Assembly: GCA_964356225.1 (NCBI GenBank) | Contig: CAYHGA010000001.1 | Location: forward strand, 104,220 to 168,219 | Length of the DNA: 64,000 nucleotides | Reading direction: 5' to 3' | Source: an uncultured Gammaproteobacteria bacterium | GTDB lineage: Bacteria > Patescibacteriota > Microgenomatia > CAZETR01 > Amesbacteraceae | Shown here: positions 1-64,000 of the stretch, piece after piece | How positions within the stretch are numbered: the stretch's first letter is position 1 | Layout: each line of letters begins with the position of its first letter | The notes under the pieces: generated by a model | The model's database searches: none | What the model was told of the DNA's origin: nothing | Seen by the model: the letters and a program-made list of their open reading frames with translations, nothing else | Translations under genes and position numbers: made by a program

Positions 1-86
1 ACACAATCTCTTTTCCAATAAATGCCGGCCAATTTTCTTGGCCTGCTCTACACTCTCGCAAGTAATGTAAACCAAAATCATGTCAG

Positions 87-941
87 TCATAATTTTTTTA
101 TCCATTCTAATATAACTTCTGAAAATTCTGCCTCTTTGCCATCGTAGGTGTGGTTGGCGCCGGGGATTATTTTTGTAGTGAATGATTTACAATTTGTGGC
201 CATTGTTTTTAAGTCGTCTAGGTCTTTTTGGGCCGATTTGACGAACGAGTCGTCATTTTCTCCATAGATGGCGAGGACGGGCTGATGGATTGCTGAAATT
301 TCAGGGAGAATATCTGCTGGCCCGGATTTAGTAAATAGATCTACCGTTGTTTGAGAACTCAAATAATACCAGTTATAAATCTTGTGAGAAACAATTTTCA
401 AAGGATTACCTTGCGAAATATTTTTGTTGGCTTCTTCCAAAATCTCTGTAGGATTTGTTTCATATCTTTCGAATAATCCAACCATGTCTGCCGGAGAGGC
501 AAGAACGACCCCAACTACATTGGCTGGTGATTTCTTAGACATATAGTGAATAACCTTTGGTCCTCCTAGGCTATGTCCGGCTAGAATAATTTTTGAATAT
601 CCCAAATCAATCGCTGATTTAATCCAGGCGTCGATGTCAAAAACGCTTTCCTCGAACCTTTCATATGTTGTGCCAATCCGACGATATCTTTTTTGTTCGT
701 CTGAGATGGGCTGGTCTGCAACAATGAAGTCACTTATGTGGCCACTTCCTCTGTTGTGTCCGTAGAGAAAATTTATGTCGTTTTGTTGCAGAACTTTTCC
801 AAGGACATTTGCAAACTGGTTTTCTAAAATTGTCCCAGCCATTCCGTGGACAAAGACAACACACAAATCCTTTTCGCTTGAAGAATAGTAGGCTCCAGGG
901 AGAATCAGTTTGTCTTCGGTTGTGGTATAGATGAGATCCAT
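87..941 (-). CDS. alpha/beta-fold hydrolase
   Basis: 284 aa ORF. A GHSLGG nucleophile-elbow (GXSXG) motif follows an HGMAG oxyanion region. No close gene-level identification. Confidence 0.55.
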   Translation of the reverse strand: MDLIYTTTEDKLILPGAYYSSSEKDLCVVFVHGMAGTILENQFANVLGKVLQQNDINFLYGHNRGSGHISDFIVADQPISDEQKRYRRIGTTYERFEESVFDIDAWIKSAIDLGYSKIILAGHSLGGPKVIHYMSKKSPANVVGVVLASPADMVGLFERYETNPTEILEEANKNISQGNPLKIVSHKIYNWYYLSSQTTVDLFTKSGPADILPEISAIHQPVLAIYGENDDSFVKSAQKDLDDLKTMATNCKSFTTKIIPGANHTYDGKEAEFSEVILEWIKKL

Positions 942-942
942 A

Positions 943-1875
943 TTATTCTTCTAACTCCTTTACTTCTTCCAATTCACCGAGAGATTTAGTTTGGGAAAGT
1001 TTTTGGCCCATGAGAGTGAAGGATTGGTTGACGCTGCTCATGGTGTTGTAGGAATTGGTGACGTGGCGGCCGAGAGTGCCGAGATTTTCTTCCACTTTAG
1101 AGTAATCTTTTTGAATAGCGCGCAGGAGCTGGAAAACCTGGCGAGATTTGGTTTCCAGCTCTTTGCCCTGAAAAGATTGCAAAAGAACCTGGAGATGGGC
1201 GTATAAAGTATTTGGGGAAACCGGGTAAACACGAGAGTTGCGGGCGGCGACGCTTAATTCGCGGATATTGACGACTTCGTAATAAACTGATTCCGAAGGA
1301 ATATACATGAGAGCAAAATCCATGGTACCTTCGTCCGGGAGAATGTATTTTTTGGAAATATCGGTGATATGTTTTTTGACGTCCGCGATGAAGTCTTTTT
1401 TGGCGCCGTCTTCGCCTTTGACCATGCGGTTGAAATTTTCCATGGGGAATTTGGAGTCTATACACAGCAGGCCGGCGTCGGTTTTGAGAACTGCATCCAC
1501 AATACCTCCGGTTTTGAAACGGTATTGGAGATGGAAAGCGTTTTTGGGGAAAGTCTGGCCGATCATTTCCTTAAGAACTTCTTCACCGATGCCGCCCCGC
1601 AATTTAGGCGACTGTAAAAATTCCTGGAGGGATTTTATGCCCCGGCCGACTTCGGACATCTCTCCGAGGCTTTTATGGACGTCGGAAATTACTCTAGCGG
1701 CATTGTCTAGTCTGTCGTTAAGTTGCGAAGAAGTAGATTTAAGCCAATCAGTGAGAATGGGGTCGGCGGTAGGCTTTTGATTTAACCATTGGCGGAGTAA
1801 AAATAAAGTGATAGTAAAACCCGCTATAATTACTGCAATGACGAGAAGAAAAAGACCCATATTGAGTCTAATCAT
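943..1875 (-). CDS. rmuC: DNA recombination protein RmuC family
   Basis: N-terminal TM helix (MGLFLLVIAVIIAGF) followed by a long coiled-coil region. The C-terminal region (YILPDEGTMDFALMYIPSESVYYE, KFPMENF) is typical of RmuC. The track ORF extends upstream to 2130 with no plausible N-terminus, so I trimmed the start to the Met preceding the TM helix. Confidence 0.55.
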   Translation of the reverse strand: MIRLNMGLFLLVIAVIIAGFTITLFLLRQWLNQKPTADPILTDWLKSTSSQLNDRLDNAARVISDVHKSLGEMSEVGRGIKSLQEFLQSPKLRGGIGEEVLKEMIGQTFPKNAFHLQYRFKTGGIVDAVLKTDAGLLCIDSKFPMENFNRMVKGEDGAKKDFIADVKKHITDISKKYILPDEGTMDFALMYIPSESVYYEVVNIRELSVAARNSRVYPVSPNTLYAHLQVLLQSFQGKELETKSRQVFQLLRAIQKDYSKVEENLGTLGRHVTNSYNTMSSVNQSFTLMGQKLSQTKSLGELEEVKELEE

Positions 1876-2151
1876 AGCACTTCTGACCTGGATTGGGGTA
1901 GGGTTTATTGTTTGGAAACTTCCGCCCACCTGGTGGAGCGAGCTGTTGGTCGTCAGTCTTTTGTCGCTGGCGTTGATTTTGACGGTGGCATGGGGAATCG
2001 GAAAAAGAAAGCTGGGAGTGATGCTAGCGTTAGCAATAGTGGGACTGATTTTAATGCAGAGGTTTAGAATCTTGGAATGGACGACAATGGGACTGTGGCT
2101 GGTGGTAGTGGGGTTGATCTCTTTGGTCAATTAAAGTAGAATCCGAAACTG

Positions 2152-2511
2152 ATGCAAGTGTCTAAGAAAAAGGTTAATTCAGTTTTGGAAAAGCAGTTGT
2201 TCGCAATGCTGTGGCAATTAGTGGTGGATTTGAAGAATCCAAAAGAGGCGGAGGTTGTTTTATCTGATTTACTATCCACTACAGAGATTGCAACGGTGGC
2301 CAAAAGACTAGCGGTGGCGTATTGGCTGTCTAAAAAACGCAGCTATGAAAACATAAAACAGAATTTGAAAGTGTCTTCAGCTACAGTGGCGGAGGTGCAA
2401 AAAAATATGAAAAAGCCAGGATGGAAATTGGCGATGGTTAAAGTTACAGCTGATGAATGGGCTAATGTGTGGGAAGCGAAGATAAAGAAGTTAATAGTTC
2501 ATAGTTCATAG
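2152..2511 (+). CDS. TrpR/YerC-like helix-turn-helix protein
   Basis: 119 aa. The segment LSDLLSTTEIATVAKRLAVAYWLSKKRSYENIKQNLKVSSATVAEV matches the TrpR-related YerC/YecD pattern (LLTPxEixaLaqRlqva, SYreIaeetGvStATIsRV). Confidence 0.45.
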   Translation: MQVSKKKVNSVLEKQLFAMLWQLVVDLKNPKEAEVVLSDLLSTTEIATVAKRLAVAYWLSKKRSYENIKQNLKVSSATVAEVQKNMKKPGWKLAMVKVTADEWANVWEAKIKKLIVHSS

Positions 2512-3711
2512 TAAAAACACCCCATTTAGATAAATAACTTTTGAAGACCCATTGGACAAATATGCAGTAACGGTGCGGCGGGTGGTAGAAATAATATCGG
2601 TGTGGACTACAGAATCATTAAATCCCCAGCTGGTCCATTGGGATTTGGTGATTTTGGCAGGATTGCCGGTATACGAATCCTGGTAGGCCCGACCCAGAGC
2701 AATGTGAGTATTGCCGAAGGGACCGGAAATATTTTCATCGAAAAGGGTCTCGGCCATGAATTTATTAATCCGGGATAATCTTTTGTCGGTTAAAGAAAAT
2801 TCGCCGATTTTATCGGCATTGGGATTTTTTAACATGGCTTGAAGAACAGAATAATTTTTGGTGGCTAAACTTTTGACGACCAAGCCGTTTTGAAAATCTA
2901 ATTTAATGCTTTCAATTAAGCTGCCATATCTATAGAGGGGTTGATCAAATTCAATATGACCTTGGGTCCCCCGCCAGTCGGGGGAAATAAAAACTTCGAA
3001 GCTGGGAATATTGCGGCCTGACCCGCCTAACCATTTACGGTTGGGGCCAATCTTGACCCAGAGATCAATTGTGTCTGCCTGGATATGCAGTTTGTCGATC
3101 TTTAAGGAATTTAATTTTTTGAGAATTTGGGAATTTTGGGCAAAGACCTCCTTCCACTTTTTAATAGGATCCTGTTCGTCCAGAAAGCAGGCTTTAATAA
3201 TTTGGTCCCAATACCCTTTTTGGGAGAGTCCAGCCTCTTTGGCCATGACGGGAGTGCCATAAAGGGCCAGCGTCCAGGTGTACTTTCCGGCATTTTCTTT
3301 AGTATCTAACCATTCGATGTATGGTTTGGCGGAGGCACTTTTGGACATGATTTTGGCGGGATCTATGCCTTCAAGTTCGTGTTTATTGGTTTCGGAAATG
3401 ATAGAAATGGAGTGGTCGATCTGGTCAGCCAGTCCTTTGAGGTATTTGCGGGGAAAAAATTTCAGTTGGTCTGACGTGGCGAGTTCGAAAAATTCTCGAG
3501 AAATATCGTCTGCTATATAATTTGAGATGACGTGGCCACCGGAACGGAGAATCTGATTACGGACTTCTATATATAGAGGTTTGGCGGATTCGGAAACATT
3601 CAGACGAATAACGTCACCCTTTTTGATGCCTTTTCCGGAATTAAGAGCGAAGTTGACCAGGACTTGGGCGTATTTTTCGAGAATGGCTTTCGGGGGCGTG
3701 AAGTTTGTCAT
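2506..3711 (-). CDS. M29 family aminopeptidase (AmpS/PepS-like)
   Basis: The N-terminus MTNFTPPKAILEKYAQVLVNFALNSGKGIKKGDVIRLNV resembles M29 aminopeptidase starts. Length is about 400 aa. Start set to the internal Met so the gene does not overlap the metG start. Confidence 0.65.
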   Translation of the reverse strand: MTNFTPPKAILEKYAQVLVNFALNSGKGIKKGDVIRLNVSESAKPLYIEVRNQILRSGGHVISNYIADDISREFFELATSDQLKFFPRKYLKGLADQIDHSISIISETNKHELEGIDPAKIMSKSASAKPYIEWLDTKENAGKYTWTLALYGTPVMAKEAGLSQKGYWDQIIKACFLDEQDPIKKWKEVFAQNSQILKKLNSLKIDKLHIQADTIDLWVKIGPNRKWLGGSGRNIPSFEVFISPDWRGTQGHIEFDQPLYRYGSLIESIKLDFQNGLVVKSLATKNYSVLQAMLKNPNADKIGEFSLTDKRLSRINKFMAETLFDENISGPFGNTHIALGRAYQDSYTGNPAKITKSQWTSWGFNDSVVHTDIISTTRRTVTAYLSNGSSKVIYLNGVFLL

Positions 3712-3739
3712 GGGCGGGACTATAGCATAAAATACGCAT

Positions 3740-5173
3740 ATGGACAAAAAGTTTTACATTACTGCAGCTATTCCGTATGTCAATGCTAAACCGCATATTG
3801 GGCACGTTCTGGAATTTGTGCAAACGGATACTGTTGCACGGTACCACAAATTGCTAGGTGAAGAAGTGCTGGCATTGTCCGGCGGGGATGAAAATGCCTT
3901 GAAAAATGTGCAGGCGGCGGAGAAGGCCGGGGAGCCAATTAAAGAATTTATTGACAGAAATACGCAGCTTTTTTATGAACTGACAAAAAAACTGAATGTG
4001 CAATTTAACGTGTGGCAAAAAGGCAGCGACCAAAAAACACATTTTCCTTCCAGCCAGAAATTATGGAAACTGTGCAAGAAAGATATCTATACGAAAAAAT
4101 ATAAAGGCTTGTACTGCGTAGGGTGTGAGACGTTTTATGAGAAAGAAGAATTAAATGAAAACGGAGAATGTTTTGAGCATCCCGGGAAAAAATTAGACGA
4201 GGTGGAAGAAGAAAATTATTTTTTCCGGTTGTCCAAGTATCAAGAACAATTAATGAAACTTATTGAATCCGGTGGGTTGGAAATTGTTCCTGAAGAGAGA
4301 AAAAACGAAGTATTGGCTTTTTTGAAAGGCGGTTTGCAAGATATCAGCATTTCCAGATCAAACGAAAGGGCTAAAAATTGGGGAGTGCCAGTGCCGGGAG
4401 ACGACAAGCAGAGAATTTATGTGTGGTTTGATGCTTTAAATATTTACCAGTCGGGAATTGGGTTTGGGTGGGATGAAGAAAAATATACTAAATGGTGGCC
4501 GGCAGATGTACATGTGATAGGTAAAGGAATTATCCGCTTCCACGCAGTATACTGGCCTGCGTTTTTACTTTCCGCCGGACTGAAGCTACCCAAAAAAATC
4601 TTCGTACATGGATATTACACAGTGAATGGACAAAAAATGTCCAAAACACTGGGAAACGTGTATGATCCCCTACCGCTTTTAGAGAAATACGGAGCCGACC
4701 CACTGCGATATTATTGCCTAGCCAAAACTCCGCCGTTTACGGACGGGGATTTTTCAGAAGAAAAATTCATCGAGGCTTATAATTCGGATCTTGCTAATGG
4801 ATTAGGAAATTTGGTGGCCAGGGTGGCGAAACTTGCGGAGCGGGTGAATATTCAATATTCAATATTCAATATCCAATATCCAGATAATAGATTTAAAGAT
4901 ATTAAAAACTTGTTGGATAAATTTAGATTTGATGAAGCGTTAAAAACGATTTGGGGATGGATTTCTGAATTGGATCAACAAATTGAGAAAGACCAGCCGT
5001 GGAAATTGGAGGGGAAGGATCTGGAACAAATTCTGGCGGGCTACCGGGAGAATATTTTGAAAATTGCGACTGCATTACAACCATTCTTACCCCAGACGGC
5101 TGAAAAAGTGCTTAAACAGTTTTCGGGGCCGGAGATTAAAAGTGAATCTCCTTTGTTTCCGAGAATCAAATGA
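3740..5173 (+). CDS. metG: methionyl-tRNA synthetase (short form)
   Basis: Class I HIGH motif (AKPHIGHVLEF) and KMSKS motif (KMSKTLGNV). Overall MetRS architecture including the CxxC zinc knuckle region (CVGCETF). Confidence 0.85.
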   Translation: MDKKFYITAAIPYVNAKPHIGHVLEFVQTDTVARYHKLLGEEVLALSGGDENALKNVQAAEKAGEPIKEFIDRNTQLFYELTKKLNVQFNVWQKGSDQKTHFPSSQKLWKLCKKDIYTKKYKGLYCVGCETFYEKEELNENGECFEHPGKKLDEVEEENYFFRLSKYQEQLMKLIESGGLEIVPEERKNEVLAFLKGGLQDISISRSNERAKNWGVPVPGDDKQRIYVWFDALNIYQSGIGFGWDEEKYTKWWPADVHVIGKGIIRFHAVYWPAFLLSAGLKLPKKIFVHGYYTVNGQKMSKTLGNVYDPLPLLEKYGADPLRYYCLAKTPPFTDGDFSEEKFIEAYNSDLANGLGNLVARVAKLAERVNIQYSIFNIQYPDNRFKDIKNLLDKFRFDEALKTIWGWISELDQQIEKDQPWKLEGKDLEQILAGYRENILKIATALQPFLPQTAEKVLKQFSGPEIKSESPLFPRIK

Positions 5174-5940
5174 TTGACGCCCACTGCCATTTGCAGGAGT
5201 TTGAGGATATACAGGCAATCGTAAGCAGCGCAGGCAAGGCAGGCATTGCGGGCATGATTTGTTGTGGAGCTGATCTGGAAAGTTCAAAAAAAGCTATCGA
5301 AATAGCTGAAAAGTTTGAGCAAGTCTATGCGACTGTTGGATGTCATCCTGACCAAATTTTTAATTTTAAATTTTTAATATCGAGCCCCCTCTCGCGCTTC
5401 GCGAATAATCAATTTTTAAAATTGGCAAAATCTAAAAAAGTCGTGGCTATTGGAGAGTGCGGGCTGGATTTTTTACCAGAGACAAGAAAAGAAGAGAAAA
5501 GTGCTCAGAGAGAATTGCTGAAATTTAATATTGATTTGGCGAAAAAGGCGAGGTTGCCATTAGTGGTGCATTGTAGGAACGCCTTCGCAGATATATTTGA
5601 GATAGTGGATTATGACAAGGTGCAAATGCATTGCTTTACGGGGAATATGGAACAAATGCAGGAATGTGTGAGGCGGGGATGGTATATAAGTTTCGGGGGA
5701 ATTGTGACTTTTAAAAGCAGTCAGGAATTACGAGAGGTGGCGAAGGCGGTGCCGGAGGATAAATTGCTGGTTGAGACAGACGCGCCATATTTGGCTCCAG
5801 AGCCGGTGCGGGGTTCGCGAAACATGCCTACAAATGTTAAAATTGTGGCGGCCAAAATAGCTGAAGTGCGAGGTACTTCAATTAATCAAATTGAAGAAGT
5901 TACTACCGAGAACGCCCGGTTATTTTTTGGATTGAGATGA
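5170..5940 (+). CDS. tatD: TatD family hydrolase
   Basis: MIDAHCHL start, AIGECGLD motif, and HCRNA / ETDAPYL motifs, all typical of TatD DNases. The start overlaps the metG stop (ATGA). Confidence 0.8.
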   Translation: MIDAHCHLQEFEDIQAIVSSAGKAGIAGMICCGADLESSKKAIEIAEKFEQVYATVGCHPDQIFNFKFLISSPLSRFANNQFLKLAKSKKVVAIGECGLDFLPETRKEEKSAQRELLKFNIDLAKKARLPLVVHCRNAFADIFEIVDYDKVQMHCFTGNMEQMQECVRRGWYISFGGIVTFKSSQELREVAKAVPEDKLLVETDAPYLAPEPVRGSRNMPTNVKIVAAKIAEVRGTSINQIEEVTTENARLFFGLR

Positions 5941-7397
5941 CCAAAAGGAGATTATTAGAAATCGTGCCGGGGTTTTTGAGCTGGAACATTATTTTATTTT
6001 TGTTTTGGGGCGGATATTTTTTTCCGGAAATTACTGCGTACTCCATTCTATTATTCGAGGTCTTTTGGGTATACAAGGGAATTTCGCTGGTAGCCGCCGC
6101 CGGTGTGTCTTATATTAAAATCCAGGCGGCGGAAAAATTGAACTGGATGGAAGAGGTGAAAGGGTTCGGAGACTTTAAAAAGGTGAGACACATTGTGCTT
6201 GTGATGGTGGCCAATGAACCCGTAGAAGTCTATAAGAGGACTCTCGAGGCTTTGGCACAACAAACCTTTCCTTTAAGACAATTAGCGGTGGTGATGGCCA
6301 CTGAAGAAAGGTTTCCTAACGGGGCTGTGGAATGTGAAGAGTTAAGAAAAACCTTAGGAAAAAAATTTGGAGACTATATTGTCTCGGTTCATCCCGCAGA
6401 TATCGCGGGAGAAATTAAGGGCAAATCTTCAAACGAGGCTTGGGCCGCCCGGGAAGCCAAAAGGGTTCTGGTAGATAAGAAAAAGTATGACATTAAATAC
6501 ATCACAATTACTTCAAACGACGCAGATGCGATTTTACACCGTCAATACTTCGCGTATTTAACTTTTAAGTTTCTGGACGATCCCAATAGGTATCTGAAAT
6601 TCTGGCAACCGGCAATCGTTTTCTATAACAATATTTGGAGACTGCCGGCCCCCAGCCGGGTGGTAAATACTTTTTCGAATATTTGGCAAGTGGGCTTGCT
6701 GTCCCGTAAAGACCGATTGGTTAATTTTTCCAATTATTCGGCGTCGCTGTCTATGATAGACAAGGTGGGGTACTGGGATACGGACGTGATCCCGGAAGAC
6801 TATAGAATATTTTTTAAAGCCTTTTTCAAATTAGATGGGCAAGTGGAAGTGGAACCGATCTTTTTGCCGTCTTCGGCTGACGCGGCAGAGTCGACTTCTA
6901 TCTGGAAAACATTTATAAACGACTACGAACAGAAAAAAAGATGGGCGTGGGGAGTTTCTGATCTGCCGTTGTTTATCCGCTGGTACCTGAAGGAGCCCAA
7001 GGTTTCATTTTTTAACAAATCTATCCGCATCTTTAGATTACTGGAAGATCATATTATGTGGCCGGTGTATTGGTTTTTTATCACCATGGGGGTAACTATC
7101 TCAACACTGGTTAATCCTAATTTCAGCAGGACATCAATAGGATATATGCTACCAAAGTTTTCATCCACCATTTTGTCAGTTACGACTATTTTTCTTTTGT
7201 TTCTGCTAATTTTTGAGTTTAGGTTGCGGCCAAAACCTGCGAAAAAGAAATTTTTGAGAATGTTAGTGGCCCCGTTAGAATTAATATGGATGCCGGTGGT
7301 AGGATTTTTCTTCGGGGCCTTGCCTGGATTGGACGCCCATACAAGGCTTATGCTTGGGCGCTATCTTGAATACCGGGTCACGGAAAAGGTAGGATAA
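5937..7397 (+). CDS. membrane glycosyltransferase, family 2-like
   Basis: N-terminal TM helices. GT-A-like core (HIVLVMVANEP...ALAQQTFP, TSNDADAIL as a DxD-like motif). C-terminal multi-TM region. Translationally coupled to tatD. Confidence 0.55.
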   Translation: MTKRRLLEIVPGFLSWNIILFLFWGGYFFPEITAYSILLFEVFWVYKGISLVAAAGVSYIKIQAAEKLNWMEEVKGFGDFKKVRHIVLVMVANEPVEVYKRTLEALAQQTFPLRQLAVVMATEERFPNGAVECEELRKTLGKKFGDYIVSVHPADIAGEIKGKSSNEAWAAREAKRVLVDKKKYDIKYITITSNDADAILHRQYFAYLTFKFLDDPNRYLKFWQPAIVFYNNIWRLPAPSRVVNTFSNIWQVGLLSRKDRLVNFSNYSASLSMIDKVGYWDTDVIPEDYRIFFKAFFKLDGQVEVEPIFLPSSADAAESTSIWKTFINDYEQKKRWAWGVSDLPLFIRWYLKEPKVSFFNKSIRIFRLLEDHIMWPVYWFFITMGVTISTLVNPNFSRTSIGYMLPKFSSTILSVTTIFLLFLLIFEFRLRPKPAKKKFLRMLVAPLELIWMPVVGFFFGALPGLDAHTRLMLGRYLEYRVTEKVG

Positions 7398-7401
7398 GGT
7401 T

Positions 7402-8805
7402 ATGCGCAGGTGGTTGGTGGTACATGAGGCAATATTGATGATTTTGGCAGGAGTGGTTTTTTTGCGAATCCCCAGCCTGTTTGAGCCGTATTGGTATGGA
7501 GACGAAGGAATATATCTGACGATCGGGCGGGCGATGCGACACGGGGTGGAACTATATAAAGGAATTCACGACAACAAGCCGCCTTTGATATATACACTGG
7601 CGGCGGTAGCTGACGGGAAGCAATTTTGGTTTAAATTTATTCTGCTGCTGTGGGGTGTGGCTACAGTGGCCGTATTTTGGAATGTATCCCGATACAAGAT
7701 CTGGCCAACGGTGATTTTTGCTGCACTGACTACTTTACCGTTACTGGAAGGCAACATCGCCAATGCAGAATTGTTTTTCTTGTTGTTGACGGTAAGCGCG
7801 TTTGGCCTGGTGTGGAAAAATGACAGCCTGAAAAATATATTCGGAGCGGGGGTTCTGTATGGGATGGCGGGATTGTTTAAAACGCCAGGACTTTTGGAGG
7901 TAGCGGTATGGCCTACTATATGGCTAGTTACCCGGGACCGGGGATGGTTTAAAAAATCGTTTTGGATGGGGGTGGGGGCAGTCATACCGACGGGGCTAGC
8001 CGTTGTCTATTTTTTGGGACGAGGGACACTTCCAGAATTTATGACGGCAGTGGGAATTAAAATGATCCCCTATTTGTCTAGCTGGAATGTGGGGTTACCC
8101 ATTATTGGATCACTCTCGGGGAGGGCCATGTTATTGGTTGGTTGGTTAGGTGTTTTATGGTTAGTGGGAAGAAAAGTACCGAGAACGGTAGTAATTATGG
8201 GAGTGTGGTGGGGGATAGCGCTGTTTTCGGCTTTGCTTTCCGGCCGGCCGTATCCACATTACCTGCTGCAGTTGGTGCCGGTGGTGAGTCTGGTGGCGGG
8301 GGCCGTAGTTTGGGAAGAGAAGAGGGGGAAAATTTTGTGGCTAACAATGGTGGTGACAACAGTTGCGGCTGTGAGCTTATTTAAATTTTATGCGTACCCG
8401 GTGGTGAGCTACTACCAAAATTGGGGCAAGTGGGTAGTGGGGGGGCAGAGCTATGAAACATACACACAATGGTTTAATCCCCAAGTGAAAAACAATTATG
8501 AGATAGCGAAACTGGTAATGGCGGGGAGCCGAGAGAATGAGAAAATTTTTGTGTGGGGAGATCAGCCCATGATTTACGCATTGGCACGCAGGCTACCGGC
8601 AACTAAATACACGGTGGCATATCATGTTAAAGAGTTTGGGGCAGAAAAAGAGACTATAGAAAAATTGCAGCAGACTCCGCCGCGGTATGTAGTGTTGTGG
8701 GGAAACGGAGAAGATCTTCCGGGCTTGACGGAACTATTGAGGCAAGATTACATCCGGGAACAAAAAGAGGGAGAAGCCCAAATATATAGTCTATGGAAAA
8801 TCTGA
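7402..8805 (+). CDS. GT-C glycosyltransferase of PMT/ArnT (GT39/GT83) type
   Basis: Polytopic protein whose first loop has the characteristic YWYGDEGIYLTIGRAM motif of ArnT/PMT-like polyprenyl-phosphate-sugar-dependent transferases. About 10 TM helices, then a soluble C-terminal domain. Confidence 0.6.
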   Translation: MRRWLVVHEAILMILAGVVFLRIPSLFEPYWYGDEGIYLTIGRAMRHGVELYKGIHDNKPPLIYTLAAVADGKQFWFKFILLLWGVATVAVFWNVSRYKIWPTVIFAALTTLPLLEGNIANAELFFLLLTVSAFGLVWKNDSLKNIFGAGVLYGMAGLFKTPGLLEVAVWPTIWLVTRDRGWFKKSFWMGVGAVIPTGLAVVYFLGRGTLPEFMTAVGIKMIPYLSSWNVGLPIIGSLSGRAMLLVGWLGVLWLVGRKVPRTVVIMGVWWGIALFSALLSGRPYPHYLLQLVPVVSLVAGAVVWEEKRGKILWLTMVVTTVAAVSLFKFYAYPVVSYYQNWGKWVVGGQSYETYTQWFNPQVKNNYEIAKLVMAGSRENEKIFVWGDQPMIYALARRLPATKYTVAYHVKEFGAEKETIEKLQQTPPRYVVLWGNGEDLPGLTELLRQDYIREQKEGEAQIYSLWKI

Positions 8806-9128
8806 AGAAAAAATTGGGGCTGTGGAATTGGCGGGTGGTGGCTGCCGGAATAGTGGTGGGGTGGGGACTGACGGTTATATATTGGAAGAGCTTGCCACCA
8901 GAAGTGCCGCTGTTATATAGCCGGCCCTGGGGGCAGGACCAGCTGGTCAGCCCTTATTTTTTGGTAATTCCGCCGATATTTTCGGCCGGGGTGGGGATAC
9001 TTTTGGGCTGGGTAGCTAATAAGTCAGAGGAAGAAAAACTGCTGCCGATTATCATTTTGGTATCGAGCATGGTAGTGCAGATAATTACTGTTTTGGGGTT
9101 AGTGAGAATTGTAATGCTGGTTGTATGA
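8793..9128 (+). CDS. small membrane protein (2-3 TM), function unknown
   Basis: 111 aa hydrophobic ORF. It is translationally coupled between the GT-C gene and the WecA-like gene. Confidence 0.35.
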   Translation: MENLKKKLGLWNWRVVAAGIVVGWGLTVIYWKSLPPEVPLLYSRPWGQDQLVSPYFLVIPPIFSAGVGILLGWVANKSEEEKLLPIIILVSSMVVQIITVLGLVRIVMLVV

Positions 9129-10186
9129 TTGCCTTCCTGATGGCGGCTGCTATTTCCTGGATAGTAACCAGGTGGGTAGTTCAGAATGGCAAAATTTTAG
9201 GAATCATTGACGATCCCAAACAGCACAAACATCCCAAGGTGGTGCACGAGCGTCCCGTACCGCGAGGTGGGGGGATACCCATTTTTGCGGCCCTGATGAC
9301 TATTCTGGTATTTTCCGGCGGAAGTAAACAAATCTGGGGGGTAATTATTGGCGCAGCGATCTTGGCTATAGTGGGTTTCCTGGACGACAGGTATGAGGAA
9401 AAAATATCGCCGTATGTCCGGTTGGGAGTAAATATCCTGGCGGCTCTAGTGGTTATCGGATCCGGAATTGGCATTGCCTATATTACTAGCCCTTGGGGAG
9501 GAGTGATCGATTTATCGTGGCCAAGATGGTGCCTGGGAACACACTGTGTGTGGATTTGGGCAGATGTGTTCGCCTTGATATGGCTGGTGGCGATGCAAAA
9601 TATTGTGGGTTGGAGCAGCGGCGTGGACGGGCAGTTGCCGGGGTTTGTAATAATTGCGGCTATTACTATTGCCCTTTTGGGGTGGAAATTTAACGCGGAT
9701 TTCGGGCAGTGGCCGGTGATTATACTGGCGGCGGTAGTAGCCGGAGCCTACGCGGGATTTTTGCCGTGGAATTGGTATCCACAAAAAATTATGCCGGGGT
9801 ATGGAGGAAAAAGTCTAGCGGGGTTTCTTTTGGGAGTACTGGCCATTATGTCCGGGGCTAAAGTAGGAGCGATGATGCTGGTGCTAGGAATTCCCTTTAT
9901 CGACGCCGCTCTAGTCATAATTAAGCGGTTGCGGGAAGGACGAAGTCCGGTGTGGGGGGGGGACGAACACCTGCACCATTACTTGCTGAAACGGGGGTGG
10001 GGAAAAAGAAGGATCGCCTTGTTCTATTGGATGGCTGCGGCATTAATGGCAGTGGCCGTTTTGCGATTGAATAGTGAATGGAAGTACTTTACAATGGCCA
10101 CAGCTATCCTAGTAATTGGGGGAGTGATTTTATGGTTGCAAGGATTTTTGACTTATTCAAAACGGCCCGACCCCGACAGTGGGTGA
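9125..10186 (+). CDS. polyprenyl-phosphate N-acetylhexosamine-1-phosphate transferase (MraY/WecA family, GT4)
   Basis: Multi-TM protein carrying the DDxxE/D motif (FLDDRYEEK) and overall MraY/WecA topology, with a VWGGDEHLHHY-like C-terminal loop. Confidence 0.65.
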   Translation: MIAFLMAAAISWIVTRWVVQNGKILGIIDDPKQHKHPKVVHERPVPRGGGIPIFAALMTILVFSGGSKQIWGVIIGAAILAIVGFLDDRYEEKISPYVRLGVNILAALVVIGSGIGIAYITSPWGGVIDLSWPRWCLGTHCVWIWADVFALIWLVAMQNIVGWSSGVDGQLPGFVIIAAITIALLGWKFNADFGQWPVIILAAVVAGAYAGFLPWNWYPQKIMPGYGGKSLAGFLLGVLAIMSGAKVGAMMLVLGIPFIDAALVIIKRLREGRSPVWGGDEHLHHYLLKRGWGKRRIALFYWMAAALMAVAVLRLNSEWKYFTMATAILVIGGVILWLQGFLTYSKRPDPDSG

Positions 10187-11076
10187 AGAACTTAACGTTG
10201 TACGCGGGGCTAATTTTTACGGGAAACGTGGCTTCCAGTCTTTTGTGGTGGAGCAATTTTTGGATGGTAACTGAGGCGATATTGGCTTTTACGCTGGTGG
10301 CGATTTCAGTTTACTTTTTGAATGATCTGGTGGACATTAAGGGTGATCAGGCACACCCATTTAAAAAATTTCGGCCGGTGGCAATGGGGAGAATTTCCAA
10401 ATCGACGGCGATGGTGGTATTTCTAGCGGCGGGGGCAGTGGGTTTGGGATGGGCCAGGTCCCTATCTCCCCTTTTTTTCCTGATTGTTTTAGGGTATTGG
10501 GCGCTGCAGATTTTATATTCGCTAGTACTGAAAAACATGGAAGTGGTCGATGTGTTTGTTATCGCTTTGGGTTTCTTTTTGCGGGTGCTGGCGGGAGCGA
10601 TTGTAATTAACGCCCATCTGTCCATTTGGTTTTTGCTATGCGTAATTTCTGTGTCACTCTTTTTGGCAGCGGGAAAACGCCGGGCAGAGTTGGCTATTCT
10701 CACGGAGAAAAATGCTGCGGCCCACCGTAAAGTGATGGGGAAATATACAACAGATATCCTGGACCAATACGTAGGGATGTTTGCTACATCTTCTTATCTT
10801 TCCTGGGCGCTGTATACCTTTAATTTTTACGAGCAGGCACCGTCACTTGTACCGTCGTCTTTGATATTGCTGTCACGAACTTTAACTATAAATAAATGGC
10901 TGATGGCAACAATCCCGGTGGTGATTTTTGGCATTATGCGCTATATCCGCATCATATATGACGGAGCGCGGGCGGAAACTCCAGAGAAAGTGATCTTGTC
11001 TGATTTGCCACTACTAATGTCAGTGGCGATATGGGGAGCGATGGTGGTAGCGGTGTTATATTTGGGACCAATCTAA
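10132..11076 (+). CDS. UbiA-family prenyltransferase, decaprenyl-phosphate phosphoribosyltransferase (DPPR synthase)-like
   Basis: The RPRQWVKNLTLYAGLIFTG motif is diagnostic of the DPPR-synthase branch of the UbiA superfamily. The NDLVDIKGDQAHP region serves as its Asp-rich motif. 8-9 TM helices. Start chosen at MVARIF, which overlaps the upstream gene by about 55 bp. Confidence 0.6.
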   Translation: MVARIFDLFKTARPRQWVKNLTLYAGLIFTGNVASSLLWWSNFWMVTEAILAFTLVAISVYFLNDLVDIKGDQAHPFKKFRPVAMGRISKSTAMVVFLAAGAVGLGWARSLSPLFFLIVLGYWALQILYSLVLKNMEVVDVFVIALGFFLRVLAGAIVINAHLSIWFLLCVISVSLFLAAGKRRAELAILTEKNAAAHRKVMGKYTTDILDQYVGMFATSSYLSWALYTFNFYEQAPSLVPSSLILLSRTLTINKWLMATIPVVIFGIMRYIRIIYDGARAETPEKVILSDLPLLMSVAIWGAMVVAVLYLGPI

Positions 11077-11079
11077 AGA

Positions 11080-11928
11080 TTATTCAAACTTGTCGGCGTA
11101 CTGGGCTGAAATCCAACCGGAGGAAGTGGCGTTAAGATCGACCTTGATGCGATACCAACTGGGAATTTTTTCCAAGAGCGGATACTTTTCTCCGGGCTTG
11201 ACTCGACCTATCTCTTTGGCGCCGGTATTGGGTTCCTGGCGGACCCGCAAGAATCCGGTGGGCGTGTCTTTGATCTCTACGTATGGTTTTTTCAAAGTGG
11301 CGGAGGCGGTGCCTTCTGGTGTGGGAGAGGGAGATGGTGTAGATAGGCTGGCTAGTTTGACGTTGACGTTGAGCTTGTAACCTAAGACCGCTTTGGCGGA
11401 AACGGTGCGGGTGGTAAAACCGGGGGCTGAAACATTAATCTGGTGGTCGCCGGCGGGGATAGAAGGAATAAGAAGCGGAGAAAATCCTTGGGGCTGACCA
11501 TCAAGAGTAACTGAAGCGGAATCCGGACTGGAGGTAATGACGGCCAGACTTGCCACCCGCCTGCCGGCAGGCAGGGATTGGGGTTCAAGGTTGACCACTT
11601 CGCCTGAAGAAGTGAGATCGGAGCCACTAAAATCCCGTTTGACCACGGTATAAGTATTGGCGGTGAGGCGAACTTTGGTTTGGTATGAGGTCAGAGATAA
11701 GGAGGTTGAAGTGGGAATCAGTTTAAGAGTTATTTCGCCAGGCATAAAAATTTTCTCCAGGGGTGCCTGGCCTAGCTGGACATTGTCTACATAAACTAAG
11801 GAGGTGGGAGTAGATTCGACACGCAGGCCAGCGTTGGGCTTCTTGCTCTGGAAGTAGCTAAAAACACCAAAGCCGATGGCGCCGGCCCCGGCCAGGATTA
11901 AAATTATGGCAATGATTTTCTTTCCCAC
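11080..11928 (-). CDS. membrane-anchored surface protein, PEGA/SH3b-like C-terminus
   Basis: N-terminal TM anchor (IIAIILILAGAGAIGFGVF), beta-rich Ser/Thr-rich ectodomain. The C-terminal IPSWYRIKVDLNATSSGWISAQY resembles bacterial SH3 domains. Confidence 0.35.
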   Translation of the reverse strand: MGKKIIAIILILAGAGAIGFGVFSYFQSKKPNAGLRVESTPTSLVYVDNVQLGQAPLEKIFMPGEITLKLIPTSTSLSLTSYQTKVRLTANTYTVVKRDFSGSDLTSSGEVVNLEPQSLPAGRRVASLAVITSSPDSASVTLDGQPQGFSPLLIPSIPAGDHQINVSAPGFTTRTVSAKAVLGYKLNVNVKLASLSTPSPSPTPEGTASATLKKPYVEIKDTPTGFLRVRQEPNTGAKEIGRVKPGEKYPLLEKIPSWYRIKVDLNATSSGWISAQYADKFE

Positions 11929-11970
11929 GCGTAAATAATACCATAACTGATGGTAAAATTAGGCAGTTTT

Positions 11971-12044
11971 GATCCGGTGGTGAAGTAGTCTAACACGACG
12001 GTCCGCAAAACCGTTATCCGCGGGTGCGAATCCCGCCCGGATCT
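11971..12044 (+). tRNA. tRNA-Cys (anticodon GCA)
   Basis: Manual fold. Acceptor GATCCGG/CCGGATC, anticodon stem ACGGT/ACCGT with loop CCGCAAA, T-arm GCGGG-TGCGAAT-CCCGC, discriminator T. The D-stem is short. Confidence 0.55.
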
Positions 12045-12080
12045 CAAATAATATATACTTCGTGCTTTCTTCGGTTCGAG

Positions 12081-12109
12081 TTGACATAGGGCATTCTATA
12101 GGTTATACT
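12081..12109 (+). promoter_or_regulatory. sigma70-like promoter: TTGACA-N17-TATACT
   Basis: A perfect -35 hexamer and a near-consensus -10 hexamer with a 17-nt spacer, about 60 bp upstream of the M23 peptidase start. Confidence 0.45.
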
Positions 12110-12169
12110 GCAAAGCAGTTCTCCCCAGTATATGAGGGAGAATTTTTTTTGGGCTAAAGGCCCACTAAT

Positions 12170-12760
12170 ATGTGGAAGAAGCTGACAAATTGGGCGACAG
12201 GCGTGCTGGCAAAGATGAGTCGGCTGGCTAGACCGTGGGCGGCCCACAAGGGCTTGAAGCGAAGTTTGGGGCTGGCGATAGCAGTTTTGGCTATAATTGC
12301 GGCCGTTTGGGGACCTTTTCCGTCTTCGGCTGAGGGGACTGGAGGGAAACTGGAATTGGCCGTTTTACCTGAAGGGGAAGTGGAAGTGCAAACCGTGGAG
12401 GCGGCGCATGTGCCTGTAGAGGATTACCGCGTGTCTCAAGGTTACTGGTGGTTGCATCCGGGGATGGATTTGGCAGCTAAGATGGGCGAACCGGTGTATG
12501 CGGTAGCGGCCGGCAAAGTGGAATATGTGGGCCGGGATAGATTTGGCTATGGAAATCACGTGATTATCAACCACGGAGAATACCAATCTTTGTATGGTCA
12601 TTTGTCTAAAATTGAAGTGGTGGAGGGCCAAGAAGTGACTAAAGACACGAAAATTGGATTAGTGGGTTCTACCGGACATTCTACAGGGCCACATTTGCAT
12701 TTGGAAATCCGGGAGGGAAACAAAACCGTCAATCCCCGCTCCGTGCTGGAGATTAAGTAA
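12170..12760 (+). CDS. M23 family metallopeptidase (LytM domain)
   Basis: Signal/TM segment. HPGMDLAA (HxxxD), GNHVIINHG and GPHLHLEIRE (HxH) motifs are typical of the M23 family. Confidence 0.75.
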   Translation: MWKKLTNWATGVLAKMSRLARPWAAHKGLKRSLGLAIAVLAIIAAVWGPFPSSAEGTGGKLELAVLPEGEVEVQTVEAAHVPVEDYRVSQGYWWLHPGMDLAAKMGEPVYAVAAGKVEYVGRDRFGYGNHVIINHGEYQSLYGHLSKIEVVEGQEVTKDTKIGLVGSTGHSTGPHLHLEIREGNKTVNPRSVLEIK

Positions 12761-12910
12761 AACGGCAACTTTTTGTTATTCTTAAGGTCTTTTCTCCATG
12801 AGCCGCTTCAAAAAGTAATTTATCCCCTGGTACAACTCCCAACAGCGTTCTAGCCTCTCTAGGAATGGTGACTCTTCCCTTGGAAGTAAGAATCTACGTT
12901 CTTGTCGTGT

Positions 12911-13471
12911 TCATGTTGTAGCTTTTATTTTATCAAGTAATTGAGGAAATTGGGTATAGCCGGATTCGGCGTTGAAATGACCAGCGTTGGGGACAAGAAT
13001 AAACTCTGCTGAAAGCCGGTCGGCAAAGTCGCGAGCGATATCTAACGGCACATAAGGATCGTTGTCACTAGCAAAACAAACAAATTTTTGGCAATTTTTC
13101 TTGACTTTGTCCCAATCTGCTCCCAAGTCATCAAAGGGGTCGTTTAAAGTTGGGAATGGTTCTTCTGTTACTGGAAGATGCCTAACAAAACCGGCCACGA
13201 AAAAACAGGCACAAATGGGTGATGTGCGGGTCTGGATGTATTGGCAGACGGCTAAGGGCGAACGACTGTGGGCAACAAAGATGAGATCTGTGCCAGCCAA
13301 ATTCTCTACTAAATCGGCAATGACTTTAACCCAATTTTGGGGAGTTTGGCCCTCAGGGGTAGGAAGCTGGGGACGAATGGTTGTATGGCCCAGTTTTTCT
13401 AACTCCCCGACCAACCAAGGAAACCAGTTTTCATTTGGAGACCCTAAGGTACCGTGAAGGATAACAAATTT
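12911..13471 (-). CDS. alpha/beta hydrolase, YdeN/RBBP9-like serine hydrolase
   Basis: MKFVILHGTLGSPNENWFPWL start. Nucleophile elbow in FVAHSRSPL. About 186 aa, typical of this family. Confidence 0.5.
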   Translation of the reverse strand, partial: KFVILHGTLGSPNENWFPWLVGELEKLGHTTIRPQLPTPEGQTPQNWVKVIADLVENLAGTDLIFVAHSRSPLAVCQYIQTRTSPICACFFVAGFVRHLPVTEEPFPTLNDPFDDLGADWDKVKKNCQKFVCFASDNDPYVPLDIARDFADRLSAEFILVPNAGHFNAESGYTQFPQLLDKIKATT

Positions 13472-14067
13472 CATTCTTGAGGCAATTTTAGCACTGCGGA
13501 TTTGGCAGAAGTCAAATCGATCCATTTCTCAACATAAATTCCAAGAGTTTGAGCTACTTTGATATTCTCGTCTGAGTCATCGAAATAAATGCATTCTTCC
13601 GGTTTGAGATGATTTTCGGATAAAATAAGTTGCAAGGCTTCTATCGATGGTTTGACAAGACCGGTTTCCCAGGAAAAATAGGCTTTATCCACGCATTGAA
13701 AAATTTGGGGAAAATTCTTTCTGTAAAATTCCGTTCTTTCTTTGAAATTATTAGAGAGAATAAAAACTTTAATCCCCTTGTTTCGAAGACACACAGCATA
13801 TTCGACCAATTCGGGCACTAGATGTTCTCCGGAAAACCAGAAGTCAAAAAATTGCTGTTCGGTTAGGGGAACTTGCCATTGATCTAAGTACGGTTTCCAA
13901 AGAGAGAAAGCTGCTGGGGCATCTGGCTGTCTAACAACAACCATTATTTCTTTGAGAGCGGGAAGAAATAAATCTTTGGCTACGTCAAACTTTTCTTCAA
14001 ATCTGCTACTCAGCGGTTCACTTAGCAGAAAAACGCCATTGAGGTCGAAGATGACGGCTTTAAACAT
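13471..14067 (-). CDS. HAD superfamily hydrolase
   Basis: Motif I at the N-terminus (MFKAVIFDLNGVF). The C-terminal YFDDSDENI is motif IV. Confidence 0.6.
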   Translation of the reverse strand: MFKAVIFDLNGVFLLSEPLSSRFEEKFDVAKDLFLPALKEIMVVVRQPDAPAAFSLWKPYLDQWQVPLTEQQFFDFWFSGEHLVPELVEYAVCLRNKGIKVFILSNNFKERTEFYRKNFPQIFQCVDKAYFSWETGLVKPSIEALQLILSENHLKPEECIYFDDSDENIKVAQTLGIYVEKWIDLTSAKSAVLKLPQE

Positions 14068-14130
14068 GAGATAATTTTAGCACGATGGGTTTGGTATCAA
14101 ACTAGATCAAAAAGGCGTGGCCTTTCGAGG

Positions 14131-14409
14131 CTAGGCGAGGCGGGCGCGGTGGGTAAGAATGTTGGCCCAAGTGAAGGCGGTTTCTGCCCAATCCGGGTCG
14201 CTGGGAGGAGTGGATTTAAGGCGGGAATAGTCTTTAATAAAACTCTCATAAGTAGAGGTAAAACCGGGATTAAACCCGTGAAGTTGGTCGAGATAGTTTT
14301 GAGTATCGGCTAAAAATTGGGGAATGCGGTCAGTTTTGGCTTCGTGACTCCATCTGCCCAAACGCCCTAAATTGACGGCGATGTTTAAGACTAAATCCCG
14401 AGCGGTCAT
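14131..14409 (-). CDS. hypothetical protein
   Basis: 92 aa ORF coupled to the upstream ORF by an ATGA overlap. No recognisable motif. Confidence 0.3.
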   Translation of the reverse strand: MTARDLVLNIAVNLGRLGRWSHEAKTDRIPQFLADTQNYLDQLHGFNPGFTSTYESFIKDYSRLKSTPPSDPDWAETAFTWANILTHRARLA

Positions 14410-14735
14410 AGAGGTAAGAATTTCTTGATGATTACTTCGATCTTCTGGCGCAAGGTGAGGTCAAGAACTTCCCGGCTGGAGTTTTGGGGAGGGCGGATGT
14501 TGATCATGGAATCAAAATCTGTTTCTTTGGATAAAGTATCAAATCCCCCGCCCCACAAATCCGCTTGATGGCTACCATTTGTTAATAACAATTGCTCGCC
14601 TTCGAAGTGGCGCAAGCCTCCGATGGTCACAACTTGACGGACGGTGTCTACCACGAACTTAATATAGCCATTTAAGTCTTGGGCTGCCTCCTTGATCTGA
14701 TCGGAAGTGGCCGGCTGTGTAAGCAAAATCACCAT
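14406..14735 (-). CDS. hypothetical protein
   Basis: 109 aa ORF with a compact hydrophilic fold. No family recognised. Confidence 0.3.
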   Translation of the reverse strand: MVILLTQPATSDQIKEAAQDLNGYIKFVVDTVRQVVTIGGLRHFEGEQLLLTNGSHQADLWGGGFDTLSKETDFDSMINIRPPQNSSREVLDLTLRQKIEVIIKKFLPL

Positions 14736-14760
14736 GAGACGATTTTAACACCAGGAGTGA

Positions 14761-16700
<1,940 letters not shown>

Positions 16701-16734
16701 AGATTGCTAGCAATATATACCAAATGAGGCTAAA

Positions 16735-16755
16735 GGTTGTCAAGGGGGAAGATGA
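16735..16755. repeat. direct repeat copy 1 (GTTGTCAAGRGGGAWGATGA) flanking the RelE cassette
   Basis: The sequence ggttgtcaagggggaagatga appears again at 17324-17346 as agttgtcaagagggatgatatgg. Its reverse complement carries a TTGACA -35 hexamer for the minus-strand groES promoter (TTGACA-N18-TATATA). Confidence 0.5.
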
Positions 16756-16759
16756 AAAA

Positions 16760-17032
16760 TTATTTCCGATAGACCTCGTCGTGGGTGCCAAGTTTGTAGA
16801 AATAAGCTTTTCCGGGCGGAGTCAGGGTATAAATTAAGCGGAGATTTGGACCTACGGATATGCTCCATGAATCATCTAGACTTCCTGCAAGCTTATGCAG
16901 CCTTAATCCCGGGTGCCGGGGATTTACCATAAAAATATCGAGTTGTTTATAAATTTTGTTGGCTAACTTAGCATCTCTGGCCACAAATTCTTTCAGTTTT
17001 TGCTTAACCTTTTCAGATAAAACTAATTCCAT
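16760..17032 (-). CDS. RelE/ParE-family type II toxin
   Basis: 90 aa. The C-terminal LHKLAGSLDDSWSISVGPNLRLIYTL...YFYKLGTHDEVY matches the RelE/ParE core. It is adjacent to a small upstream partner ORF. Confidence 0.5.
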   Translation of the reverse strand: MELVLSEKVKQKLKEFVARDAKLANKIYKQLDIFMVNPRHPGLRLHKLAGSLDDSWSISVGPNLRLIYTLTPPGKAYFYKLGTHDEVYRK

Positions 17033-17034
17033 TT

Positions 17035-17298
17035 TTAGAGAGAAGCGAAGAATTTCTTTAGGTCCTTTTGGGTACTGATGGTTGTGGCCTTGCCAATATT
17101 AGCCATGGCTTCTTTATAGGCCTCTTCTGTTCTAGTGGAAGCATGAAAGACAGGATATTCTTCTTTTTGGGCTTTTTCGACGATTAGGTGTTTGACTACT
17201 TGGGTTACGGGTAAACCCAGCCTGCTGGACTGACCTAGTAAGAAATCGTAGAGTTGACTGCTGAGACTCAGTCTTAACTGTATCTGGCCTGTGTTCAT
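17035..17298 (-). CDS. putative antitoxin partner of the RelE-like toxin
   Basis: 87 aa ORF lying 2 bp upstream of the toxin on the same strand. It has its own TTGACA/TACAAT-like promoter. Identified by gene order only. Confidence 0.4.
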   Translation of the reverse strand: MNTGQIQLRLSLSSQLYDFLLGQSSRLGLPVTQVVKHLIVEKAQKEEYPVFHASTRTEEAYKEAMANIGKATTISTQKDLKKFFASL

Positions 17299-17323
17299 AC
17301 TTACATTGTACTTACTTTAGCCT

Positions 17324-17346
17324 AGTTGTCAAGAGGGATGATATGG
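17324..17346. repeat. direct repeat copy 2 flanking the RelE cassette
   Basis: See copy 1. The sequence is agttgtcaagagggatgatatgg. Confidence 0.5.
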
Positions 17347-17365
17347 TTTATAAGAAAAGTTACAA

Positions 17366-17689
17366 ATGGCAAGAGAGTTTAATAGTCCCGAGGAAGCCCA
17401 ACTGGCTGCCGCGTGGGAAAAGGAATTTGAAAATGAGAAACGCAATGGGGGGGGAAATCTGTTGGTAGAGCTTTTAGTTTATTCCAGATTTTGGAGCAGA
17501 CGAGAGTTTGGTAAGAAGAGAAAAACGGCAATACTAGTTGAGCTTGTAGGCGAGCGTGGGAACGGAAGACGGTATACGCTTAAAAATGGGGAGTTACCAC
17601 GACAGTTGCAACAATTTGTTGAGTGGGAGTTAAAAACTGATGATTACGATAAGGTCGTGGAAAATTTAAGAAGAGTGGGAAAGAGATAA
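17366..17689 (+). CDS. hypothetical protein
   Basis: 107 aa basic protein with no recognisable motif. A TTGTCA-N17-TATAAG promoter-like element lies upstream. Confidence 0.3.
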   Translation: MAREFNSPEEAQLAAAWEKEFENEKRNGGGNLLVELLVYSRFWSRREFGKKRKTAILVELVGERGNGRRYTLKNGELPRQLQQFVEWELKTDDYDKVVENLRRVGKR

Positions 17690-17712
17690 AAGAGAGATTG
17701 ACCAGGAGGGAC

Positions 17713-18507
17713 TTATTGTTTGTGGGGGTGAAAGAAGGCGAAGCCGGGACCGACTTTTTCAGAGGTCATTTTGGGTTTCATATACAGATACTGTGGGACA
17801 AAAAATAAGAAATTGATTGGCCACAGTATCCAATTTTTAATTTTTAATTTTAAATTTTTAATCAAATTCAAATTTTTAATTTTTAGACTTTCCCGATATG
17901 CTACCGGCAAATATTTTTTGACCCAGGAGTTTTGAGTTAAAAATTGATTATGAATATCGGAGCGATCCCATAAGACTTTGGCTTGAAGAATTTCGTGAGC
18001 AATATACAAATTTTTAGTTTTTAATTTTAAGTTTTCAGTGTCTAGCCAGAGATTGTCGCAAATTTGGTTATTAGTTAATAGTTCATAGTTCATAGTAGAC
18101 GGATGACGCCGGATACCCAGAAGTTTTAAATAAATTACTACGAAAAAGCGGGTGAGCCAGAGAGTGTGGGGATAAGTCACTATCATTAAATCTATATCGT
18201 CGTTTTCCGGGCAATTGTTCATGGTCAAGGCACCGGTGACAAAAATTGCTGCGATAGGGGGAAATTTTTTTAGTTGCTCTCCTACTCTCTTGGCAATTAG
18301 CCATTTCTTCCTACTGAACCGCTCTCGTTGCTTACGGGTTTTCCAATTTTTAATTTTTAATTTACAATTTTTAATCAAATTCAAAATCTTAATTTTCGAA
18401 AACGAGGTGCTGTGTTGCCAATACCAGAGCTCGTCTGCGGTTAGAGGATAATCGTATTTGTCAAAATAGGAGAGGGTTTTACTTAGAGATGGGGGAAGCG
18501 AGGCCAT
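17713..18507 (-). CDS. nucleotidyltransferase-domain protein
   Basis: A GS...DIDLMIV minimal nucleotidyltransferase signature (VTGALTMNNCPENDDIDLMIV). Several TTTTTAA heptamer micro-repeats lie in frame, encoding K/I/N-rich stretches. Confidence 0.4.
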   Translation of the reverse strand: MASLPPSLSKTLSYFDKYDYPLTADELWYWQHSTSFSKIKILNLIKNCKLKIKNWKTRKQRERFSRKKWLIAKRVGEQLKKFPPIAAIFVTGALTMNNCPENDDIDLMIVTYPHTLWLTRFFVVIYLKLLGIRRHPSTMNYELLTNNQICDNLWLDTENLKLKTKNLYIAHEILQAKVLWDRSDIHNQFLTQNSWVKKYLPVAYRESLKIKNLNLIKNLKLKIKNWILWPINFLFFVPQYLYMKPKMTSEKVGPGFAFFHPHKQ

Positions 18508-19906
18508 ACTGGGATAATACCTGATTTATCCCGGTGCTTAAAGTTTTAACGGCTTCGGAGGGTGAGCGGCCCTGGTTGACTGAATTGACGGCGGTGGCAA
18601 AATGAGCCGAAAGACGGGTATTGATACCAGTGGGGCCGTCGAAGGTGTCACTGGCCAGATACCAGGAACGGGCGTATTGGGCTTGGGAGATGAAGGGGCC
18701 AGCTAATGGGTCAGAAGATAAAGATGAGGCCAGGTCTGTGCGACTGTAGGGCTCGCCGAAAGAACGCCCTGAAATTACAGCTTGCTGGTAGAGCTTGGCC
18801 AATGAATCTTTAGAGGACAAAAACTTTAAGAATTCCCAGGCGGCAGGGGCGGTGGGACTTTTTTTATTGACTCCCTCTACCCAATAACTGGCCCAAGTAA
18901 TGGGCTTTTCACCACGGGCGGGGTCAAGAGGAAGTTGAGGAACCGGATGAATTGAAAATTTAAGTTGGGGGTTGATAGCCTTGAGGTCGAAAGCCCGCCA
19001 GGAAGGGGCGAAGTAGATGGCCAGTTTACCAGTGGCGAAGCTTATGGTGGATGGGGGAAGAGTAGAATCCCAAGTGTGGTCAGAGCGGGTAAAGACGGTG
19101 TAATAAGATAGGGCATCTTCGGCTGATGAGCCGGCCGGAAGGTTGAGGTTGACGTTATTTTGGAGCATGAGGACGGCCAAAATATCCTGCCAATGGTCGA
19201 CGTTGTCAGTGGTGCCTAAGGCCGCTCCGGAAATGAGAATGCGGTCGCCGGTGGAACAGGTGCCGTCTGCAGAATCACAAACAGAAAGGGCTTTGGCGGC
19301 AGAACGTAAATCTTCCCAAGAAGCGGGGACAGACTGGCCAGACTTGGCCAATAAATCATCGTTCACAAACATAGCCAAGCCGTCAATTTCTAAAGGAACT
19401 GCCATATAATTTCCGGAGAGCCGGAGGTCGGATTTGGCTGTGGGATAAAAGGTGGACTCGAATTCGGAAGCCGAATAAACCGTGGGGGGGACGGGAGAAA
19501 GGTCGTTTTTAAACATAGGGATCCACGAATTATGAATACGGAAAATATCCGGACCTTTCGACATGCTGAGAGCTGTCTGCAGACGCTCACGGTACTCGCG
19601 GGGAGATTGAAAAACATAATTAATTTTAATTTTAGGATGGGCTGTTTGATATTCGTCGATTAAAGGTTTAATGATCGATTCTGATTCCCAAAGGCCCCAG
19701 TAAGTAAGTTCAACCTTTTGGGATTTCTTGCTCAGTTGGAGAAAAAACCTGGCTGCAAAAAGGCCGGCGACGATGAGTACTAAAATTACGATTATGGGTA
19801 TTATCTTTCCAGCAAGGGAGGATTTCTTGGGCGGGAGCGGGGAGGGGGTGGCAGGTGGAGGGACTAGTGGCTGGGAAGGAAGATCCATGAGTCCAGTATA
19901 ATACAA
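18479..19906 (-). CDS. extracellular solute-binding protein (ABC-type, family 1), membrane-anchored
   Basis: N-terminal TM anchor. The LTYWGLWESE...HPKIKINYV region is typical of sugar-binding SBPs. No adjacent permease. Confidence 0.5.
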   Translation of the reverse strand: MYYTGLMDLPSQPLVPPPATPSPLPPKKSSLAGKIIPIIVILVLIVAGLFAARFFLQLSKKSQKVELTYWGLWESESIIKPLIDEYQTAHPKIKINYVFQSPREYRERLQTALSMSKGPDIFRIHNSWIPMFKNDLSPVPPTVYSASEFESTFYPTAKSDLRLSGNYMAVPLEIDGLAMFVNDDLLAKSGQSVPASWEDLRSAAKALSVCDSADGTCSTGDRILISGAALGTTDNVDHWQDILAVLMLQNNVNLNLPAGSSAEDALSYYTVFTRSDHTWDSTLPPSTISFATGKLAIYFAPSWRAFDLKAINPQLKFSIHPVPQLPLDPARGEKPITWASYWVEGVNKKSPTAPAAWEFLKFLSSKDSLAKLYQQAVISGRSFGEPYSRTDLASSLSSDPLAGPFISQAQYARSWYLASDTFDGPTGINTRLSAHFATAVNSVNQGRSPSEAVKTLSTGINQVLSQYGLASPISK

Positions 19907-19908
19907 AT

Positions 19909-21459
19909 GTGCAATTTAAGCATTTAGCTATTTTGTCATTGATCGCTTTGGGGATTGGGGCGGGGGTGTATGTCAAAAGCAAGCAAGAGCAGGCAAGGCA
20001 AGTATTGCAGGCGTTGCGAGCAAGGCAAACAATAAGTTTATATTGGGGGACGAGCCGATGGGAGATTAAGACGGCTGATATTGGGGTAGAATATGACGCC
20101 CGGGCGGCGCTGACGCTGGACGAGAACCGGCTGACCGAAAGAATGGCCAGTATTTCGGCGCAAGTTAATATTCCGGCCCGGGAACCAGAAGTGAGCATAA
20201 AGTCCGGACAGGTTGAGGTATCTTTGGGGGAAAACGGGCAGGAGATGGATGAAAGAGAGTTGATGCAAAGAATCAGGCGGTTTTTGAATTTGCCAGAGGA
20301 AGCGGGAGTAGAGATGCCGGTAAGAAAATTGCTGCCCAAGATAACTGCGGAACAAGCTGGACAGTTGAAATTGCGGGCAGAAAAATTGGCGGGAAAAACT
20401 ATCATAGTGAAAAATAGTGAGGAAGAATGGAGGATTGGGGCAGAACAAATAATTACCTGGTTGGAAGTAGACGAATGGAAAAAAATGGACATTGAGGGAT
20501 GGGTGGCGACATTGGCAGCCGGCGTAGACCGTTTGCCTCAAAACGCGCATTTCCGATACATAAATGGGCGGGTGGAAGAATTCGCACCTGCTAAAAATGG
20601 AGTGGTGGTGAAGCAAGGGGAACTGGTTAGTTTGTTAGTTGGTTACCTAGTTAGTTTGGAGAATGATGGGCAAAAGGAAATTACAATTGACATCCCGTCT
20701 GTGGCGGCTGAACCGGCGATTAAAACAGGTGAGGTTAACACTTTAGGGATAAAAGAGTTGGTCGGGAGAGGAGAATCTAACTTTGCAGGATCCATTCCGA
20801 ACAGAATATTTAATATTAAAAAAGCGGCGGGGTATATGAATGGAATACTGGTGGGCCCTGGAGAAATTTTTTCATTTAATAAATATGTAGGAGATATTTC
20901 GGCGGCGGGGGGATATCGGCAAGCATATGTAATTAAAGAAGGGCGGACGGTATTGGGAGACGGGGGCGGGGTGTGCCAGGTATCGACGACCTTATTCCGG
21001 GCAATTTTGGCGGCCGGAGTACCGATAGAAGAACGGACGGCGCATGCATACCGGGTGCATTATTATGAGAAAGATAGCCAGCCGGGATTTGACGCTACTA
21101 TTTTTACTCCGGAAGTAGATTTAAAATTCAAAAACGACACTCCGGCATATATTTTAATTCAGACAACGGTAGACGAAGCGCGAAATAAGTTGACATTTGA
21201 ATTGTATGGGGCTGGCGACGGAAGAAAAGTGGAGATTTCGAAATCCAGAGTGTGGGACGTGACTCCCCCACCCCCGGCTCTGTATCAGGATGATCCAACT
21301 TTGTCCAAGGGAGTAGTAAAGCAGGTTGACTGGGCGGCATGGGGAGCTAAGGCGGCGTTTGACTGGAAAGTTACCCGCGGAGCGGACGTGCTGCAGGAAC
21401 GAACGTTTTATTCTAATTACAGACCATGGCAAGCAGTATTTTTAAAAGGAACGAAATAA
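19909..21459 (+). CDS. VanW family protein
   Basis: N-terminal TM anchor. The core GEIFSFNKYVGDISAAGGYRQAYVIKEGRTVLGDGGGVCQVSTTLFRAILAAG is the VanW signature. Confidence 0.7.
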   Translation: MQFKHLAILSLIALGIGAGVYVKSKQEQARQVLQALRARQTISLYWGTSRWEIKTADIGVEYDARAALTLDENRLTERMASISAQVNIPAREPEVSIKSGQVEVSLGENGQEMDERELMQRIRRFLNLPEEAGVEMPVRKLLPKITAEQAGQLKLRAEKLAGKTIIVKNSEEEWRIGAEQIITWLEVDEWKKMDIEGWVATLAAGVDRLPQNAHFRYINGRVEEFAPAKNGVVVKQGELVSLLVGYLVSLENDGQKEITIDIPSVAAEPAIKTGEVNTLGIKELVGRGESNFAGSIPNRIFNIKKAAGYMNGILVGPGEIFSFNKYVGDISAAGGYRQAYVIKEGRTVLGDGGGVCQVSTTLFRAILAAGVPIEERTAHAYRVHYYEKDSQPGFDATIFTPEVDLKFKNDTPAYILIQTTVDEARNKLTFELYGAGDGRKVEISKSRVWDVTPPPPALYQDDPTLSKGVVKQVDWAAWGAKAAFDWKVTRGADVLQERTFYSNYRPWQAVFLKGTK

Positions 21460-21863
21460 AAAAAATCGCCAGAGAAATATTGGCGATGCATCCAGATATA
21501 ATTGCTATGGAGGGGCCGCTGGGAGCGGGAAAGACGACACTTGCTAAAGCAATTGCGAAGGAGCTGGGGATCAAAGACGTGGTGGTGTCCCCTACTTTCG
21601 TACTCAGTGCTCAATACCCAGTACTCAGTACTCAGTTGGATCATATTGACGCGTGGAGAGTTGACAGTTTTGACGAGATTGAAAGGTTGGGGCTGGCCGA
21701 AATGATTAAAAACAATCACCTTGTAATTATTGAGTGGGCGGATAAATTTGCCGAAGAGATCAAGAGATTAAGTAATGAAGATACTAAGATTGTGTGGGTA
21801 AAAATAGAGTACGCCGACAGTGACGACGAAAGGAGGATAACTTATGAAAATATTGGCAATTGA
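21426..21863 (+). CDS. tsaE: tRNA threonylcarbamoyladenosine biosynthesis protein TsaE
   Basis: P-loop GPLGAGKTTLAK and a VVSPTFVL motif. Translationally coupled to tsaD. Confidence 0.75.
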   Translation: MASSIFKRNEIKKIAREILAMHPDIIAMEGPLGAGKTTLAKAIAKELGIKDVVVSPTFVLSAQYPVLSTQLDHIDAWRVDSFDEIERLGLAEMIKNNHLVIIEWADKFAEEIKRLSNEDTKIVWVKIEYADSDDERRITYENIGN

Positions 21864-22881
21864 GACGAGTTGTGATGAGACGTGTGCGGCCGTGGTTGAA
21901 GGCACAAAAATATTATCTAATGTGGTGTATTCACAAATTGATCTGCATAAAGAATTTGGAGGAGTAGTGCCTTCGGTGGCTAGAAGGGCCCACGAAGAGA
22001 GAATTGGCTTTGTTGTTGATAAAGCCCTCCGAACAGGGTTGCACCTTTCGCTGGCTGATGCCCGCAAAAGGAACAACCCTATTGATGCGGTAGCGGTGAC
22101 GGCGGGACCGGGGTTGGCGATTGCGTTAGAAGTAGGCATTAGACATGCCAAGGATTTGGCTAAGAAATTAGATAAACCACTGATTGCCGTTAATCATATT
22201 GAAGGACATGTGCTTAGCGGGTTAACACCGGAAGTAAAATTTCCTGCTCTGGCTTTGGTAGTTTCTGGAGGACACACGGAACTAATATGGGTTGAGAAAA
22301 ATGGGCAATATAAAATCGTGGCCAGAACGATGGATGACGCGTTGGGAGAAGCGCTGGATAAAGCGGCCAGGATGCTGGGGTTGGGATATCCGGGCGGGGC
22401 AGAACTAGAAAAAAGGGCTGCTTTGGGAAATCCTAAGAAATATCCCCTGCCTTTGCCTATGTCTCGCAGTAAGAAGTTAGCTTTTAGCTATTCGGGACTA
22501 AAAACGGCATTTTTTAGATTGGTAAATAGTGCTCAGTGCTCAGAAATAAGTACTCAGACGATTAATGACTTGGCGGCGGCGTTCCAAAAGAGAGCCTTTG
22601 AACATTTGCTGCGCGTGACCCGCGCAACGCTCAACTCTCAACCCACCATGCCCAATGATTTTCTGGTTGGCGGAGGGGTGGCGGCAAATACTAAGTTGAG
22701 AGAAGAGATTAAGAGATTAAGTGATGAAGTTGGGATAAATGTTTATTTTCCGGCGAAAGGATTGTATGGAGATAACGCGGCCATGATTGGGCTGGCGGCT
22801 GGCTTTAAAGCCCAGCGGGGGGAATTTGCTGACCCGGACAAAATTGACCGGCTTCCCCGTTGGAAAGTGGATGAGAAGTAA
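21844..22881 (+). CDS. tsaD: tRNA N6-adenosine threonylcarbamoyltransferase TsaD
   Basis: MKILAIETSCDETCAAVV start. HIEGH motif. Kae1/Gcp architecture. Confidence 0.9.
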   Translation: MKILAIETSCDETCAAVVEGTKILSNVVYSQIDLHKEFGGVVPSVARRAHEERIGFVVDKALRTGLHLSLADARKRNNPIDAVAVTAGPGLAIALEVGIRHAKDLAKKLDKPLIAVNHIEGHVLSGLTPEVKFPALALVVSGGHTELIWVEKNGQYKIVARTMDDALGEALDKAARMLGLGYPGGAELEKRAALGNPKKYPLPLPMSRSKKLAFSYSGLKTAFFRLVNSAQCSEISTQTINDLAAAFQKRAFEHLLRVTRATLNSQPTMPNDFLVGGGVAANTKLREEIKRLSDEVGINVYFPAKGLYGDNAAMIGLAAGFKAQRGEFADPDKIDRLPRWKVDEK

Positions 22882-22895
22882 AGTAAAATTGCCTC

Positions 22896-24860
22896 GTGGA
22901 CAAAAATTACGATCATCTGAAATATGAAAAGGAGATTTACAAGAGGTGGGAGGAAAGTGGGGCGTTTCAACCTACGGGAGAAGGAAAACCTTTCATTATT
23001 GTTATGCCGCCACCGAATGCGAATGATAATTTGCATATTGGCCACGCCAGATTTGTAGCTATTGAAGACATTTTGATCCGTTATCACAGAATGAAGGGTG
23101 ACTCTACACTATGGCTGCCGGGGGCGGACCACGCTGGAATCGAAACTCAATTTGTGTTTGAAAAAAAACTTAAGGAACAAGGCAAAAGTCGGTTTGATTA
23201 TGATCGGGAAACTTTATATCAAATGCTGTGGGACTATGTACAGAAAAATAAATCTAACATGGAAGACCAATTAAGAGCGTTAGGAGCCAGTTGTGATTGG
23301 AGCCGAAATAAATTTACCCTTGACCCAGACATTATAAAAATTGTTTATCAAACTTTCGAAAAATTGCAGAAAGATGGTTTGGTGTATAAAGGAGAAAGGC
23401 TAGTTAACTATTGTACGGTGTGCGGAACGGGATATTCGGAACTGGAAGTGGATCGGATAGAAAGAGTCGACCCGCTTTATTACATAAGATATGCCGAAGA
23501 TGTAGTTGTGGCAACGACTAGGCCGGAGCCGATTTGGGCTGACACCCATCTGGCAGTGAATCCTAAAGACAAAAAACATAAATATTTAATCGGTAAAAAA
23601 ATACTCAATCCCCTAACGGGTAAAGATATGGAAATTATCGGAGACGAGATGGTGGACCCAGACTTTGGAACCGGGATTGTAAAATTAACACCTGCTCATG
23701 ATTTTGCCGATTTCGAAGCGGCGCAAAGACATGGTTTGCCGTTAGTGCGGGCGATTGATGAAACAGGAAAAGATATCCGGACGGGAATGAGAGTTAAGAT
23801 GGCCCGCTTAAAAACGGTTGAAGAATTGAGAGAAAAAGGGGCCATTGAGAGAGTAGATGAAAATTATAAACATGTGATTGGGGTATGTTACCGGTGTAAA
23901 AATGTGATCGAACCGATGCCGAGCAAACAATGGTTTGTGAAAGTGGCCCCGTTGGTAAAACTGACGAAGGAAGCTGTGAAATCGGGCAAAACAAAATTCC
24001 CGGCAAAACGTTATGAGAAAATATATATGCATTGGCTGGAAAACTTAAGAGACTGGAATATTTCCAGACAAATTGTGTGGGGTATAAAAATTCCAATCGA
24101 GGGAGAAACGGACACTTTTGATACCTGGTTTTCTTCCGGCCAATGGCCCTTCGCTACTCTTATGGCAAATCAACCGGGAGATTTTGAAAAGTTTTACCCT
24201 ACAACAGTTGTGAATACGGGATATGACATACTCCCCTTCTGGGTAATGCGGATGATGATGTTGGGATTGTACGTCACCGGTGAAGTTCCATTTGAAACGG
24301 TTTTAATTCATGGATTAGTTAGGGATAAAGAGGGACAAAAGATTTCCAAGTCTAAAGGAAACGTGATTGATCCGATCACCATGACGGATAGGTACGGGGC
24401 GGATGCGTTGAGAATGGCCCTGGTGTGGGGAGCGAATGTGGATAATGATATTTCTTTGTCTGAAAATAATGTCCGGGGAATGAGAAATTTGGCTAATAAA
24501 ATTTGGAATGCGGCACGCTTTGTTCAACAAAGCGAATTCAAAAGTCAAAAATCAAAAGTCAAAATTGATATTGAATTAAACAAGATAACGAAACTTGTGA
24601 CGAATCATCTAGAAAAGTTTAGGTTAAATCAGGCTGCGGAATTAATTTACGACAAGTTTTGGCATTGGTACTGCGATGAAATTATTGAGAAGGCCAAAAA
24701 TGGAAAAGTGAGAAAAGAAGACTTGAGATATGGGTTGGAAGTCTTTCTGAAACTACTGCACCCGTTTATGCCGTTTGTGACGGAGGCGGTGTGGCGGGAG
24801 TTGGGGTTTCGGGAGCAGCTGATTCTTCAGCCTTGGCCGGGGCTTCAGCCTCGGGAGTAG
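22896..24860 (+). CDS. valS: valyl-tRNA synthetase (C-terminally short form)
   Basis: PPPNANDNLHIGHARFVAIEDILIRYHRMKGDSTLWLPGADHAGIETQ is ValRS-type HIGH context. KISKSKGNVIDP is the KMSKS motif. The anticodon-domain motif LHPFMPFVTEAVWREL is present. Only 654 aa, with no C-terminal coiled coil. Confidence 0.75.
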   Translation: MDKNYDHLKYEKEIYKRWEESGAFQPTGEGKPFIIVMPPPNANDNLHIGHARFVAIEDILIRYHRMKGDSTLWLPGADHAGIETQFVFEKKLKEQGKSRFDYDRETLYQMLWDYVQKNKSNMEDQLRALGASCDWSRNKFTLDPDIIKIVYQTFEKLQKDGLVYKGERLVNYCTVCGTGYSELEVDRIERVDPLYYIRYAEDVVVATTRPEPIWADTHLAVNPKDKKHKYLIGKKILNPLTGKDMEIIGDEMVDPDFGTGIVKLTPAHDFADFEAAQRHGLPLVRAIDETGKDIRTGMRVKMARLKTVEELREKGAIERVDENYKHVIGVCYRCKNVIEPMPSKQWFVKVAPLVKLTKEAVKSGKTKFPAKRYEKIYMHWLENLRDWNISRQIVWGIKIPIEGETDTFDTWFSSGQWPFATLMANQPGDFEKFYPTTVVNTGYDILPFWVMRMMMLGLYVTGEVPFETVLIHGLVRDKEGQKISKSKGNVIDPITMTDRYGADALRMALVWGANVDNDISLSENNVRGMRNLANKIWNAARFVQQSEFKSQKSKVKIDIELNKITKLVTNHLEKFRLNQAAELIYDKFWHWYCDEIIEKAKNGKVRKEDLRYGLEVFLKLLHPFMPFVTEAVWRELGFREQLILQPWPGLQPRE

Positions 24861-25455
24861 GAGCTGCGGCGGGAACTTCTTTGGGTTCTTCTTTAGCCAG
24901 AGGTTCAATCTTTACAACAATGGCTTCGGGGTCGGACTTGACGGTCAGTTTGTCAGACAACTGGATATCCTTGATCTGGAGAGTATCTCCTTCTGCGGCC
25001 AAGGATTCGATAGATATTTCAACTGATTCTGGCATATCCGCAGGTAAGGCTTCGATTTCTAGTTCGCTAAGCTGTTGAACCAAAATCCCCTGTTTCTCTT
25101 TTTCAGCCGGAGCCTCTCCGATGAGCTTTATAACTACCGGAGCGGTAGTTTTTTCTTTGAGGTTAACCTGGTGAAAATCGACGTGAAGAATTTGGTCTGT
25201 GACGGGATGAAGGGCTACGTCGTGAACCATGACGGGGCGGTTTTCTTTTTCTCCCTCAACTGTTAAGTAAATGAGGGTGGACTCCCCTACTTCTTTATAG
25301 AGCTTGGTGAAATCAACCGTCTTTATTTGAAGAGAGAGAGATTTTAAATCCTTGCCAAAAACGTTTGCGGGGATAAATCCCTGAGTACGCAGGGACTTGA
25401 TCTTGCGACCAGTTATCTTACGAGGTTCGACTTTTAGGGTGTGTTTAGTTGACAT
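24766..25455 (-). CDS. rplY: 50S ribosomal protein L25 / general stress protein Ctc
   Basis: MSTKHTLKVEPRKITGRKIKSLRTQGFIPANVFGKD N-terminus. The low-complexity AP/E-rich tail overlaps the valS 3' end. Confidence 0.8.
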   Translation of the reverse strand: MSTKHTLKVEPRKITGRKIKSLRTQGFIPANVFGKDLKSLSLQIKTVDFTKLYKEVGESTLIYLTVEGEKENRPVMVHDVALHPVTDQILHVDFHQVNLKEKTTAPVVIKLIGEAPAEKEKQGILVQQLSELEIEALPADMPESVEISIESLAAEGDTLQIKDIQLSDKLTVKSDPEAIVVKIEPLAKEEPKEVPAAAPTPEAEAPAKAEESAAPETPTPATPPPSQTA

Positions 25456-27526
25456 TTAGTACTCCTTGGGCAAAGTCTACGTCGAAATGCAAATAGTGCG
25501 ACAGGCGTTCATTATACTGGAGCCGGCCGGCAGAGGCAAGGGCGGGTGTGGTGATGGTAGTGGCAAACCACCATTTGGGATAAGTAACCGTGACTGAAAG
25601 TGGATATGGCAACTGGCCGGGTTGATTGGGAATATCCAGTTGATAGTGAAAACGAGAAGGGGCGACGAGCGGCTGGTGCCAACGAACAACAAGTTGGGCG
25701 ATGGTGGCGGGTGGAGTGTCAACGAGAACCCCCAATACTGTCAGGCCGTGCTCTGTGGTAACGTGATAAGCGGCAACAGGTTGGTCATTAATTGTAACTG
25801 CGTCAGGTAGGGACTGGGGGGAGAGATATAAGCGAATATAATTTTTGTTGTGCCCGGAAGGCCAATTAGTTTGGGAAGAGGTGTGGGTAAAATTAGCTTG
25901 GTATTGAAAGTCCGCCCTGGAGGTATTAAGTTGAATTGCCAGCTGGGCTGTGGGTTGAATAGAAACATTAGTTTTGTTGATGCCAACGTTACTACTGACA
26001 GCATAGAAATATAATTCCAAACAAGGGAGCGAGGAACGGCAAGGGGGAGGTGCGACTCCCCCATCCCACACAGTAGAGGTGATAAAGGTTTGACGGGATT
26101 CAAGAGAGTTGATCATTACTCCAATTGCGGTAGACAGTTGGCTTAAATTTAGGGAGCGAAGCTGGTCGAAGAAATGTTGATAAAAAATAGTTAGAAAATC
26201 CGGGTGGGCTAGATATTGAGAAAAAAAGTTTTGTTTAGTAACTGTGAGATTAAGCTCTGAAAGCCGGAGAGGGCCGACTTCGGAAAGGAGTTCAACCAAA
26301 GTTCCCAAGTGAACACTGGCAACCCGATCCGGAGTAAGAGAGAGCTCTTTGTTAACAAACCAAATTGCGCGGGCAGCGGAAGAAGGAAAATCCGGATCCC
26401 AATTTGAGTCACGGAGAAACCAGGTTGACTCCCCCATTGCTCTGGCCAGGTCTGCGGGGGGAGAAATTTGACCACGCAGTTGGCTGTCGGTGGCAGCGGT
26501 GTCGTAAATTTGAATGTTAGTTAGACGACCACTGTCTATATTTAGGAGCGCGAAGTGACTGAGGAACCCACCTGTGGAACGTAATTCAGTGGGATCTTGC
26601 AGTAATAAAAGAACGGTGCTTTTACCATTTAACGACAAAAGGTCCGGCAATGAAGAGACGAGGGGAGAAATTTTTTGGGTAAAAATCCGGGCGGTGTTTA
26701 CACGGGCCAGAAGAGGACCCAGACGAGGAAGTGATTGGAGACTAGCCTGAAGAAAGGCCAGGGAGTCTGTGAGACGAGACAACGTAAAAGCCAATTCAGC
26801 TACGTCTGAAGACGGGGGTTGGCCATGACCAAAAAACGATTGGAGATATGGAAGTGAACGAGAGGCGAATTGGTTGGCAAGAATTAAGGTGTCAGATAAT
26901 TGATGAGAGACAACTAAATACGGTGAAATTTGTGGAGACAAGCGTAAAAGTCCGGATGATAATTTTGCACAAGTAAGCGATGTGGAGAAATTTCCGCGCA
27001 GGAATTGAGACGCCGAGCAGCGGAGAAGGCTGTAGAGAACAAGGGGGTACAAGAGAATAAGAACAAAGGCTAAGAGGGGAACGGTCGACCTGGCTTTGGC
27101 GATGTGTTTGGGCGGGGGCTGATAGTAAGGAAGAAAAGAGCGGATAACTTCCGCAGCCGCGGACGAATCGTCTAAGCCGGCAGGAATTTCTAGAATCCGG
27201 TAGTCTAAATGAAAGTTGCGGCTAAATTGAGTGACTAAGGAAACGGCTCCTTCTTGAAGTGGGGTTGTATTTTGATTTACGACGAGAAGAAGTTTTGCTT
27301 GTTGCTGTAGTGTTTGATCTAGGTGGGCATGAAGATGGCCAAGAGGTGTGGAGCTGGTTAGATAAATAATTATATTGGCTGGTTTTGTATCTTGGGTGGA
27401 GATTGTCTCGATCTCTGGCAGTGTCTGTAACTGGGAAATGATTTCCGCAGACAGAGGGAGATGGGGGTGGGTAACCAGAATCCGGGTACGGGCAGATGTT
27501 TGTTCGATTAATAGTCTAAGTGACAT
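25445..27526 (-). CDS. large membrane-anchored extracytoplasmic protein, function unknown
   Basis: 693 aa with a single TM segment (LLAFVLILLYPLVLYSLL) and a long extracellular region. No catalytic motif recognised. Confidence 0.35.
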   Translation of the reverse strand: MSLRLLIEQTSARTRILVTHPHLPLSAEIISQLQTLPEIETISTQDTKPANIIIYLTSSTPLGHLHAHLDQTLQQQAKLLLVVNQNTTPLQEGAVSLVTQFSRNFHLDYRILEIPAGLDDSSAAAEVIRSFLPYYQPPPKHIAKARSTVPLLAFVLILLYPLVLYSLLRCSASQFLRGNFSTSLTCAKLSSGLLRLSPQISPYLVVSHQLSDTLILANQFASRSLPYLQSFFGHGQPPSSDVAELAFTLSRLTDSLAFLQASLQSLPRLGPLLARVNTARIFTQKISPLVSSLPDLLSLNGKSTVLLLLQDPTELRSTGGFLSHFALLNIDSGRLTNIQIYDTAATDSQLRGQISPPADLARAMGESTWFLRDSNWDPDFPSSAARAIWFVNKELSLTPDRVASVHLGTLVELLSEVGPLRLSELNLTVTKQNFFSQYLAHPDFLTIFYQHFFDQLRSLNLSQLSTAIGVMINSLESRQTFITSTVWDGGVAPPPCRSSLPCLELYFYAVSSNVGINKTNVSIQPTAQLAIQLNTSRADFQYQANFTHTSSQTNWPSGHNKNYIRLYLSPQSLPDAVTINDQPVAAYHVTTEHGLTVLGVLVDTPPATIAQLVVRWHQPLVAPSRFHYQLDIPNQPGQLPYPLSVTVTYPKWWFATTITTPALASAGRLQYNERLSHYLHFDVDFAQGVLNVN

Positions 27527-27775
27527 ATGACTAATTCTAATTATTGATTTTCAAATCATATTTATCAATGACCCTTTGCGGAAAACCTATAGCTAATTTG
27601 GGAGTATAACAATGCGGAGTACATACAATTGTTCACGTGCGTGGTTGATAATTTATTTATGCTTGGTTGTTTGTACTTTTTGTATGTACATAAAAAACGT
27701 GAAACCTCCGCACGCGCCGAATTTTAAATTTTTAATTTTTAATTTTAAGTTCTGTCCTGTAGTTTTGAAGAGAAG

Positions 27776-28183
27776 TTATGAGATTTTATCAAGAGTCTGG
27801 TTGACAAGATGGTCGGCGGCGGAATTTTGCTCCCGAGGTATGTATGTAAAATTTTTAATTTTTAATTTATAATTTTTAATTAATTCTTTAATTTCTAAAT
27901 TTTTAATTTTTAGACCTGGGTCTTTGATTTTGAATAGGCCTTTAAGCTGGCTAACAACAAGCTGAGAATCTAGATAATAGTTCACGGTTATTGGTTCATG
28001 GTTCATGGCAGACAACCACTTAAGAGACTCGATGACGGCTTGGTATTCGGCCTGGTTGTTGGTAGCAATTCCTAAATAAAAACCTTGTTGGTGAATTAGG
28101 CGGCCAGAATCATCTGTGGCTACAAAGGCGCAAGCGGCTGGTCCGGGATTACCTCTGGCTCCCCCATCGGTATGAATAAGCAT
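27776..28183 (-). CDS. rnhA: ribonuclease H (type 1, RNase HI-like)
   Basis: IHTDGGARGNPGPAACAFV start, NNQAEYQAVIESL motif, and a C-terminal YIPREQNSAADHL motif. Confidence 0.75.
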   Translation of the reverse strand: MLIHTDGGARGNPGPAACAFVATDDSGRLIHQQGFYLGIATNNQAEYQAVIESLKWLSAMNHEPITVNYYLDSQLVVSQLKGLFKIKDPGLKIKNLEIKELIKNYKLKIKNFTYIPREQNSAADHLVNQTLDKIS

Positions 28184-29321
28184 AGGCCATAAGTATAACT
28201 AATAATAAAATGTTTTGGTGAAGAGTGAGCCAGTAGTGATCGGCGGCGCCGGTGATCGCGATCACGGCGGCCGCAGTTATTAGTTCATAGTTCATAGTTC
28301 GTAGCCATTTTTTACTATGAACCAATAACCAATAACCAATAACTGCCGTGGCGGGAAGGCCGAGCTCGGATGCGATGAGAAGATAAATATTATGAACGGG
28401 CTGATATAAATAGTTATTAGTTATTAGTTCATGGTTCATAGTAGCCGGAATAAAGTTGCCTAGACCGACTCCCAGAATGGGATACTTTTGAACTAATACT
28501 AGTGAATTATGAATTAACGAGAAACGACCGGGGAGAGATTCTATAGAACCTGTGATAGAAACTAGAAAATAGATACTGGAAAACAGGAGGAGCAAACCAG
28601 TGACAATTTTTAATTTTAAGTTTTTAATATCGACTTCGTCGCGCTTCGCGAGTAATAAAATCCAAATGCCTAAAATTAAAATTTCCAAAACGATGGCTGT
28701 GCGGGAGAAAGTAAGCGGGATCGTTAAAAAGGCGGCGAGAAGGGCTGGAGTGATCCGGCGATTTAATGAATAAAGTATTAAGCCAGCGACCAACAAGAAG
28801 CCGGCCAGGGCGTTGGGGTGGGGGGATGTAGCATAGGGGCGCATAAGCAAGTGACCAAAAAAGGAAATTTTGGCGATGAGAAGAGTGGAGACGGAGAGAG
28901 GTCGTTCTCCGAGCCAATACCAAAATCCACCTACAGATCTCTGAAGAATAAATTGCCACCAGGCGAGGATGCTTGTCCACAAAGTGGACAGCGCAAGTGC
29001 ATAGTTCATAGTTCGTCGTTCATAGTAGCTGATCAAATATTTAAAGAGCCAGAAGTATTCGAGGACACGGAGCCACTTATAGATAGTTAATAAAGGAAAC
29101 GAAGAGATTAAGAGATTAAGGACGACGAAGATGATTACCGGAAGAGGGACGCGGACGCGGAGACGAGAAGTAAGAAATAATCCAATGATAATTAGGTCGG
29201 TGAGATAAAGAGTGGGGGAGAGATAGTCGACGCGAATGCCGTTAATAAGTGACCAGGACGGCCAAAAATGAAAAGCGATTTGGGAGGGGAGAAGTAGAAA
29301 TAATAATATTAAAAAGATCAC
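28149..29321 (-). CDS. O-antigen ligase/polymerase-like polytopic membrane protein
   Basis: About 10-12 TM helices with a large periplasmic loop and Wzy_C-like organisation. The call is by topology only. Confidence 0.45.
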   Translation of the reverse strand: MIFLILLFLLLPSQIAFHFWPSWSLINGIRVDYLSPTLYLTDLIIIGLFLTSRLRVRVPLPVIIFVVLNLLISSFPLLTIYKWLRVLEYFWLFKYLISYYERRTMNYALALSTLWTSILAWWQFILQRSVGGFWYWLGERPLSVSTLLIAKISFFGHLLMRPYATSPHPNALAGFLLVAGLILYSLNRRITPALLAAFLTIPLTFSRTAIVLEILILGIWILLLAKRDEVDIKNLKLKIVTGLLLLFSSIYFLVSITGSIESLPGRFSLIHNSLVLVQKYPILGVGLGNFIPATMNHELITNNYLYQPVHNIYLLIASELGLPATAVIGYWLLVHSKKWLRTMNYELITAAAVIAITGAADHYWLTLHQNILLLVILMAYAYSYRWGSQR

Positions 29322-29773
29322 TCCTTTGGAGAGATAACTACGGTTCTAAAACGGCCCTCGCCTTGGGACCCGGTGGTAACTTGGGGGTGGTCGGTGAGAT
29401 AGACATGGATAATGCGGCGTTCGTTGGAAGGGAGGGGGGGGAGGGCTTCTGGTTGATGAGTGGTTACTACCCGACCAACAACGGTGTCTGCCATGGCGTG
29501 AAGGGCCTGCTGGCGGCGTTCCCGATAGTCATTGACGTTTATAGAAATACTGGTCCATTCGGAAGCTTGAGAGTGGAGGTGTTGGGATAGGAGCAACTGC
29601 AAAGAGGAGATGGTGTCCCCGTGATAGCCAACAAGAATGGCCGGGTCAGAAGTATTAATAGTTATTTGATAAATTTTGTTTTCGGGGTCAAAAACTACCG
29701 TGGCCTCGTAAGGAGAAGCGTAACCTAATTGGGTGAGAAATTGAGATAATAATTCCCGAATTTTATCTTCCAT
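29318..29773 (-). CDS. Jag/KhpB RNA-binding protein (KH + R3H)
   Basis: Jag_N-like start. The R3H region is ERRIIHVYL. It sits in the conserved position after yidC. Confidence 0.7.
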   Translation of the reverse strand: MEDKIRELLSQFLTQLGYASPYEATVVFDPENKIYQITINTSDPAILVGYHGDTISSLQLLLSQHLHSQASEWTSISINVNDYRERRQQALHAMADTVVGRVVTTHQPEALPPLPSNERRIIHVYLTDHPQVTTGSQGEGRFRTVVISPKE

Positions 29774-30572
29774 GGATTTTTTTTATGAAAGGAGTTAACC
29801 CGCCCCACCCAGAGGCAAAATATTGCTGGACCACAGAAACGGCAGAAAAAATTAACCAGTAAAGAACCAGGCCGAATTGAAATTGATAGCCAAAGAGAAT
29901 AGTCATTAAAGGAAACATATATAACATTTGGGTTTGGGTGGCGGCCATAATATCGTCGGTGTCTTCGGGGGTTTTGGATGCAACCTTAGCCGTTACTTTG
30001 GCTTCCGGCATCATCATTTTGGAACTGGCAAATTGGATGAGGGCGGATGCAAGCACAAAAATCCCAGGGAGAGGAACGGGGAGACCAGGGAGGCGGATAA
30101 GGTCGGGCTTGGTTAGCTCAAGACCATAAAATGATGTGGAAAGATGAAAGTCGGAGGGGAGTTTGTTAATCGAATAAAGAATGGGGTTAAGATGGTCGAC
30201 TAATGATTGGCCGTTGGGTTTAAGGACGGTATTAAAAGCATTGAAAAGGGCGATAAGGACCAAAATCTGAATTATTTGGGGAAGGCAGCCGGCGGCGGGA
30301 TTAAGCCCGTTCTTTTTGTACAATTCGGCTTGGGCGGCCACTAAGCCCTGTTTATTGTCTTTGAATTTTGTTTTAAGTGCAGCCAATTCCGGAGCCAGAT
30401 CCTGCATTTTTTTGCTGGATTTAAGCGAGGGGATAACTAAGGGAGTCATAACCAGGCGCAAACCAATAGTGAGAAGAATAATGGACCAGCCCAGGTCGCC
30501 GGTAAGACGGGCCAATCCGATTAAGGCATTAAGTAGGGGGTGAAACAATAATAAATTCCAAAGATTAGCCAT
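29763..30572 (-). CDS. yidC: membrane protein insertase YidC (short form)
   Basis: MANLWNLLLFHPLLNALI...GWSIILLTIGLRLVMTPL start. 5-TM 60 kDa-IMP core. Confidence 0.85.
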   Translation of the reverse strand: MANLWNLLLFHPLLNALIGLARLTGDLGWSIILLTIGLRLVMTPLVIPSLKSSKKMQDLAPELAALKTKFKDNKQGLVAAQAELYKKNGLNPAAGCLPQIIQILVLIALFNAFNTVLKPNGQSLVDHLNPILYSINKLPSDFHLSTSFYGLELTKPDLIRLPGLPVPLPGIFVLASALIQFASSKMMMPEAKVTAKVASKTPEDTDDIMAATQTQMLYMFPLMTILFGYQFQFGLVLYWLIFSAVSVVQQYFASGWGGLTPFIKKIHGR

Positions 30573-30753
30573 GACTGAATGGGTGACAGTGTAAAATGCG
30601 CCAGCTACCCATCAAAACGCCTCTCAGGATACCATATTTATCTATAGCTTGGTAGGTGTATTCGCTGCAGGTGGGGTGGAAACGGCAAGAAGAGTGCAGG
30701 CTAGTGGGAAAGTTTTGATACCAGCGAATTAAGCGCAGTACTAATTTCTTCAT
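30565..30753 (-). CDS. yidD: membrane protein insertion efficiency factor YidD
   Basis: 62 aa. Carries CRFHPTCSEYT...HCHPF motifs. Confidence 0.8.
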   Translation of the reverse strand: MKKLVLRLIRWYQNFPTSLHSSCRFHPTCSEYTYQAIDKYGILRGVLMGSWRILHCHPFSHG

Positions 30754-31012
30754 GGCTTAATTTTAGCATCGTGCTCTTCGGGAAGAGGATAATGTCGAAA
30801 GAAATTTTCGGGAAACAAGAATAAATTTGGCGGCGGAGCCGGTTACGAATTACGGCGGATTTAGAAAGTTTGGCAGAGGTTACTATAGCGACGCGACCGG
30901 GAACGCGGGGAGTATAGAGAGTTGAGAAATGGGGGAAAAATAAAGACTTACCAAGTTTTTTGGTTTGTAAAAAGTCTAGGCGGGCCAGGCGGAGTGATTT
31001 AGGAAGCATCAA
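30701..31012 (-). CDS. rnpA: ribonuclease P protein component
   Basis: LPKSLRLARLDFLQTKKLGKS plus the RNR motif (VIRNRLRRQI). It precedes yidD. Confidence 0.75.
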   Translation of the reverse strand: MMLPKSLRLARLDFLQTKKLGKSLFFPHFSTLYTPRVPGRVAIVTSAKLSKSAVIRNRLRRQIYSCFPKISFDIILFPKSTMLKLSHEEISTALNSLVSKLSH

Positions 31013-31021
31013 ACGATTTTA

Positions 31022-31930
31022 CTATACTCCATACTTTCTTTGTCTTTTCCTTTCTGTTTCTCTTATTGCGTTCACCCTTCCATAGAACCCTCCTTGAGGG
31101 TCTCTTCCTTCATGTTGGGCCAGGGAGTCAGGTTTGGGAGCCATTGAATGGACGACCCCCATTTGAACCACCTTGTCTATCACCCCAAACCTTTTCTCAA
31201 CTTGGGGAACAATGTTTCCTTCCATTCCTCCACAAAGTACAAGCCAGAAGCCGTCAATGTCTTGGGCGGCTGGTTTATCGCCTCTTTGTTTTAAACGAGC
31301 TGGAAATTCTCTGGTAAAAGCTTTACCTCCGGATGAATCCGAGGGAACGAGCTGGTTAAATATATTTAACGACGGACTAAATCTATGGTCGGGTTTAATT
31401 GTGTTTTGACCTTGCTTCAAGGAACCACCCTCCCTCAAATTGTCGATTGCTGTTACCAAAATGTCGGGAAGCCGGGGGTCGATTTCTTTTCCCTGCCGTT
31501 TTAATTCTCGGGCAGAGAGCATAAGTTTAGCAATAATTAGGGATTGTAATTCCAGTAGTAGTATTTTGCCGTTAGGGGCAGTTTTTTCGGAATTTCCCGT
31601 AAGGACCACTAAAAGTGAGGCCATTTGAACCACCTTGGTCCGGTCACTGTTTGAAGAGGGGGTCTCACCGGGATATCCAACTGGTCCCATCAGAGCCAGA
31701 AACTCCCGCGATTGTTTGTATTTTTGGTCTAAGTTGGAAGAATAATCTGGAGACGGGATTTGTACGGCCCCATTTTCGAGGACAAGTTTTGTAAAGTAAC
31801 GGCTTTCTCCTAGTTTCAGAGTCCTATTTTTGATATTGGGACTTTTTAACTTATCGTCCAAAAAAGATTCTAGCGGAGGTTTTATTGATCCTCCATCAAA
31901 CCCTTGCTCCATTGTCGAGTCTGCGCTCAT
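31022..31930 (-). CDS. hypothetical protein (302 aa, soluble), inserted between rpmH and rnpA
   Basis: Long ORF with no recognisable motif. It interrupts the otherwise universally adjacent rpmH-rnpA pair. Confidence 0.35.
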   Translation of the reverse strand: MSADSTMEQGFDGGSIKPPLESFLDDKLKSPNIKNRTLKLGESRYFTKLVLENGAVQIPSPDYSSNLDQKYKQSREFLALMGPVGYPGETPSSNSDRTKVVQMASLLVVLTGNSEKTAPNGKILLLELQSLIIAKLMLSARELKRQGKEIDPRLPDILVTAIDNLREGGSLKQGQNTIKPDHRFSPSLNIFNQLVPSDSSGGKAFTREFPARLKQRGDKPAAQDIDGFWLVLCGGMEGNIVPQVEKRFGVIDKVVQMGVVHSMAPKPDSLAQHEGRDPQGGFYGRVNAIRETERKRQRKYGV

Positions 31931-31951
31931 GTTTTGTTTATGGTACTAAAA

Positions 31952-32485
31952 CTAGTGGTGTTTAACAAGAGGAATCAATATTTTTTCTGCTTGCCATGCT
32001 TTAACCACCCGAGCGTTAAATTTTAGTGCTCCCGTTTGATCTCCACGACTAAGGGCTTCGTTTCTAGCACGAACGGCTTGTTCTTTTAATTGGTGGGTTT
32101 TCCCTAAAGCGTAAGTCTTATCGTTGGGACAACTTATTAGAGCATAATACGTTCTAAGAAACTCGTGCTTTCTTTGTTTGAGAGAACGTTGTTGTGACAA
32201 CTCCACCGCTGCTGTGGGGTGTAATCTATGAAGATTTGACAAAAGGGTTTCTGTTAATAAATCTGCTAGTGGTAAATTTGTTGTTTTTAAGTTCTCAACT
32301 GTTTGTTGAGCGGTTAAAATAAGTCTAGTTGCTTTTGCACTAGTTAACGTCGGGGCTTCTCGCTTTGCGTCGTGGGCGATCCCCACATCTTGTAGGGCGG
32401 TTGATAGTCTGATTATTTGTTTGTTGATCGGACCAAGGGATTCCTGTGCTTCTGTTTGTGGGGGGGTGTTTTCAGACATATACAA
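31952..32485 (-). CDS. hypothetical alpha-helical protein (177 aa), inserted between rpmH and rnpA
   Basis: ORF ending 3 bp after the rpmH stop. Predicted helical. No motif. Confidence 0.35.
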   Translation of the reverse strand: MYMSENTPPQTEAQESLGPINKQIIRLSTALQDVGIAHDAKREAPTLTSAKATRLILTAQQTVENLKTTNLPLADLLTETLLSNLHRLHPTAAVELSQQRSLKQRKHEFLRTYYALISCPNDKTYALGKTHQLKEQAVRARNEALSRGDQTGALKFNARVVKAWQAEKILIPLVKHH

Positions 32486-32487
32486 AA

Positions 32488-32628
32488 TTAGACTGTTAAC
32501 TTTCGGCGGCCGGCGAGGCGGCGGCGTTTGAGAACGTTGCGGCCGGTGCGGGTGGACATACGGGATCTAAACCCATGTTTGCGAATTCTTTTCAACTTTT
32601 TGGGCTGCCAGGTGCGTTTAGTGGCCAT
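32488..32628 (-). CDS. rpmH: 50S ribosomal protein L34
   Basis: Hand translation of the minus strand gives [46 protein letters not shown], a canonical L34. It is below the 60-aa cutoff and so absent from the ORF track. Confidence 0.85.
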
Positions 32629-32665
32629 GCGTGAAATTATATCACAAAGAGGTACTTGACGAATT

Positions 32666-32674
32666 GTGGATAAG
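32666..32674 (-). promoter_or_regulatory. perfect DnaA box (TTATCCACA) in the rpmH-dnaA spacer
   Basis: The plus strand reads tgtggataa. It lies 20 bp upstream of the dnaA start, suggesting an autoregulated dnaA promoter. Confidence 0.5.
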
Positions 32675-32693
32675 TTGTTAAATCAGGGATGTA

Positions 32694-34055
32694 ATGGACA
32701 GAGATGTAAAAAGAATTTGGAAAGCCGTATTAGAAGGAATGAAAGTGATGGTGTCTGCGGGGACTTTTAATACTGTAGTCCGACAAACGGAGCTGGTGGC
32801 AATAACGGAGAGCGGTAACCGGTGGATATGTGATGTGGCCTGCTCTTCAGGAATGACGAAAACTCTTTTGGAACAGCGCTTCCGGGGACAACTGGCAGAA
32901 GAGTTGAAAAGAGTGACAGAGAAAGATTGCGAGATACGATTTACAATCAACGCGCAACGCGCAAGGCTCAATACTCAAGAAGAAAACTTGCCTTTATTTA
33001 CGGAAAGAGATACTAACGCAGAAGTGCGGCGGGCCAGATTAAGGCCGGATTTTACTTTTGACAATTATGCTGTGTCGGGATCGAATCAAATGGCGCATGC
33101 GGCGGCGATGGCCGTGGCCCGCAAGCCGGGAACGGCTTACAACCCGCTATTTATCTATGGCGGTGTGGGGGTAGGAAAAACCCATTTAATGCAGGCGGTG
33201 GGACACGCGGTGATTGAAAGGGGGGAGGGGCCGGTGCTGTTTTGTACAGGGGAAGAGTTTACCAATGACTTAGTGATGGGCATCCGGAACAAAGATACGG
33301 ACCGGGTGCGGGGCAAATACCGAAAAGTGAAGGCCTTGTTGATTGACGACGTGCAATTTATTGCCGGTAAAGCTTCCGTGCAGGAAGAATTTTTCCATAC
33401 TTTCAATTCTATTGGCCGGGAGGGGGGGCAGGTGGTGATGACGTCGGATAAACCGCCGGGGGAAATCGCCAAATTGGAGGAGAGATTGCGCAGCCGGTTT
33501 GGAGCAGGAATGATTGTGGATGTGGGGCCGGCGGATTTTGAACTGCGAACGGCGATTCTGTTAATTAAAGCGAAACAAAAAGGAAAAGAGCTGGCGATGG
33601 ACGTGGCTCAAGTCATTGCAACACACATCGAGGGAGTGCGGGAGCTGGAGGGGTTCCTGATGAGAGTTGCTTCTGAAGCAGAGTTTAAAAAGGAGCCGGT
33701 GTCGGTAGAAATGGTAGAGCGGTTGCTAAAAATTGGCAGGCCGGCTGATGGACGATCTAAAATTGTGACCCCAAACGAGGTCATCAACCTAGTAGCTGAA
33801 TATTTCGGGGTAGGGGTGCAACAATTAAAAGGAGAGAGAAGAACCCAAACGATTGTCTGGCCGAGACAAATATTGATGCATTTGCTACGGACGGACTTAA
33901 AACTGCCCCTGGAAGAGGTGGGGCGCTTGATTGGGGGAAGGGACCATACAACGGTCATGCATGCTGATAAGAAAGTGTTGACAGCGATGCGGGAAGACGC
34001 CTTTGTCCACAACCAAATTGGGGATATCAAGAAAAAATTGTTGACAAGCCAATGA
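32694..34055 (+). CDS. dnaA: chromosomal replication initiator DnaA
   Basis: Walker A GGVGVGKTHLMQAVG. AAA+ core and a C-terminal DNA-binding HTH region. Confidence 0.95.
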   Translation: MDRDVKRIWKAVLEGMKVMVSAGTFNTVVRQTELVAITESGNRWICDVACSSGMTKTLLEQRFRGQLAEELKRVTEKDCEIRFTINAQRARLNTQEENLPLFTERDTNAEVRRARLRPDFTFDNYAVSGSNQMAHAAAMAVARKPGTAYNPLFIYGGVGVGKTHLMQAVGHAVIERGEGPVLFCTGEEFTNDLVMGIRNKDTDRVRGKYRKVKALLIDDVQFIAGKASVQEEFFHTFNSIGREGGQVVMTSDKPPGEIAKLEERLRSRFGAGMIVDVGPADFELRTAILLIKAKQKGKELAMDVAQVIATHIEGVRELEGFLMRVASEAEFKKEPVSVEMVERLLKIGRPADGRSKIVTPNEVINLVAEYFGVGVQQLKGERRTQTIVWPRQILMHLLRTDLKLPLEEVGRLIGGRDHTTVMHADKKVLTAMREDAFVHNQIGDIKKKLLTSQ

Positions 34056-34210
34056 CAATTGTATACAACTGGAGACGCTTATGCACTTGAAGTCAGATAT
34101 ACAGAAGTTGTCCACAAACTTATACACAAAACAATCCCCCGGCTGGCAGGTGGCTATTATCAACATATCCACAAGACCTACTACGGTTACTACTAGTTAG
34201 TAAAAGAAAA
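34056..34210. promoter_or_regulatory. candidate oriC (DnaA-box cluster plus AT-rich stretch) between dnaA and dnaN
   Basis: Same-orientation DnaA-box variants: TTGTCCACA (34108-34116), TTATACACA (34120-34128), TTATCAACA (34157-34165) and TATCCACA (34166-34173). An AT-rich run lies just before dnaN. Confidence 0.5.
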
Positions 34211-35317
34211 ATGCATGCAACTGTTTTACAGCAAGATCTAAATAAAGGGCTGGGGATAACCGGACGGGTGGTGGCCTCCCGAGGGCAAATGCCGATTTTG
34301 GCAAACATTCTGATTGAGGCGACTAAAGACGGAATAACGCTGGCGGCGACGAATTTAGAAATTGGTTTGAGGGTGGAGGTGGGAGGAAAAGTAATGGAAC
34401 CGGGGTCGATAACTATTCCGGGGAGGAACTTGGGAGAACTAGTGGGATCTCTTTCAGGGGAGAGTTTAGATTTACAAACCGAGGGGGAAAAATTAAAAAT
34501 TAAGTCTGGAAAGTCAGCGGGGGTGTTGGTGGGGATTGCTGCGAGCGAATTCCCGCCAATGCCGAGAGCGGGACAGGGGGGAAAAGGAGAGGGAGTAAAA
34601 ATTGACAAGAACATAATATTGGAAATAGCGAGCCAGGTGGCGTTTGCGGCGGCCGTGGACGAGAGCAGGCCGGTGCTTACTGGTTGTCGGTTTTCGGTGG
34701 TCGGTGATCGGTTAGTGGTGGTGGCGACGGATGGATTTCGCTTATCGCGAAAAATCCTCAATGCTCAATCCTCAATGCTCAAAGATAATTTGATTTTGCC
34801 GGCGAGGACGATACTGGAGCTGGCGAGAGTAGTAGGGGACGCGGGGGAAGTAACAATGGAGAACGTAAAAGAAAATAACCAGACGATTTTTAGCTGTGAT
34901 GGTGTGCAGTTAATATCAAGGGTGTTGGAAGGAAATTTTCCGGAAGTAGATAAAATAATTCCCCAGAGTTTTAAAACAGAGATTGGAGTGGACAGAGAAG
35001 AGCTACGGTCCTCTCTAAGAGTGGCGGGGATTTTTGCCAGAGAAAACAGCAATATTGTCAAGTTCATCGTTCATGGTTCACGGTTCATAGTAAAAGCTCA
35101 GGCGGGGCAGGTGGGGGAAAACGAGAGTGAGATGGAGATTGAAAAGGAGGGGGAGGACGGGGAGATTGCGTTTAACTACAAATTTGTGCAGGATTTTTTG
35201 GAGAGTGTAACAGAAGAAAGAGTAAAACTAAAAATAAACGACAGTTTATCACCGGGGGTGTGGGCGGGAGAAAAGGACAAGAGTTTGATTCATTTGATAA
35301 TGCCGGTGAGAGTTTAA
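34211..35317 (+). CDS. dnaN: DNA polymerase III beta sliding clamp
   Basis: MHATVLQQDLNKGL...MPILANILIEA start. Three-domain length of 368 aa. Confidence 0.9.
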   Translation: MHATVLQQDLNKGLGITGRVVASRGQMPILANILIEATKDGITLAATNLEIGLRVEVGGKVMEPGSITIPGRNLGELVGSLSGESLDLQTEGEKLKIKSGKSAGVLVGIAASEFPPMPRAGQGGKGEGVKIDKNIILEIASQVAFAAAVDESRPVLTGCRFSVVGDRLVVVATDGFRLSRKILNAQSSMLKDNLILPARTILELARVVGDAGEVTMENVKENNQTIFSCDGVQLISRVLEGNFPEVDKIIPQSFKTEIGVDREELRSSLRVAGIFARENSNIVKFIVHGSRFIVKAQAGQVGENESEMEIEKEGEDGEIAFNYKFVQDFLESVTEERVKLKINDSLSPGVWAGEKDKSLIHLIMPVRV

Positions 35318-35796
35318 TATACATTTGGCGCGGAGGTAAATTCGGTGGGCTCAAATTCATAGTTGATAGGCGCCTCTAAAGGCAGACCGCTAAAGGGTTT
35401 AACCATGACAGACATTTGATACTTTGTGTTGTAGATCCAATCTGACTTGGGGATAACGTGTAAAAGGGAGCGGTCTTTAGCGTCGATTTCGACAGAGATT
35501 TTAGTTTTCGGTTGAATATCGACCATGGCTGTACCGATCCTTAGTTCTTGGTTGAAAACGAAGGTAATAGCTGTATTGCGGAAAGCGACAGGCGATTTAC
35601 CCGGGAGAGGAAAGACGCTAACCAGTTCGAGTTTAATTGGCGCGGGGGTGGGGAAAACATTAACATTCTCAGATGGTTTTTTGGATTTAGATAACAAATA
35701 AACCATTGAAACGACAGAGATTGCCAGCAATACCAAAAACATACGGGCCCCCCTGTTTTTTAATAGATCGGACATTGCTTCTTGTTTTACTGGCAT
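35314..35796 (-). CDS. small membrane-anchored beta-rich protein (first gene of the T4SS-like cluster)
   Basis: N-terminal TM helix (MFLVLLAISVVSMVYLL) and a beta-rich ectodomain. ATGA-type coupling to the upstream giant gene. Confidence 0.35.
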   Translation of the reverse strand: MPVKQEAMSDLLKNRGARMFLVLLAISVVSMVYLLSKSKKPSENVNVFPTPAPIKLELVSVFPLPGKSPVAFRNTAITFVFNQELRIGTAMVDIQPKTKISVEIDAKDRSLLHVIPKSDWIYNTKYQMSVMVKPFSGLPLEAPINYEFEPTEFTSAPNVY

Positions 35797-38045
35797 AAGT
35801 AATTTTCAGGTTTTACAAAAAGGCCACTAACCTGCATTTCTAAGTGCAGATGGGTATTGCCTCCTTGATTATATAATTTTCCAACGGGCTTGCCAGAGTC
35901 GAGTGATTTCGTAAAATCAACTGTTGTTTGATCCATGTGCGTAAACGTTATGACATGTTTTCCAGTCTGGTCCCGATATAAGTAACTGAATCCGGAGCCT
36001 GGATTTGGAAACGACGTAGTGGGGTTCCAGGTGGTTGGGTTGCCATCAACTGACGGCGCGTAAACCCAAGCGTTGTCTCCTGGAAAAAGATCGGCGGCGT
36101 ATCCATAAAAAGGACACTTGGAAGAGGGGTGGGTTTGCTGACATTTGTTTCCGGTATTGCTGTTGGGAGCCTGACAGCCGATTAAAGTTTGCGGCAGGGG
36201 ATATGTGCAATCTTGGTGGGCGACATTGTTCCAATAATAGTTTGATCCGTGGCCGCCAGCGATGTCGTTTTCGTGCGAAGAATCGTATGATTTTTGTTTA
36301 TATACGCCATTCAAAATGGGACAAGAAATATTACGGGGGGCGTCTTGGGGTGGTTGGTTGTTTGTGGAAAACGGATTAGGGGGGACGACGAGGGCGGAGG
36401 AGTTGATGATGAAGAGAATTAGGGCGATGCCGATGGGAATACTTATGATAATGATGATTATGGGGGCGGCGATTTCGGTGGCCACAAGTCCGACCATGGC
36501 GGTGGAAGCGGTGGCAATGGCGTTACCGGTCTTGGTAAGAGCCCCGGCAACTCCGCCGGATCCTTGAATAGCAGCGCCGGCGACAGCCCCCGTAAGTCCG
36601 AGTGCGGAAGTGCCAATAAGACCCAGCCCGCCGATGACTCCACCGACTATTCCCGCCAGTCCCAGGAAAATAGCCGGAAGATATTCTTTGATGAGGATCT
36701 TGGCTTTCGACCAGAGAGTTTTGACGGCTTCGATGGCAAGGGGAATAAGAAGGGAAAGACCTAGTGTTTCCGGAGCCAAAGCGGCTCCGGCGGCGGCTTC
36801 GGCCCCGACAGCGGCAGCTTCGGTGGCAGCGGCGGTGGCGGCTTTGGTTCCTAAGGAAGTGAGAACTTTTTTACCGACTTCGGAGGCGGCGAATTTTTCC
36901 CAGGCGGCAGAGGCCACTTTGTCTTGAATTTTGTTTTTGCCGAAACCGACGAGACAATTGAACCAACCAGATTGATCTGGGGATAGAGGTTGGCCGGGGA
37001 CATGGTCCGATTGAGATGAATAAAACTGGAGCGGGCGGGTGAAATAAACAGTGCGGTAGTTGAGATATTCAATTACTTGATTTGAAAAGTAGATTTGAAC
37101 TCCGGAAACGCGCTGGGAATGCTGCGGGGGAGAGTCTGAGAGCCGGTGAGGTGTGAAAGAGGCAATGGTATTGATAAGGGGGACGAAGTGGGTGGCAAAT
37201 TGGGAAGCGAGGGACAGGGCCTGCGGGGTGGGATAACCGGCCTTGAGAAATTGGTTGTGAAGAGACAGGGTTAGGGGGGGGGTGGTAGGGGAGGGAGCTT
37301 GAATTTGGGAAATGCTGGATGCAGCAGTTTGGGGAATATTGAGAGGTTTACCAATGGCTTCTGAAGCTAGAGTTAGACGCTCAAGGAGTTGTTGGATTTG
37401 GGGGACCGTAACCTGGGGGGTGGCGATTTTGAGAACAGTGACGGCGGCGGCGGCCGGCTGGGGAAGAACTTGAATGGTTTGAAGATAAATATTTTCAATG
37501 ACGGGGTGGGAAACTTCGGGAATAAGGGGAGCTAAAATTTCAGGGAGAACAATGCTGGCAAGTTTTTCGATGGTGCCGACGGGTTCAAGAATAAGGCTGG
37601 GGGCAATATCGGGGATAGATTTTTCCAGCCCGGGAACATTTTGGGAAAGTTTTTTTAGAAGATCCAGGTGTTTTTGATAACTTTCCGCCCCAATTTTTTT
37701 TATGGCTTCGTCTTGACGGGCAAGACGCTCCTGATCTCTTTTTTCTTCTAAAAGCCTGACGTTTTCCTGGAGGTTGTCTATGGCCATGTTACTGGTGGCG
37801 TCGAGGTTGAGGGTACGAATTACATCAATGAGGGAAACAATACGGTCAAGCAGGTCTGGGTTGTTTTTTATTTGGTTGATGATGTTTTCGGCCGCGGCCC
37901 CCTTTTTTTGACGAATGGTGCTTTCGTATGCAGTCCACAGGCTGGTTTCGGTTTGGGCCAGAAACTGATAATCGTGGGGATGGAGACCGACGAGGCGAAG
38001 GGTTTCTTGAAGAACGGCGGCTTGTTTTTGAGCGAGATCGGCCAT
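35787..38045 (-). CDS. large membrane protein with C-terminal M23-like peptidase domain (T4SS-associated cell-wall hydrolase candidate)
   Basis: Helical/coiled-coil N-terminal half. Central Gly/Ala-rich multi-TM block. The C-terminus carries HENDIAGGHG and GNTHLHLEMQ motifs, which are LytM-like HxxxD and HxH. Confidence 0.45.
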   Translation of the reverse strand: MADLAQKQAAVLQETLRLVGLHPHDYQFLAQTETSLWTAYESTIRQKKGAAAENIINQIKNNPDLLDRIVSLIDVIRTLNLDATSNMAIDNLQENVRLLEEKRDQERLARQDEAIKKIGAESYQKHLDLLKKLSQNVPGLEKSIPDIAPSLILEPVGTIEKLASIVLPEILAPLIPEVSHPVIENIYLQTIQVLPQPAAAAVTVLKIATPQVTVPQIQQLLERLTLASEAIGKPLNIPQTAASSISQIQAPSPTTPPLTLSLHNQFLKAGYPTPQALSLASQFATHFVPLINTIASFTPHRLSDSPPQHSQRVSGVQIYFSNQVIEYLNYRTVYFTRPLQFYSSQSDHVPGQPLSPDQSGWFNCLVGFGKNKIQDKVASAAWEKFAASEVGKKVLTSLGTKAATAAATEAAAVGAEAAAGAALAPETLGLSLLIPLAIEAVKTLWSKAKILIKEYLPAIFLGLAGIVGGVIGGLGLIGTSALGLTGAVAGAAIQGSGGVAGALTKTGNAIATASTAMVGLVATEIAAPIIIIIISIPIGIALILFIINSSALVVPPNPFSTNNQPPQDAPRNISCPILNGVYKQKSYDSSHENDIAGGHGSNYYWNNVAHQDCTYPLPQTLIGCQAPNSNTGNKCQQTHPSSKCPFYGYAADLFPGDNAWVYAPSVDGNPTTWNPTTSFPNPGSGFSYLYRDQTGKHVITFTHMDQTTVDFTKSLDSGKPVGKLYNQGGNTHLHLEMQVSGLFVKPENYLCQ

Positions 38046-38048
38046 AGA

Positions 38049-40424
38049 CTAGGGGGTGGTTTCAGGAACTAGACGAACTTTCTCTTCTTTTTGAGCACTG
38101 AGTATTTCTGAAGGCTTGGTGGTAATGAGCTTGTGTTCGTCGGGAGAGGCGACGACGCGGATGGCGACGTGATTATTGCCGGCAAAAAACAGACCTTCGC
38201 CCACCTCGCTACTTAATAGTAAATGCTTCTCCCCCTCGGAAAGATAGAAGACCTGGGCGACTTTGTCGATGGCGGCGGGGGATTGTTTCATGAGAACTTG
38301 GATACTGGAATTGGTGACGATGGCCTTGCCGTAATCCGTGCTCAAGAAATCTTCCACGTCCTGGGTAATAGTGGTCAGCCCCAGGAAATACTTGCGGGCG
38401 CGTTTAGCAATGCCGTATAAAAAGGCGGCGGAGTCGGGGGAGCGCATCAGATACCAGGCTTCATCGACAATTAGCAGTCTCTTTTTTAAATCCCGGCGCA
38501 TTTTGGTCCAAATATAATCCAAAATAATAAAAATGGCGATGGGCTTGAGGGAGTCTTCCAAATCGCGGACGGAAAAAACAGTGAAAGGATTTTTGAGATT
38601 GACGTTGCTGGGCTGGTCGATGATGCCGCGGAAGCTGCCTTTGACGAATTTTTCAATGCGGTCGGCCAGGGCCCCGGCCTGGGGTTCTTCCATACCCACC
38701 AGGGCTTTGTAGAGGTCCTCCATGAGGGGTGGAGGGAGTTTTTGGGTTTGGGGATCTGGGGTGATGCCTTTCATTTTGTAGGTGGCAACCAGGGCCCGGT
38801 CCAAAATAGCTTCTTCGGCGGGAGACAAGACGCCCATAATGACCTTAAACAGGGAATGCAGAGAGAGAATTTTTAAGTTTAGTTCGTTTTCATCGGAAGT
38901 GTCGGTGAGGGCAGAGAGGTCGAAGGGGTTGAGGCGGCAGGGAGAATTGAAAGAAAAGTTGATATATTCGCCGCCGACGGCGTCGGAAAGAGTTTTGTAT
39001 TCGTTTTCAGGGTCGATGATAATAATTTCGGTGCCAAACATGAGGGAGCGGAGGATTTCCAGCTTGACCAGGTAGCTTTTTCCGGCGCCAGCTTTGGCAA
39101 AGACAACGGTGTTGGCGTTTTCTAAACTGAACCTGTCAAAAATTACTAAACTGCCGTTGTGCTCGTTGAGTCCATACAGCACGCCTTCGTTGCTGGTGAG
39201 TTCAGAGGAGGTAAAAGGAAAAGTAGTAGCCAGAGAAGTGGTGTCCATGTTGCGGGTGACCATGAGGTGGTCAATACAGGCAGGGAGAGTGGTTTTGAAA
39301 CCGTCGGCCTGTTGGAGAAGGGCGGGGGCGGTGGTGATAAGCAAAGAACCTAAGGTGCTGGAAACCTGTTTGGTGACCTGATTAAGTTCGCTCTCGGATT
39401 TGGCAGGAATGGTGACATACAACCCAAACTGAAAGAAGCGTTCGGCACCTTTGACCAATTGGTCTTGGAGGGAGAGGGCGTCTTCGAGTTTGGCTTGGGT
39501 GCTGGGGTCGACCACCCGGCCACGCTGCAAGTCGGTGGAGATTTCGGCCTCCATTTCGGCAATTTTCCTGCGCAGATCATCGAGAGTGGATTTGCTTTCT
39601 ACGGGGTAGACGAACATAGAGATATTTAAAGAGTGGTCAAAATTAATGAGGGGAGCCAGCCAGTTGGCGGTGACAAAACGGGGATAGCCGGCCACAAAAA
39701 GGGAGCGGAAATACCAGTCGTCGATTTTGAGGGTGTTGAAATCAACTGTAATTACTTGAGGAGCGATGGAGGAGGCGGCTGTGACTTTGGTTTCAACCTG
39801 GGAGCGGTGATAGGAGCTAAAGAAAAACTGAATAAGTTCGGGGGAAGTAAGCTGGCGGGCGCGGAGGCCGATGCGAGCCAACAATCTGGCAAGATGATCA
39901 CGCTTAGGAGAGAGAGCCAGGGCGGCGCGGGCCAGGATTTCGGCTTGGGGTTTGGGCGGAGTTGGGGACTTTTTATTGATAGAAATCAGGGATTTGAAAT
40001 TAGAGGAGATACCAAGCTCCAGAGAAGAGAAGGGAATGGCCACGTAGAACTTTTTGTCCAGGACGTTGCCCTGGCGGACGACGGTTTTAATAAAGTCGCG
40101 ATATTTGGCAAGCTGGTCATGTAAAAGAGAGTTGGCAGTTTTTCCCAGCTGCAGATCCAGGAGGGAAAGATAATCAGAAATATCCTTTTGTTTGGAGGAA
40201 ACGACGATTTGAATGGAAAAAGTGAGAGAGTTAAGAAGCTGGGCGTAGGCATAGATGGTGGCGTCCTGCTCTTTTTCGGACAATAAGCCGAAGTTAAGGG
40301 CGGAAACTTCTAACACTAAGCAAGCGGAGCCGTCTTTGAGAACGACTAAATCTTGAGCGATATCCTGGACGTCAAGATGGTCTTGGGTTGTGGATTTGAT
40401 AATGTGATTAGTTAGTTGGTTCAT
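38049..40424 (-). CDS. VirB4/TrbE/CagE-family type IV secretion ATPase
   Basis: 791 aa. Walker A VVFAKAGAGKSYLV and Walker B LLIVDEAWYLM. The overall VirB4 architecture has a long N-terminal domain. Confidence 0.8.
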   Translation of the reverse strand: MNQLTNHIIKSTTQDHLDVQDIAQDLVVLKDGSACLVLEVSALNFGLLSEKEQDATIYAYAQLLNSLTFSIQIVVSSKQKDISDYLSLLDLQLGKTANSLLHDQLAKYRDFIKTVVRQGNVLDKKFYVAIPFSSLELGISSNFKSLISINKKSPTPPKPQAEILARAALALSPKRDHLARLLARIGLRARQLTSPELIQFFFSSYHRSQVETKVTAASSIAPQVITVDFNTLKIDDWYFRSLFVAGYPRFVTANWLAPLINFDHSLNISMFVYPVESKSTLDDLRRKIAEMEAEISTDLQRGRVVDPSTQAKLEDALSLQDQLVKGAERFFQFGLYVTIPAKSESELNQVTKQVSSTLGSLLITTAPALLQQADGFKTTLPACIDHLMVTRNMDTTSLATTFPFTSSELTSNEGVLYGLNEHNGSLVIFDRFSLENANTVVFAKAGAGKSYLVKLEILRSLMFGTEIIIIDPENEYKTLSDAVGGEYINFSFNSPCRLNPFDLSALTDTSDENELNLKILSLHSLFKVIMGVLSPAEEAILDRALVATYKMKGITPDPQTQKLPPPLMEDLYKALVGMEEPQAGALADRIEKFVKGSFRGIIDQPSNVNLKNPFTVFSVRDLEDSLKPIAIFIILDYIWTKMRRDLKKRLLIVDEAWYLMRSPDSAAFLYGIAKRARKYFLGLTTITQDVEDFLSTDYGKAIVTNSSIQVLMKQSPAAIDKVAQVFYLSEGEKHLLLSSEVGEGLFFAGNNHVAIRVVASPDEHKLITTKPSEILSAQKEEKVRLVPETTP

Positions 40425-40783
40425 GGTTCATTGTTCATGGTTAACGATTTCTTTAGGGCACTAATCATTTTGGATAGGGATTCTAGTTTAGTGTAATAGA
40501 TGCTTAAGTTTTGAGGGTTAATGTATCCTTGGCTTTTTGCAATTGTTAATATGGCGACACATTCATAACATGAACCACGGGACAGGTCCAAGAAATGACG
40601 AAAGTCGTTGATTTTTCTACTGCTTCCTTCGGCGATGTTTAGAGCAATAGATACAACAGCTCTTCTTAATTGGTCGGTTAGGCCATAGGTTTCTTGTTTG
40701 GGCCATGAATTTGTAATGCTGTAAATCTCTGAAGCAATGCTTAATGCTTCTTGATAGACACGCAATTCTTCAAATTTGAACAT
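40421..40783 (-). CDS. four-helix-bundle protein (23S rRNA IVS-protein family)
   Basis: 120 aa. The sequence FEELRVYQEALSIASEIY...YGLTDQLRRAVVSIALNIAEGSSR...FLDLSRGSCYECVAIL matches the family consensus. An ATGA overlap couples it to virB4. Confidence 0.7.
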   Translation of the reverse strand: MFKFEELRVYQEALSIASEIYSITNSWPKQETYGLTDQLRRAVVSIALNIAEGSSRKINDFRHFLDLSRGSCYECVAILTIAKSQGYINPQNLSIYYTKLESLSKMISALKKSLTMNNEP

Positions 40784-40792
40784 TTCTATGAA

Positions 40793-41623
40793 CTATGAAC
40801 TAACTAACCGTGAACTTTCAAGTTGGGCTTTGATGACTATGGGGGAAATAATTTTATTTTCGGCTTGGAGAGTGAGGGGGGAAAATTGTAGGCCCTCCTT
40901 CTCGGCTATTAGAGTGTAGGTTCCTTGGGGTAGTGGGGTAGCAGTCATAAACTGGCCGAGTTTGTTGGAGCGGAGAGCCCGGACAGGAACACCTGCGGCA
41001 TCGGATAATTCTAAAATTACTCCTTCTAAGTACGATCCGGCGGAATCAAGAACTTGGCCAGTGAGAAGGTTGGGGTAGTCGGGAGAGGGAATTGAGTTAT
41101 TGGTTACTTGGTTACTTGGTTCATGGTTCATAGCGGCCGGAGGTTTGATGACTGGTGTTTGGTATTCAGTATTCAATATTCGGTGTTCGGTTGAGGGTTG
41201 AATGGCCGAGAAGGCCAGGTTGGGGTGGGAGAAGATTTGGGAGAAACGAGCAAAAAGCTGGCCTTCGATTACGTCAAGAGTAGTTTTTTTAGTTATTTGG
41301 TTAGTTGGTTCATGGTTCATGGTAGCCGGGGGTTGGGAAGTTTCGGACCAGTGAAATTCTGTGGGAGAGTAGATGGCTTTGATAAAAGCCATGATCCATT
41401 GGGAAAAAGGGCGGCCGGAGACGGGAACAAAAGCCAACATGATACCCATTAAAACCGACAGGGCCATGACGGGCCATTTAATGAAAAAAGGGAGGGGAAG
41501 GCGGTATAAAACCGCAGCAACGGCAATGCCGCCGGCTAATTGGAAAAATTGCTTGAGGGTCATGTCACCCACGAGGTGAAATTCGTATGAAGAAATATTT
41601 TGTGGTACAGGGTGCTGATCCAT
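40793..41623 (-). CDS. membrane protein with C-terminal carboxypeptidase-regulatory-like beta domain
   Basis: Two or three N-terminal TM helices. Two in-frame ATGAACCATGAACC-type micro-repeat patches (MNHEPTNQ, MNHEPSNQ). The C-terminal Ig-like GQVLDSAGSYLEGVILELSDAAGVPV region. Confidence 0.35.
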   Translation of the reverse strand: MDQHPVPQNISSYEFHLVGDMTLKQFFQLAGGIAVAAVLYRLPLPFFIKWPVMALSVLMGIMLAFVPVSGRPFSQWIMAFIKAIYSPTEFHWSETSQPPATMNHEPTNQITKKTTLDVIEGQLFARFSQIFSHPNLAFSAIQPSTEHRILNTEYQTPVIKPPAAMNHEPSNQVTNNSIPSPDYPNLLTGQVLDSAGSYLEGVILELSDAAGVPVRALRSNKLGQFMTATPLPQGTYTLIAEKEGLQFSPLTLQAENKIISPIVIKAQLESSRLVSS

Positions 41624-41656
41624 TTTAAACAGTGCTCAGATAAAAGAGAAAAGTGC

Positions 41657-41899
41657 TCAGGATTTTAACCCTAAGTTTTTGATAGTTGTTGTAAGTAACT
41701 TGATGACTTCTTTTTTACTGTTTCTTCCGTATCCTTCGGCGATATTTGCACCAATTGAACTAGAGGATCTTAATATTTGTTTGTATAAAACTTCAGACGT
41801 TTTGTTACCAGGAAGATGGCTAAAAAGAAGAACTATTTCTTTTGTCCCCTGTTTGGCTTTCTGAAAATAGATGAGATTATGATGATCAAAGTAACTCAT
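41657..41899 (-). pseudogene. C-terminally truncated second four-helix-bundle protein (remnant)
   Basis: EVLYKQILRSSSSIGANIAEGYGRNSKKEVIKLL matches the family core, but the ORF stops about 35 aa early. Confidence 0.35.
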
Positions 41900-41986
41900 A
41901 GGCAGGCTAAATCTATACTGAGTACTTCTCTCTGAGCACTGAGTACTAGTCAATAGTACCCCGTGAAGTCTTTTGTGCAAGTTGCG

Positions 41987-42004
41987 GGCTTTTTCACACA
42001 AAAG
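41987..42004. repeat. 18-bp direct repeat GGCTTTTTCACACAAAAG, copy 1, upstream of mntA
   Basis: An identical 18-mer recurs at 42884-42901 immediately after the hepT stop. Both copies lie upstream of a TTGTAG...TATAAT-like promoter. Confidence 0.55.
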
Positions 42005-42031
42005 TTTTGTAGCCGATGGTATAATTTTATT

Positions 42032-42463
42032 ATGGTTAAGTTGGACATCAATAGAAAAGGGCTGGAAAAAATTTGTCGCAAATACGGCGTGATTGCGGTG
42101 TATGTGCATGGGTCGCAAGTTAAGGGTTATGCCGCACCGGATTCAGATACTGACGTGGCGGTGGTAGTGAGAGATAGAAATAAGTTGGAACGAGGACATT
42201 TCGGTAGCTATAACGTTGTAAATGAAATGGAAGGAGTGTTGAGTATAAAAAACCCCGACGTGAGAGTAGTTGACAAAGACAGTTCGCCAGTGTTTCTATT
42301 CGAGATTATTTCTGATGGAAAAATCGTTTATCAGGAGAACGAAAGTTCTAGGCTTGGATTTGAAGAGAGAGTTTTGCGAACTTATTATGATGCTGAATAT
42401 ATGAGAGAAGTTTATGGAGATTATTTATACAGAGATATTAAAGCGAGGGCCTATGCCAATTAA
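42032..42463 (+). CDS. mntA: MntA-type minimal nucleotidyltransferase (antitoxin of a HepT/MntA module)
   Basis: The NTase signature is YVHGSQVKGYAAPDSDTDVAVVV. It is followed by an overlapping HEPN gene. Confidence 0.6.
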   Translation: MVKLDINRKGLEKICRKYGVIAVYVHGSQVKGYAAPDSDTDVAVVVRDRNKLERGHFGSYNVVNEMEGVLSIKNPDVRVVDKDSSPVFLFEIISDGKIVYQENESSRLGFEERVLRTYYDAEYMREVYGDYLYRDIKARAYAN

Positions 42464-42884
42464 AGAAGAGGTGGTTCGGGAAAAATTAATCAAAATCCGA
42501 AAAATGGTAGACAGGATTGGAAACATGGATTTTACGGAAGAGGAATTTGACGAAGACGTAGATGTGCAAGATTTACTGGTTTTTCGTCTAGAGCAAGCGG
42601 TGGAACAGGCGATTGATATTGCTACTCATCTGGTTTCTGCCAAAGGTCTACCAAGGCCAGGAACTTTAAAAGAATTATTTGGAGCGTTGGGTAAAGCCAA
42701 AATGTTACCTGAAGAAATCACTAAGGCCATGACTAAAGCCGTAGGTTTCAGGAATATTGCGGTACATGAATACGACGATGTTAAATTTGATATTAAAAAG
42801 GTCTACAGAGATTATAAAGATGATGTCCGGGACTTGAAGAAATTTTGTGCAGAAGTGGTGAGGCTTTTGGAAAAAGAGAGGTAG
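42453..42884 (+). CDS. hepT: HepT-type HEPN toxin (DUF86)
   Basis: The C-terminal R-x4-6-H HEPN motif is FRNIAVHEY. The start overlaps the mntA end. About 143 aa. Confidence 0.6.
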   Translation: MPIKEEVVREKLIKIRKMVDRIGNMDFTEEEFDEDVDVQDLLVFRLEQAVEQAIDIATHLVSAKGLPRPGTLKELFGALGKAKMLPEEITKAMTKAVGFRNIAVHEYDDVKFDIKKVYRDYKDDVRDLKKFCAEVVRLLEKER

Positions 42885-42901
42885 GCTTTTTCACACAAAA
42901 G
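42884..42901. repeat. 18-bp direct repeat GGCTTTTTCACACAAAAG, copy 2
   Basis: See copy 1. It lies 26 bp upstream of the 827-aa ORF. Confidence 0.55.
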
Positions 42902-42926
42902 GGAGTGGATGTTGTAGAATTGTGGT

Positions 42927-45410
42927 ATGGCAGATCCTCCAACTGAGACCCCACATCCGGAAGCGGACGGTATCGATCCTGGGGTGTTGGCGTTTGCTCG
43001 GATGTTAATGGCGGCTGGCCAGTCTGGGGTTGGGGGCGAGTTTAGTGGCCCAGTTGATCCGTTGCACCCAGAAAAAGGGATGGCTAGGTATAGGATGTCG
43101 GAGCTGGAAATGGACTTATATAACGAAAAGGACTCGGATAAATTGAAGGCTGCAATAAGAAGGGGAATAGATATTTTGGATGGGATTCCAGACGCATTAC
43201 ACACGGGAGATACTCCTTTGATTATGAGCAGTTTTATTAATCCGCAAGTTAAACCACTTCAAAATACTGATTACGGTTTGTGGGTGGTTATTCATAGCAG
43301 AGTAGCAAAAGCTGCCGCTGACTTGAGAACTAGAGCTGAAAGGGCGGGGGTGAAGGTGGAGCATGAAACCGCAGAACTGATGAGGCAGGATATGGAGACG
43401 GCAAAGGCAGAAAAAGAAGATCCGCGGTATAAAGATCCGCTAATTTGGTTGTACTTGAAGAGGAAAGAGGAGAGTGTGGCTAGGGCGGCGGACGTCGAAC
43501 AAATTAGTGTGCAGAAGTATGAGGAAAAACATCCAGAAACTCTGGATCCGGAGATTGCTTTAATTAGAGAAGGAATTTGGGCAGAGTTTCAGGCGAGAGA
43601 ACGGCTACACAACGCGTGGGTGGACCGGATGACCACGACTGGTTCAAGTGGTAACCAACGGGGGGAAGCCGCGAGTTTATTTGTGGACCCGAACCACACC
43701 GACATTAAAGGTTCAGACTGGATCTTGTTATTTAGGGACCCGGTTCAAACAGAACATGAAGATGAGGCGATGAGGGCAATGGTAGATGTGGCGTTGGGTC
43801 AAGAGATGTTGTGGAAAAATAAAAAAACTCCCGGAGATTTAAGTGTGGACAAGAAAGAAATGTGGCAGGTGATGCTTGAAAGGCGGATACAAAAAAACCC
43901 AGATGTTTTAAAAGATTTAAAAGAATTATTGAAAAGGCCAGGATTTGAAAGTAAGACCTTACAACAAACAAAAGAGGCTTTGAAGCAAAAGATAAGTTTG
44001 TATGGAGATTTGAAAAAAGCGTATGACAGGGAGCTAGAAGCTGTTTCAAAAAAGATGGACCCAAGACACGGAAAACTGGCGGAAGCGATGGTACAAATGG
44101 CCGGGACTACGCCTAGCAAGTGGACTACCTTGGGACAGGGTGAAAGCAATTTGTTTGTGAGTGACGTCCCGGAATTTGATTTGGGTGAAAGAACGGGAAC
44201 TTGGATGCCGAGAATGGAAACGACTCTGGCAGAATATACCAGGCTGTACAAATATTTTGAGTGGAAGAATCCGTATCCAGACAACTTTAAGACATCAGAA
44301 GTGTTTGGGGAGTGGTTTAACTACGTGCTTTCTAGGGCGAAAGGAGACGTGCGAGCGGTGTATTTGGCCTGGAGAAAGTTTCAGTTGTGGGAGGTCGTCT
44401 CGAGGCCAGAGATCGGGTCTGTGAGCGACGAAGAAAGAGGGCCCAATATAGGGGACCCGACGATGGTGGGCGATATTGCGGCGTGGCATTATGGTTTTGA
44501 AAAAAAAAGGGAAAAAGAGTTTGGCCGGATCTTACGGTCTGACGGGACACATAAGGACTTGAGAGGTGAGAGTGGAGTAGTGGGGTCGCAGACGAGATAT
44601 GCAGCAGGACCGCCGGTGACAATTGACCACATTAATGTGTTGGGAGTGCCGTTTTTGGATCATGCCACAGGAACTATGAAGGGAAAACAAGGGAAGAGAA
44701 GTTTGTGGGAACTGTGGTACGAGAAAGGGACGGGATTAAAAGATTTACCCTGGATGGACATAGAAGATCCTAAGGACTGGGTGGGCGTGGACCAGGAGGT
44801 GGCACCCCACAGCTTTAATGGATGGTTATATCAGAGGTTTAATGCGGCGACAGTCATGGGATGGTTGACAAAGTGGTCGGTAACGGTGCCAGATCTGCTG
44901 AAAGTGGGCGATGATGGAAAGTTGGTTATGGAGAAGGTGGTTAAGGCGTTTGATAAGACATTTGGAGATATGGAACACGATGCGTTTAAGAGAGCTAAAA
45001 AAAGATTAGAAGAAGGGGATAGGTGGAATCAATTTGAGCCGTTTACGGTTGAGAATATGGAAAATCCCAAGCTAAGAGGAAAAATCGACCCAAGGGCGAT
45101 TGCAGTAATGGGATGGATAACCCAAAGACACCCTGACGGGTCGGGGAGAACTTCGGGGGATGATAGTAATAGACCCCTCCCAGAATATTTAAGATTTGTT
45201 CCGGGTGATTCGGAAAAGAACAACATTGGTAGAGGGTTGTCTTCAGCTTTTCAAGACTCAACAGTTGATTTACTCAGAGCCTGTTTATTTCACGGGTTTC
45301 TGGATAAAAATACCGTGGTTGAATTGATTAAATATTGTCATCTGGGAGAGGGAGCTGAAATGGAGGAGGCGAGGAATATTTACAAGAGCTTGGGTGTGGT
45401 GAAAAAATAA
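42927..45410 (+). CDS. large soluble protein of unknown function (827 aa) inside the T4SS-like cluster
   Basis: Long uninterrupted ORF with no TM segment, Walker motif or HUH motif that I can see. Charged and helical. Confidence 0.4.
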   Translation: MADPPTETPHPEADGIDPGVLAFARMLMAAGQSGVGGEFSGPVDPLHPEKGMARYRMSELEMDLYNEKDSDKLKAAIRRGIDILDGIPDALHTGDTPLIMSSFINPQVKPLQNTDYGLWVVIHSRVAKAAADLRTRAERAGVKVEHETAELMRQDMETAKAEKEDPRYKDPLIWLYLKRKEESVARAADVEQISVQKYEEKHPETLDPEIALIREGIWAEFQARERLHNAWVDRMTTTGSSGNQRGEAASLFVDPNHTDIKGSDWILLFRDPVQTEHEDEAMRAMVDVALGQEMLWKNKKTPGDLSVDKKEMWQVMLERRIQKNPDVLKDLKELLKRPGFESKTLQQTKEALKQKISLYGDLKKAYDRELEAVSKKMDPRHGKLAEAMVQMAGTTPSKWTTLGQGESNLFVSDVPEFDLGERTGTWMPRMETTLAEYTRLYKYFEWKNPYPDNFKTSEVFGEWFNYVLSRAKGDVRAVYLAWRKFQLWEVVSRPEIGSVSDEERGPNIGDPTMVGDIAAWHYGFEKKREKEFGRILRSDGTHKDLRGESGVVGSQTRYAAGPPVTIDHINVLGVPFLDHATGTMKGKQGKRSLWELWYEKGTGLKDLPWMDIEDPKDWVGVDQEVAPHSFNGWLYQRFNAATVMGWLTKWSVTVPDLLKVGDDGKLVMEKVVKAFDKTFGDMEHDAFKRAKKRLEEGDRWNQFEPFTVENMENPKLRGKIDPRAIAVMGWITQRHPDGSGRTSGDDSNRPLPEYLRFVPGDSEKNNIGRGLSSAFQDSTVDLLRACLFHGFLDKNTVVELIKYCHLGEGAEMEEARNIYKSLGVVKK

Positions 45411-45420
45411 TTTAGGAATT

Positions 45421-47211
45421 TTATCCCCTTCTTATTTTTCCGCTTAGACTGTCCACAAAGTCTGAATAGCCTTTGCCGAGTCTGCCGGCAGGGATAAACA
45501 CGCCAGGTTTGGATGGGTCTGGAATCATTAACCCAGAGCGAATACCTATTTGGGTACCTACATATGATGCTCCAGTACCGGCGCCCTCTCTGAATGGCAT
45601 GGTGGCTTCTCCGAATGCTGCCCCATACTTAAAGGCGGGAATCTTGAGGGCGTCACGGATCATATCTGCAATCTTGGGGGTGAGAGAAAAAATTACGAAT
45701 CCCGTGCCTAGAGATATTAAAACACTAATTTCTCCTGAACCGCCCATATAGGGGAGAGATAGATTTATTCCACCTAAGTCCCAAAAAGACTTAAGCCCAA
45801 GCATATTGTTTAAAAAAATATTTCCTGACAAGATATTTTGGAGCAGGAACATAATGGGTACGACCGCAAAAACAGAAGCGTTGGCGATTAAATTTCGGAG
45901 CCATGGCCCGAATCCCTGTTGGCCAGGAACGAGATCAAGCATGATTTGGAGGGGGGCTATAACTATTTGAAGGACGATCATTACATAGGCCTTGATAAGC
46001 ATCCAGAGTATTTTCCAGAGAATGATCAAGAAATATATAAAAATTATTGCAATGATGACGGCCCCCAACAATAGACTGCCCCCGGCCGTGAAACCAGCTA
46101 GGGCTATGGAAAATATACCTACTATTAACAAGGAAAAGAACAGGGTGGGAAGGGTTTGAACTGCTGCATAGAGAGCAAAGGGAATGTTGGTAGTAATGTT
46201 TATAGTTCCAGGGAGATTGGTTGTCAGTTGATTTAGACCAAGCATGCCAATAAAGGCCACAATAATCACATAAACAAGGTCAATGACAAAGCCGGCGATG
46301 GCGAAGGAGAAAGTGACTAAAAGCATAGTGATGATGAGCTTGGGGATCATGGTTTGGAGAGAGACGACGGTTTGGGGATTGATTTTGACCCGGAACATAA
46401 TTAGGAAACCAGAGGCGACTAGAAGGATAACCATGACCAGATAGGCCATGTTGCGGGAAGCGGTCCAGAGAGCGCGGACGGCGGAGCCGGAATTGCCGCC
46501 CAAACCACTGAAGCCGTATCCACCGGACTGGGCATAGGCGGGCTGGACGCCAGTGCCAAGGTCAAATAGGCGGGTGGCCATATATTTGATTTCGCCGATA
46601 CCAGAGGCGGGAGGGTTAGAGTAGAGAGCAGAAATGCCGCCGGCGAAAAGACCGGCGGGGCCGAGCTTGGCATAATCTTGGATGGTGGGGAGTTGGCCAG
46701 AGACAGCATCCTTGATAACTTTTTCAATGGCAGTAATAAAATCGAAAAAATCTGTAGCCGTATGAATATTGGCAGCGGGGTTTAACATAGTGGCGATGCT
46801 ATTGATGATCCAGTTAATTTGAGCGTAGGTGTAACGTTCGCCAAAGATATCCGATTCGTTGGTAGGATCTAAAACTTTTTTGGAAAATTGAGAGGGGTTT
46901 TGACTATACCATGGTCCGTCGGTCTGGTTCTCAAAAAGTTTAGAAATTGCCTGGCAAGTTTGTAATGACATCCCTGGGGGAAGAACGGCACAAAAATCGG
47001 CGGAGGCGGGAGGTGGAGCGGTGGAACAGTCGGAAGCTGGAGAACAGCAAGCAAGGGGATTGCTCGTGCCACACGTGACACCGCCGGAAATTGAACAAGT
47101 TCCCCCCGTGACATTAATCGTTCCACAGGCGGCAAAAGTGGGGGTAGCGGATGAGAGCAGGAGAGTAAAAGAGTAGAAGAGTGTAAGTAAAAACAGGGCA
47201 GATTTTTTCAT
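45421..47211 (-). CDS. TrbL/VirB6-like polytopic membrane protein with Cys-rich secreted N-terminal module
   Basis: Signal peptide, then CGT...C..SGG..CG..NPLACCSP..DCS, then at least 6 TM helices with Gly-rich loops. Confidence 0.45.
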   Translation of the reverse strand: MKKSALFLLTLFYSFTLLLSSATPTFAACGTINVTGGTCSISGGVTCGTSNPLACCSPASDCSTAPPPASADFCAVLPPGMSLQTCQAISKLFENQTDGPWYSQNPSQFSKKVLDPTNESDIFGERYTYAQINWIINSIATMLNPAANIHTATDFFDFITAIEKVIKDAVSGQLPTIQDYAKLGPAGLFAGGISALYSNPPASGIGEIKYMATRLFDLGTGVQPAYAQSGGYGFSGLGGNSGSAVRALWTASRNMAYLVMVILLVASGFLIMFRVKINPQTVVSLQTMIPKLIITMLLVTFSFAIAGFVIDLVYVIIVAFIGMLGLNQLTTNLPGTINITTNIPFALYAAVQTLPTLFFSLLIVGIFSIALAGFTAGGSLLLGAVIIAIIFIYFLIILWKILWMLIKAYVMIVLQIVIAPLQIMLDLVPGQQGFGPWLRNLIANASVFAVVPIMFLLQNILSGNIFLNNMLGLKSFWDLGGINLSLPYMGGSGEISVLISLGTGFVIFSLTPKIADMIRDALKIPAFKYGAAFGEATMPFREGAGTGASYVGTQIGIRSGLMIPDPSKPGVFIPAGRLGKGYSDFVDSLSGKIRRG

Positions 47212-47242
47212 TGATATTACTTTAGCATAAATTTATCGAATA

Positions 47243-49162
47243 TTATTGGGCCAGACTGGCGGATTTGATGATGAGCTGGAGGGGGGCGGTGTTTTTTTTG
47301 ACAACCGAGCTGTATACCTGATCACCCAATCCTTCCACTTGTTGATCGTTGGCAGGATCACGGAAGACGGACATGGTATATTCGCCGGCGGTGTCTTCCA
47401 GAGATGAGAAAGGAATGTTTTGAAATAACTGTTTCCACCAATCACCATTTTTAACATAAACGGGGGTGCCCTTGTTGGGATCGAAATCGTCTAGACGTTT
47501 TTTGAAGACGGCAGGGTCGGAACAGGGTTTGGCAGACGTACCCAGAGCGTCATTGCAGCCTACAATTGTGTTGTGAACGTCCTGTTGTCTGGATTCGATG
47601 ACGACGTTTTTGAGAGTGGTGGCCAAGTCGAAAGGGAGAAGTTTGCGCAGGGGGCCGGAATAGTTGACTACGCGGCTGATAGCGGCGGGGTTATTGGAAT
47701 CAATGGGCAGCTGGTCGCCGATTTGGGGAGTGCCGGTGAGGTACCAGGACAAATATTCGTTGACTTTTTGGGCGTCGGTGAGGGTGGTGTCCTGGGTGTT
47801 ACTTAAAACGCCTAAATTGGCGTGAGAGAGATCGACGGTAACGTCAAAAGCTGACGAGCGCCAGCAGGTGACGGTTCCACCATTTTGGAGCATGTTTTTG
47901 AAGTCTCTTTTTTCTTGGTCCGATGTTCCGAATTCGCTGGGATAACAAACGGTATGAGCAAAACCCTTTGTTGTTCTCCTTTCGTATAACCCGTTTTTGC
48001 CATAGGGATCAAAGCGTTCAATTGCCGATGGCGTCAGCGATGTGCCACAAGCAAAAGTATTAAATTTCTTTTCGGAAGTAAGCGGAGCTTCGGGAACGGA
48101 GCGGGAGATTAGGGGATCGCAAGGAGAGCCGGGATATGGGCGCAGAGGATGATATTCAGGGTCGGCAGGATTACCACTACAGGGATAATATTTGAGGGGG
48201 TTAAACCCTTCTTCTAATGGGCCTTTTTTCTGGGGGAGAGGAGGACCAGTGGGAATTTCATCAAACTTATAACCAACTTCACCAAGATAAAAGGGCTTAC
48301 CAAGCTGATTAGATTGATCTTGGGCTTGGGACGCAAGGGACTTTTCCGAGGGATTATAGTAGTGAGCAGAAGTAAGGTCAATGGACGAAGAATTATTACT
48401 GTTTTTAAAGTCACCATTGCCTGGGCTGTCGCCTAAAGTAGTATTTTCGTTCGATTTTTGGCCGATACTGACTTTGGCATCGGAATCGATACGTTTTATT
48501 TGTTGGGCAACATCGTTAGCCCAAAGTTTGTAAGGTCCACGACAAGCGTCAATACCACTACAATGCGGCTCGTTGGCGAGTTCATAGCCAAAGAGCGACG
48601 GATTTCCTTTCAATTTACTAACGACGGATTTTATATATGGAAGATAAGCCGTTTTATAGTCGGAAAGATACCAAGATGTGGGATCGGATCTGATATCACC
48701 AGGGAGAATATCCCCACTACTGTTACTGTAATCTGCGAGAACGACGATGGTTTTGACACCATATTTTTCGGCAGAGTCCAATACTAATTTTGGGTCTCCC
48801 CGGTCGGGACTGCCCCAAACGCGGACAACGGAAACTCCACACTCCTTTGATAAATAAGAAAATGTGTCGTCTGTTTGAGTAGGATGATTGGCCAAACTAT
48901 GAATGTTAACACCGATGAATTTGCCGGAATATTTATCGGCGGCTTGTTTGAGAATGCCACAAACAGGACTTCCTTTGTAAAATGAATAGGGATCGTTTTC
49001 GAAATACTTGTCTTTTGGGCCGGAGTATTGCCAGACAAGAAAACCGGCAGCACCGGAGCCAAACCACTGGTCGAGGTCAGATTGTAAATCGTCGAGTGGA
49101 CCGGCCAAAACGGCGGGAGCCGTAATTAAAATTATGCACAAAAATAGTAAAAGTTTTTTCAT
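47243..49162 (-). CDS. secreted glycoside hydrolase family 5 enzyme
   Basis: Signal peptide MKKLLLFLCIILITAPAVLA. GH5 acid/base motif ELANEPHC and nucleotide-side nucleophile motif YLGEVGY. A long extra C-terminal domain follows. Confidence 0.55.
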   Translation of the reverse strand: MKKLLLFLCIILITAPAVLAGPLDDLQSDLDQWFGSGAAGFLVWQYSGPKDKYFENDPYSFYKGSPVCGILKQAADKYSGKFIGVNIHSLANHPTQTDDTFSYLSKECGVSVVRVWGSPDRGDPKLVLDSAEKYGVKTIVVLADYSNSSGDILPGDIRSDPTSWYLSDYKTAYLPYIKSVVSKLKGNPSLFGYELANEPHCSGIDACRGPYKLWANDVAQQIKRIDSDAKVSIGQKSNENTTLGDSPGNGDFKNSNNSSSIDLTSAHYYNPSEKSLASQAQDQSNQLGKPFYLGEVGYKFDEIPTGPPLPQKKGPLEEGFNPLKYYPCSGNPADPEYHPLRPYPGSPCDPLISRSVPEAPLTSEKKFNTFACGTSLTPSAIERFDPYGKNGLYERRTTKGFAHTVCYPSEFGTSDQEKRDFKNMLQNGGTVTCWRSSAFDVTVDLSHANLGVLSNTQDTTLTDAQKVNEYLSWYLTGTPQIGDQLPIDSNNPAAISRVVNYSGPLRKLLPFDLATTLKNVVIESRQQDVHNTIVGCNDALGTSAKPCSDPAVFKKRLDDFDPNKGTPVYVKNGDWWKQLFQNIPFSSLEDTAGEYTMSVFRDPANDQQVEGLGDQVYSSVVKKNTAPLQLIIKSASLAQ

Positions 49163-51330
49163 GGTGAAACGACACATGAGGCGATATTCAAAACGCTTTG
49201 TTGATAACAAGTGGAAGGATTGGCGACACAAGATGGCCGGGGTGGATATTTGGGGTCGGGATGTTTGGGATCTTCACAATAACCAAGGTATTGTCTGGCG
49301 GCTGTAACAATGTCTGAATTATTCCAATAGCAAGAGGTAGAAGGACCTTGGTTAGTATTGAGCACATAACCAATACATTCAGGAATAGAGTAGCTGGCGG
49401 CTCCACCACGTTCTTGACCAATTTTTTTAGCTGCTGCAAAAGTGGAGTCTAATAGATTACAAATATTGGGGGTACGACCATCGGACACTCCTGCTTCAAC
49501 GACAGCATTGGAATACGAGGACCACGTGCTAGGCAAGAATTGCCAGGGACCTTTAGCGCCGGAACTGCTAATATTACTACCATCACAATTAGTTACTTGA
49601 CAGTTTGGGCCACTGACAGCAAGAACTTTGGATTCATCCCAACCCCATGAAGGGTTAAGGCCTCCCTCATTATAAAATACGCCAACTAGAACAGAGACGG
49701 GAACTTTATAGAATGAGGCAGCTGATTCAAAAATATTTTTCATTGATAATGAAGGAAAAGATATCGAGCAAGTTTGGCATGTAGGGTCGATAATTGGCAG
49801 GGTGGGGAGTGTTGGAGTGCAGGCATTTTGATTGTTGGGAGGAGTAGTAGAAAAACCCAGGGGCCGGAGGGTTTTTTGCAGGCCCTGCAGGAAATATTCA
49901 TACAGACTGCCTAGATGGGGAATATAGATAGTGGGCGTGGCAGAGCCATTTCCGGCCTGAATATTTACTCTGCTACCTTCCTGGTTTACTCCGGTTGCCT
50001 CAGCTAAAAAACTAGCCTGGGAAGGGATTTCCTTAAACTCTTTGGGTAAATTCTTGGGAAAGATTCTTTTTAAGACCGATTGTGATCCTACTACCAGCGA
50101 ATCGTAAATATATTCTATAAGGGGAGTTTTGGTATACACCACGGCCCGGCCCTTGGTAGGATAATCGTTACCAGCGCGGGTGGCGCATTTGTAATAAACA
50201 TCCTCAGTTCCGATTAAGTTAGGGACGACCGTGACTTGCGGAGTCAAAGAATAATAACCATTCCCCTCATATTCCGAACAACATTTGGTGCCGGACCGCC
50301 GTTCTGTCTCGGATATATTGTAATTGTCTTCTTTACATCCGTCCGGGTGGGGAGCGGTTTCATAGGTATATTTTTGGGTATAAGTCAGACTGGATACAAT
50401 TGTGGGGCCCAGGAGATCGTCTCCGGGGTTGGCGCGGGTATCGGCGATACTGCAAAAACCGGAGGCTTTGTAAGGAAGATTGGGGTCGTTGAAAGAATAG
50501 AGAGGATCGGGAGCGGGGGCATTTACTTTCAAGGAAGAATTATTTTTGTCAGACACGTATTGGGTGTCGTCGTCCAGCCCTTGATGAAGCTGAATGCGGG
50601 TGGTAACGGCGGCGGGATTATCAAGAGAAGCTGATTGGGGAGCGGGGGGCTCGGCGTTTTTATTGAATGAGCCGGGAGCGGGATTGAAAATAGACTGGAG
50701 GAGAGTGGACAGGGCGGAGATATTTCTGAGCTGAGGAAACCAGAGGCGGGATTCGCCGGCGCCACTCCTGGCGATATTGGTGCAGAAGCCATATGGAGGG
50801 GTAACTGAAGGAAGAGAGGGAGAGCAATCATTGGGTTTGGGGGGAATTCCTGTTTGACTGCAAGAGTTTTTTGAACCACAACAAAAGACATTGTCGGAAC
50901 AAACTTTGACAGTGTTTATACCAGGAGAACCAAAAGTTAGTCCGTTAAAGGTGAACGGGCCGGAAGTCTGGGTTTCGATTTGGCCTTTGATGGGGGGGGT
51001 GGGGAGGGAGCTGGCCCCTTGGGCAAAATTGGCACCGTAACAGACCCAAAAATTTTGATTGCCGTCGATACCATACGCGCACCAGGGAATAATTTCGGGG
51101 GAAGTGCCGCAAATAGGGGATTTGAGAGTGTCGTAGGCCAAAGTTTCTTCTTTGGTGTCGCAGTACATTTGGATTCCCTGAAACTGGGCCGGAAATGGGG
51201 ATGTGCCGGTTTTTTGACAACGGCAGAGATCTTTTTGAGGATCATTACACCAGCAAGCCGCCCCCGCCGGAGGCGGGGCGGCAGAGCCCAGAAGGAAGAG
51301 AAAAGTGCTCAGGGCAAGAAATTTCTTCAC
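49159..51330 (-). CDS. secreted Cys-rich protein with C-terminal lytic transglycosylase (SLT-like) domain
   Basis: Signal peptide. N-terminal CWCNDPQKDLCRCQ. The C-terminal FYNEGGLNPS...SSGAKGPWQFLPSTW resembles the SLT E...S...GxMQ..P.TW motifs. Confidence 0.45.
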   Translation of the reverse strand: MKKFLALSTFLFLLGSAAPPPAGAACWCNDPQKDLCRCQKTGTSPFPAQFQGIQMYCDTKEETLAYDTLKSPICGTSPEIIPWCAYGIDGNQNFWVCYGANFAQGASSLPTPPIKGQIETQTSGPFTFNGLTFGSPGINTVKVCSDNVFCCGSKNSCSQTGIPPKPNDCSPSLPSVTPPYGFCTNIARSGAGESRLWFPQLRNISALSTLLQSIFNPAPGSFNKNAEPPAPQSASLDNPAAVTTRIQLHQGLDDDTQYVSDKNNSSLKVNAPAPDPLYSFNDPNLPYKASGFCSIADTRANPGDDLLGPTIVSSLTYTQKYTYETAPHPDGCKEDNYNISETERRSGTKCCSEYEGNGYYSLTPQVTVVPNLIGTEDVYYKCATRAGNDYPTKGRAVVYTKTPLIEYIYDSLVVGSQSVLKRIFPKNLPKEFKEIPSQASFLAEATGVNQEGSRVNIQAGNGSATPTIYIPHLGSLYEYFLQGLQKTLRPLGFSTTPPNNQNACTPTLPTLPIIDPTCQTCSISFPSLSMKNIFESAASFYKVPVSVLVGVFYNEGGLNPSWGWDESKVLAVSGPNCQVTNCDGSNISSSGAKGPWQFLPSTWSSYSNAVVEAGVSDGRTPNICNLLDSTFAAAKKIGQERGGAASYSIPECIGYVLNTNQGPSTSCYWNNSDIVTAARQYLGYCEDPKHPDPKYPPRPSCVANPSTCYQQSVLNIASCVVSP

Positions 51331-51339
51331 CAGTTTATT

Positions 51340-51627
51340 CTAGCAGACGGGGCCGGGGAGGCAGATGGAGAACATGGAGAAATTCAGTCCAAGGAAATTC
51401 CCCAGTAAGTTTAAGATAATCCAGGCAGATAAAACCAAGACCAGGCCACCGATGGCGTAGGTGAGAGTTTTTTGAGCTTTGGCGGCGCCTTCTTTGTCTC
51501 CACCGGCAGTTAAAAACCCAAAACCGCCCACAATCAACATTACTAAGACCGCAATTCCGGCTAAGGTCAAAGCACCGGAGACCACGGATGAAAAGACGGT
51601 TTCGAGATTTTGAATAGTGGCGGGCAT
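51340..51627 (-). CDS. pilin-like small 2-TM protein (VirB2/TrbC-like candidate), paralog 8 (promoter-distal; the array is minus-strand)
   Basis: 95 aa, two TM helices. The family motif is AGGDKEGAAKAQKTLTYAIGGLVLVLSAWII. Confidence 0.5.
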   Translation of the reverse strand: MPATIQNLETVFSSVVSGALTLAGIAVLVMLIVGGFGFLTAGGDKEGAAKAQKTLTYAIGGLVLVLSAWIILNLLGNFLGLNFSMFSICLPGPVC

Positions 51628-51704
51628 GTTTTTATTTTAACACTTCTCATCAAAACCAAATTGTCCCGCTTGCGGCGGGACAATTTAACGTCAACCCTAA
51701 GCAA

Positions 51705-52118
51705 CTATTGGGTAGTAATTGAGGGAATTACGAGGTTTAGAATACTGATGCCGAATATGCTATCGATAAGGAACGCAATGGCGTAGGTAGAAAAGACAAT
51801 CGCAAGGCCCAATAGGGCGGCCGTAATACGCTTGCGAGCTTTTTCGGTCCCTTCTTTGTCGCCGCCGGCCATAATCCATTGGACTCCTCCTATTAAGAGA
51901 AAGAAGAAGGCGACTAAACCTGCGCCCATTAGCACAAGGTTAATGCTGAGGCGAAGGATGTTTTGGGCATTAAACGTTCCCTCAGTGCCGATTGTCTGCC
52001 CTATTCCAGACTTAGGGATTAAGTCTATATTTTCTGCAAGGGCTGTGGTTGGTGATACGGTGAGCATTGTTGCTAGAGCAGAACCGTATTTGATGGCGTT
52101 TTTAATTTTGTTTGTCAA
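51705..52118 (-). CDS. pilin-like small 2-TM protein, paralog 7
   Basis: 137 aa. Contains MAGGDKEGTEKARKRITAALLGLAIVFSTYAI. Confidence 0.5.
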   Translation of the reverse strand: MTNKIKNAIKYGSALATMLTVSPTTALAENIDLIPKSGIGQTIGTEGTFNAQNILRLSINLVLMGAGLVAFFFLLIGGVQWIMAGGDKEGTEKARKRITAALLGLAIVFSTYAIAFLIDSIFGISILNLVIPSITTQ

Positions 52119-52133
52119 AGATGCTCACCTCCT

Positions 52134-52472
52134 TTACTGGATGACAGGAATTGTAAATTTAGTAATAGAAACACCAAATAATGTTTCAACTAAGTAGATT
52201 ATAGCAAAGATGGAGAAGACAATTGCAAGACCTATTAAAGCAGCGGTGAGACGTTTGGAGGCGGATTGGGTGCGTTCTTTGTCTCCTCCGGCGGTGATAT
52301 ATTCTATTCCGCCCCAGAGGAGCATAAAAAAGAAAATAATGCCGGCGGCTCCCAAAGCTAGAGTAATAAAATTGGTGAGAAAGAGCTGGAGGATGTCGAT
52401 GCCGGAACTATAACCAACGCTAGTATTGATTGCGGGGTTTTTAATGACGAAACCTTGGGCAAGTATTCTCAT
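52134..52472 (-). CDS. pilin-like small 2-TM protein, paralog 6
   Basis: 112 aa. Contains TAGGDKERTQSASKRLTAALIGLAIVFSIFAI. Confidence 0.5.
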   Translation of the reverse strand: MRILAQGFVIKNPAINTSVGYSSGIDILQLFLTNFITLALGAAGIIFFFMLLWGGIEYITAGGDKERTQSASKRLTAALIGLAIVFSIFAIIYLVETLFGVSITKFTIPVIQ

Positions 52473-52909
52473 CTTCGTGGAGTGCCACCGCCTCCAGTAC
52501 TACCGGGAATGTTACAAGTAAAGGTTGTGGTTCCGATGGTATTGGAAAAAAGGTCTCCAAATGGACAAAGGATGTTTATTCCGAAGATTAATCCTATGAT
52601 TCCAATTAGGGCGTAGGAAAATACGACTACAAACAGTCCTAAAATAGCATTCACGATTCTTTTTTGGGCGTTTTGCAGGGCTTGTTTTTCTCCTCCACCC
52701 GCTAACCACTGAAAGGCTCCGGCAAATATTTGAATGATAAACCAGACTCCGGCCGCAACAGTGAGAACACCGATTCCCGTGGAAAGAGTGGAGACAAAAA
52801 GGGCAAAGGGCTCTGTTCCTCCTTTGGTCAGGGTCTTGGTAAAATCTCCCAGGGGCCCCACGCCCTCAAAAGTTCCTAAAGGAGCGTCGGCTAAGAATTT
52901 CATGGGCAT
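52469..52909 (-). CDS. pilin-like small 2-TM protein, paralog 5
   Basis: 146 aa. Contains LAGGGEKQALQNAQKRIVNAILGLFVVVFSYAL. Confidence 0.5.
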   Translation of the reverse strand: MPMKFLADAPLGTFEGVGPLGDFTKTLTKGGTEPFALFVSTLSTGIGVLTVAAGVWFIIQIFAGAFQWLAGGGEKQALQNAQKRIVNAILGLFVVVFSYALIGIIGLIFGINILCPFGDLFSNTIGTTTFTCNIPGSTGGGGTPRR

Positions 52910-53256
52910 GATCCGGGCCCGTAAATAACGGGGGAGATAATGGCGGTGGCATCGCCAAAAATTAAATAGCCAAAGATTCCTGCAAGAACAAATGAGCCGG
53001 CGACAAAAGTCAGACCGAGGAGAGATTGGGTGAACTTGCCAAAAGCCTTACCCATGGCTTTGGCATCGTCACCGGCGGACATAAATCCGTAACCGGCGGC
53101 AATGAAATTCCAAAAAGCATATAGGCCGGCCAGGACGATGACCGTTTTAAGCAGGCCATTGCTTAGAGTAATCAATCCAGATCCACATTCACTACCTTTT
53201 AGGGGTGAATTTAATGTTGCAAACGGGTCATAAATTTTACCGAATGGGGAAATCAT
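52900..53256 (-). CDS. pilin-like small 2-TM protein, paralog 4
   Basis: 118 aa. Contains MSAGDDAKAMGKAFGKFTQSLLGLTFVAGSFVL. Confidence 0.5.
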   Translation of the reverse strand: MISPFGKIYDPFATLNSPLKGSECGSGLITLSNGLLKTVIVLAGLYAFWNFIAAGYGFMSAGDDAKAMGKAFGKFTQSLLGLTFVAGSFVLAGIFGYLIFGDATAIISPVIYGPGSCP

Positions 53257-53597
53257 AGTCTTATGTTAAAAAAGTCGATGCCGGTAATGACCCCGACTGC
53301 TTGGAGTATAAAATAAGCGGAGATGACAAGCAAGAATCCGATAACGGAAAATGTGATAGTATTTTTTGCTTGAGCTGCGGCTTTGGCGTCATCTCTGCCG
53401 GCTGACGAAATCATGGAAAATCCGGCGCCAAGCAGTAAAAACAAAAATATGACTCCGGCGCCAATGAGAGCGTTGGGGAGAAGGGAAGTGATAAGAGTAC
53501 CGAGATTGGCGTTGGTCCCGCCCGCAATGCCTGCGGCTTGAGGGGAATTTGTAAAAAACTGTTCATTAATGTCTACTTGGGATAATAATTTGGTCAT
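53253..53597 (-). CDS. pilin-like small 2-TM protein, paralog 3
   Basis: 114 aa. Contains SSAGRDDAKAAAQAKNTITFSVIGFLLVISAYFI. Confidence 0.5.
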   Translation of the reverse strand: MTKLLSQVDINEQFFTNSPQAAGIAGGTNANLGTLITSLLPNALIGAGVIFLFLLLGAGFSMISSAGRDDAKAAAQAKNTITFSVIGFLLVISAYFILQAVGVITGIDFFNIRL

Positions 53598-53899
53598 AAG
53601 ATTTCGATGCCAAAGATGGTTTGTATAACCTGAATTATAAAGTAAGCGGAAATGACAACTAATAAACCAATAAGAGCATTGACAAGTTCTTTAGAGGCGC
53701 TCTGGATTTTGTTTTGATCACCGGCGTTGGTGAGGTAGGTGTATCCGGCGGAAATAAGACGAACGAAGAAAAATAAACCGGAGAGGGCGATGGCAAAAGT
53801 AAGAATGCGGGCTACATAATATCCAAGAAACACATCTGGGGTAAGAAGATTTAGGGGACCAGGTTGGTTAATGCCAGTGATTTGGGCGAGTTGTTTCAT
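53594..53899 (-). CDS. pilin-like small 2-TM protein, paralog 2
   Basis: 101 aa. Contains TNAGDQNKIQSASKELVNALIGLLVVISAYFI. Confidence 0.5.
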   Translation of the reverse strand: MKQLAQITGINQPGPLNLLTPDVFLGYYVARILTFAIALSGLFFFVRLISAGYTYLTNAGDQNKIQSASKELVNALIGLLVVISAYFIIQVIQTIFGIEIL

Positions 53900-54639
53900 A
53901 GGTTGAGACCAGGATTTCCTACGAAGCCGGGTAAATTAAGGATTTTTACTCCAATAAAGTTTAACAGAACGAGGCTTAATGCAATAATGATGAGGCCGGC
54001 GAGGGCGGACATGAGCAGTTCGCGGGCGGCTTGAACCTTTTTCGGGTCGCCACTGGCGGTGGTCATTTGAAAGCCGGCTAAGACGATCATCAAAAAGGCA
54101 ATACCTCCGCCAACCCCTACTCCCCAACCTAAGAGTTGGGAAACCAGCTGTTTGGGATCTCCGGCCATCAAACAACCAATGGCAGTAGAGACTCCAAGAT
54201 TATCTGTGCCACAAAGAGCGCTTGAGCTGGCTGCGGGGGGATTGATGAGAGAAACACACACTCCGCTGCTGCAATTTCCGAAACTGCAGGTGTTTCCGGG
54301 ACAACAAGTTTGTCCTACATTACCGCAAGCTGCACAGTGAATTGTATTGTCGCAGTTCAGGTTGTTGAAGCAGCGAAAACCGCCAGTATATGAACCGCAA
54401 CAAGGATCTCCGACTTTATCACAAGTAGTGGGGGGGGTAGTGGGGGCTGGGATTTTACAATGGATTGTACTATCGCACTCGCTTGCTGGTGGATTGCAAT
54501 ACAAAATACTAGTTATAGAACCACAACAGGCATCGCCTACAGCGCTGCAGTTGGTGGCGAGGGAGGGGGACGGCCGGAGGCCGGAATAAACACCAATAAG
54601 TACCAAGGCCGAAATAAATATTAATAATTTACCGTTCAC
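53896..54639 (-). CDS. pilin-like protein with N-terminal triple Cys-rich module, paralog 1
   Basis: 247 aa with a signal peptide. It has three repeats of GDxCCGS...C.N...C..TIHC, then the family 2-TM core (TASGDPKKVQAARELLMSALAGLIIIALSL). Confidence 0.5.
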   Translation of the reverse strand: MNGKLLIFISALVLIGVYSGLRPSPSLATNCSAVGDACCGSITSILYCNPPASECDSTIHCKIPAPTTPPTTCDKVGDPCCGSYTGGFRCFNNLNCDNTIHCAACGNVGQTCCPGNTCSFGNCSSGVCVSLINPPAASSSALCGTDNLGVSTAIGCLMAGDPKQLVSQLLGWGVGVGGGIAFLMIVLAGFQMTTASGDPKKVQAARELLMSALAGLIIIALSLVLLNFIGVKILNLPGFVGNPGLNL

Positions 54640-54649
54640 CGTCTCAAGT

Positions 54650-55210
54650 TTAGCACAATTTTTGCAGCCAGAGTTTTTTCAGGCGGGAGAATTGATGGGG
54701 GTTGAGATTGAGTTCGGGGACGGAGGTTTGAGAGTTGAAAAGGCTTATCACACCGGTGGGGATTTGAGACCAGTCAAGAGATGGAAGTAAGAGGAGGCTG
54801 ATAATGTCAATTAAGTCTTTGTGGCCTTTGCCGCTGCCTTGACGGGCGCGGTAAGCGGTGAGCTTGAGGGCGATGAGAGTTTCAGGCGGGGGGACGGTGA
54901 AACCGTCAACAATGACGGTCCGGTCAATGTCGGGGCCCAGCTGGGAGTAGTGGGGAACGTAAACGTCAATTTGGACTTCGTCCCGGGCGATCTCGTATTT
55001 TTTGAGGCGCTCGTTTTTGGTTAGGGGAAAGTCGTAGCGAAGTTTTTCTAAAGTATCGAATTTGACTAACAAATCAATGTCTTTGGATTTGAGCTGGTGG
55101 GTGTAGAGCCAGACTGCCCAGCCGCCAATTAGAATAAATTGGTATTTTTTGGCCAGCTGTTGTAAAAGTTCCCAGCTCTTGGTGGTGACTTGGTCACGGT
55201 AATAGTTCAT
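54650..55210 (-). CDS. AbiEii/AbiGii-like nucleotidyltransferase (putative type IV TA toxin)
   Basis: FILIGGWAVWLYTHQLKSKDIDLLV matches the GG...R.S.DIDL NTase pattern of AbiEii toxins. It overlaps the upstream wHTH gene by 17 bp. Confidence 0.4.
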   Translation of the reverse strand: MNYYRDQVTTKSWELLQQLAKKYQFILIGGWAVWLYTHQLKSKDIDLLVKFDTLEKLRYDFPLTKNERLKKYEIARDEVQIDVYVPHYSQLGPDIDRTVIVDGFTVPPPETLIALKLTAYRARQGSGKGHKDLIDIISLLLLPSLDWSQIPTGVISLFNSQTSVPELNLNPHQFSRLKKLWLQKLC

Positions 55211-55796
55211 CGATTTTAGACTTGACTAAAGTAACAAAATCTTTGGCGTACCAATCGGACAGGCCCCAGAGGTCGACGAAGAGTTGAGATAGAGAAATGG
55301 ATTCCTTCGGAAAGAGAGATTTGAGGAAAGGGTTGGCCTGGAGAACAAAGAGATTTGGGGGGCCAGGGAGGGTTTCGGGAGCGAAGCGGTCAATGACGGA
55401 TTGGGGTTGTGGGTGGTAACAATAGACTTTGTCGTAATCGGTCGGGGGTTCGCCGAAGCGCTCGCGGACCGCGGAGTAGGCGGTAGTGAGGGAGCCGTCG
55501 GGCAGACGCCCCTCGATTTCCATTACCGGTAGATTAACGCGGATTTGGGCGACCAGATCGGCGGACAAACGACGATGATTGGCCCAGTGGTAAAGGATCT
55601 TGTGGAAGTCAGTGATTTCGAACCCGCGTTTGTGGACGCGGACGGCGCCTAGTTCACGCAGGGGTTTGAGGGCGAGATTGGCGGTGGAAGAGGAAAGGTG
55701 AAAATGGCTGGCTAAGTCCTGCTGGCGGAAAGCCGAGAGACGGCTATCCAGGTAGGAGTCAAGGAGATGGCGCCAGATGAATTCGATTTTCTTCAT
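55194..55796 (-). CDS. AbiEi-like winged-HTH protein (putative cognate antitoxin/regulator)
   Basis: The N-terminal wHTH is FRQQDLASHFHLSSSTANLALKPLRELGAV. It is co-oriented and overlapping with the NTase gene. Confidence 0.35.
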   Translation of the reverse strand: MKKIEFIWRHLLDSYLDSRLSAFRQQDLASHFHLSSSTANLALKPLRELGAVRVHKRGFEITDFHKILYHWANHRRLSADLVAQIRVNLPVMEIEGRLPDGSLTTAYSAVRERFGEPPTDYDKVYCYHPQPQSVIDRFAPETLPGPPNLFVLQANPFLKSLFPKESISLSQLFVDLWGLSDWYAKDFVTLVKSKIDELLP

Positions 55797-55865
55797 ATAA
55801 ATATCGGTTGAATTCGATAATACTCGAATCCGGGGAATTTGTCAAGATGATGGTAAGATAAAAAG

Positions 55866-57620
55866 GTGAAGAAGTTCATAGTTATTAGTTCATGGTTCAT
55901 GGTAATTTTGGTGGCGGCGACGGAGGTAAAAGCGGACGAGTGTGATAATCCGGGGAGTTTGACGGATTCAGTGCAAATTTCTCAATGTATAGGGAAATTT
56001 AGCGGGATTGCGGATGCAATTTCCAGAGCTAATTCAACAAATCAGAGTGAATTAAATTCGCTCAATGCGCAAATCGCAAAGCTCAAAGCGCAAATAACCA
56101 ATATGAATCTGCAGATTCAGAAATTGCAGGCAGATGTGTTTGAGAGGCAGGTAAAGATTGGGGTGAGGGAGACACTATTGGCGGCGCGGGTAAAGCAGGA
56201 TTATTTGCGTAAACGGGACCAGACGGTGCTGATGACGTTGTTTGCAGCGGATACTGCCCAAGAACTGTTTGCCGATCTGGCTTATAGAGAAAAGTTGGCT
56301 AGGGACGATCGGGAGGTCATTTCGTCTGTTTTGGCCGAAATTACAACGCTCAATGCTCAAAGCTCAATGCTCAATAGCCAAAAGAGTAATTTAGATGCGT
56401 TAAAGAAACGGGTGGATGATCAAGCCACGTGGCTGGCGGGGGAGGTGGCCAAGGCAAACGCTTATGTATCTGATTTATCGGGGAAAATTGCCTCGCTGAC
56501 GGCGCGACAAAACGAATTATTGGCAGCCAAGACGGGAACATATCAAACATCTGTGGGAGATGTGCCTTTGGCTGACGATGCCAACGCCCGACCCACTTTT
56601 GATCCTGGGTTTAGGCCTGCTTTTGCTGCTTTTTCCTTTGGGGTGCCCCATTTTAAAGGTATGAGCCAGTATGGGGCGTTTGGGAGAGCTAAAAACGGCC
56701 AGAGTGCGGAGACTATTTTGCACGCTTATTACGGAGATGTGGAGATTAAGAAAGATTATGACGCAGGTAGGCTGATAAGCGTTGCCGGCTATGGGCGGAT
56801 GGATATTGAAACGTATGTAAAAAGAATTTACGAAATGCCCAGTTCCTGGGGAGATGAGGGAGGAATTGAGGCTTTGAAAGCACAATCCGTAGCGGCGAGA
56901 TCGTACGCTCTAGCGTGGACCAGGGAGGGAACGGGAGGAGCAATTTGTACAACCGAAGCTTGTCAGGTTTATAAAAATGCCAACAAGGGAGGAAAATGGG
57001 AGGAAGCGGTTAACGCAACCAGGGGATGGGTACTGATGAAAGGCGGAAAGATAATTAGTGCCTGGTATGCTTCAACTTCGGGAGGGTATCAGGAATCTTA
57101 TAACGCATTGGCATATTTGCAAGACGGAAGCAGCTATAGTACGCCGGGTTTTTGGGATACTACTTCCGACTGGACCAGGTGGGCGGATGGGGCGTGGGAG
57201 GTTAAAGGAGGCAGCCCCTGGTTTTATAAAGGCTGGTATAAAGGTCGATCGGGAACCGCCTGTGGAAGAAGTCATCCTTGGTTGTCTGAAAACGAGTTTG
57301 CAGATATTGTGAATGCGGCGTTGGTATATAGCAATGGTGGGGATGCCAGTGGAATTTTTCCTACCGATGGATGTTTGGGCCAAACGGGATGGGATAAAGC
57401 CAGAATGGCTGTGGAGGCCGATAAATATGGAGGTCGGGTGAGTAGTGTGAGTAGTGTGCGGGTGGACCACGGCAACAATGGGGTGACCAACAAAGTAATT
57501 CTGTCTACCAATAGAGGAAACGTAGAAATTTCGGGAACGAATTTTTACAAAGTATTTAATTTGCGGGCGCCGGGGGCAATTCATCTGACCAGTGGATTAT
57601 TTAATGTGGAGAAGAAGTGA
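55866..57620 (+). CDS. SpoIID/LytB domain protein with N-terminal coiled coil
   Basis: Signal anchor and a long coiled coil. The C-terminal AQSVAARSYALAWTREGTGGAICTTEACQVYK matches the SpoIID motifs (AQAVAARTYAl ... CdTthCQvY). Confidence 0.6.
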   Translation: MKKFIVISSWFMVILVAATEVKADECDNPGSLTDSVQISQCIGKFSGIADAISRANSTNQSELNSLNAQIAKLKAQITNMNLQIQKLQADVFERQVKIGVRETLLAARVKQDYLRKRDQTVLMTLFAADTAQELFADLAYREKLARDDREVISSVLAEITTLNAQSSMLNSQKSNLDALKKRVDDQATWLAGEVAKANAYVSDLSGKIASLTARQNELLAAKTGTYQTSVGDVPLADDANARPTFDPGFRPAFAAFSFGVPHFKGMSQYGAFGRAKNGQSAETILHAYYGDVEIKKDYDAGRLISVAGYGRMDIETYVKRIYEMPSSWGDEGGIEALKAQSVAARSYALAWTREGTGGAICTTEACQVYKNANKGGKWEEAVNATRGWVLMKGGKIISAWYASTSGGYQESYNALAYLQDGSSYSTPGFWDTTSDWTRWADGAWEVKGGSPWFYKGWYKGRSGTACGRSHPWLSENEFADIVNAALVYSNGGDASGIFPTDGCLGQTGWDKARMAVEADKYGGRVSSVSSVRVDHGNNGVTNKVILSTNRGNVEISGTNFYKVFNLRAPGAIHLTSGLFNVEKK

Positions 57621-57632
57621 TACAATTTAGCT

Positions 57633-58289
57633 ATGGTGGAGGTGTATAAAGCAGGAGGGCAGGGCGAGAAGATGGGAGTAAGGGCTTGGTGGAAGGAGTT
57701 GGTGGACGAGGTGCTGGCCAAAGTGGGAGAAGAGCCCAGGAGGGCGCTGTTGGGGGCGTTTTGCGTACGGCCGGATCAGAGATTTATGACTCAGCAGGAG
57801 GATGAGGAGATTGTGTTGCTACTGCGAGCGCATCCGATTACTAATATAGGATGGGTGCTGATCGTGATTTTGACATTGATACTACCGGGGGTTATTTTGG
57901 GAACAGGAGTGTTTGCGGCGGTACCGGGAAAATTCGTATTAGTGGGTAAACTGGTGTGGTACCTGGTGACATTAATGTACGCCATGGAGCGATTTTTATT
58001 TTGGTATTACTCGATATTTATTGTGACTAACGAGCGGTTGGTGGATATAGATTTTTATAATCTTATGCATCGGGTGGTGACATATGCAAATTTAAACCAT
58101 ATCGAAGAGCCGGCTTCGGTCGTGGGGGGCTTTATCCGTTCGTTGTTTCAATATGGCAATGTTTGGGTAACCACTGCTTCGGAAAAACCCACGGTCGAAG
58201 CATTAAGAGTACCTTATCCGGATAAAGTGGTAGATATCATTAGCAGGCTCTCGGAAGAGCTGGAGAAGCGAAGGGAGAGGGGTGAATAG
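57633..58289 (+). CDS. membrane protein with bacterial PH (YdbS/T-like) domain
   Basis: A two-TM hairpin is followed by FIVTNERLVDIDF, which is characteristic of the bPH_2 family. Confidence 0.35.
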   Translation: MVEVYKAGGQGEKMGVRAWWKELVDEVLAKVGEEPRRALLGAFCVRPDQRFMTQQEDEEIVLLLRAHPITNIGWVLIVILTLILPGVILGTGVFAAVPGKFVLVGKLVWYLVTLMYAMERFLFWYYSIFIVTNERLVDIDFYNLMHRVVTYANLNHIEEPASVVGGFIRSLFQYGNVWVTTASEKPTVEALRVPYPDKVVDIISRLSEELEKRRERGE

Positions 58290-58521
58290 TTCAGAGTTCA
58301 TAGTTAATAGTTTGGAGAAAATTACCCTGTTTGGGATGGTGAAGTGGATGTTTGTGGCGGGATTGGTGATGTATGTAGCTTTCTCGGTAATAATTGTAAG
58401 GCAGGTGGGAGTGATGACGGAGGCGATAGAGGATGATATAAACGGGATAATTTCGTTGTTTGCCTGGGTGCATCTGCTCTTGGCTATCGCATTGGTAGTT
58501 TTGGCCATTGCGGTGCTGTAA
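58282..58521 (+). CDS. small membrane protein
   Basis: 79 aa, two hydrophobic helices. Coupled to the flanking genes. Confidence 0.25.
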   Translation: MNSSEFIVNSLEKITLFGMVKWMFVAGLVMYVAFSVIIVRQVGVMTEAIEDDINGIISLFAWVHLLLAIALVVLAIAVL

Positions 58522-58526
58522 CCTAA

Positions 58527-60368
58527 ATGGAAGTATTTATTGGCAAAATAGTGGGAAGGATTAGCCAGAAACGGTGGGCGCAGGTGTACGATTTTGCGCA
58601 CGAAACCCGGGGAAGATTAATAGTGGCGGCCAGTTTGGCGGAAAGAGAAGGAAAAACGGAGATGGAAATGGTGGAAATGGGCCGGGAATTGCTGGCCCGG
58701 ATACACGAAATATACTTTGGCAGCTTGGAAGAAGAGGCGATGAAAAATCTGAAATTGGCAATGGAGACGGTAGAGACCGAGTTTGAGGGGGCAGAAATGG
58801 CGGCGTTGGCGGTGGCGGGCGAGGCGTTATATGTGATGGTGAATGCGGGCGGGGCGTGGGCGAAGGTGGGGGGAAAAGAAGGATGGGTGATGAACCCGAA
58901 TGACAAATCACAAATGACAAATGACAAAACAAAAGTGTTGAGCAGCTGGGCGAAAGACCAGGAGACGATAGTTTTTGGGAACGGCCGGTTTTGGGAAGAG
59001 TTGCCGCTGGGTACAGTAAGAGCGGCGGTGGAAAATGGGGATATGGAGGCGGCGGTAGAAACATTGGGGGCGGTGGTGCATGGGGGAGAAAAAGGAGAAG
59101 GAGCGGCGGGAGTAATTGTAAAAATATCCAAGGTTCAAAGTTCAATGCCCAATAAAGCTCCAGAACCGGAACTGCCCAAAAAAATAAAAAGACCCTTTAA
59201 ATTGCCGGAGATTAAGCTGCCGAAGATAAAGTGGCCCAGTTTGCCAAACCGGGGGCCGGTGTATGTGGTGAGGGGGAATAAAGAATTGAACCGGAAGAGG
59301 ACAATGTGGGCGGGGATAGGGTTTTTGGTGGTGCTGGTACTTTTGGTTAGCGGTTGGATGTGGAGTGAGCGGAACAAGGCTATTAAGCAGAGTGTCCAGA
59401 ACAAGCAGATTGAGACTATCCAGGAAAAATTTAATGAGGCCAAAGCAGTAGTGACGCTGAATCCAGCCAGAAGTAGGGAATTGTTGAAAGAAGTAGAGCC
59501 GGAAGTGCAAAAATTTAAAGGGACAAAAAAAATTGACCAGAGAATGACAGCAATATTAGGAGAATGGGATGGAGTATGGAATCAGGCGATGGGAACTAAG
59601 CCGGTGAATCCGGAGTTGATAATAGACTTAGGGCTTGTGAGGGAAGGGATGACAGGAGAAAAGCTAGAGATGAGAGATGGGAAACTAGAGGTGCTGGACA
59701 CTCAAGGTGGGAGGCTAGTGGAAGTTGATGCGGAGAAGAAAAGCGCTGAAGTGGTAGCGGGGAAAGGAGATTTGGGTGAAGTCAGGCTAATGGCTACATA
59801 TCCGGGGAAAACCACGATCCTTTCGGAGAAAGGGATAATCGAATGTCAAATGTCAAATGTCAAATGTCAAATCGTTGTAAAAGCGGATGATGAGTGGGGA
59901 GAGATTGTGGATATGGGGATGTGGGGGGGAAATATTTATCTGCTGTCTAAAACGGGGATATGGAAGCTCCAGGGAGGAGAGAGCGGATATGGAACCAAAC
60001 AAGCGTGGTTAGCTAAGGCGGAAGACACAACCAGTCTAAGTCTAAGTCAAAGTATGGCGATTGATGGAAGTGTTTGGGTGACAGCCGGAGGAAAAATACT
60101 GAAATATACAAGAGGGGTGAAAGAGAATTTTGAAATAAGCGGGGTGGAGGGGATGAGCGGAGACGTGATATATACGGATGATGAGACGGAAAAATTATAT
60201 GTGTTGGATGCGGCAAATGGGCGGGTGGTGGTATTGGCTAAAACAGGAGAGTATGAGAGTCAATATATGAGTGAAGAAATGAAGAAAGCGACAGGGCTGG
60301 TGGTGGACGGGAAGGCGGGAAAGATATATTTATTGGCGGGGAGCAAGGTTTATGAAATTAATAAATGA
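58527..60368 (+). CDS. hypothetical membrane-anchored protein with C-terminal beta-rich domain
   Basis: 613 aa with a single TM (GIGFLVVLVLLVSGWMW) mid-protein. Tandem heptamer repeats (AATGACA, GTCAAAT, AGTCTA) lie in frame. Confidence 0.35.
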   Translation: MEVFIGKIVGRISQKRWAQVYDFAHETRGRLIVAASLAEREGKTEMEMVEMGRELLARIHEIYFGSLEEEAMKNLKLAMETVETEFEGAEMAALAVAGEALYVMVNAGGAWAKVGGKEGWVMNPNDKSQMTNDKTKVLSSWAKDQETIVFGNGRFWEELPLGTVRAAVENGDMEAAVETLGAVVHGGEKGEGAAGVIVKISKVQSSMPNKAPEPELPKKIKRPFKLPEIKLPKIKWPSLPNRGPVYVVRGNKELNRKRTMWAGIGFLVVLVLLVSGWMWSERNKAIKQSVQNKQIETIQEKFNEAKAVVTLNPARSRELLKEVEPEVQKFKGTKKIDQRMTAILGEWDGVWNQAMGTKPVNPELIIDLGLVREGMTGEKLEMRDGKLEVLDTQGGRLVEVDAEKKSAEVVAGKGDLGEVRLMATYPGKTTILSEKGIIECQMSNVKCQIVVKADDEWGEIVDMGMWGGNIYLLSKTGIWKLQGGESGYGTKQAWLAKAEDTTSLSLSQSMAIDGSVWVTAGGKILKYTRGVKENFEISGVEGMSGDVIYTDDETEKLYVLDAANGRVVVLAKTGEYESQYMSEEMKKATGLVVDGKAGKIYLLAGSKVYEINK

Positions 60369-60795
60369 CAAAGCGAAGTTTAATTATGAATTGGGGGAAA
60401 GGGTTGAGACGGGGATAGTGCTGACAGGGCCGGAAGTAAAGTCGGTGAAATTGGGGCAAATAGATATGTCGAGCGCGCACGTTCGAATTCAAAATTCAAA
60501 ATTCAAAAGTCAAAATGAAGTTGCGGTAGTTGGTTTGCATATTTATCCTTATAAACACGCGGACAATACTAATTACGATCCGCAAAGGAGCAGAAAATTA
60601 TTGCTGCATCAGAGAGAGATTTTGAGGCTTTTAAGTAAAATGAGACAGGGCCGGTTGATGCTGGTGCCGACGGCGATGTATACCAAAGAAGGCAAAATAA
60701 AGCTGGAAATAGCTTTAGCGAGAGGGAAGAAGAAATATGAGAAAAGAGAAGTGATTAAGAAAAGAGATATAGAGCGGGAAAGCAGGAGAGTATAA
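60352..60795 (+). CDS. smpB: SsrA-binding protein SmpB
   Basis: NDKAKFNYELGERVETGIVLTGPEVKS and IYPYKH...KLLLHQREI are canonical SmpB motifs. Confidence 0.85.
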   Translation: MKLINDKAKFNYELGERVETGIVLTGPEVKSVKLGQIDMSSAHVRIQNSKFKSQNEVAVVGLHIYPYKHADNTNYDPQRSRKLLLHQREILRLLSKMRQGRLMLVPTAMYTKEGKIKLEIALARGKKKYEKREVIKKRDIERESRRV

Positions 60796-60799
60796 ATTG

Positions 60800-61134
60800 T
60801 GGAGGTGGCGGGAATTGAACCCGCGTCCGAAAAAGTTCTTCTAAAGCATCTACAAGCATAGTCTCGGAAAAGCGCCGGACCGCTTGGATTAGTTGATCTT
60901 TCTCCGATGTTGGTTAATCCTAACCTATCGGAGGCATCTCGATTTAATTACACCCTAGCCGGATTCTCGAGATAAATCCGGAAAGAATGCTCACTTTAGC
61001 TTAAGCAAAAGCGTACGCGAAGCGAGAAGTGTCGTATTGATTGACACTTAAGTTTCGAACCTGTTTTACGAGCCTGGTTCAAGCTCGGCTTGCAGCTTTT
61101 CAAAGTACATTTCCCGTCGAATCCTGTCACCCCC
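60800..61134 (-). ncRNA. ssrA: tmRNA (ssrA)
   Basis: The minus-strand 5' end GGGGGUGACAGGAUUCGACGGGAAA matches the tmRNA 5' consensus. The 3' end is a T-arm plus acceptor (CGCGGGTTCAATTCCCGCCACCTCCA). A G3·U70 wobble is kept in the acceptor. The internal ORF ...NQYDTSRFAYAFA* is a plausible tag peptide. Confidence 0.75.
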
Positions 61135-61176
61135 AACTGCCCTGTAGTATAGCATATTTTGGGGTATATTTAAAGA

Positions 61177-61848
61177 ATGTGGCTGTTAGATTTTTTGTGG
61201 CCCAAAAAATGTGTGAATTGTGGGAGATTTGGGAGCTACGTATGTGATTCTTGTAAGGTTGGATTGTGGGAAGAGGAGCAGATTTGCCCGATTTGCACGA
61301 GAAATTCCAGATACGGTTTGCCGCATAAATATTGCCATAAATCCTGGGGATTAGACGGGCTGGTATGTTTGTGGAGCTATGACGGAATAGCGAAGAAAAT
61401 AATTAAGAAAGCCAAGTACAAGTATTTTTATGATGTGCTGGGAGAACTAATAAATTTGCCGGAAGGTGAGGAGTATTTTTACTTTAGGAAGTTCTTGGAA
61501 AATAAGCCGGGGGTGGTGCCGGTGCCGTTGCATGAGAAGAGATATAGGGAGAGGGGGTTTAATCAGGCTGATGTAATCGGCCAGGCATTCGCTACGCGTC
61601 ATAAATTGGCATGCAATAGCCATTTGTTGTTAAGGACTAGAGATACTGGACATCAGGCTGGACGCGAACGCCCCGAAAGGTTGATGGCAGTTAAAGATGC
61701 TTTTCAACTAAAGACTAAAGATCAGTTGCCAAGGACTATTTTATTGGTGGACGACGTGTGGACGACGGGGGCCACCATGTGCGAATGCTGCCGGGTCCTT
61801 AAAATGGCCGGGGTAAAAAATGTGTGGGGGCTAGTTCTAGCCAGATAA
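61177..61848 (+). CDS. comF: ComF family protein (phosphoribosyltransferase domain)
   Basis: N-terminal CxxC...CxxC zinc finger (CVNCGR...CDSC, CPIC). C-terminal PRTase motif LLVDDVWTTGAT. Confidence 0.75.
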   Translation: MWLLDFLWPKKCVNCGRFGSYVCDSCKVGLWEEEQICPICTRNSRYGLPHKYCHKSWGLDGLVCLWSYDGIAKKIIKKAKYKYFYDVLGELINLPEGEEYFYFRKFLENKPGVVPVPLHEKRYRERGFNQADVIGQAFATRHKLACNSHLLLRTRDTGHQAGRERPERLMAVKDAFQLKTKDQLPRTILLVDDVWTTGATMCECCRVLKMAGVKNVWGLVLAR

Positions 61849-61911
61849 AATTTTTAATTTTCAATTTTAAATTTTTAATCAATATCAAATGTTATAGAAT
61901 TTAAATTTCAA

Positions 61912-62877
61912 ATGAATCTTTGGCAAAAACTTGCTAAATCTAAAAAACCATTTTTGGCGTTGGCGCCGATGGAGGAGGTAACGGATACGGTGTTTCGGCA
62001 AATAATCAGCAAGATCAGCAAACCAAATGTGATGTTTACGGAGTTTGCGAATGTAGAAGGACTAATGTCAGTGGGAAGAGATGAAGTGATTAAGAGATTA
62101 AGATATGAAGAAATAGAGCGGCCGATGGTGGCCCAGATTTGGGGGAAAGATCCCAAGAACTTTTGCGAAGCGACTAAGTTGATTAAGAGATTAAGATTTG
62201 ATGGGGTAGACATCAACATGGGGTGTCCGGAGAAGGATGTGGTCAAAAATGGTTGTTGTATAGCCCTTATAAATAATCGGAGCTTGGCAAAGGAGATAAT
62301 TGATGCTGTAAAAAGAGGAGTGGGAAAATTACCAGTGAGTGTAAAAACGAGAATTGGGTTGGATAAAATAGTAACGGAAGACTGGTGCGGATTTTTACTG
62401 GAGCAGAAAATAGATGCCTTGACGATGCATGGGCGGACGGCCAAGGAGAAATCGGATGTGCCGGCGCACTGGGAGGAAATTGCAAAAGTCGTTAGTCTAA
62501 GAGACAAGTCTAAGTCTAAGACGATAATAATTGGCAACGGAGATATACGCAGCGCTCAGGAAGCAGTGCTCAGTGCTCAGAAGTACGGAGTTGATGGAGT
62601 GATGATTGGGAGGGGAGTGTTTGAGAATATTGCCTGCTTCAGTGCTAAGGGCCAAGTGCTAAGTGCTCAGGAGAATATTAATTTACTGCGGGAGCATCTG
62701 GAGTTGTGGGGGAAAACATGGGGGGAGACTAAGAACTTTGCCATTATGAAAAAATTTGTGAAGGTGTATATCAAGGGATGGGAAGGAGCGGGAGAGCTGA
62801 GGGCCAGACTGTTTGAAACTAACTCTTTGGCAGAGATGGCAGAACTGGCGGAGGAGGTGGGATTCGAACCCACGTGA
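61912..62877 (+). CDS. dus: tRNA-dihydrouridine synthase
   Basis: LAPMEEVTDTVFRQI, INMGCPEKDVVKNGCC and TMHGRT are Dus family motifs. Several in-frame heptamer/octamer micro-repeats. The 3' end overlaps a minus-strand tRNA. Confidence 0.8.
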   Translation: MNLWQKLAKSKKPFLALAPMEEVTDTVFRQIISKISKPNVMFTEFANVEGLMSVGRDEVIKRLRYEEIERPMVAQIWGKDPKNFCEATKLIKRLRFDGVDINMGCPEKDVVKNGCCIALINNRSLAKEIIDAVKRGVGKLPVSVKTRIGLDKIVTEDWCGFLLEQKIDALTMHGRTAKEKSDVPAHWEEIAKVVSLRDKSKSKTIIIGNGDIRSAQEAVLSAQKYGVDGVMIGRGVFENIACFSAKGQVLSAQENINLLREHLELWGKTWGETKNFAIMKKFVKVYIKGWEGAGELRARLFETNSLAEMAELAEEVGFEPT

Positions 62878-62938
62878 GCCTTTTACGGCTCAGGAGTTTA
62901 GCAAACTCCCCGAATGGACCAGGCTATCGGACTCCTCC
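62846..62938 (-). tRNA. tRNA-Ser (anticodon GCU)
   Basis: Manual fold of the reverse complement. Acceptor GGAGGAG/CTCCTCC, anticodon stem GGAGT/ACTCC with loop TTGCTAA, long variable arm (GAGCC-GTAAAA-GGCTC), T-arm GTGGG-TTCGAAT-CCCAC, CCA encoded. Confidence 0.7.
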
Positions 62939-63300
62939 AGCTCCCCTATTTTACTTCCTTTTCCCTTTTTTCTCACGAATTGCGTCCGCCCAGTATACCA
63001 AGGCTATTACCAAAAGAATCACAGCCCCAAAAAGATAAAAACTATTCAACCCTACCATCACCCTCGCCCCCCTTCAGACATTCTAGAAAATCTCAGGCTC
63101 AACCATAAACTTGCCAAAGTCAAAATTCCACCCCTTGCTACACTATCTCCATTCAAAACCGACCCTCCAGCAAAAAATGGCACAACTACCGACCCCAGAA
63201 ACAAAACCGAAACATTCCCCATCCATTCAGACAGTCTTTCGTACATTCCACCAGTAAACATATTTTCAGTATAACACCAGAAGCGTATAATTAGCTTCAA

Positions 63301-63388
63301 GGAAGGGTCGCATAGCGGTCTAGTGCGTTGGTCTTGAAAACCAATGTGGGCTTCTTGCTCACCGTGGGTTCGAATCCCACCCCTTCCG
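63301..63388 (+). tRNA. tRNA-Ser (anticodon UGA)
   Basis: Acceptor GGAAGGG/CCCTTCC, anticodon stem TTGGT/ACCAA with loop CTTGAAA, long variable arm, T-arm GTGGG-TTCGAAT-CCCAC. Confidence 0.7.
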
Positions 63389-63409
63389 CAAAAATGGTAT
63401 ATTTGATGC

Positions 63410-63904
63410 ATGGAGCAAGTGCAACAGGAAAAGGAATTAGTGAAGTGGGTAGCCATGGAGCGGCCGTATAAACCACTGGACCGGCAGATGTTTGTGACAG
63501 GGGTAGTAGTGGCTATTCTGGTGGGGGTGATAATGCTTCTGGCGGGGGAATTTATGGCCATTCTGGTGCTGGCGGCGGTGATTTTTGCTTATTATGTGTG
63601 GTCTACGGTACTGCCTCAGCAAGTGGAACATAGGATCACTACCCGGGGAATTCGGACAAGCGGGCAACTGTATTCCTGGGGGGAGATGGCCAGGTGGTGG
63701 GTGGAGGAAAAATGGGGAAGTAAACTACTGGTAGTGGAGACCCCGGTTAGCTGGCCAAAACAATTACATCTGGTGCTGGGGGCGGAAGAGGCAGTTGTGA
63801 GAGGCGTGATGGAAAAATACTTGTTGATGGAAAAACCAACGGAGACGGGAATGGATAAAGTGGGAAGATGGATAGGGGAAAAGTTTCCTCTGCAGGCGAA
63901 GTAA
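63410..63904 (+). CDS. hypothetical membrane protein
   Basis: 164 aa with two TM helices near the N-terminus. Confidence 0.3.
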   Translation: MEQVQQEKELVKWVAMERPYKPLDRQMFVTGVVVAILVGVIMLLAGEFMAILVLAAVIFAYYVWSTVLPQQVEHRITTRGIRTSGQLYSWGEMARWWVEEKWGSKLLVVETPVSWPKQLHLVLGAEEAVVRGVMEKYLLMEKPTETGMDKVGRWIGEKFPLQAK

Positions 63905-63922
63905 GGTAAAATTGGCCTTGTT

Positions 63923-63994
63923 GCTCCCGTAGCTCAATGGATAGAGTAGGACTTTGCGGAAGTTCAGATGACCGTCCGATTCGGTCCGGGAGCA
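63923..63994 (+). tRNA. tRNA (manual fold gives anticodon GCG, Arg)
   Basis: Acceptor GCTCCCG/CGGGAGC, D-arm GCTC-AATGGATA-GAGT, anticodon stem GGACT/AGTTC with loop TTGCGGA. The T-arm GACCG-TCCGATT-CGGTC has an atypical T-loop. Discriminator A. Confidence 0.4.
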
Positions 63995-64000
63995 CAGATT

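Follow-up and report, generated by a model that had tools for sequence, protein, structure and literature searches.

The window, the 64-kb stretch of DNA analysed here, comes from an uncultured groundwater-type bacterium of the Candidate Phyla Radiation (CPR) and carries numerous short tandem arrays of heptanucleotide units. On balance these are probably miniature dispersed repeats that descend from IVS-like cassettes, were spread or made uniform at the level of DNA and were then sieved by selection. Forty-two period-7 arrays were found against 1.6 in shuffled sequence (TRF rows, score >= 30), and 23 perfect period-7 runs reached 16 bp or more, where 0.37 +/- 0.48 were expected from 30 dinucleotide shuffles. 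At the same TRF score, period 8 gave 15 rows against 1.45 in shuffles, period 14 gave 7 against 0.2 and period 6 gave 6 against 0.65. The initial annotation had described words of 6-9 bp; by these counts the phenomenon is overwhelmingly heptameric and not evenly spread over that range, while the tracts that it listed were recovered at the same positions or a few bases away (TRF, family listing). Its observation that the host ORFs stay open was borne out, 40 of the 42 tracts lying inside or overlapping such ORFs and two being intergenic (27720-27748 and 61849-61879). As this fraction is close to the coding density of 95%, coding sequence shows no depletion of tracts. Each tract holds just 2-5 copies, the 39 exact doublets represent 26 distinct units, and the A+T content is 70% in tracts vs 54% in the whole window. 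Over-representation of heptanucleotide repeats in bacteria was previously known (Mrazek, 2007, as relayed in PMC4679880 and PMC4692102), and 'highly unusual' is a fair label for arrays sited within essential coding sequences.

Array-bearing genes include an RNase H gene (27776-28183, minus strand) and several whose names were confirmed by Pfam, namely metG (3740-5173), tsaE (21426-21863), tsaD (21844-22881), dnaN (34211-35317), smpB (60352-60795) and dus (61912-62877); a Wzy_C/O-antigen-ligase-like gene (28149-29321) was likewise confirmed, and the gene earlier called valS (22896-24860) holds at the level of a class-Ia aminoacyl-tRNA synthetase (aaRS). Array coordinates below refer to the plus strand unless marked otherwise. 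In metG, an AATATTC x5 array (family F5, 4847..4882) encodes NIQYSIFNIQYP at residues 370-381, in the interdomain linker between the catalytic domain, ending at residue 362, and the anticodon-binding domain, starting at residue 385. An AATTCAA x4.4 array in smpB (60486..60516) is translated as IQNSKFKSQN, and the Pfam match is about 6 residues longer in the protein than in the SmpB profile. The F4 family is represented in a 613-aa ORF (58527-60368) by AATGACA x4.3 (58899..58928) and a perfect AATGTCA x4.4 array (59842..59872, translated CQMSNVKCQ). Other units include a CAAAGCG-type array (56063..56094, LNAQIAKLKAQ) in a SpoIID-domain gene (55866-57620, plus strand) and a GGTATTC/AGTATTC/AATATTC array (41161..41191) in a PrgI-like gene (40793-41623, minus strand).

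Members of the main family, F1, follow one polar consensus some 30 nt long, GTTAkTR-GTTAwTR-GTTCATR-GTTCATR-GTA, with GTTAnT units 5' of GTTCAT units in nine of ten arrays containing both, which is not what a plain in-situ microsatellite would give. One copy (AGTTAAT AGTTCAT AGTTCAT AGT, 2489..2512) lies at the 3' end of a Trp-repressor-like ORF (2152-2511); the same array also overlaps the stop of an M29 peptidase gene (2506-3747, minus strand). Further copies occur at the stop of ORF 57633-58289 (58285..58312), at the N-terminus of the SpoIID-domain gene (55878..55905, SSWFMV), in the RNase H gene (27979..28008, AMNHEPITVN), in the Wzy_C gene (28996..29026, RRTMNYALA) and in a conserved hypothetical gene (17713-18507, minus strand), where the copy at 18067..18096 is translated TMNYELLTNN and is 4 aa longer than the orthologs at this place. 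All 11 solo F1 arrays are on the plus strand, whatever the gene direction; plus-strand genes read IVHSS, FIVHGSRFIV or SSWFMV and minus-strand genes MNYEL or MNHEP. Tandem GTTCAT lay on the G-rich strand in 13 of the loci with |GC skew| >= 0.15 and on the other strand in 2, whereas no general correlation of orientation with skew was found in the 80 loci analysed from the metagenome pattern scan (46 vs 34); these orientation statistics describe one window on a single replichore and short metagenomic contigs.

The F2 family (AATTTTT type) has a 31-nt consensus with a variant third unit (AATTTTTAATTTTTAATTTnnAATTTTTAAT), found again at unrelated loci: in the hypothetical gene 17713-18507 (18345..18375) and in the intergenic DNA upstream of dus (61849..61879). 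The hypothetical gene also bears AATTTTT AATTTTT AATTTTA AATTTTT AAT ... arrays translated as LKIKN repeats (17832..17885) and an F2-like array of TTTTTAG/TTTTTAA units (18011..18039). F2 arrays lie as well in a TatD-family gene (5355..5378), in an indel-rich loop of the Wzy_C gene (28605..28628, DIKNLKLKI), in intergenic DNA (27720..27748) and in the RNase H gene (27850..27912), where they overlie native helix sequence, LKIKNLEIKELIKNYKLKIKN in the window vs LKIKYLEVKKLLTERNLKVEK in the non-repeat relative L086. One way round F2 is read as IFNFKFL, the other as LKIKN. Arrays of the F3 family (AGTGCTC) occur in tsaE (GTACTCA GTGCTCA ATACCCA GTACTCA GTACTCA, 21600..21636, translated VLSAQYPVLST), the tract being 4 aa longer than the two closest orthologs, in a variable loop of tsaD (AGTGCTC x2.3, 22528..22543), where orthologs have other heptamer-derived peptides, and in dus (CAGTGCT x2.4, 62564..62580; F3-like AGTGCTA units, 62641..62667). 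Related units are an AATGCTC array in the SpoIID-domain gene (56344..56375, LNAQSSMLN) and a 14-nt unit, AGAGAAAAGTGCTC, in the TatD-family gene (5493..5519).

The most frequent arrays correspond to the inverted repeats at the ends of small cassettes encoding a PF05635 protein, and these at least therefore look like scattered copies of a tiny element, neither random stutter nor an error of assembly. The first such gene, IVP1 (40421..40783, minus strand), encodes a four-helix-bundle, bAvd-like '23S rRNA intervening sequence protein' and stands as an insertion that separates the PrgI-like gene from the VirB4-like gene; the F1 consensus matches the terminal inverted repeats around it. Its 3' arm (40408..40442, GATTAGTTAGTTGGTTCATGGTTCATTGTTCATGG) holds the IVP1 stop codon and also the sequence with which the VirB4-like gene opens, its start codon and N-terminus (MNQLTNH). 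In the predicted RNA fold (z -3.25) this arm is paired with the inverted 5' arm (40786..40809, CTATGAACTATGAACTAACTAACC). Solo copies of the arm stand in the PrgI-like gene at 41096..41133 (GTTATTGGTTACTTGGTTACTTGGTTCATGGTTCATAG) and at 41292..41323, where the relative L207 has unrelated sequence. IVP2 (41657..41899, minus strand; local HMM, E 8e-37) is a second, shorter homolog of about 80 aa, likely truncated, which is bracketed by inverted F3 units that are likewise dispersed. The arms of this cassette, at 41630..41661 (3', CAGTGCTCAGATAAAAGAGAAAAGTGCTCAGG) and 41916..41947 on the minus strand (5', gene-sense strand AGTACTCAGTGCTCAGAGAGAAGTACTCAGTA), pair in a predicted fold (z -2.97), and both are matched by the 14-nt unit of the TatD-family gene. 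One array flavour per PF05635 gene parallels the argument made for REPIN-RAYT systems (PMC3116915). The majority of arrays are solo arms rather than hairpins, and one mini-cassette hairpin without an ORF lies within the Wzy_C gene (28273..28346). In it a loop of 10 nt separates an F1 arm (28273-28304) from an inverted arm of AACCAAT units (28315-28346); the hairpin is predicted to form an RNA stem of about 30 bp (-38 kcal/mol, z -6.07) and is kept in the relative L189.

The association also holds outside the window. Among PF05635 loci fetched purely by protein similarity, 7/7 have heptamer-built arms matching the F1 consensus, 6/7 with inverted arms on both sides. Two of the genomes with arms at their PF05635 genes, L208 and L210, have no period-7 runs, so that the arm sequence is older than the dispersal. 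Conversely, 4 of 120 loci retrieved by DNA pattern alone contained a PF05635 gene, the ORF being directly flanked by inverted arrays in L135 and L144 and having an array on the 5' side only in L170. Among syntenic relatives, L207 has only the first of the two cassettes present in the window, and L189 has a copy only at the second site; at the first, PrgI directly overlaps VirB4. A single empty/filled site was compared, and it showed neither a target-site duplication nor a clear-cut element boundary. The 64 kb contain no gene for a transposase, a reverse transcriptase or any other enzyme that could plausibly mobilise the arrays. No catalytic activity is known for PF05635 proteins. The suggestion in the initial annotation that the tracts are remnants of a tiny mobile element is supported for GTTCAT and AGTGCTC, which share extended consensus with the PF05635 inverted arms and whose presence differs between relatives, with mobility itself as the inferred part. 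No cassette for F2, F4 (AATGTCA/AATGACA) or F5 was found in the window, and linking these families to cassettes is an extrapolation.

Heptamer enrichment is common to close relatives (TsaD 77-78% identical), is seen in the relatives L082-L085 and L189, is absent from the syntenic relative L086 (61%) and from 80 control loci of unrelated genomes, and recurs in related genomes from other samples (JGI, NCBI, ENA, Logan), with preferred units that are genome-specific across loci. Comparison with orthologs, which had been proposed as a way of recognising insertions, gave a divided answer: some arrays are clean in-frame insertions, several of them with a net gain of 12-27 nt, and others are equal-length replacements of native sequence (aaRS loop, RNase H, Wzy, dnaN). 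Against three orthologs, the F1 array at 28411..28443 in the Wzy_C gene shows up as 27 cleanly inserted nt (NHELITNNY) that follow native ...ACT ATG. At the TCAAAAG array of the aaRS gene (24538..24564, KSQKSKVK), three relatives have different equal-length sequence, in two of the three a different heptamer array, and the RNase H site at 27979..28008 holds an equal-length CCCTCAA-type array in L082 and L084. The AATCCTC/AATGCTC array of dnaN (34753..34782) shares only 13/36 nt with the close relative L207, vs 79% for the whole gene; L207 has a different equal-length array there (AAGATTC type) in a register shifted by 1 nt, which excludes stepwise point substitution. The second dnaN array, of F1 type (35062..35088), is kept in L207 with point changes and no insertion, its encoded residues (KFIVHGSRFIV) aligning gap-free. 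Units at orthologous tracts differ by species (AATTTTT, AATTTCT, AAATTTG; the L082 counterpart of 27720..27748 is AATTTCT x3), which could be ordinary within-array concerted evolution. Arrays turn over faster than flanking sequence, and their ends frequently fall on native sequence that resembles them (ACT ATG in Wzy, GTA CTC in tsaE).

We infer that repeats of 15-35 nt each, built of degenerate 7-nt units, have proliferated in one Amesbacteria-like CPR lineage. At least two families, F1 (GTTAnTR...GTTCATR) and F3, would have been copied from the inverted arms at the ends of a small cassette, in which a PF05635/S23p/Avd-like four-helix-bundle ORF lies between inverted heptamer arrays, between operon genes, and the two arms can form an RNA stem together. 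A strand-asymmetric process at the DNA level would have placed solo arms, and at least one hairpin without an ORF, in intergenic and coding sequences. The PF05635 protein may have had a part in it, and the arms may be processed in RNA. Slippage or short templated conversion may keep arrays periodic inside and replace them over time; heptamer periodicity and equal-length replacement suit such processes more naturally than cut-and-paste insertion. Selection would retain only in-frame copies lacking stop codons in the frame used, situated in tolerant loops or linkers or by chance encoding compatible residues, and the survivors would merely be translated into peptides such as MNYELITNN, MNHEP, LSAQ and LKIKN.

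A possible, though rather doubtful, alternative is that the arrays are in-situ STRR or long-SSR microsatellites, produced by frequent 7-nt slippage under a lineage-specific replication or repair defect. Arrays would then arise separately per site from local proto-repeats, AT-rich and easily melted units would win, and the PF05635 arms would resemble them only because arms are slippage products too. In many bacteria no class of long SSR is more abundant than the heptanucleotides, for which a polymerase footprint of 7 nt has been suggested (Mrazek, 2007, as relayed in PMC4679880); the many unrelated units amplified, the A+T richness of the tracts, the array ends on similar native sequence and the whole-array unit changes predicted by within-array concerted evolution agree with such an origin. 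Nevertheless, the polar F1 and 31-nt F2 consensus reappear at unrelated loci, PF05635 genes have such arms even where the genome lacks dispersed arrays, and solo arrays share one DNA-strand orientation. Moreover, a change of +/-7 nt shifts the reading frame of an essential gene, which bars simple slippage as the way in which coding arrays grow or become homogeneous, and near-identical assemblies show no copy-number differences. From an independent low-coverage assembly of the same organism, ENA contig ERZ2470813 NODE_251 (L001) matches window positions 11727-32739 at 99% and reproduces every tract in 21 kb, the 133 gaps being all of 1-4 nt with no 7-nt step; one mismatch is the sole difference between L084 and L085 over 17 kb, and two indels, of 55 nt and 111 nt, are all that were seen between L082 and L083. 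The copy-number variation across strains that the initial annotation had envisaged was thus seen at none of the tracts in these three pairs. Its further proposals, contingency (phase-variable) loci or an assembly or synthetic artefact, have hardly any probability left. Units not divisible by three are a classical device of phase variation and mis-assembly is able to yield short repeats, but the hosts are essential housekeeping genes, in which the frameshift from a +/-7 nt step would be lethal, with 2-5 copies per tract, and the agreement with L001 means that the tracts are neither artefacts nor visibly phase-variable, as do L084/L085 and the related genomes of other samples.

Templated short-patch conversion, by which arrays would overwrite existing sequence at constant length from an ectopic template, is an unlikely alternative. 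The template might be used through fork template switching, or through a reverse-transcriptase/Avd-like system resembling DGR mutagenic homing, in which the bAvd-like PF05635 protein would be the accessory factor. Such conversion would account for the equal-length replacements, the 1-nt register difference in dnaN, the genome-specific preferred units and the junction microhomology to native sequence, and PF05635 homologs show additional weak matches to PF22296 bAvd. Several arrays are plainly net insertions, however, and no reverse transcriptase or template repeat was found in the window or beside any examined PF05635 gene.

The dispersed-repeat reading takes DNA as the unit of conservation, and indeed the conserved entity is DNA, not peptide, one unit being read in several frames and on both coding strands. 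It is accordingly quite improbable that selection favoured the 7-residue periodic peptides (LKIKN, LSAQ, MNYEL) as useful linkers, amphipathic or disordered segments, a proposal that likens them to the amino-acid tandem repeats of Borg elements, which make new disordered regions (PMC9879509). Three 7-nt units do give a single 7-aa cyclic peptide whichever frame is read, arrays do sit in loops and linkers such as that of metG, and the dnaN and RNase H array residues align gap-free to native ortholog sequence. Yet the same DNA unit yields unrelated peptides by gene strand and frame, arrays also occur between genes and across stop/start junctions, orientation tracks the DNA strand and not the gene, and minus-strand genes keep GGTTCAT in its TGA-containing sense though the opposite orientation would be stop-free. 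MNYEL and MNHEP, earlier placed at several gene starts, are mostly ORF-internal (e.g., residue 138 of 264 and 340 of 390), and only the VirB4-like gene (start 40424) begins within an array.

The window has a G+C content of 46%, and homologs of its TsaD place the organism among CPR bacteria near Candidatus Amesbacteria (Microgenomates). Tandem Repeats Finder (TRF) returned 96 rows for it, 42 of them with a period of 7, compared with a mean of 1.6 in 20 shuffles preserving dinucleotide composition. At other periods, 6 tracts were found for period 6 (shuffle mean 0.65), 15 for period 8 (1.45) and 7 for period 14 (0.2). The window contains 23 perfect period-7 runs of 16 bp or longer, where 0.37 would be expected. 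The initial annotation had described pervasive tandem repeats of 6-9 bp inside coding sequences. Judged against the shuffles, the tandem excess is real but its signal is essentially heptameric, and all positions listed there as examples were recovered by TRF and the family listing. The arrays were also said to lie inside ORFs that stay open, which holds for 40 of the 42 period-7 tracts (in or overlapping ORFs), the other two being intergenic. The greedy ORF map used to judge overlap covers 95% of the window, so that this proportion approximates the coding density, indicating that coding sequence is neither avoided nor preferred.

Pfam searches bore out metG, tsaE, tsaD, dnaN, smpB, dus and a Wzy_C/O-antigen-ligase-like gene as hosts of arrays, and further identified an RNase H gene, a TatD-family gene and a SpoIID-domain gene. 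For the gene earlier named valS, Pfam supports a class-Ia aminoacyl-tRNA synthetase (aaRS) at the level of the class. The peptides MNYEL and MNHEP, previously read as gene starts, are nearly all internal to ORFs; the VirB4-like gene alone starts within an array. Recoding of TGA (genetic code 4 or 25) was rejected, since ORFs read with table 11 are long, contiguous and aligned end to end with their orthologs.

Five families account for most of the period-7 tracts: F1 (AGTTCAT, GGTTCAT or GTTAnTR; 14 TRF tracts), F2 (AATTTTT type; 10), F3 (AGTGCTC or AATGCTC type; 8), F4 (AATGTCA, AATGACA or AATTCAA; 4) and F5 (AATATTC; 2), the 4 tracts outside them being singletons. F1 is translated as IVHSS, FIVHGSRFIV or SSWFMV in plus-strand genes and as MNYELITNN or MNHEP in minus-strand genes, while F2 gives IFNFKFL one way round and LKIKN the other. 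The arrays are DNA entities rather than peptide motifs. Members of F1 are not homogeneous microsatellites; they have in common a polar consensus some 30 nt long, (R)GTTAkTR-GTTAwTR-GTTCATR-GTTCATR-GTA. A fixed order of units and a shared consensus of about 30 nt were found in F2 as well. Singleton families, AATGTCA and AATATTC among them, are still compatible with an origin in situ.

All 11 solo F1 arrays have one orientation, on the plus strand, and the only two inverted copies are both partner arms of hairpins. In minus-strand genes GGTTCAT is kept in its TGA-containing sense, although the reverse orientation would be stop-free. These two observations indicate that orientation is set at the DNA level and that selection only trims. 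The GC skew of the plus strand at third codon positions is +0.45 for genes of both orientations. The arrays as a mere reflection of this G-over-C bias were rejected, the skew of the tracts being about 0.10 vs 0.45 at third codon positions. Among all fetched loci with |GC skew| of at least 0.15, the G-rich strand is the one carrying tandem GTTCAT in 13 loci vs 2. A metagenome pattern scan for GTTCATRGTTCATRGTTCAT related orientation to GC skew positively in 46 and negatively in 34 of the 80 loci analysed; this lack of a relation is attributed to the presence of the pattern in many unrelated organisms (GC 31-65%), and only the strong-skew subset of the scan is informative for orientation.

The plus-strand GC skew is extreme across the whole window (1-64000), ranging from +0.16 to +0.37 per 4 kb, and the minus strand carries 58% of the coding length. 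No change of sign is seen at the mid-window pair dnaA (32694-34055) and dnaN (34211-35317), with values of 0.21 to the left and 0.26 to the right; the lineage either has its origin away from dnaA or owes the asymmetry to something else. Besides the heptamers, a tandem 8-nt family, AAGAGATT, has one orientation at all five of its sites (21754-21772, 22703-22729, 29102-29120, 62075-62111 and 62181-62196). Its copy in tsaD encodes the conserved native EEIKRLSDE, which means that this one, at least, is no insertion. In three unrelated metagenome loci with the GTTCAT pattern (L142, L143 and L165), heptamer arrays often form close inverted pairs 46-130 nt apart, as at 6159/6292, 6376/6509 and 8085/8183 of L165, which suggests that inverted heptamer arrays forming hairpins are a general motif beyond CPR.

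Two genes of family PF05635 in the window are each bracketed by inverted heptamer units. IVP1 (40421-40783, minus strand; E 3.3e-33, profile positions 1-105 of 106) encodes an S23p protein, a bAvd-like four-helix bundle, and has a PrgI-like gene on one side and the gene of a VirB4-like ATPase on the other. Read in the sense direction, GGTTAGTTAGTTCATAGTTCATAG comes before it and CCATGAACAATGAACCATGAACCAACTAACTAATC after it; the two are inverted copies of the F1 consensus, and the 3' arm holds the stop codon of IVP1 as well as the VirB4 start codon with the residues that follow it. IVP2 (41657-41899, minus strand), a shorter homolog that a local HMM detected, has inverted F3 units on both sides, with which the solo F3 arrays of tsaE, tsaD, dus and the TatD-family gene align. 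In predicted RNA folds the arms of both cassettes pair in the minimum-energy and the centroid structure (z -3.25 for cassette 1 and -2.97 for cassette 2), giving a stem of 20 bp or more around the ORF. The Wzy gene contains a cassette without an ORF (28273-28346), consisting of an arm, a 10-nt loop and an inverted arm (predicted -38 kcal/mol, z -6.07), and this hairpin is kept in the syntenic relative L189. No cassette for F2, F4 or F5 was found in the window. A scan of essentially all its ORFs against Pfam found no mobilising enzyme, neither a transposase nor a reverse transcriptase.

Occupancy of the cassette sites differs among relatives. The window has both cassettes, the relative L207 has the first only, and L189 carries a copy at the second site alone; its first site is empty, with PrgI and VirB4 directly overlapping. 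A 7-bp target-site duplication left by a transposon was rejected as the source of the units, which recur across loci in arrays of up to 5 copies, and no duplication is visible at the empty/filled PrgI/VirB4 junction. The linker of the PrgI-like protein is hypervariable among relatives, with an F1 array in the window and an inverted repeat of a C-run and a G-run in L207. These genes form part of a minus-strand cluster resembling type-IV-secretion/conjugation systems (35314-41623 and 51340-54639), with PrgI-like and VirB4/TraG-like ATPase genes and large unannotated ORFs. Among its genes are seven T4SS_pilin paralogs, of which six stand in tandem (51705-54639), and one more ORF in the run has no Pfam match. 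Adjoining cassette 2 is a toxin-antitoxin pair of an MNT nucleotidyltransferase (Polbeta/NTP_transf_2) and a HepT-like RNase (41963-42884), and a second pair, nucleotidyltransferase-like (AbiEii/DUF6036) plus HTH, lies at 54650-55796.

Similar cassettes were found well outside the window. Metagenome loci fetched by DNA pattern alone contain a PF05635 gene in 4 of 120 cases; inverted arrays lie directly beside the ORF in L135 and L144, and on its 5' side only in L170. Conversely, PF05635 homologs fetched by protein similarity alone gave seven distinct loci (L207, L208, L210, L213, L216, L218 and L220), all seven with GTTnnTR-type heptamer arms at the ORF, which in six are on both sides and inverted. 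Terminal inverted repeats likewise enclose the PF05635 ORF in L135, L144, L207, L208, L210, L216, L218 and L220. Cassette arms are present in L208 and L210 with zero period-7 runs, i.e., without dispersed arrays. The same design built from AAATAAC units occurs in a Roizmanbacteria locus (L004) of the control panel. Such S23p-family cassettes are widespread in Microgenomates and lie mid-operon, the operons hosting the seven loci being those of type IV secretion, a Cu-ATPase, ATP synthase (in the atpG/atpD gap) and glycosyltransferases. In core operons of other Microgenomates they occupy 3001-3348 in L220 and in L216, and about 5001-5357 or 3001-3351 in L208, L210 and L218. Cassettes between a cupredoxin and a Cu-ATPase gene have a 3' arm that gives MNFELTNKLTN, the N-terminus of the ATPase.

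The dispersed arrays are restricted in their distribution. Perfect period-7 runs reach 3.6 per 10 kb in the window vs 0.26 in a control panel drawn from diverse bacteria and made up of 80 loci centred on TsaD (1.36 Mb; best identity 54% among the matches listed). Close relatives (L082-L085, comprising Amesbacteria GW2011 GCA_001002455.1 and JGI/ENA contigs; TsaD 77-78% identical) show 8-10 period-7 runs of 15 bp or longer in each syntenic locus of 17.6-21 kb, and the more distant syntenic relative L086 (61%) has one. GC skew is +0.16 to +0.25 in the repeat-rich genomes and 0.01 in L086. In L082 (Amesbacteria GW2011), a DUF559 (Vsr-like endonuclease) ORF with 23-nt inverted repeats on each side lies between tsaE and tsaD (9542-9853), and two more small ORFs separate tsaD from the aaRS gene; the window has none of the three.

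Alignments at the protein and codon level with L082, L084, L086 and the closer L207 revealed both insertion and replacement. Clean in-frame insertions were found in Wzy (27 nt, NHELITNNY, after native ...ACT ATG), in tsaE (4 aa) and in a hypothetical protein of 264 aa (4 aa); another in-frame insertion of 7 aa (21 nt), in a Wzy loop, is shared by the window, L082 and L084 with three different units. Replacement at the same length was observed in a loop of the aaRS (window KSQKSKV, L082 RSQESG, L084 LNAQPSAH, L086 GEAKDDP) and in a helix of RNase H (LKIKNLEIKELIKNYKLKIKN in the window vs LKIKYLEVKKLLTERNLKVEK in L086). For dnaN, the F1 array residues KFIVHGSRFIV align without gaps to the L207 ortholog. 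At 34753-34782 of the same gene, L207 has another heptamer array of identical length with its register shifted by one base, and only 13 of 36 nt are identical there vs 79% over the whole gene. These patterns indicate that the arrays turn over faster than their flanks, with length and 7-nt periodicity kept. Stepwise slippage by +/-7 nt cannot yield such same-length turnover inside essential genes.

Slippage-prone contingency tracts and assembly artefacts had both been raised as explanations in the initial annotation. The artefact is contradicted by an independent assembly of the same organism (L001, a 54.6-kb ENA contig from a low-coverage assembly), which reproduces the tracts and aligns to 11727-32739 of the window at 99%. 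All 133 gaps in this alignment are noise of 1-4 nt, and none is a 7-nt step. Nor were heptamer-step differences found in two further near-identical pairs of assemblies from related organisms, L084/L085 (one mismatch over 17 kb) and L082/L083. The contingency-locus reading is not supported: no 7-nt indel separates the window from L001 over 21 kb or the members of either pair, tracts have 2-5 copies, and a change of +/-7 nt in such hosts would be a lethal frameshift. The hosts, among them metG, tsaE, tsaD, class-Ia aaRS, dnaN, smpB, dus and RNase H, are also not of the surface, virulence or restriction-modification type. Two indels distinguish L082 from L083, which are otherwise identical assemblies of Amesbacteria GW2011. 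One is a 55-nt segment (L082 5539-5593) that truncates the adjoining ORF; the other, an in-frame stretch of 111 nt within the RNase H gene, includes an AATTTTT array (L082 16341-16451 vs L083 16340/16341), and its lack from the NCBI assembly leaves 37 residues fewer. Both could be true polymorphisms or local mis-assembly at repeats.

The tracts, at least those of F1 and F3, are best explained as miniature dispersed repeats derived from PF05635 cassettes. This reading follows from an S23p ORF lying within stem-forming inverted repeats, combined with the pattern of a gene plus a dispersed repeat on which the REPIN-RAYT argument is built. The repeats would have spread by a strand-asymmetric process at the DNA level, slippage or short templated conversion would keep the arrays periodic and replace them, and selection would let through those that stay in frame, lack stops and can be tolerated structurally. 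The mechanism of spread, the part of the PF05635 protein and any processing of the RNA are what we infer from these patterns. The main rival is purely in-situ slippage of heptamers, as proposed for long SSRs generally (Mrazek 2007, as represented in PMC4679880). Slippage of this kind accounts for the periodicity and the diversity of units; however, it leaves unexplained the shared polar consensus, the uniform orientation and the occurrence of arm sequence in genomes without dispersal.

Known heptanucleotide SSRs comprise the STRR of cyanobacteria (Calothrix/Nostoc), GGGNATC of Xanthomonas/Nostoc and TAACTGA of Beggiatoaceae, cyanobacteria and Bacteroidetes. We know of no mechanism by which they spread or are generated. 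The window arrays resemble them in having over-represented head-to-tail 7-nt units, 2-6 copies per site and dozens to hundreds of sites per genome, a sporadic and lineage-restricted distribution, all-frame-stop units only at gene ends and 'reverse' in-ORF copies that give 7-aa repeats (PMC4679880; PMC4692102). The known repeats, however, are in intergenic excess and under-represented in coding regions (PMC4692102, PMC4679880), whereas the window tracts occur almost throughout in ORFs, including essential genes. Moreover, several unit families coexist in the window with no single dominant heptamer, the consensus of the main family is polar and matches the arms of a gene cassette, and the arrays show a bias of strand orientation that is not seen in Xanthomonas (PMC4692102).

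The cassettes themselves recall the intervening sequences (IVS) of 23S rRNA in Coxiella and Leptospira, in which a PF05635/S23p four-helix-bundle ORF likewise lies between terminal inverted repeats with a stem of about 22-30 bp. The IVS of Coxiella has 428 nt and a 28-bp stem; in both genera RNase III cuts out the IVS, and its mobility has long been suspected (PMC4990558). Both systems are distributed sporadically, and for both mobility is suspected and unproven. Nevertheless, IVS occupy helix 25 or 45 of 23S rRNA, whereas the window cassettes lie between protein-coding operon genes and no rRNA is present in the window. Further differences are that the cassette arms are built of tandem heptamers, that the downstream gene takes its start codon and N-terminus from the 3' arm, and that solo arms are dispersed through the genome.

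A single-copy gene between inverted copies of a genome-dispersed repeat (F1 with IVP1, F3 with IVP2), one repeat 'flavour' per paralog and hairpin-forming doublets are likenesses to the REP/REPIN-RAYT system, where the first two of these features formed the argument linking REPINs to RAYT transposases (PMC3116915). Unlike RAYT, the flanked gene belongs to PF05635 and has no HUH/Y1 (IS200-like) transposase domain. Single-strand mechanisms, as in IS200/IS605 biology, are expected to show a replication-linked strand bias. Whereas REPINs are extragenic and mostly inverted doublets, the window repeats are heptamer-built and mostly intragenic singlets, with one clear doublet at 28273-28346.

In their kind of site, the arrays are similar to in-frame miniature insertions. 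Rickettsia palindromic elements (RPEs) and the small dispersed repeats (SDRs) of Nostoc are inserted in frame in unrelated, often essential genes, translated and tolerated at permissive surface positions. RPEs are palindromes of about 100-150 bp, and SDRs form hairpins of 21-27 nt that lack a heptamer substructure; to our knowledge, neither has been linked to PF05635 genes. In-ORF repeats of Borgs have units in multiples of 3 nt and signs of selection at the protein level, whereas the window unit is 7 nt with its signal at the DNA level. The likeness to Borgs is that of pervasive, fast-evolving in-ORF tandem repeats making new peptide segments (PMC9879509). A diversity-generating retroelement has, beside its Avd-like gene, a pair of template and variable repeats and a reverse transcriptase gene; no reverse transcriptase was found in the window or beside the seven PF05635 loci.

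Heptanucleotide over-representation and IVS with an S23p ORF, the latter in rRNA only, are already known. A literature search found no link between PF05635/S23p and heptamer repeats, and no description of such arrays in Amesbacteria or CPR genomes. The window connects the question of why heptanucleotides are over-represented in scattered bacterial lineages, which dates from 1990 (STRR) and 2007 (genome surveys), with that of the origin and mobility of IVS and the function of their S23p ORF. Here, one heptamer-built sequence occurs in two forms, as inverted arms of S23p cassettes and, in one lineage, as solo copies by the dozen in essential genes. Essential CPR proteins (beta-clamp, TsaD/TsaE, aminoacyl-tRNA synthetases and SmpB) accommodate short segments encoded by the repeats and go on exchanging them, which is relevant to annotation, alignment-based phylogeny and the evolution of reduced genomes. 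It is conceivable, though we regard it as rather unlikely, that PF05635 genes and their inverted heptamer arms form a previously unrecognised gene-plus-miniature-repeat system like RAYT-REPIN, whose arms have come loose in one Amesbacteria-like lineage and are written strand-specifically, often at constant length, into essential genes, continually re-coding short loops of the proteome. Such a system would provide a mechanism of spread for the enigmatic rRNA intervening sequences and their ORF, as well as a new route to protein sequence innovation in CPR bacteria. Binding of S23p to the arrays, processing of the arms by RNase III, replication-strand-specific insertion and the matching of repeat and cassette are directly testable hypotheses.

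Several RNA genes lie near the right-hand end of the window. The tmRNA gene (60797-61134, minus strand), with the tag peptide VNQYDTSRFAYAFA, abuts smpB (60352-60795, plus strand). Two tRNA-Ser genes (62846-62938, minus strand, and 63301-63389, plus strand) are oppositely oriented with 360 nt between them, and the first shares about 30 nt with the dus ORF.

Follow-up and report, generated by a model that had tools for sequence, protein, structure and literature searches.

Five genes at positions 5937–11076 of the window, the whole 64,000-nucleotide stretch of DNA that was analysed, form an operon whose products probably add a ribose-type sugar, supplied on a lipid carrier, to the cell surface. 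We give a probability of about 50% to the reading that this operon is a Microgenomates-wide envelope glycosylation system and a variant of three-component extracytoplasmic pentofuranosylation; the mechanism would then be an established one, with the lineage (the ultra-small CPR bacteria) and the set of parts as what is new. Pentofuranose systems composed of a PPPRS, a flippase and a GT-C transferase have been published as a general paradigm (PMC11127046), and a PPPRS next to a GT-C is less unusual than the first-pass annotation implied.

The five open reading frames of that annotation were all present on the + strand. They encode a membrane, cellulose-synthase-like GT2 (5937–7397; 486 aa; PF13632, E 2e-8), a GT-C fold glycosyltransferase (7402–8805; 467 aa), a small membrane protein (8793–9128; 111 aa; no Pfam family), GT4, which is a divergent PNPT (WecA/MraY) family protein (9125–10186; 353 aa; PF00953, 77 bits), and a UbiA-superfamily PPPRS/DPPRS-like enzyme (10132–11076; 314 aa). 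GT2 and GT-C are separated by a 4-nt gap. The genes of GT-C, the small protein, GT4 and UbiA overlap in series, which speaks for the proposed pathway; the overlaps are 13 nt, 4 nt and 55 nt, the last if UbiA starts at ATG 10132. This start, given by the gene caller, is preceded by an SD-like GGGAG about 7 nt upstream, and an alternative ATG lies upstream at 10078. The translational chaining of the five genes was thus borne out as tight packing, but the chain equally covers the housekeeping genes MetRS (3740–5173, +) and TatD (5170–5940, +), which lie outside the glycosylation function and extend it through the 4-nt overlaps MetRS/TatD and TatD/GT2. Therefore, chaining alone is no mark of a functional unit. 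On the other side, a gene for a PEGA + SH3_3 membrane-anchored surface protein (11080–11928, −; 282 aa; PF08308, E 1e-15; PF08239, E 6e-10) is convergent to UbiA and was found directly downstream in 69 of 80 related loci; this neighbour is conserved and might conceivably serve as an acceptor. Pilin-like genes (PF18895) were located 40 kb away, and none adjoins the operon.

A GT-C relative was encoded in 495 GTDB species genomes, and the best 80 related loci were compared. The order GT2 – GT-C – small ORF – GT4 – UbiA recurred in these, with GT4 present in 74, GT2 in 65 and UbiA in 63 loci, and an ORF of 102–151 aa was found between GT-C and GT4 in 74/74 loci. The full order was retained in 63 of the 73 complete loci, down to 33–35% GT-C identity, and the arrangement is far beyond chance. 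The named hosts were Amesbacteria, Woesebacteria, Shapirobacteria and Blackburnbacteria, and the nearest named relatives (Candidatus Amesbacteria, Woesebacteria) agree with the CPR-like genome recognised at first pass. The source contig came from a Hainich groundwater 0.2 μm metagenome. Other neighbours were syntenic as well (MetRS in 48, TatD in 21 and M23 peptidase in 42 of the 80 loci), and the conserved order may come partly from low rearrangement in these genomes. Taken to its end, this would mean that the five genes share no pathway, and that compact Microgenomates genomes merely keep an ancestral order in which stop/start overlaps are the norm. The inclusion of MetRS and TatD in the overlap chain and the synteny of MetRS, PEGA-SH3 and M23 peptidase fit such an explanation, which we nevertheless consider quite improbable: the five proteins are all membrane enzymes of glycoconjugate synthesis, where relatives carry additional genes within the block, these too are GT-Cs (one or two, PMT_2 or PTPS_related, between GT2 and GT-C in many relatives) and a sugar-nucleotide SDR, and the PPPRS/GT-C pairing has recurred independently in actinobacteria and proteobacteria (PMC11127046).

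The UbiA protein carries the motif ARPRQWVKN (PF01040, 67 bits) and scored 209, 177 and 147 bits against the NCBIfam DPPRS models, the best being NF008977 (E 8.5e-62), for which 209 bits is just under the equivalog cutoff of 234. Its sole PDB sequence match at E<1 was Mycobacterium tuberculosis Rv3806c (8j8j; E 1e-35; 35.6% identity over 222 aa). Ten Rv3806c residues with PRPP/Mg-binding roles (R22, K28, Y70, N73, D77, K87, R90, Q135, Y138 and K143; PMC10994848) were all retained in the window protein and in 62–64 of 64 UbiA orthologs, and phosphoribose-binding residues set Rv3806c apart from other members of the UbiA superfamily (PMC10994848). Y157 of Rv3806c is replaced by F, a change also seen in some mycobacteria. 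These sequence features strongly suggest a DPPR-synthase-like PRPP-dependent phosphoribosyltransferase, as the first-pass annotation had supposed. Some JGI records name orthologs '4-hydroxybenzoate polyprenyltransferase', and an aromatic prenyltransferase (MenA, UbiA, heme-O synthase) would stand outside glycosylation. Such an identity is hardly credible, since models for quinone, heme-O, chlorophyll and GGGP prenyltransferases gave at most 46 bits against the 209 bits of DPPRS, aromatic prenyltransferase structures gave no match at E<1, and the phosphoribose-binding residues are conserved; kinship with menaquinone or heme-O prenyltransferases is effectively refuted by these data.

The decaprenyl-phospho-arabinose pathway, to which the genes had been likened, was not recovered. 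Homologs of DprE1/DprE2 were not detected by tblastn at E<1 in the window and the 80 related loci, together 1.42 Mb, and the conserved block contains neither a PAP2/HAD phosphatase nor a recognised flippase (GtrA, MATE, Wzx). With neither DprE1/DprE2 nor any other epimerase linked to the operon, ribofuranose is a likelier lipid-linked sugar than arabinofuranose. Among PPPRS systems, those without an epimerase are associated with Ribf, and some product is still formed after loss of the dedicated phosphatase (PMC11127046). Of the earlier proposal of a lipid-linked pentose or other unusual sugar donor for glycosylation, the DPPRS-type UbiA and the GT-C fold were borne out, whereas the arabinose analogy was not supported.

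The AF2 model of GT-C (pLDDT 91) displayed a GT-C fold of about 11 TM helices, followed at the C-terminus by a presumably extracytoplasmic alpha/beta domain of about 140 aa. The YWYGDEG loop motif noted at first pass lies within EPYWYGDEGIY (residues 28–38), in which E28, P29, Y30, Y32, G33, D34 and E35 were invariant in 37 homologs; D34-E35 in the first outer loop (EPYWYGDE) are the putative catalytic residues. Further invariant residues on the outer face are D57-N-K-P-P61, E116..E123, K160, R241 and R282-P-Y-P-H-Y287, and a C-terminal motif FVWGDxP is conserved. The label PMT/ArnT-type is only approximate: the window protein had no Pfam match and its orthologs matched PMT_2 at threshold only (27 vs 26 bits). 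ArnT (GT83) has 13 TM helices against 11 here, and, compared with ArnT and PMT (GT39), MIR and TPR domains are absent from the window protein. The characterised PMT_2-family members ArnT and PMT use polyprenyl-monophosphate sugars, and synthesis of such a sugar in the operon is expected of UbiA only. A profile of the 37 family members found no PDB sequence at E≤1. The best Foldseek E-values were to AglB, STT3 and PglB, and the model was no nearer to arabino-/ribofuranosyltransferases than to mannosyltransferases or OSTs. GT-C matched no characterised family in these searches.

UbiA was absent from 10 of the 73 complete loci, through at least two independent losses. The other four genes of the operon are still present in these loci, and 69 of 78 conserved positions, catalytic loop included, are intact in their GT-C; therefore, GT-C is not strictly dependent on a linked UbiA, and the pairing of the two proposed at first pass, observed in 63 of the best 80 loci, is not obligatory. 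This leaves a sizeable though lesser possibility that the core consists of GT-C, the small protein and GT4, that UbiA is optional, and that the GT-C donor does not come from UbiA. The donor would then be a polyprenyl-(P)P-linked HexNAc or a glycan assembled on the product of GT4, used in an OST/ligase-like manner, or a polyprenyl-P-hexose made elsewhere, and the target a surface protein or wall polymer; where UbiA is present, its product would enter a separate decoration, possibly via the extra GT-C paralogs of relatives. The three genes occur together in 74/74 loci that extend far enough, and the top Foldseek E-values and the additional GT-C genes of relatives point the same way. On the other hand, GT-C has FVWGDxP and no WWDYG-type OST motif, and the window holds a single GT-C, leaving no other user in the operon for the UbiA product. 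GT4 itself, with about 10 TM helices, retains the DD and HLHH motifs, and scored 80.6 bits with the WecA and 58 bits with the MraY model, both far under cutoff. Alignment to two MraY structures showed that the Mg-binding catalytic Asp of FMGDxGS is replaced by Tyr/Phe, and this and a second Asp, both essential in MraY/WecA (PMC5039524), are missing in all 75 GT4 orthologs, so that GT4 may not carry out polyprenyl-PP-HexNAc synthesis at all.

GT2, GT-C and the small protein might instead constitute a classical Gtr/CsbB-GtcA-YfhO-type system, in which GT2 would supply a polyprenyl-P-hexose for flipping by the small protein and for transfer on the outside by GT-C; UbiA and GT4 would belong to a separate step nearby. 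Such systems (Mann & Whitfield 2016, cited in PMC11127046; PMC5836110) have a PF00535 GtrB/CsbB donor synthase and a 4-TM GtrA-family flippase. The scheme of making a lipid-linked monosaccharide inside, flipping by a small membrane protein and GT-C transfer outside would be shared with the window, and the gene order is similar; the window departs from them in the synthase-like QxxRW GT2, a small protein without GtrA signature and the PRPP-dependent UbiA. The three genes are immediate neighbours in the window and most loci, all UbiA-less loci retain GT2, and none of the adequately flanked loci lacks both GT2 and UbiA (counts 44, 8, 7, 0), but this zero is not significant, about one being expected. 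We consider this explanation unlikely. GT2 has two N-terminal and about four C-terminal TM helices and the motifs N194-D-A-D197 (DxD), P286-E-D288 and Q332-K-K-R-W336 (QxxRW), conserved in 64 orthologs, and its PF13632 match, QxxRW and six TM helices are as in processive synthases; a partial PgaC/IcaA match was also obtained, and orthologs were 64–83% identical. GtrB, DPMS and ArnC, by comparison, are PF00535 proteins not known to carry QxxRW. The GT2 AF2 model was poor (pLDDT 53), and from it Foldseek returned PcManGT, hyaluronan synthase and BcsA, with GtrB at rank 40. Moreover, in seven loci that carry both GT-C and UbiA, the 4–10 kb upstream contain no GT2. The small protein has about three TM helices and a predicted outward-facing loop after TM1 with LPPxVPLxYSRPWGxxQL, kept in the alignment; no Pfam family matched at E≤10, GtrA (PF04138) included, except a spurious FtsX (E 0.044). 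Its role might be that of an accessory subunit or of a flippase.

Under the preferred reading, pentofuranosylation, the UbiA enzyme would transfer 5-phosphoribose from PRPP to polyprenyl phosphate at the cytoplasmic face, a step strongly suggested by its ligand residues. The 5-phosphate would be removed and the lipid-linked ribofuranose flipped outward, with the conserved 3-TM small protein as the sole candidate helper in the operon. The 11-TM GT-C, with its outward D34-E35 loop, may then transfer the pentofuranose to an extracellular acceptor, most plausibly a polymer formed by the neighbouring GT2, which is cellulose-synthase-like, or some other glycoconjugate of the wall or surface. Weighing against this pathway are the UbiA-less loci, the block's lack of phosphatase, epimerase and recognised flippase, the chain and synteny with MetRS, TatD and M23, a fold search neutral on the GT-C donor type, and the sub-cutoff UbiA score (209 vs 234).

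PPPRS genes adjoin GT-C in mycobacteria and in O-antigen/glycan loci of Citrobacter, Xanthomonas and Bacillus (PMC11127046). In Citrobacter youngae O1/O2, ORF15 is a PPPRS-PRP, ORF14 a MATE flippase and ORF12 a GT-C of family GT136 (Kelly et al. 2024, PMC11127046). Both there and in the window, a UbiA-type PPPRS stands beside an 11-TM GT-C with a C-terminal extracytoplasmic domain, and the modification is predicted to occur post-polymerisation, outside the cytoplasm. The C. youngae locus has a fused HAD-type phosphoribose phosphatase and a MATE transporter, both absent from the window operon, where the synthase-like GT2, the atypical PNPT and the novel small membrane protein are additional. 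By description, not sequence, the C-terminal domain of GT136 is a beta-rich CBM, whereas that of the window GT-C is a small alpha/beta domain; the hosts are a Gram-negative bacterium with O antigen and a CPR bacterium, respectively.

Pilin D-Araf modification in Pseudomonas aeruginosa Pa5196/PA7 employs the PPPRS PsPA7_6246, DprE1/E2 homologs, the GtrA-like 6247 and the GT-C TfpW (bioRxiv 10.1101/2020.04.19.049825). It shares with the window a PPPRS and an 11-TM GT-C with an acidic motif in the first periplasmic/outer loop, essential in TfpW, and a surface protein could be the target in the window too. TfpW, however, has 646 aa and a C-terminal TPR domain and is encoded beside pilA with epimerases present, whereas no pilin gene is adjacent in the window. 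The mycobacterial/corynebacterial DPA pathway comprises the UbiA protein Rv3806c, Rv3807c, DprE1/DprE2, Rv3789, AftA-D and EmbA-C, and is WecA-primed. The window shares with it the Rv3806c-like UbiA and a GT-C partner, and its WecA-family gene and GT2 in one block recall the logic of arabinogalactan, with a WecA primer, a GT2 galactan and GT-C arabinosylation.

The five genes occupy window positions 5937-11076 on the plus strand and encode, in order, a GT2 protein (5937-7397, 486 aa), a polytopic GT-C protein (7402-8805, 467 aa), a small membrane protein (8793-9128, 111 aa), a PF00953 protein, GT4 (9125-10186, 353 aa), and a UbiA-family protein (10078 or 10132 to 11076). At the first junction there is a 4-nt gap, and at the next three the genes overlap by 13, 4 and 55 nt; the 55-nt value assumes that UbiA begins at ATG 10132, the public gene-call start, with GGGAG located about 7 nt upstream of it. 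Both motifs quoted in the first-pass annotation were recovered, EPYWYGDEGIY as residues 28-38 of the GT-C protein and ARPRQWVKN near the N-terminus of UbiA. The translational chaining it had described was also found throughout the five-gene run, but it does not mark a functional unit, because the same stop/start chain extends upstream through tatD (5170-5940, +) and the MetRS gene (3740-5173, +), which implied that chaining is a trait of this compact genome. Promoter and terminator scans returned counts at or near chance and were uninformative. Relatives of the GT-C gene were collected by scanning the genomes of GTDB species with a pattern, which gave 495 loci, and the best 80 of them, with identities from 83% down to 33%, were analysed. 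TatD was rejected as a pathway member, since it was present in 21 of these 80 loci and MetRS-TatD is a frequent housekeeping gene pair.

UbiA had been read as a DPPR-synthase-like enzyme, with the menaquinone/heme-O prenyltransferases as the competing group. The NCBIfam models for DPPR synthase gave 209.2 bits (NF008977), 177.5 bits (NF008978) and 147 bits (NF008976), the first two narrowly missing the equivalog cutoffs of 234 and 207, whereas the models for quinone, heme-O, chlorophyll, GGGP and tocopherol prenyltransferases all scored 46 bits or less. Among all PDB sequences, two constructs of Rv3806c, the UbiA-type DPPR synthase of M. tuberculosis, were the only matches at E<1 (8j8j, E 1e-35), and the two proteins are 35.6% identical over 222 residues. 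In Rv3806c, pyrophosphate is contacted by R22, K87, R90, K143 and Y138, ribose by Q135, and the 5-phosphate by K28, Y70 and Y157, while N73 and D77 serve as Mg ligands; these phosphoribose contacts are not common to the remaining UbiA superfamily (PMC10994848). The Rv3806c numbering was rebuilt from a HMMER alignment, and 64 Microgenomates UbiA orthologs were aligned. The results showed that R22, K28, Y70, N73, D77, K87, R90, Q135, Y138 and K143 are all identical in the window protein (10/10) and are kept in 62-64 of the 64 orthologs; the position of Y157 is occupied by Phe, a variant that also occurs in some mycobacteria. Model scores, PDB match and ligand residues thus favoured a PRPP-dependent polyprenyl-phosphate phosphoribosyltransferase, and the quinone/heme prenyltransferase reading was rejected, an aromatic prenyltransferase being extremely improbable. 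Judged by these comparisons of sequence, DPPRS is the UbiA subfamily nearest to this protein. In public records its orthologs go by differing names ("UbiA prenyltransferase", "decaprenyl-phosphate phosphoribosyltransferase", "4-hydroxybenzoate polyprenyltransferase"), and some orthologs already carry the DPPRS name at NCBI and JGI.

The second protein had been described as a PMT/ArnT-type GT-C transferase, of which the fold held and the type is approximate. In the AF2 model built from the family alignment (pLDDT 91.2, pTM 0.90), about 11 TM helices precede a C-terminal alpha/beta domain some 140 residues long, and a GT-C fold, with a multi-TM core and a putatively extracytoplasmic domain, is beyond doubt. 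The window protein had no Pfam match even at E<=10 and no NCBIfam match, two orthologs (P0028 and P0085) barely reached PMT_2 (PF13231; 27.5 and 27.3 bits against a cutoff of 26.1), and a 37-sequence profile matched no PDB sequence at E<=1, hence neither ArnT nor PMT. A Foldseek search of the model against the PDB returned AglB, STT3 and PglB (E 3e-6 to 3e-4) and AftA (1e-4); no characterised family stands out, and the protein is no nearer to the arabinofuranosyltransferases. Specific relatedness to the pentofuranosyl GT-C enzymes (GT53 Emb, GT85 AftA, GT89 AftB, GT136 ORF12 and TfpW) was not found among the PDB sequences and structures searched. The same profile search reached 12,962 clusters at 50% identity with E<=1e-3 and 813 with E<=1e-30, and some orthologs carry PF27757 as a precomputed annotation. 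D34-E35 within EPYWYGDE is invariant among the 37 sequences and is kept in the loci without UbiA as well; D57-N-K-P-P61, E116/N121/E123, K160, R241 and R282-P-Y-P-H-Y287 are also invariant. The helix map and the positive-inside N-terminus predict that these residues all lie in outward-facing loops or at outer helix ends, a placement that would be expected for the active site of a GT-C enzyme with a pocket for polyprenyl phosphate.

The GT2 protein matches PF13632, has TM helices at both ends, and carries the motifs N-D-A-D (194-197), P-E-D (286-288) and Q-K-K-R-W (332-336), which are conserved in 64 orthologs. This signature is, at the level of sequence, that of cellulose-synthase-like, usually processive, membrane GT2s. 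No PDB sequence matched the protein, and its AF2 model was poor (pLDDT 53), so the matches that Foldseek returned, PcManGT, hyaluronan synthase and BcsA, with TM-scores of only about 0.3, are indicative only. The small membrane protein has no detectable family; in 74 of 74 loci a counterpart ORF (102-151 aa) separates GT-C from GT4, and these ORFs have in common about three TM helices and an LPPxVPLxYSRPWGxxQL loop, which is strongly conserved and whose predicted orientation is outward. The gene order would suit a Gtr-like system composed of GT2, GT-C and the small protein, but the QxxRW synthase signature of GT2 and the small protein's want of a GtrA signature argue against it, making such a system rather improbable.

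GT4 had been called a WecA/MraY-family transferase. It belongs to PF00953 (77.4 bits; cutoff 27) and falls far under the equivalog cutoffs for WecA (80.6 against 326) and MraY (58 against 192). D87 and D88 of the DD motif are invariant among 75 sequences, as are D168 and HLHH. In the alignment to two MraY structures, Y226 takes the position of the Mg-binding catalytic Asp of FMGDxGS (AaMraY D265/BsMraY D231), and S165 that of the first Asp of NxxNxxDGxDG (BsMraY D174), both of which are essential in MraY (PMC5039524). Among the 75 Microgenomates orthologs, position 226 is Tyr in 57 and Phe in 18, never D or E, and position 165 is S, K or T. The earlier designation therefore stands for fold and family, as indicated by PF00953 and the DD motif, but, as its sequence lacks the catalytic Asp, it is unlikely to be a HexNAc-1-P transferase of the canonical kind; GT4 would be a conserved PNPT-fold protein whose active site is non-canonical, or else one that has been repurposed.

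Comparison of the related loci showed a recurring order of GT2, GT-C, small ORF, GT4, UbiA, a convergent PEGA/SH3 gene and an M23 peptidase gene. In the best 80 loci, GT4 was present in 74, PEGA in 69, GT2 in 65, UbiA in 63, MetRS in 48 and the M23 peptidase in 42. In the window, the membrane-anchored PEGA + SH3_3 protein (11080-11928, -) is convergent with UbiA, with 3 nt between the stop codons, and is followed by a tRNA gene (11971-12044, +) and the M23 peptidase gene (12170-12760, +). All named records among the related loci belong to Amesbacteria, Woesebacteria, Shapirobacteria, Blackburnbacteria or the "Microgenomates/Patescibacteria group", and the closest named relatives are Candidatus Amesbacteria, which bears out the earlier description of the genome as CPR-like. 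The contig itself traces to Hainich groundwater (0.2-um metagenomes) and to a 232-kb MAG contig at NCBI. Among GTDB records with this Microgenomates-type operon, many, TPA records among them, bear the title "uncultured Gammaproteobacteria bacterium" and one bears "Nevskiaceae" (loci L008, L014, L020, L023-L027, L036 and others); those with the former title include a chromosome (0.81 Mb) and a contig (1.0 Mb). The shared operon, the gene content and these sizes suggest that such titles are placeholders or mislabels.

The proposed pairing of UbiA with GT-C was borne out as linkage in most loci and not as a strict rule, for UbiA is cleanly absent from 10 of the 73 complete loci, where GT4 adjoins PEGA directly and the other four genes of the run are retained (loci L027, L039, L063, L066, L069, L073, L078, L081, L084 and L086). 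On the GT-C tree these loci form one 7-member clade and three other branches, which implied at least two losses. A switch of specificity residues in GT-C of the loci without UbiA was considered and rejected: 69 of the 78 family-conserved positions are kept, the catalytic loop included, and the 9 that differ are all conservative and clade-specific, none of them in the catalytic loop. No sign of a donor switch was thus seen among the 78 positions. The UbiA losses, together with the OST-like Foldseek matches of GT-C, speak for a core made up of GT-C, the small protein and GT4 that uses another donor, with UbiA as an accessory, an explanation that we regard as possible though somewhat unlikely. 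There is a slim chance that the genes are neighbours by synteny alone and share no common pathway. One of the loci without UbiA, L086, has two class-A PBP genes immediately upstream.

Other parts of the block vary as well. Seven loci retain UbiA without a GT2 gene within 4-10 kb upstream; complementary loss of GT2 and UbiA was rejected (counts 44, 8, 7 and 0; not significant). Relatives often carry additional glycosylation genes between GT2 and GT-C (L009:7289-9972; L045:8622-9938; L040:8263-9942; L051:8955-9899(-); and equivalents in other loci). Among them are a further PMT_2-type GT-C (about 430-445 aa) with an "SLWGDE" loop, a GT-C paralog with 36% identity, a PTPS_related (PF10131) membrane protein, and, on the opposite strand, an NAD-dependent epimerase/dehydratase of the extended-SDR type, about 314 aa long. 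The best NCBIfam models for this SDR, all below cutoff, were dTDP-glucose dehydratase (147 bits), LegB, GalE and then UDP-4-keto-pentose/UDP-xylose synthase (124 bits), and it could supply or modify a pentose. In view of the UbiA losses, the GT2 absences and the inserted genes, the block is an envelope-glycan locus that varies around a stable core.

Further envelope-glycan genes lie about 15-20 kb from the operon, encoding a DUF4012 protein (25445-27526, -, 693 aa) and a protein of the Wzy_C/O-antigen-ligase family (28149-29321, -, 390 aa), which might use a lipid-PP-linked glycan. They are followed by an origin-type gene set, with genes for a Jag-like KH/R3H protein and YidC and rnpA (29318-31009, -), dnaA (32694-34055, +) and dnaN (34211-35317, +); GC skew is positive (0.09-0.43) over all 64 kb, its sign unchanged at dnaA. 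A large block at 35314-54639 resembles a type-IV-secretion or pilus system. On its minus strand lie genes for a VirB4/TraG-like ATPase (38049-40424), a PrgI-domain protein (40793-41623) and a GH5 cellulase-family protein (47243-49231), as well as a tandem array (about 51340-54639) of no fewer than six small PF18895 "T4SS_pilin" genes; several large proteins encoded in the block have no family match. Two PF05635 "23S rRNA IVP" genes are scattered through it together with an MNT/HepT toxin-antitoxin pair (about 42032-42884, +). Near the right end of the window are a tmRNA gene (60797-61134, -, 161 bits) and two tRNA genes (63301-63388 and 63923-63994, both +).

To assess the arabinose-type logic that had been proposed from the first-pass annotation, DprE1 and DprE2, the 2'-epimerase pair of the decaprenyl-phospho-arabinose pathway, were used as queries after they had been checked against the PDB DprE1 and DprE2 chains (1058 and 546 bits). 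Neither gave a tblastn match at E<1 in the window and the 80 loci (1.42 Mb), which argues against that logic. Pfam searches with nearly all window genes revealed no PAP2, FAD-linked oxidase (FAD_binding_4), short-chain dehydrogenase (adh_short), GtrA, MATE or Wzx, and the conserved block encodes neither a PAP2/HAD phosphatase nor a flippase of the MATE, GtrA or SMR type; the flippase slot of this PPPRS + GT-C block is occupied by the small, uncharacterised 3-TM protein. A HAD gene at 13471-14067, considered as the missing phosphoribose phosphatase, was rejected as a linked partner, since it is syntenic in 1 of 80 loci. In the systems studied by Kelly et al., some product remained after the dedicated phosphatase was inactivated, and a pathway without an epimerase gave Ribf (PMC11127046); the want of a phosphatase gene is thus not fatal.

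As the best overall explanation, to which we give a probability of about 0.5, we propose that UbiA would convert PRPP to polyprenyl-phosphate-ribose-5-phosphate, that other factors would dephosphorylate and flip this lipid, and that GT-C would then transfer the pentofuranose onto an extracellular acceptor. The sugar would be ribofuranose, unless an unlinked epimerase exists, and the acceptor may plausibly be the product of the adjoining synthase-type GT2. A wider reading joins all parts into a so far unrecognised, class-wide Microgenomates pathway for a secondary cell-wall glycopolymer, with a logic like that of mycobacterial arabinogalactan, in which GT2 would make the backbone, a new GT-C family would add PRPP-derived, polyprenyl-phosphate-delivered ribofuranose outside the cell, and two novel components would stand in for the usual helpers: the 3-TM protein would act as flippase or GT-C subunit, and the PNPT-fold protein without catalytic Asp would have taken a new role in lipid-carrier handling, flipping or altered chemistry. 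In its entirety this wider reading is unlikely.

The envelope chemistry of CPR/Patescibacteria is known nearly entirely by genome inference, and CPR cells rely on surface contact with their hosts. The conserved operon, which predicts a lipid-linked pentofuranose donor and of whose GT-C a relative is encoded in 495 GTDB species genomes, would offer a concrete and testable handle on the coat of a whole CPR class. If the proposed mechanism is true, the PRPP-dependent polyprenyl-phosphoribose route would reach beyond actinobacteria and the Gram-negative O-antigen and pilin systems, and the catalogue would gain an atypical PNPT along with a GT-C family not yet characterised. The PPPRS/GT-C principle has been published and described as widespread (PMC11127046); as the mechanism is already established elsewhere, the gain is in scope and parts list rather than in principle. 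A literature search found no paper linking CPR/Patescibacteria with DPPRS or the GT-C. What is new here is the lineage and the composition, namely an uncharacterised GT-C family, a conserved small membrane protein and a PNPT without catalytic Asp, with no fused phosphatase, MATE or GtrA protein. This last trait distinguishes the operon from the pentofuranose systems with three components that Kelly et al. described (PMC11127046). PPPRS and GT-C are linked here, and the proposed mechanism would share its logic with those systems, with the mycobacterial DPA pathway and with TfpW pilin arabinosylation.

What the first reader, a model, noticed from the sequence alone, without database searches (positions are those of the whole stretch)
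5359..5410. Dispersed ~50-bp element shared by tatD (plus strand) and the waaL-like gene (minus strand), in frame in both
aatttttaattttaaatttttaatatcgagccccctctcgcgcttcgcgaataat lies at 5359-5410, inside tatD. The near-copy caatttttaattttaagtttttaatatcgacttcgtcgcgcttcgcgagtaat lies at 28597-28650, inside the O-antigen-ligase-like gene.

Both copies are in the same plus-strand orientation although the host genes are on opposite strands.

In the membrane protein it encodes a charged LLAKRDEVDIKNLKLKI patch in an otherwise hydrophobic protein, which looks like an insertion into a loop.

It behaves like a miniature inverted-repeat-less mobile element that preserves the reading frame.
Basis: seen in the sequence. 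Interest (0 to 1): 0.5.

Follow-up and report, generated by a model that had tools for sequence, protein, structure and literature searches.

The report
Tiny hairpin insert inside heptamer repeats
The shared ~50-bp stretch is real, but it is two things nested together: a 7-base tandem repeat, of which this ultra-small groundwater bacterium (Candidatus Amesbacteria) has dozens even inside essential genes, and a 21-26-base palindromic mini-insert sitting in that repeat, much like the STRR/SDR repeats known from Nostoc-type cyanobacteria.

Summary
Observation confirmed. Copies lie at 5355-5409 (TatD, + gene) and 28605-28656 (Wzy_C/O-antigen-ligase-like, - gene), same orientation, about 85% identical, none expected by chance. 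Each is read in the only stop-free frame of its strand.

The stretch is composite.
1. An (AATTTTT)x3.4 array. It is one of 28-39 period-7 arrays in the window (0 in shuffles, 0-3 for other periods). They lie in MetRS, LeuRS, DnaA, DnaN, SmpB and other genes, belong to about five recurring unit families, and are polar on the G-rich strand.
2. A nested 23-26-nt GC-rich palindrome, ATCGAS-loop-STCGCGCTTCGCGA.

Ortholog alignments show three states at both host sites: no repeat, array only, and array plus palindrome (+7-8 aa). Six more canonical palindrome copies and one variant occur in other Amesbacteria, at TatD and three ligase sites. All have the same polarity and are translated in four frames (SRFA, AKRD, REAR, SRSA). 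The window's ligase copy is identical to another species' TatD copy, not to its own orthologues.

Best reading: a DNA-level, copy-pasted mini-element nested in heptamer repeats and kept in frame by selection. The mechanism is inferred; no transposase is in the window. Closest known are cyanobacterial STRR and SDR elements, and Rickettsia RPEs for in-frame residence. I rate it a new variant of a known kind.

The parts
5170..5940 (+). Host gene 1: TatD-family hydrolase (256 aa)
   Evidence: Pfam TatD_DNase 1.5e-78, residues 2-254 on profile positions 1-253 of 253. Orthologues are Candidatus Amesbacteria proteins.
5355..5378 (+). Copy 1, heptamer array AATTTTT AATTTTA AATTTTT AAT (3.4 units). It encodes IFNFKFL.
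   Evidence: TRF period 7, 3.4 copies; own period scan. Orthologues L036 (AATTTTC)x4 and L019 (AATTTCC)x3 carry an array at the same TatD site without the palindrome.
5379..5404 (+). Copy 1, mini-palindrome ATCGAG-CCCCCT-CTCGCGCTTCGCGA (26 nt). It gives a net +8 codons relative to the array-only orthologue L036 and encodes SSPLSRFA.
   Evidence: Stem B is CGAG/CTCG. Stem A is TCGCG/CGCGA at 5392-5404.
5405..5425 (+). Copy 1, right-hand AT-rich flank (ATAATCAATTTTTAAAATTGG), the continuation of the array context
28149..29321 (-). Host gene 2: Wzy_C / O-antigen-ligase-like membrane protein (390 aa). It carries at least 5 further heptamer arrays: 28275-28304, 28314-28343, 28407-28439, 28556-28582 and 28996-29021.
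   Evidence: Pfam Wzy_C 6.2e-14; arrays; orthologue alignment A2.
28605..28628 (+). Copy 2, heptamer array AATTTTT AATTTTA AGTTTTT AAT. On the gene's strand it encodes IKNLKLKI.
   Evidence: Orthologue L069 has CAATTTTTAATTTTAAATTTTTAATTTTC at the same site without the palindrome. L068 and L067 have neither array nor palindrome.
28629..28651 (+). Copy 2, mini-palindrome ATCGAC-TTC-GTCGCGCTTCGCGA (23 nt). It gives a net +7 codons relative to L069 and encodes LAKRDEVD on the gene's strand.
   Evidence: It is identical over 23 nt to the element in the TatD gene of another species (L001).
28652..28670 (+). Copy 2, right flank GTAATAAAATCCAAATGCC, shared with orthologous flanks in L065 and L069
4845..4882 (+). 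Example of the same repeat class nearby: (AATATTC)x4.7 array inside MetRS, encoding NIQYSIFNIQY. Orthologues carry other units at the same site.
17827..17885 (+). Other AATTTTT-type arrays of the window, all with the same polarity. This one, plus 18340-18375, 27720-27748, 27844-27912 and 61846-61879.
   Evidence: (families D2 and D3).

Best explanation
The 50-bp 'element' is a nested pair of DNA-level repeats in a Candidatus Amesbacteria (CPR/Patescibacteria) chromosome.

Layer 1 is a short tandem array of a 7-nt unit, here AATTTTT. Such arrays are a lineage-wide dispersed class. A handful of unit families recur at many loci, inside and between genes, always with the same polarity on the G-rich chromosomal strand. 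At a given orthologous site the array persists while its unit sequence turns over as a block (concerted evolution).

Layer 2 is a 21-26-nt GC-rich mini-insert, ATCGAS-loop-STCGCGCTTCGCGA, made of two overlapping palindromes. It has been copied into AATTTTT/AAATTTG-type arrays just after ..TTAAY, always in the same orientation relative to the array and the G-rich strand.

Neither layer works through its peptide or through a known RNA family. Copies inside genes are the ones that landed in permissive loops and in the single stop-free frame. Selection, not the element, keeps the frame.

Inferred mechanism, not shown:
- Arrays arise, expand and homogenise by replication slippage of heptamers.
- The mini-palindrome spreads by a replication-coupled, strand-specific copy-paste. 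This is most simply template switching or short-patch conversion between arrays that share about 25 nt of homology, with the hairpin promoting the switch.
- An unidentified trans-acting ssDNA (HUH-type) enzyme is the alternative.
For: Shown:
1. Period-7 arrays number 28 in the window, against 0 in shuffles and 0-3 for periods 4-13. TRF lists about 45 period-7 rows. In 403 kb of non-redundant Amesbacteria loci there are 81 period-7 arrays against at most 13 for any other period, and 1 in 53 kb of unrelated control DNA.
2. Arrays sit inside verified housekeeping genes: MetRS, TatD, LeuRS, DnaA, DnaN, TsaD, SmpB, Dus and VirB4-like.
3. A few unit families recur: AATTTTT, AGTTCAT, CTCAATG/AGTGCTC and AATGTCA/TCAAAAG.
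4. Polarity on the G-rich strand: AATTTTT 7:0, AATACTC 5:0, CTCA 11 against TGAG 0, TCA 33 against TGA 9. This is opposite to the background, where TGA 1249 exceeds TCA 625 and TGAG 285 exceeds CTCA 88. Genes lie on both strands.
5. Three states occur at orthologous sites.
   - TatD: 16-18 aa baseline, 21 aa array-only (L036, L019, L007, L034), 29-33 aa array plus palindrome (window, L001).
   - Ligase site A: empty (L068, L067), array-only (L069), filled (window, L065, L064).
6. The same site carries different units in different lineages: the MetRS site, the TatD site and the DnaN loop.
7. There are eight canonical palindrome copies plus one compensated variant (TCCCGCTTCGCGGGA), at TatD and three ligase sites in six genomes. 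All have the same polarity and all lie in AT-rich arrays.
8. Stem B covaries: CGAG/CTCG in 5 copies, CGAC/GTCG in 3, none broken.
9. The element is translated in four different frames: SRFA, AKRD, REAR, SRSA.
10. The window's ligase copy equals the L001 TatD copy 23/23, but differs from the orthologous L065 and L064 ligase copies. TatD relatives closer to the window (68-73% identity) lack the palindrome.
11. Only one frame per strand is open, and a perfect array is closed in all six frames.
Against: - Only two copies occur in 64 kb and nine in about 650 kb of partly redundant related DNA. High copy number is therefore not shown.
- Seven of the nine lie in one gene family, the ligase. Vertical inheritance with repeated loss could explain part of the pattern.
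- The one scan of GTDB species genomes used an over-fitted pattern and returned only chance hits in unrelated bacteria. The genome-wide and taxon-wide distribution is unknown.
- No target-site duplication, no excision or polymorphic junction, and no mobilising enzyme were found (Pfam of 57 window ORFs).
- The right flanks of the two window copies share little homology, which weakens a simple two-sided gene-conversion model.
- The covariation rests on one or two events.
- Predicted folding energy is not better than shuffles (z = -0.75 to +0.82).
Confidence: 0.6

Rival explanations
1. The mini-palindrome is a REP/REPIN- or IS200/IS605-type (PATE-like) non-autonomous element. A Y1/HUH single-strand transposase (RAYT or TnpA) encoded elsewhere in the genome mobilises it and inserts it 3' of a short target (..TTAAY) on one replication strand.
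For: - The element is short and GC-rich, with two adjacent or overlapping hairpins.
- It has a strict single polarity on the G-rich strand irrespective of gene direction. That is expected for ssDNA transposition coupled to replication (established knowledge of IS608 and ISDra2).
- The left flank is conserved as TTAAT, TTAAC, TAAAC or GAAAC.
- There is no target-site duplication, as for IS200/IS605.
Against: - No Y1_Tnp, RAYT or any transposase was found among 57 ORFs of the window.
- There is no GTAG or CGTC tag at a consistent end. CGTC occurs only in the CGAC subtype.
- The copies found are intragenic, whereas REPs are extragenic.
- Observed copy number is low.
- The rest of the genome was not available to search.
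Confidence: 0.15
2. There is no mobility. Both arrays and palindromes arose locally and are inherited vertically. The similarity between TatD and ligase copies is convergence: slippage-prone heptamers filtered by stop-codon avoidance, plus a GC-rich palindrome favoured by some local mutational process, with many independent losses in relatives.
For: - The T,A,T unit order shared by the two copies is exactly the variant needed to open a reading frame on either strand. Array similarity can therefore be convergent.
- Arrays at orthologous sites persist across deep divergence.
- Three filled ligase-site-A orthologues could descend from one insertion.
- Heptamer over-representation has been ascribed to polymerase slippage (PMC4692102).
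Against: - An identical 13-mer, and in one case an identical 23-mer, at non-homologous sites and in genomes whose proteins are only about 50-70% identical cannot plausibly arise de novo.
- Orthologous copies are less alike than non-orthologous ones.
- Orthologous copies are read in different frames, so coding constraint cannot conserve the 13-mer.
- The recurrence of about five unit families at dozens of loci is far from random heptamer choice.
Confidence: 0.15
3. The element is functional for the host, as a selected peptide module, a cis-regulatory RNA/DNA signal, or a protein-binding or methylation site (it contains TCGA, CGCG and TCGCGA).
For: - The 13-mer is invariant in 7 of 8 canonical copies, and stem changes are compensated.
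- The strict strand polarity is reminiscent of polar chromosomal motifs such as Chi or KOPS (established knowledge).
Against: - It is translated in four different frames into unrelated peptides.
- It occurs in both orientations relative to transcription.
- There is no Rfam family, and folding is no better than shuffles.
- It is absent from most orthologues, which function without it.
- Two copies per 64 kb is too sparse for a polar chromosome-organising motif.
Confidence: 0.07
4. Assembly or sequencing artefact: chimeric low-complexity joins.
For: AT-rich tandem repeats are error-prone in short-read assemblies.
Against: - The TatD copy was recovered at 99.96-100% identity in two other assemblies from different runs (L004, L005).
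- Related copies occur in independent MAGs from other sites.
- Reading frames are intact.
Confidence: 0.01

Closest known systems
STRR (short tandemly repeated repetitive) heptanucleotide repeats of heterocyst-forming cyanobacteria (Calothrix, Nostoc, Anabaena). Basis: my own knowledge of Mazel et al. 1990 and Vioque 1997; context from PMC4692102.
   Same: - Tandem arrays of a 7-nt unit, a few copies long.
- A few unit families dispersed at many loci.
- Length and unit variation between relatives at the same locus.
- Function and mechanism unknown.
- Known to sit in variable parts of functional genes (the RNase P RNA P12 helix; my knowledge).
   Different: - Host is a CPR bacterium with a roughly 1-Mb-class genome, not a cyanobacterium.
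- Unit sequences differ.
- Here most arrays are inside protein-coding genes and translated, whereas heptamer SSRs in Nostoc and Xanthomonas are reported as over-represented in intergenic regions.
- There is a strong single-strand polarity tied to a chromosome-wide G-rich strand.
SDR (small dispersed repeat) elements of Nostoc punctiforme and relatives: Elhai et al. 2008, Genome Res 18:1484. The paper is not held. Details are from memory plus citing papers.
   Same: - Very small (21-27 nt) dispersed units.
- Hairpin-capable.
- Found nested inside other repeats (heptamer arrays, HIP1).
- Present or absent at orthologous sites.
- No associated enzyme known.
   Different: - No sequence relationship.
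- Reported only in Nostocaceae.
- Copy number here is apparently low.
- Copies here are in-frame inside ORFs.
- The insertion point is after TTAAY in AT-rich arrays, not within GCG|ATCGC.
Rickettsia palindromic elements (RPE): Ogata et al. 2000; summary in PMC10969869.
   Same: Palindromic selfish repeats that reside in frame inside unrelated housekeeping ORFs of a reduced genome, adding a surface-compatible peptide.
   Different: - RPEs are about 100-150 bp and each encodes a conserved peptide in one frame.
- Here the insert is 21-26 nt, is read in four frames, and is nested in heptamer arrays.
REP/REPIN-RAYT and IS200/IS605-derived palindromic mini-elements (PMC3116915, PMC3733652).
   Same: - 20-40-nt GC-rich imperfect palindromes.
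- Non-autonomous.
- No target-site duplication.
- A strand-specific ssDNA mechanism would explain the polarity.
   Different: - REPs are extragenic, GTAG- or CGTC-tagged, and linked to a RAYT gene.
- None of these features was met or found here.

Membership tests
STRR-like heptamer tandem repeats | Tandem arrays with a 7-nt period, strongly over-represented relative to other periods | tested here: met
   28 period-7 arrays against 0-3 for other periods and 0 in shuffles. 81 against at most 13 in 403 kb of related loci.
STRR-like heptamer tandem repeats | A few unit families dispersed at many loci of one genome | tested here: met
   AATTTTT at about 9 loci, AGTTCAT at about 12, CTCAATG/AGTGCTC at about 9, AATGTCA/TCAAAAG at 4.
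STRR-like heptamer tandem repeats | Mainly intergenic location, in heterocystous cyanobacteria | tested here: not met
   Most arrays lie inside ORFs with Pfam-confirmed identity. The host is Candidatus Amesbacteria.
SDR (Elhai 2008) small dispersed repeats | Unit of about 21-27 nt, hairpin-capable, repeated at non-homologous sites | tested here: met
   Net insert is 21-24 nt, and the unit is 23-27 nt with two palindromes. It occurs at one TatD site and three ligase sites.
SDR (Elhai 2008) small dispersed repeats | Nested within heptamer arrays or other repeats, with filled and empty orthologous sites | tested here: met
   Array-only against array-plus-insert orthologues at TatD and at ligase site A.
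SDR (Elhai 2008) small dispersed repeats | Sequence homology to SDR1-8; Nostocaceae host; tens to hundreds of copies per genome | not testable with these tools
   The paper and its sequences are not held. Only 2 copies per 64 kb were seen.
Rickettsia palindromic elements (RPE) | About 100-150-bp palindromic element encoding a conserved peptide, inserted in frame in ORFs | tested here: not met
   It resides in frame, but the unit is 21-26 nt and is read in four frames giving unrelated peptides.
REP/REPIN with RAYT | Extragenic location; GTAG or CGTC terminal tag; RAYT (Y1 transposase) gene in the genome | tested here: not met
   All copies found are intragenic and carry no consistent tag. No Y1_Tnp among the window ORFs. 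The rest of the genome was not tested.
MITE (classical) | Terminal inverted repeats plus a target-site duplication; 50-500 bp | tested here: not met
   The unit is about 25 nt. Its palindromes are internal and overlapping, not terminal inverted repeats. No target-site duplication beyond AAY/RNAAT similarity.
Known structured RNA (Rfam) | Match to a curated covariance model | tested here: not met
   Only tmRNA and three tRNAs pass gathering thresholds in the window.

The most novel reading that the evidence does not exclude
Amesbacteria, and perhaps other Microgenomates, possess an active strand-specific system that writes and rewrites short heptamer arrays into their chromosome, including into loops of essential proteins, and seeds them with mini-palindromes. 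The system would be coupled to the unusual one-directional strand asymmetry of these genomes: the skew does not flip at dnaA/dnaN. It would be a previously unrecognised enzymatic or replication-linked repeat-generating mechanism, shared in principle with the unexplained STRR/SDR system of Nostocales, and it would act as a built-in generator of loop diversity in otherwise minimal genomes.
Probability: 0.12. Interest if true: 0.8.

Novelty: new variant of a known kind. Interest (0 to 1): 0.55.

Why it matters
If this holds up, it extends the STRR/SDR phenomenon beyond its one known clade. Heptamer arrays with nested tiny mobile hairpins have been an unexplained curiosity of heterocystous cyanobacteria for more than 30 years. 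Finding them in CPR bacteria would give a second, independent system with very small genomes in which to look for the responsible machinery.

It also shows that essential proteins of minimal genomes (aminoacyl-tRNA synthetases, DnaA, DnaN, SmpB, TatD) tolerate translated simple-sequence DNA and are continually remodelled by it. That matters for three things:
- annotating CPR proteins;
- alignment-based phylogenies, where loops are rewritten by DNA-level processes;
- strain typing.

The single-strand polarity of the repeats, opposite to the background G-over-C skew, provides a new marker for the odd replication and strand asymmetry already reported in Microgenomates (PMC7143001).

Tried and rejected
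- Genome-wide distribution. It gave 7 hits, all in unrelated high-GC bacteria, about the chance expectation. The pattern was over-fitted to three examples, since later copies have GAAAT/AAAAT right flanks. The scan is uninformative, not negative.\n- A viral-contig scan with a looser pattern gave 3 chance hits in contigs of 63-69% GC. There is no evidence of a phage source.\n- RNA structure. Folding either strand of both copies gives only the trivial 5-bp hairpin, with energies no better than shuffles. Rfam found nothing at these sites.\n- Walking the source contig with end proteins returned only about 2 kb beyond the window.\n- A search of the window for any other GC-rich 5-bp-stem hairpin flanked by AT-rich sequence found only the two known copies, against 0 in block shuffles.\n- A mobilising enzyme was sought in the window. 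There is no transposase, HUH or RT domain in 57 ORFs.\n- The two 23S_rRNA_IVP (Avd-like) genes were considered as a hint of a DGR. I rejected this because no RT and no TR/VR pair is present.\n- A 99-nt difference between near-identical loci L001 and L009 beside inverted heptamer arrays was checked as possible array instability. It is a larger in-frame deletion, not a unit-number change.\n- The primary SDR paper (Elhai 2008) could not be read. The comparison rests on memory and on citing papers.\n- A formal covariation count was not run, because MAFFT places the variable loop inconsistently. Stems were read by eye.
Full report
**1. Observation**

The two quoted sequences are present. The best register is 5355-5409 against 28605-28656. 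The alignment reads:
- a 24-nt AT-only stretch, 23/24 identical;
- ATCGA, 5/5;
- a divergent 5-8-nt spacer with an indel;
- the 13-mer TCGCGCTTCGCGA, 13/13;
- R, then TAAT.

Neither half is expected by chance: 0.00 and 0.02 matches in dinucleotide shuffles. The window holds no third copy. A 2-mismatch hit at 61015 lies in the tmRNA gene.

Copy 1 is in a full-length TatD gene on the + strand. Copy 2 is in a Wzy_C / O-antigen-ligase-like gene on the - strand. Each copy has exactly one stop-free frame per strand, and that frame is the one in use. The TatD copy recurs at 99.96-100% identity in two independent assemblies, so it is not an artefact. TatD and ligase homologues place the window in Candidatus Amesbacteria, a CPR/Microgenomates groundwater lineage.

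**2. The left half is one of many heptamer arrays**

- TRF lists about 45 period-7 rows in the window.
- My own scan finds 28 period-7 arrays, against 0 in shuffles and 0-3 for any other period from 4 to 13. Period 14, which is 2x7, is the exception.
- In 403 kb of non-redundant related loci the count is 81 for period 7 against at most 13 for other periods. In 53 kb of unrelated bacteria it is 1.
- The arrays are 3-5 units long and fall into a few unit families: AATTTTT, AGTTCAT/GGTTCAT, CTCAATG/AGTGCTC/AGTACTC, and AATGTCA/AATGACA/TCAAAAG.
- Most lie inside genes whose identity Pfam confirms: MetRS, TatD, LeuRS, DnaA, DnaN, TsaD, TsaE, SmpB, Dus, a VirB4-like ATPase, SpoIID and RNase H.
- They are polar. 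On the G-rich strand AATTTTT occurs 7:0 against its complement, AATACTC 5:0, CTCA 11 against TGAG 0, and TCA 33 against TGA 9. The background has the opposite bias: TGA 1249 against TCA 625, TGAG 285 against CTCA 88.
- Genes are on both strands, and the G-over-C skew is positive in both + genes (0.31) and - genes (0.20). The polarity therefore belongs to the chromosome strand, not to transcription.

**3. Arrays at orthologous sites**

I obtained 51 TatD loci from metagenomes and extracted the segment between HP(E/D) and VVA(V/I)GECGL.
- Baseline orthologues have 16-18 aa there, e.g. SNDDPLEIENLINFPK.
- Array-only orthologues have 21 aa: (AATTTTC)x4 in L036, (AATTTCC)x3 in L019, (AAATCCC)x3 in L007, (AATCATG) in L034.
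- The window has 29 aa and L001 has 33.

The MetRS array site shows the same pattern, with at least eight different units in different lineages, often without a length change. So does a DnaN loop. A second TatD hot spot has arrays in some lineages and a roughly 50-nt palindrome in others (L011, L040).

Arrays therefore persist at a site while the unit is replaced as a block. The unit type does not follow host phylogeny. The window's AATTTTT resembles distant L036 and L019, whereas TatD relatives at 68-73% identity carry AAATTCT-type units.

**4. The right half is a nested mini-palindrome**

Relative to array-only orthologues the net insertion is:
- window TatD: +8 codons over L036;
- L001 TatD: +7 codons over L011;
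- window ligase: +7 codons over L069.

Ligase site A shows all three states: empty in L068 and L067, array-only in L069, and filled in the window, L065 and L064.

Searching all fetched Amesbacteria DNA found eight canonical copies and one variant:
- window TatD and window ligase site A;
- L001 TatD;
- L064 ligase site A, L064 ligase site B, and the variant TCCCGCTTCGCGGGA next to it;
- L065 ligase site A;
- L066 ligase site C;
- L067 ligase site B.

The consensus on the G-rich strand is ..TTAAY | ATCGAS - loop(3-6) - STCGCGCTTCGCGA(G) | RNAAT... The middle arm, CTCG(CG), can pair either with the upstream CGAG (stem B) or with the downstream (CG)CGAG (stem A). This is an a-a'-a arrangement of two overlapping palindromes. 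Stem B is CGAG/CTCG in five copies and CGAC/GTCG in three, and is never broken. The variant copy changes stem A on both sides, TCGCG/CGCGA to TCCCG(C)/(G)CGGGA.

All copies have the same orientation relative to the flanking arrays and the G-rich strand. The ligase loci have negative skew when the ligase is on +, matching the window. The copies lie in both orientations relative to the host genes.

**5. It acts at the DNA level, not through its peptide**

The 13-mer is translated as:
- SRFA in TatD of the window and L001;
- AKRD in the window ligase;
- REAR in P0122 (L065);
- SRSA in P0135 (L064), P0161 (L066) and P0130 (L067).

Orthologous ligase-site-A copies are read in three different frames, yet the 13-mer is conserved. 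Coding constraint cannot explain that conservation. Rfam finds no family, and folding is no better than shuffles.

**6. Evidence for copy-paste rather than pure descent**

- The 23-nt element of the window's ligase is identical to the element in the TatD of L001, a different gene in a genome whose TatD is 64% identical. Its own orthologues in L065 and L064 differ in the spacer and stem B.
- In TatD, only two non-sister lineages carry it among 34 aligned proteins and 51 loci.
- An identical 13-23-mer at non-homologous sites cannot arise de novo.

Some similarity of the array half of the two window copies can nevertheless be convergent. A perfect (AATTTTT)n has stops in all six frames, and the shared T,A,T unit order is the variant that opens one frame on each strand. 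L069 has the same T,A,T order without any palindrome.

**7. Mechanism (inferred)**

No transposase, HUH, integrase or RT domain occurs in 57 window ORFs. There is no target-site duplication.

I favour two processes:
- (a) slippage-driven birth, expansion and homogenisation of heptamer arrays. Heptamer over-representation in bacteria has been ascribed to the polymerase footprint (PMC4692102).
- (b) spread of the palindrome by a replication-coupled, strand-specific copy-paste between arrays that share about 25 nt. This would be template switching or short-patch conversion, with the hairpin favouring the switch.

A trans-acting ssDNA (Y1/HUH) enzyme encoded elsewhere is the main rival. It would equally explain the polarity and the conserved TTAAY left flank. 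Selection then removes every copy that is out of frame, contains a stop, or hits a structured part of a protein. That explains the in-frame, loop-located survivors.

**8. Comparison with known systems**

- Closest are the heptanucleotide STRR repeats and the 21-27-nt SDR mini-elements of Nostocales (Elhai 2008). The paper was not readable here. Citing papers confirm that SDR5 inserts precisely within another repeat and that SDRs are known only in Nostocaceae. The architecture matches: hairpin-capable mini-units nested in heptamer arrays, with filled and empty orthologous sites. The host, the sequences, the mostly intragenic translated location and the strict strand polarity differ.
- Rickettsia RPEs share in-frame residence in housekeeping ORFs. 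They are about 150 bp and encode a conserved peptide (PMC10969869).
- REP/RAYT criteria (extragenic location, GTAG/CGTC tag, RAYT gene) are not met.
- I found no paper describing heptamer arrays in CPR genomes.

**9. Verdict**

It misses that the unit is composite, that it is palindromic, and that selection rather than the element keeps the frame. I rate it a new variant of a known kind, with moderate interest (0.55). The main gaps are genome-wide copy number and the mobilising mechanism.

Noticed in passing
window 1-64000; dnaA 32694-34055 (+), dnaN 34211-35317 (+): GC skew is strongly positive (+0.09 to +0.43 per 2 kb) across the whole window and does not change sign at the dnaA-dnaN region. 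It is positive in both + genes (0.31) and - genes (0.20). This resembles the one-directional skew reported for other Microgenomates (PMC7143001).
   Followed up: partly
window 28275-28343 (inside the ligase gene); also L001 495-594: Pairs of heptamer arrays in opposite orientation, (AGTTCAT)n facing (ATGAACC/AACCAAT)n, form 30-37-nt inverted repeats (I4, I5 and I9). In L001 such a pair in a UvrD-like helicase gene lies next to a 99-nt in-frame indel relative to the 99.8%-identical locus L009.
   Followed up: partly
L011 about 3520-3590 and L040 about 150-210 (TatD, between HCRN and QMHCF): A second TatD hot spot carries heptamer arrays in some lineages: L001 and L007 with CTCAATG units, L017 with CTAAGTG units. 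In others it carries a different, roughly 50-nt GC-rich palindrome encoding ..LHLVRSADRPRNNP.. or ..HPSRSADRKGNDP... This is probably another mini-insert family.
   Followed up: no
window 35062-35087 (dnaN): The array GTTCATC GTTCATG GTTCACG GTTCA encodes KFIVHGSRFIV. This peptide is conserved in 3 of 4 Amesbacteria DnaN orthologues. A heptamer array here coincides with a conserved protein segment rather than a variable loop.
   Followed up: no
window 17713-18507 (-): A 264-aa ORF without a Pfam match contains at least five arrays, giving KLKIKNW, MNYELLTNN and ENLKLKTKN motifs. It also holds a 55-nt direct repeat 513 nt apart: 17829-17883 and 18342-18396, 93% identical.
   Followed up: no
window 40421-40783 (-) and 41657-42118 (-): Two 23S_rRNA_IVP (Avd-like four-helix-bundle) genes flank a PrgI-like gene next to a VirB4/TraC-like ATPase (38049-40424). 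Several T4SS-pilin genes lie at 51705-54639. This is a Patescibacteria-type T4SS cluster. A MNT/HepT toxin-antitoxin pair is at 41963-42884. No reverse transcriptase is nearby.
   Followed up: no
window 60797-61134 (-): The tmRNA gene (161 bits) lies directly downstream of smpB (60352-60795, +). smpB itself carries an (AATTCAA)x4.4 array at 60486-60516.
   Followed up: no
L067 1-2112: The VirB4/TraC-like gene of a related Amesbacteria genome (GW2011_GWA1_47_20) carries an intein with a LAGLIDADG domain, according to precomputed Pfam hits. The window's orthologue (38049-40424) shows no intein domain.
   Followed up: no
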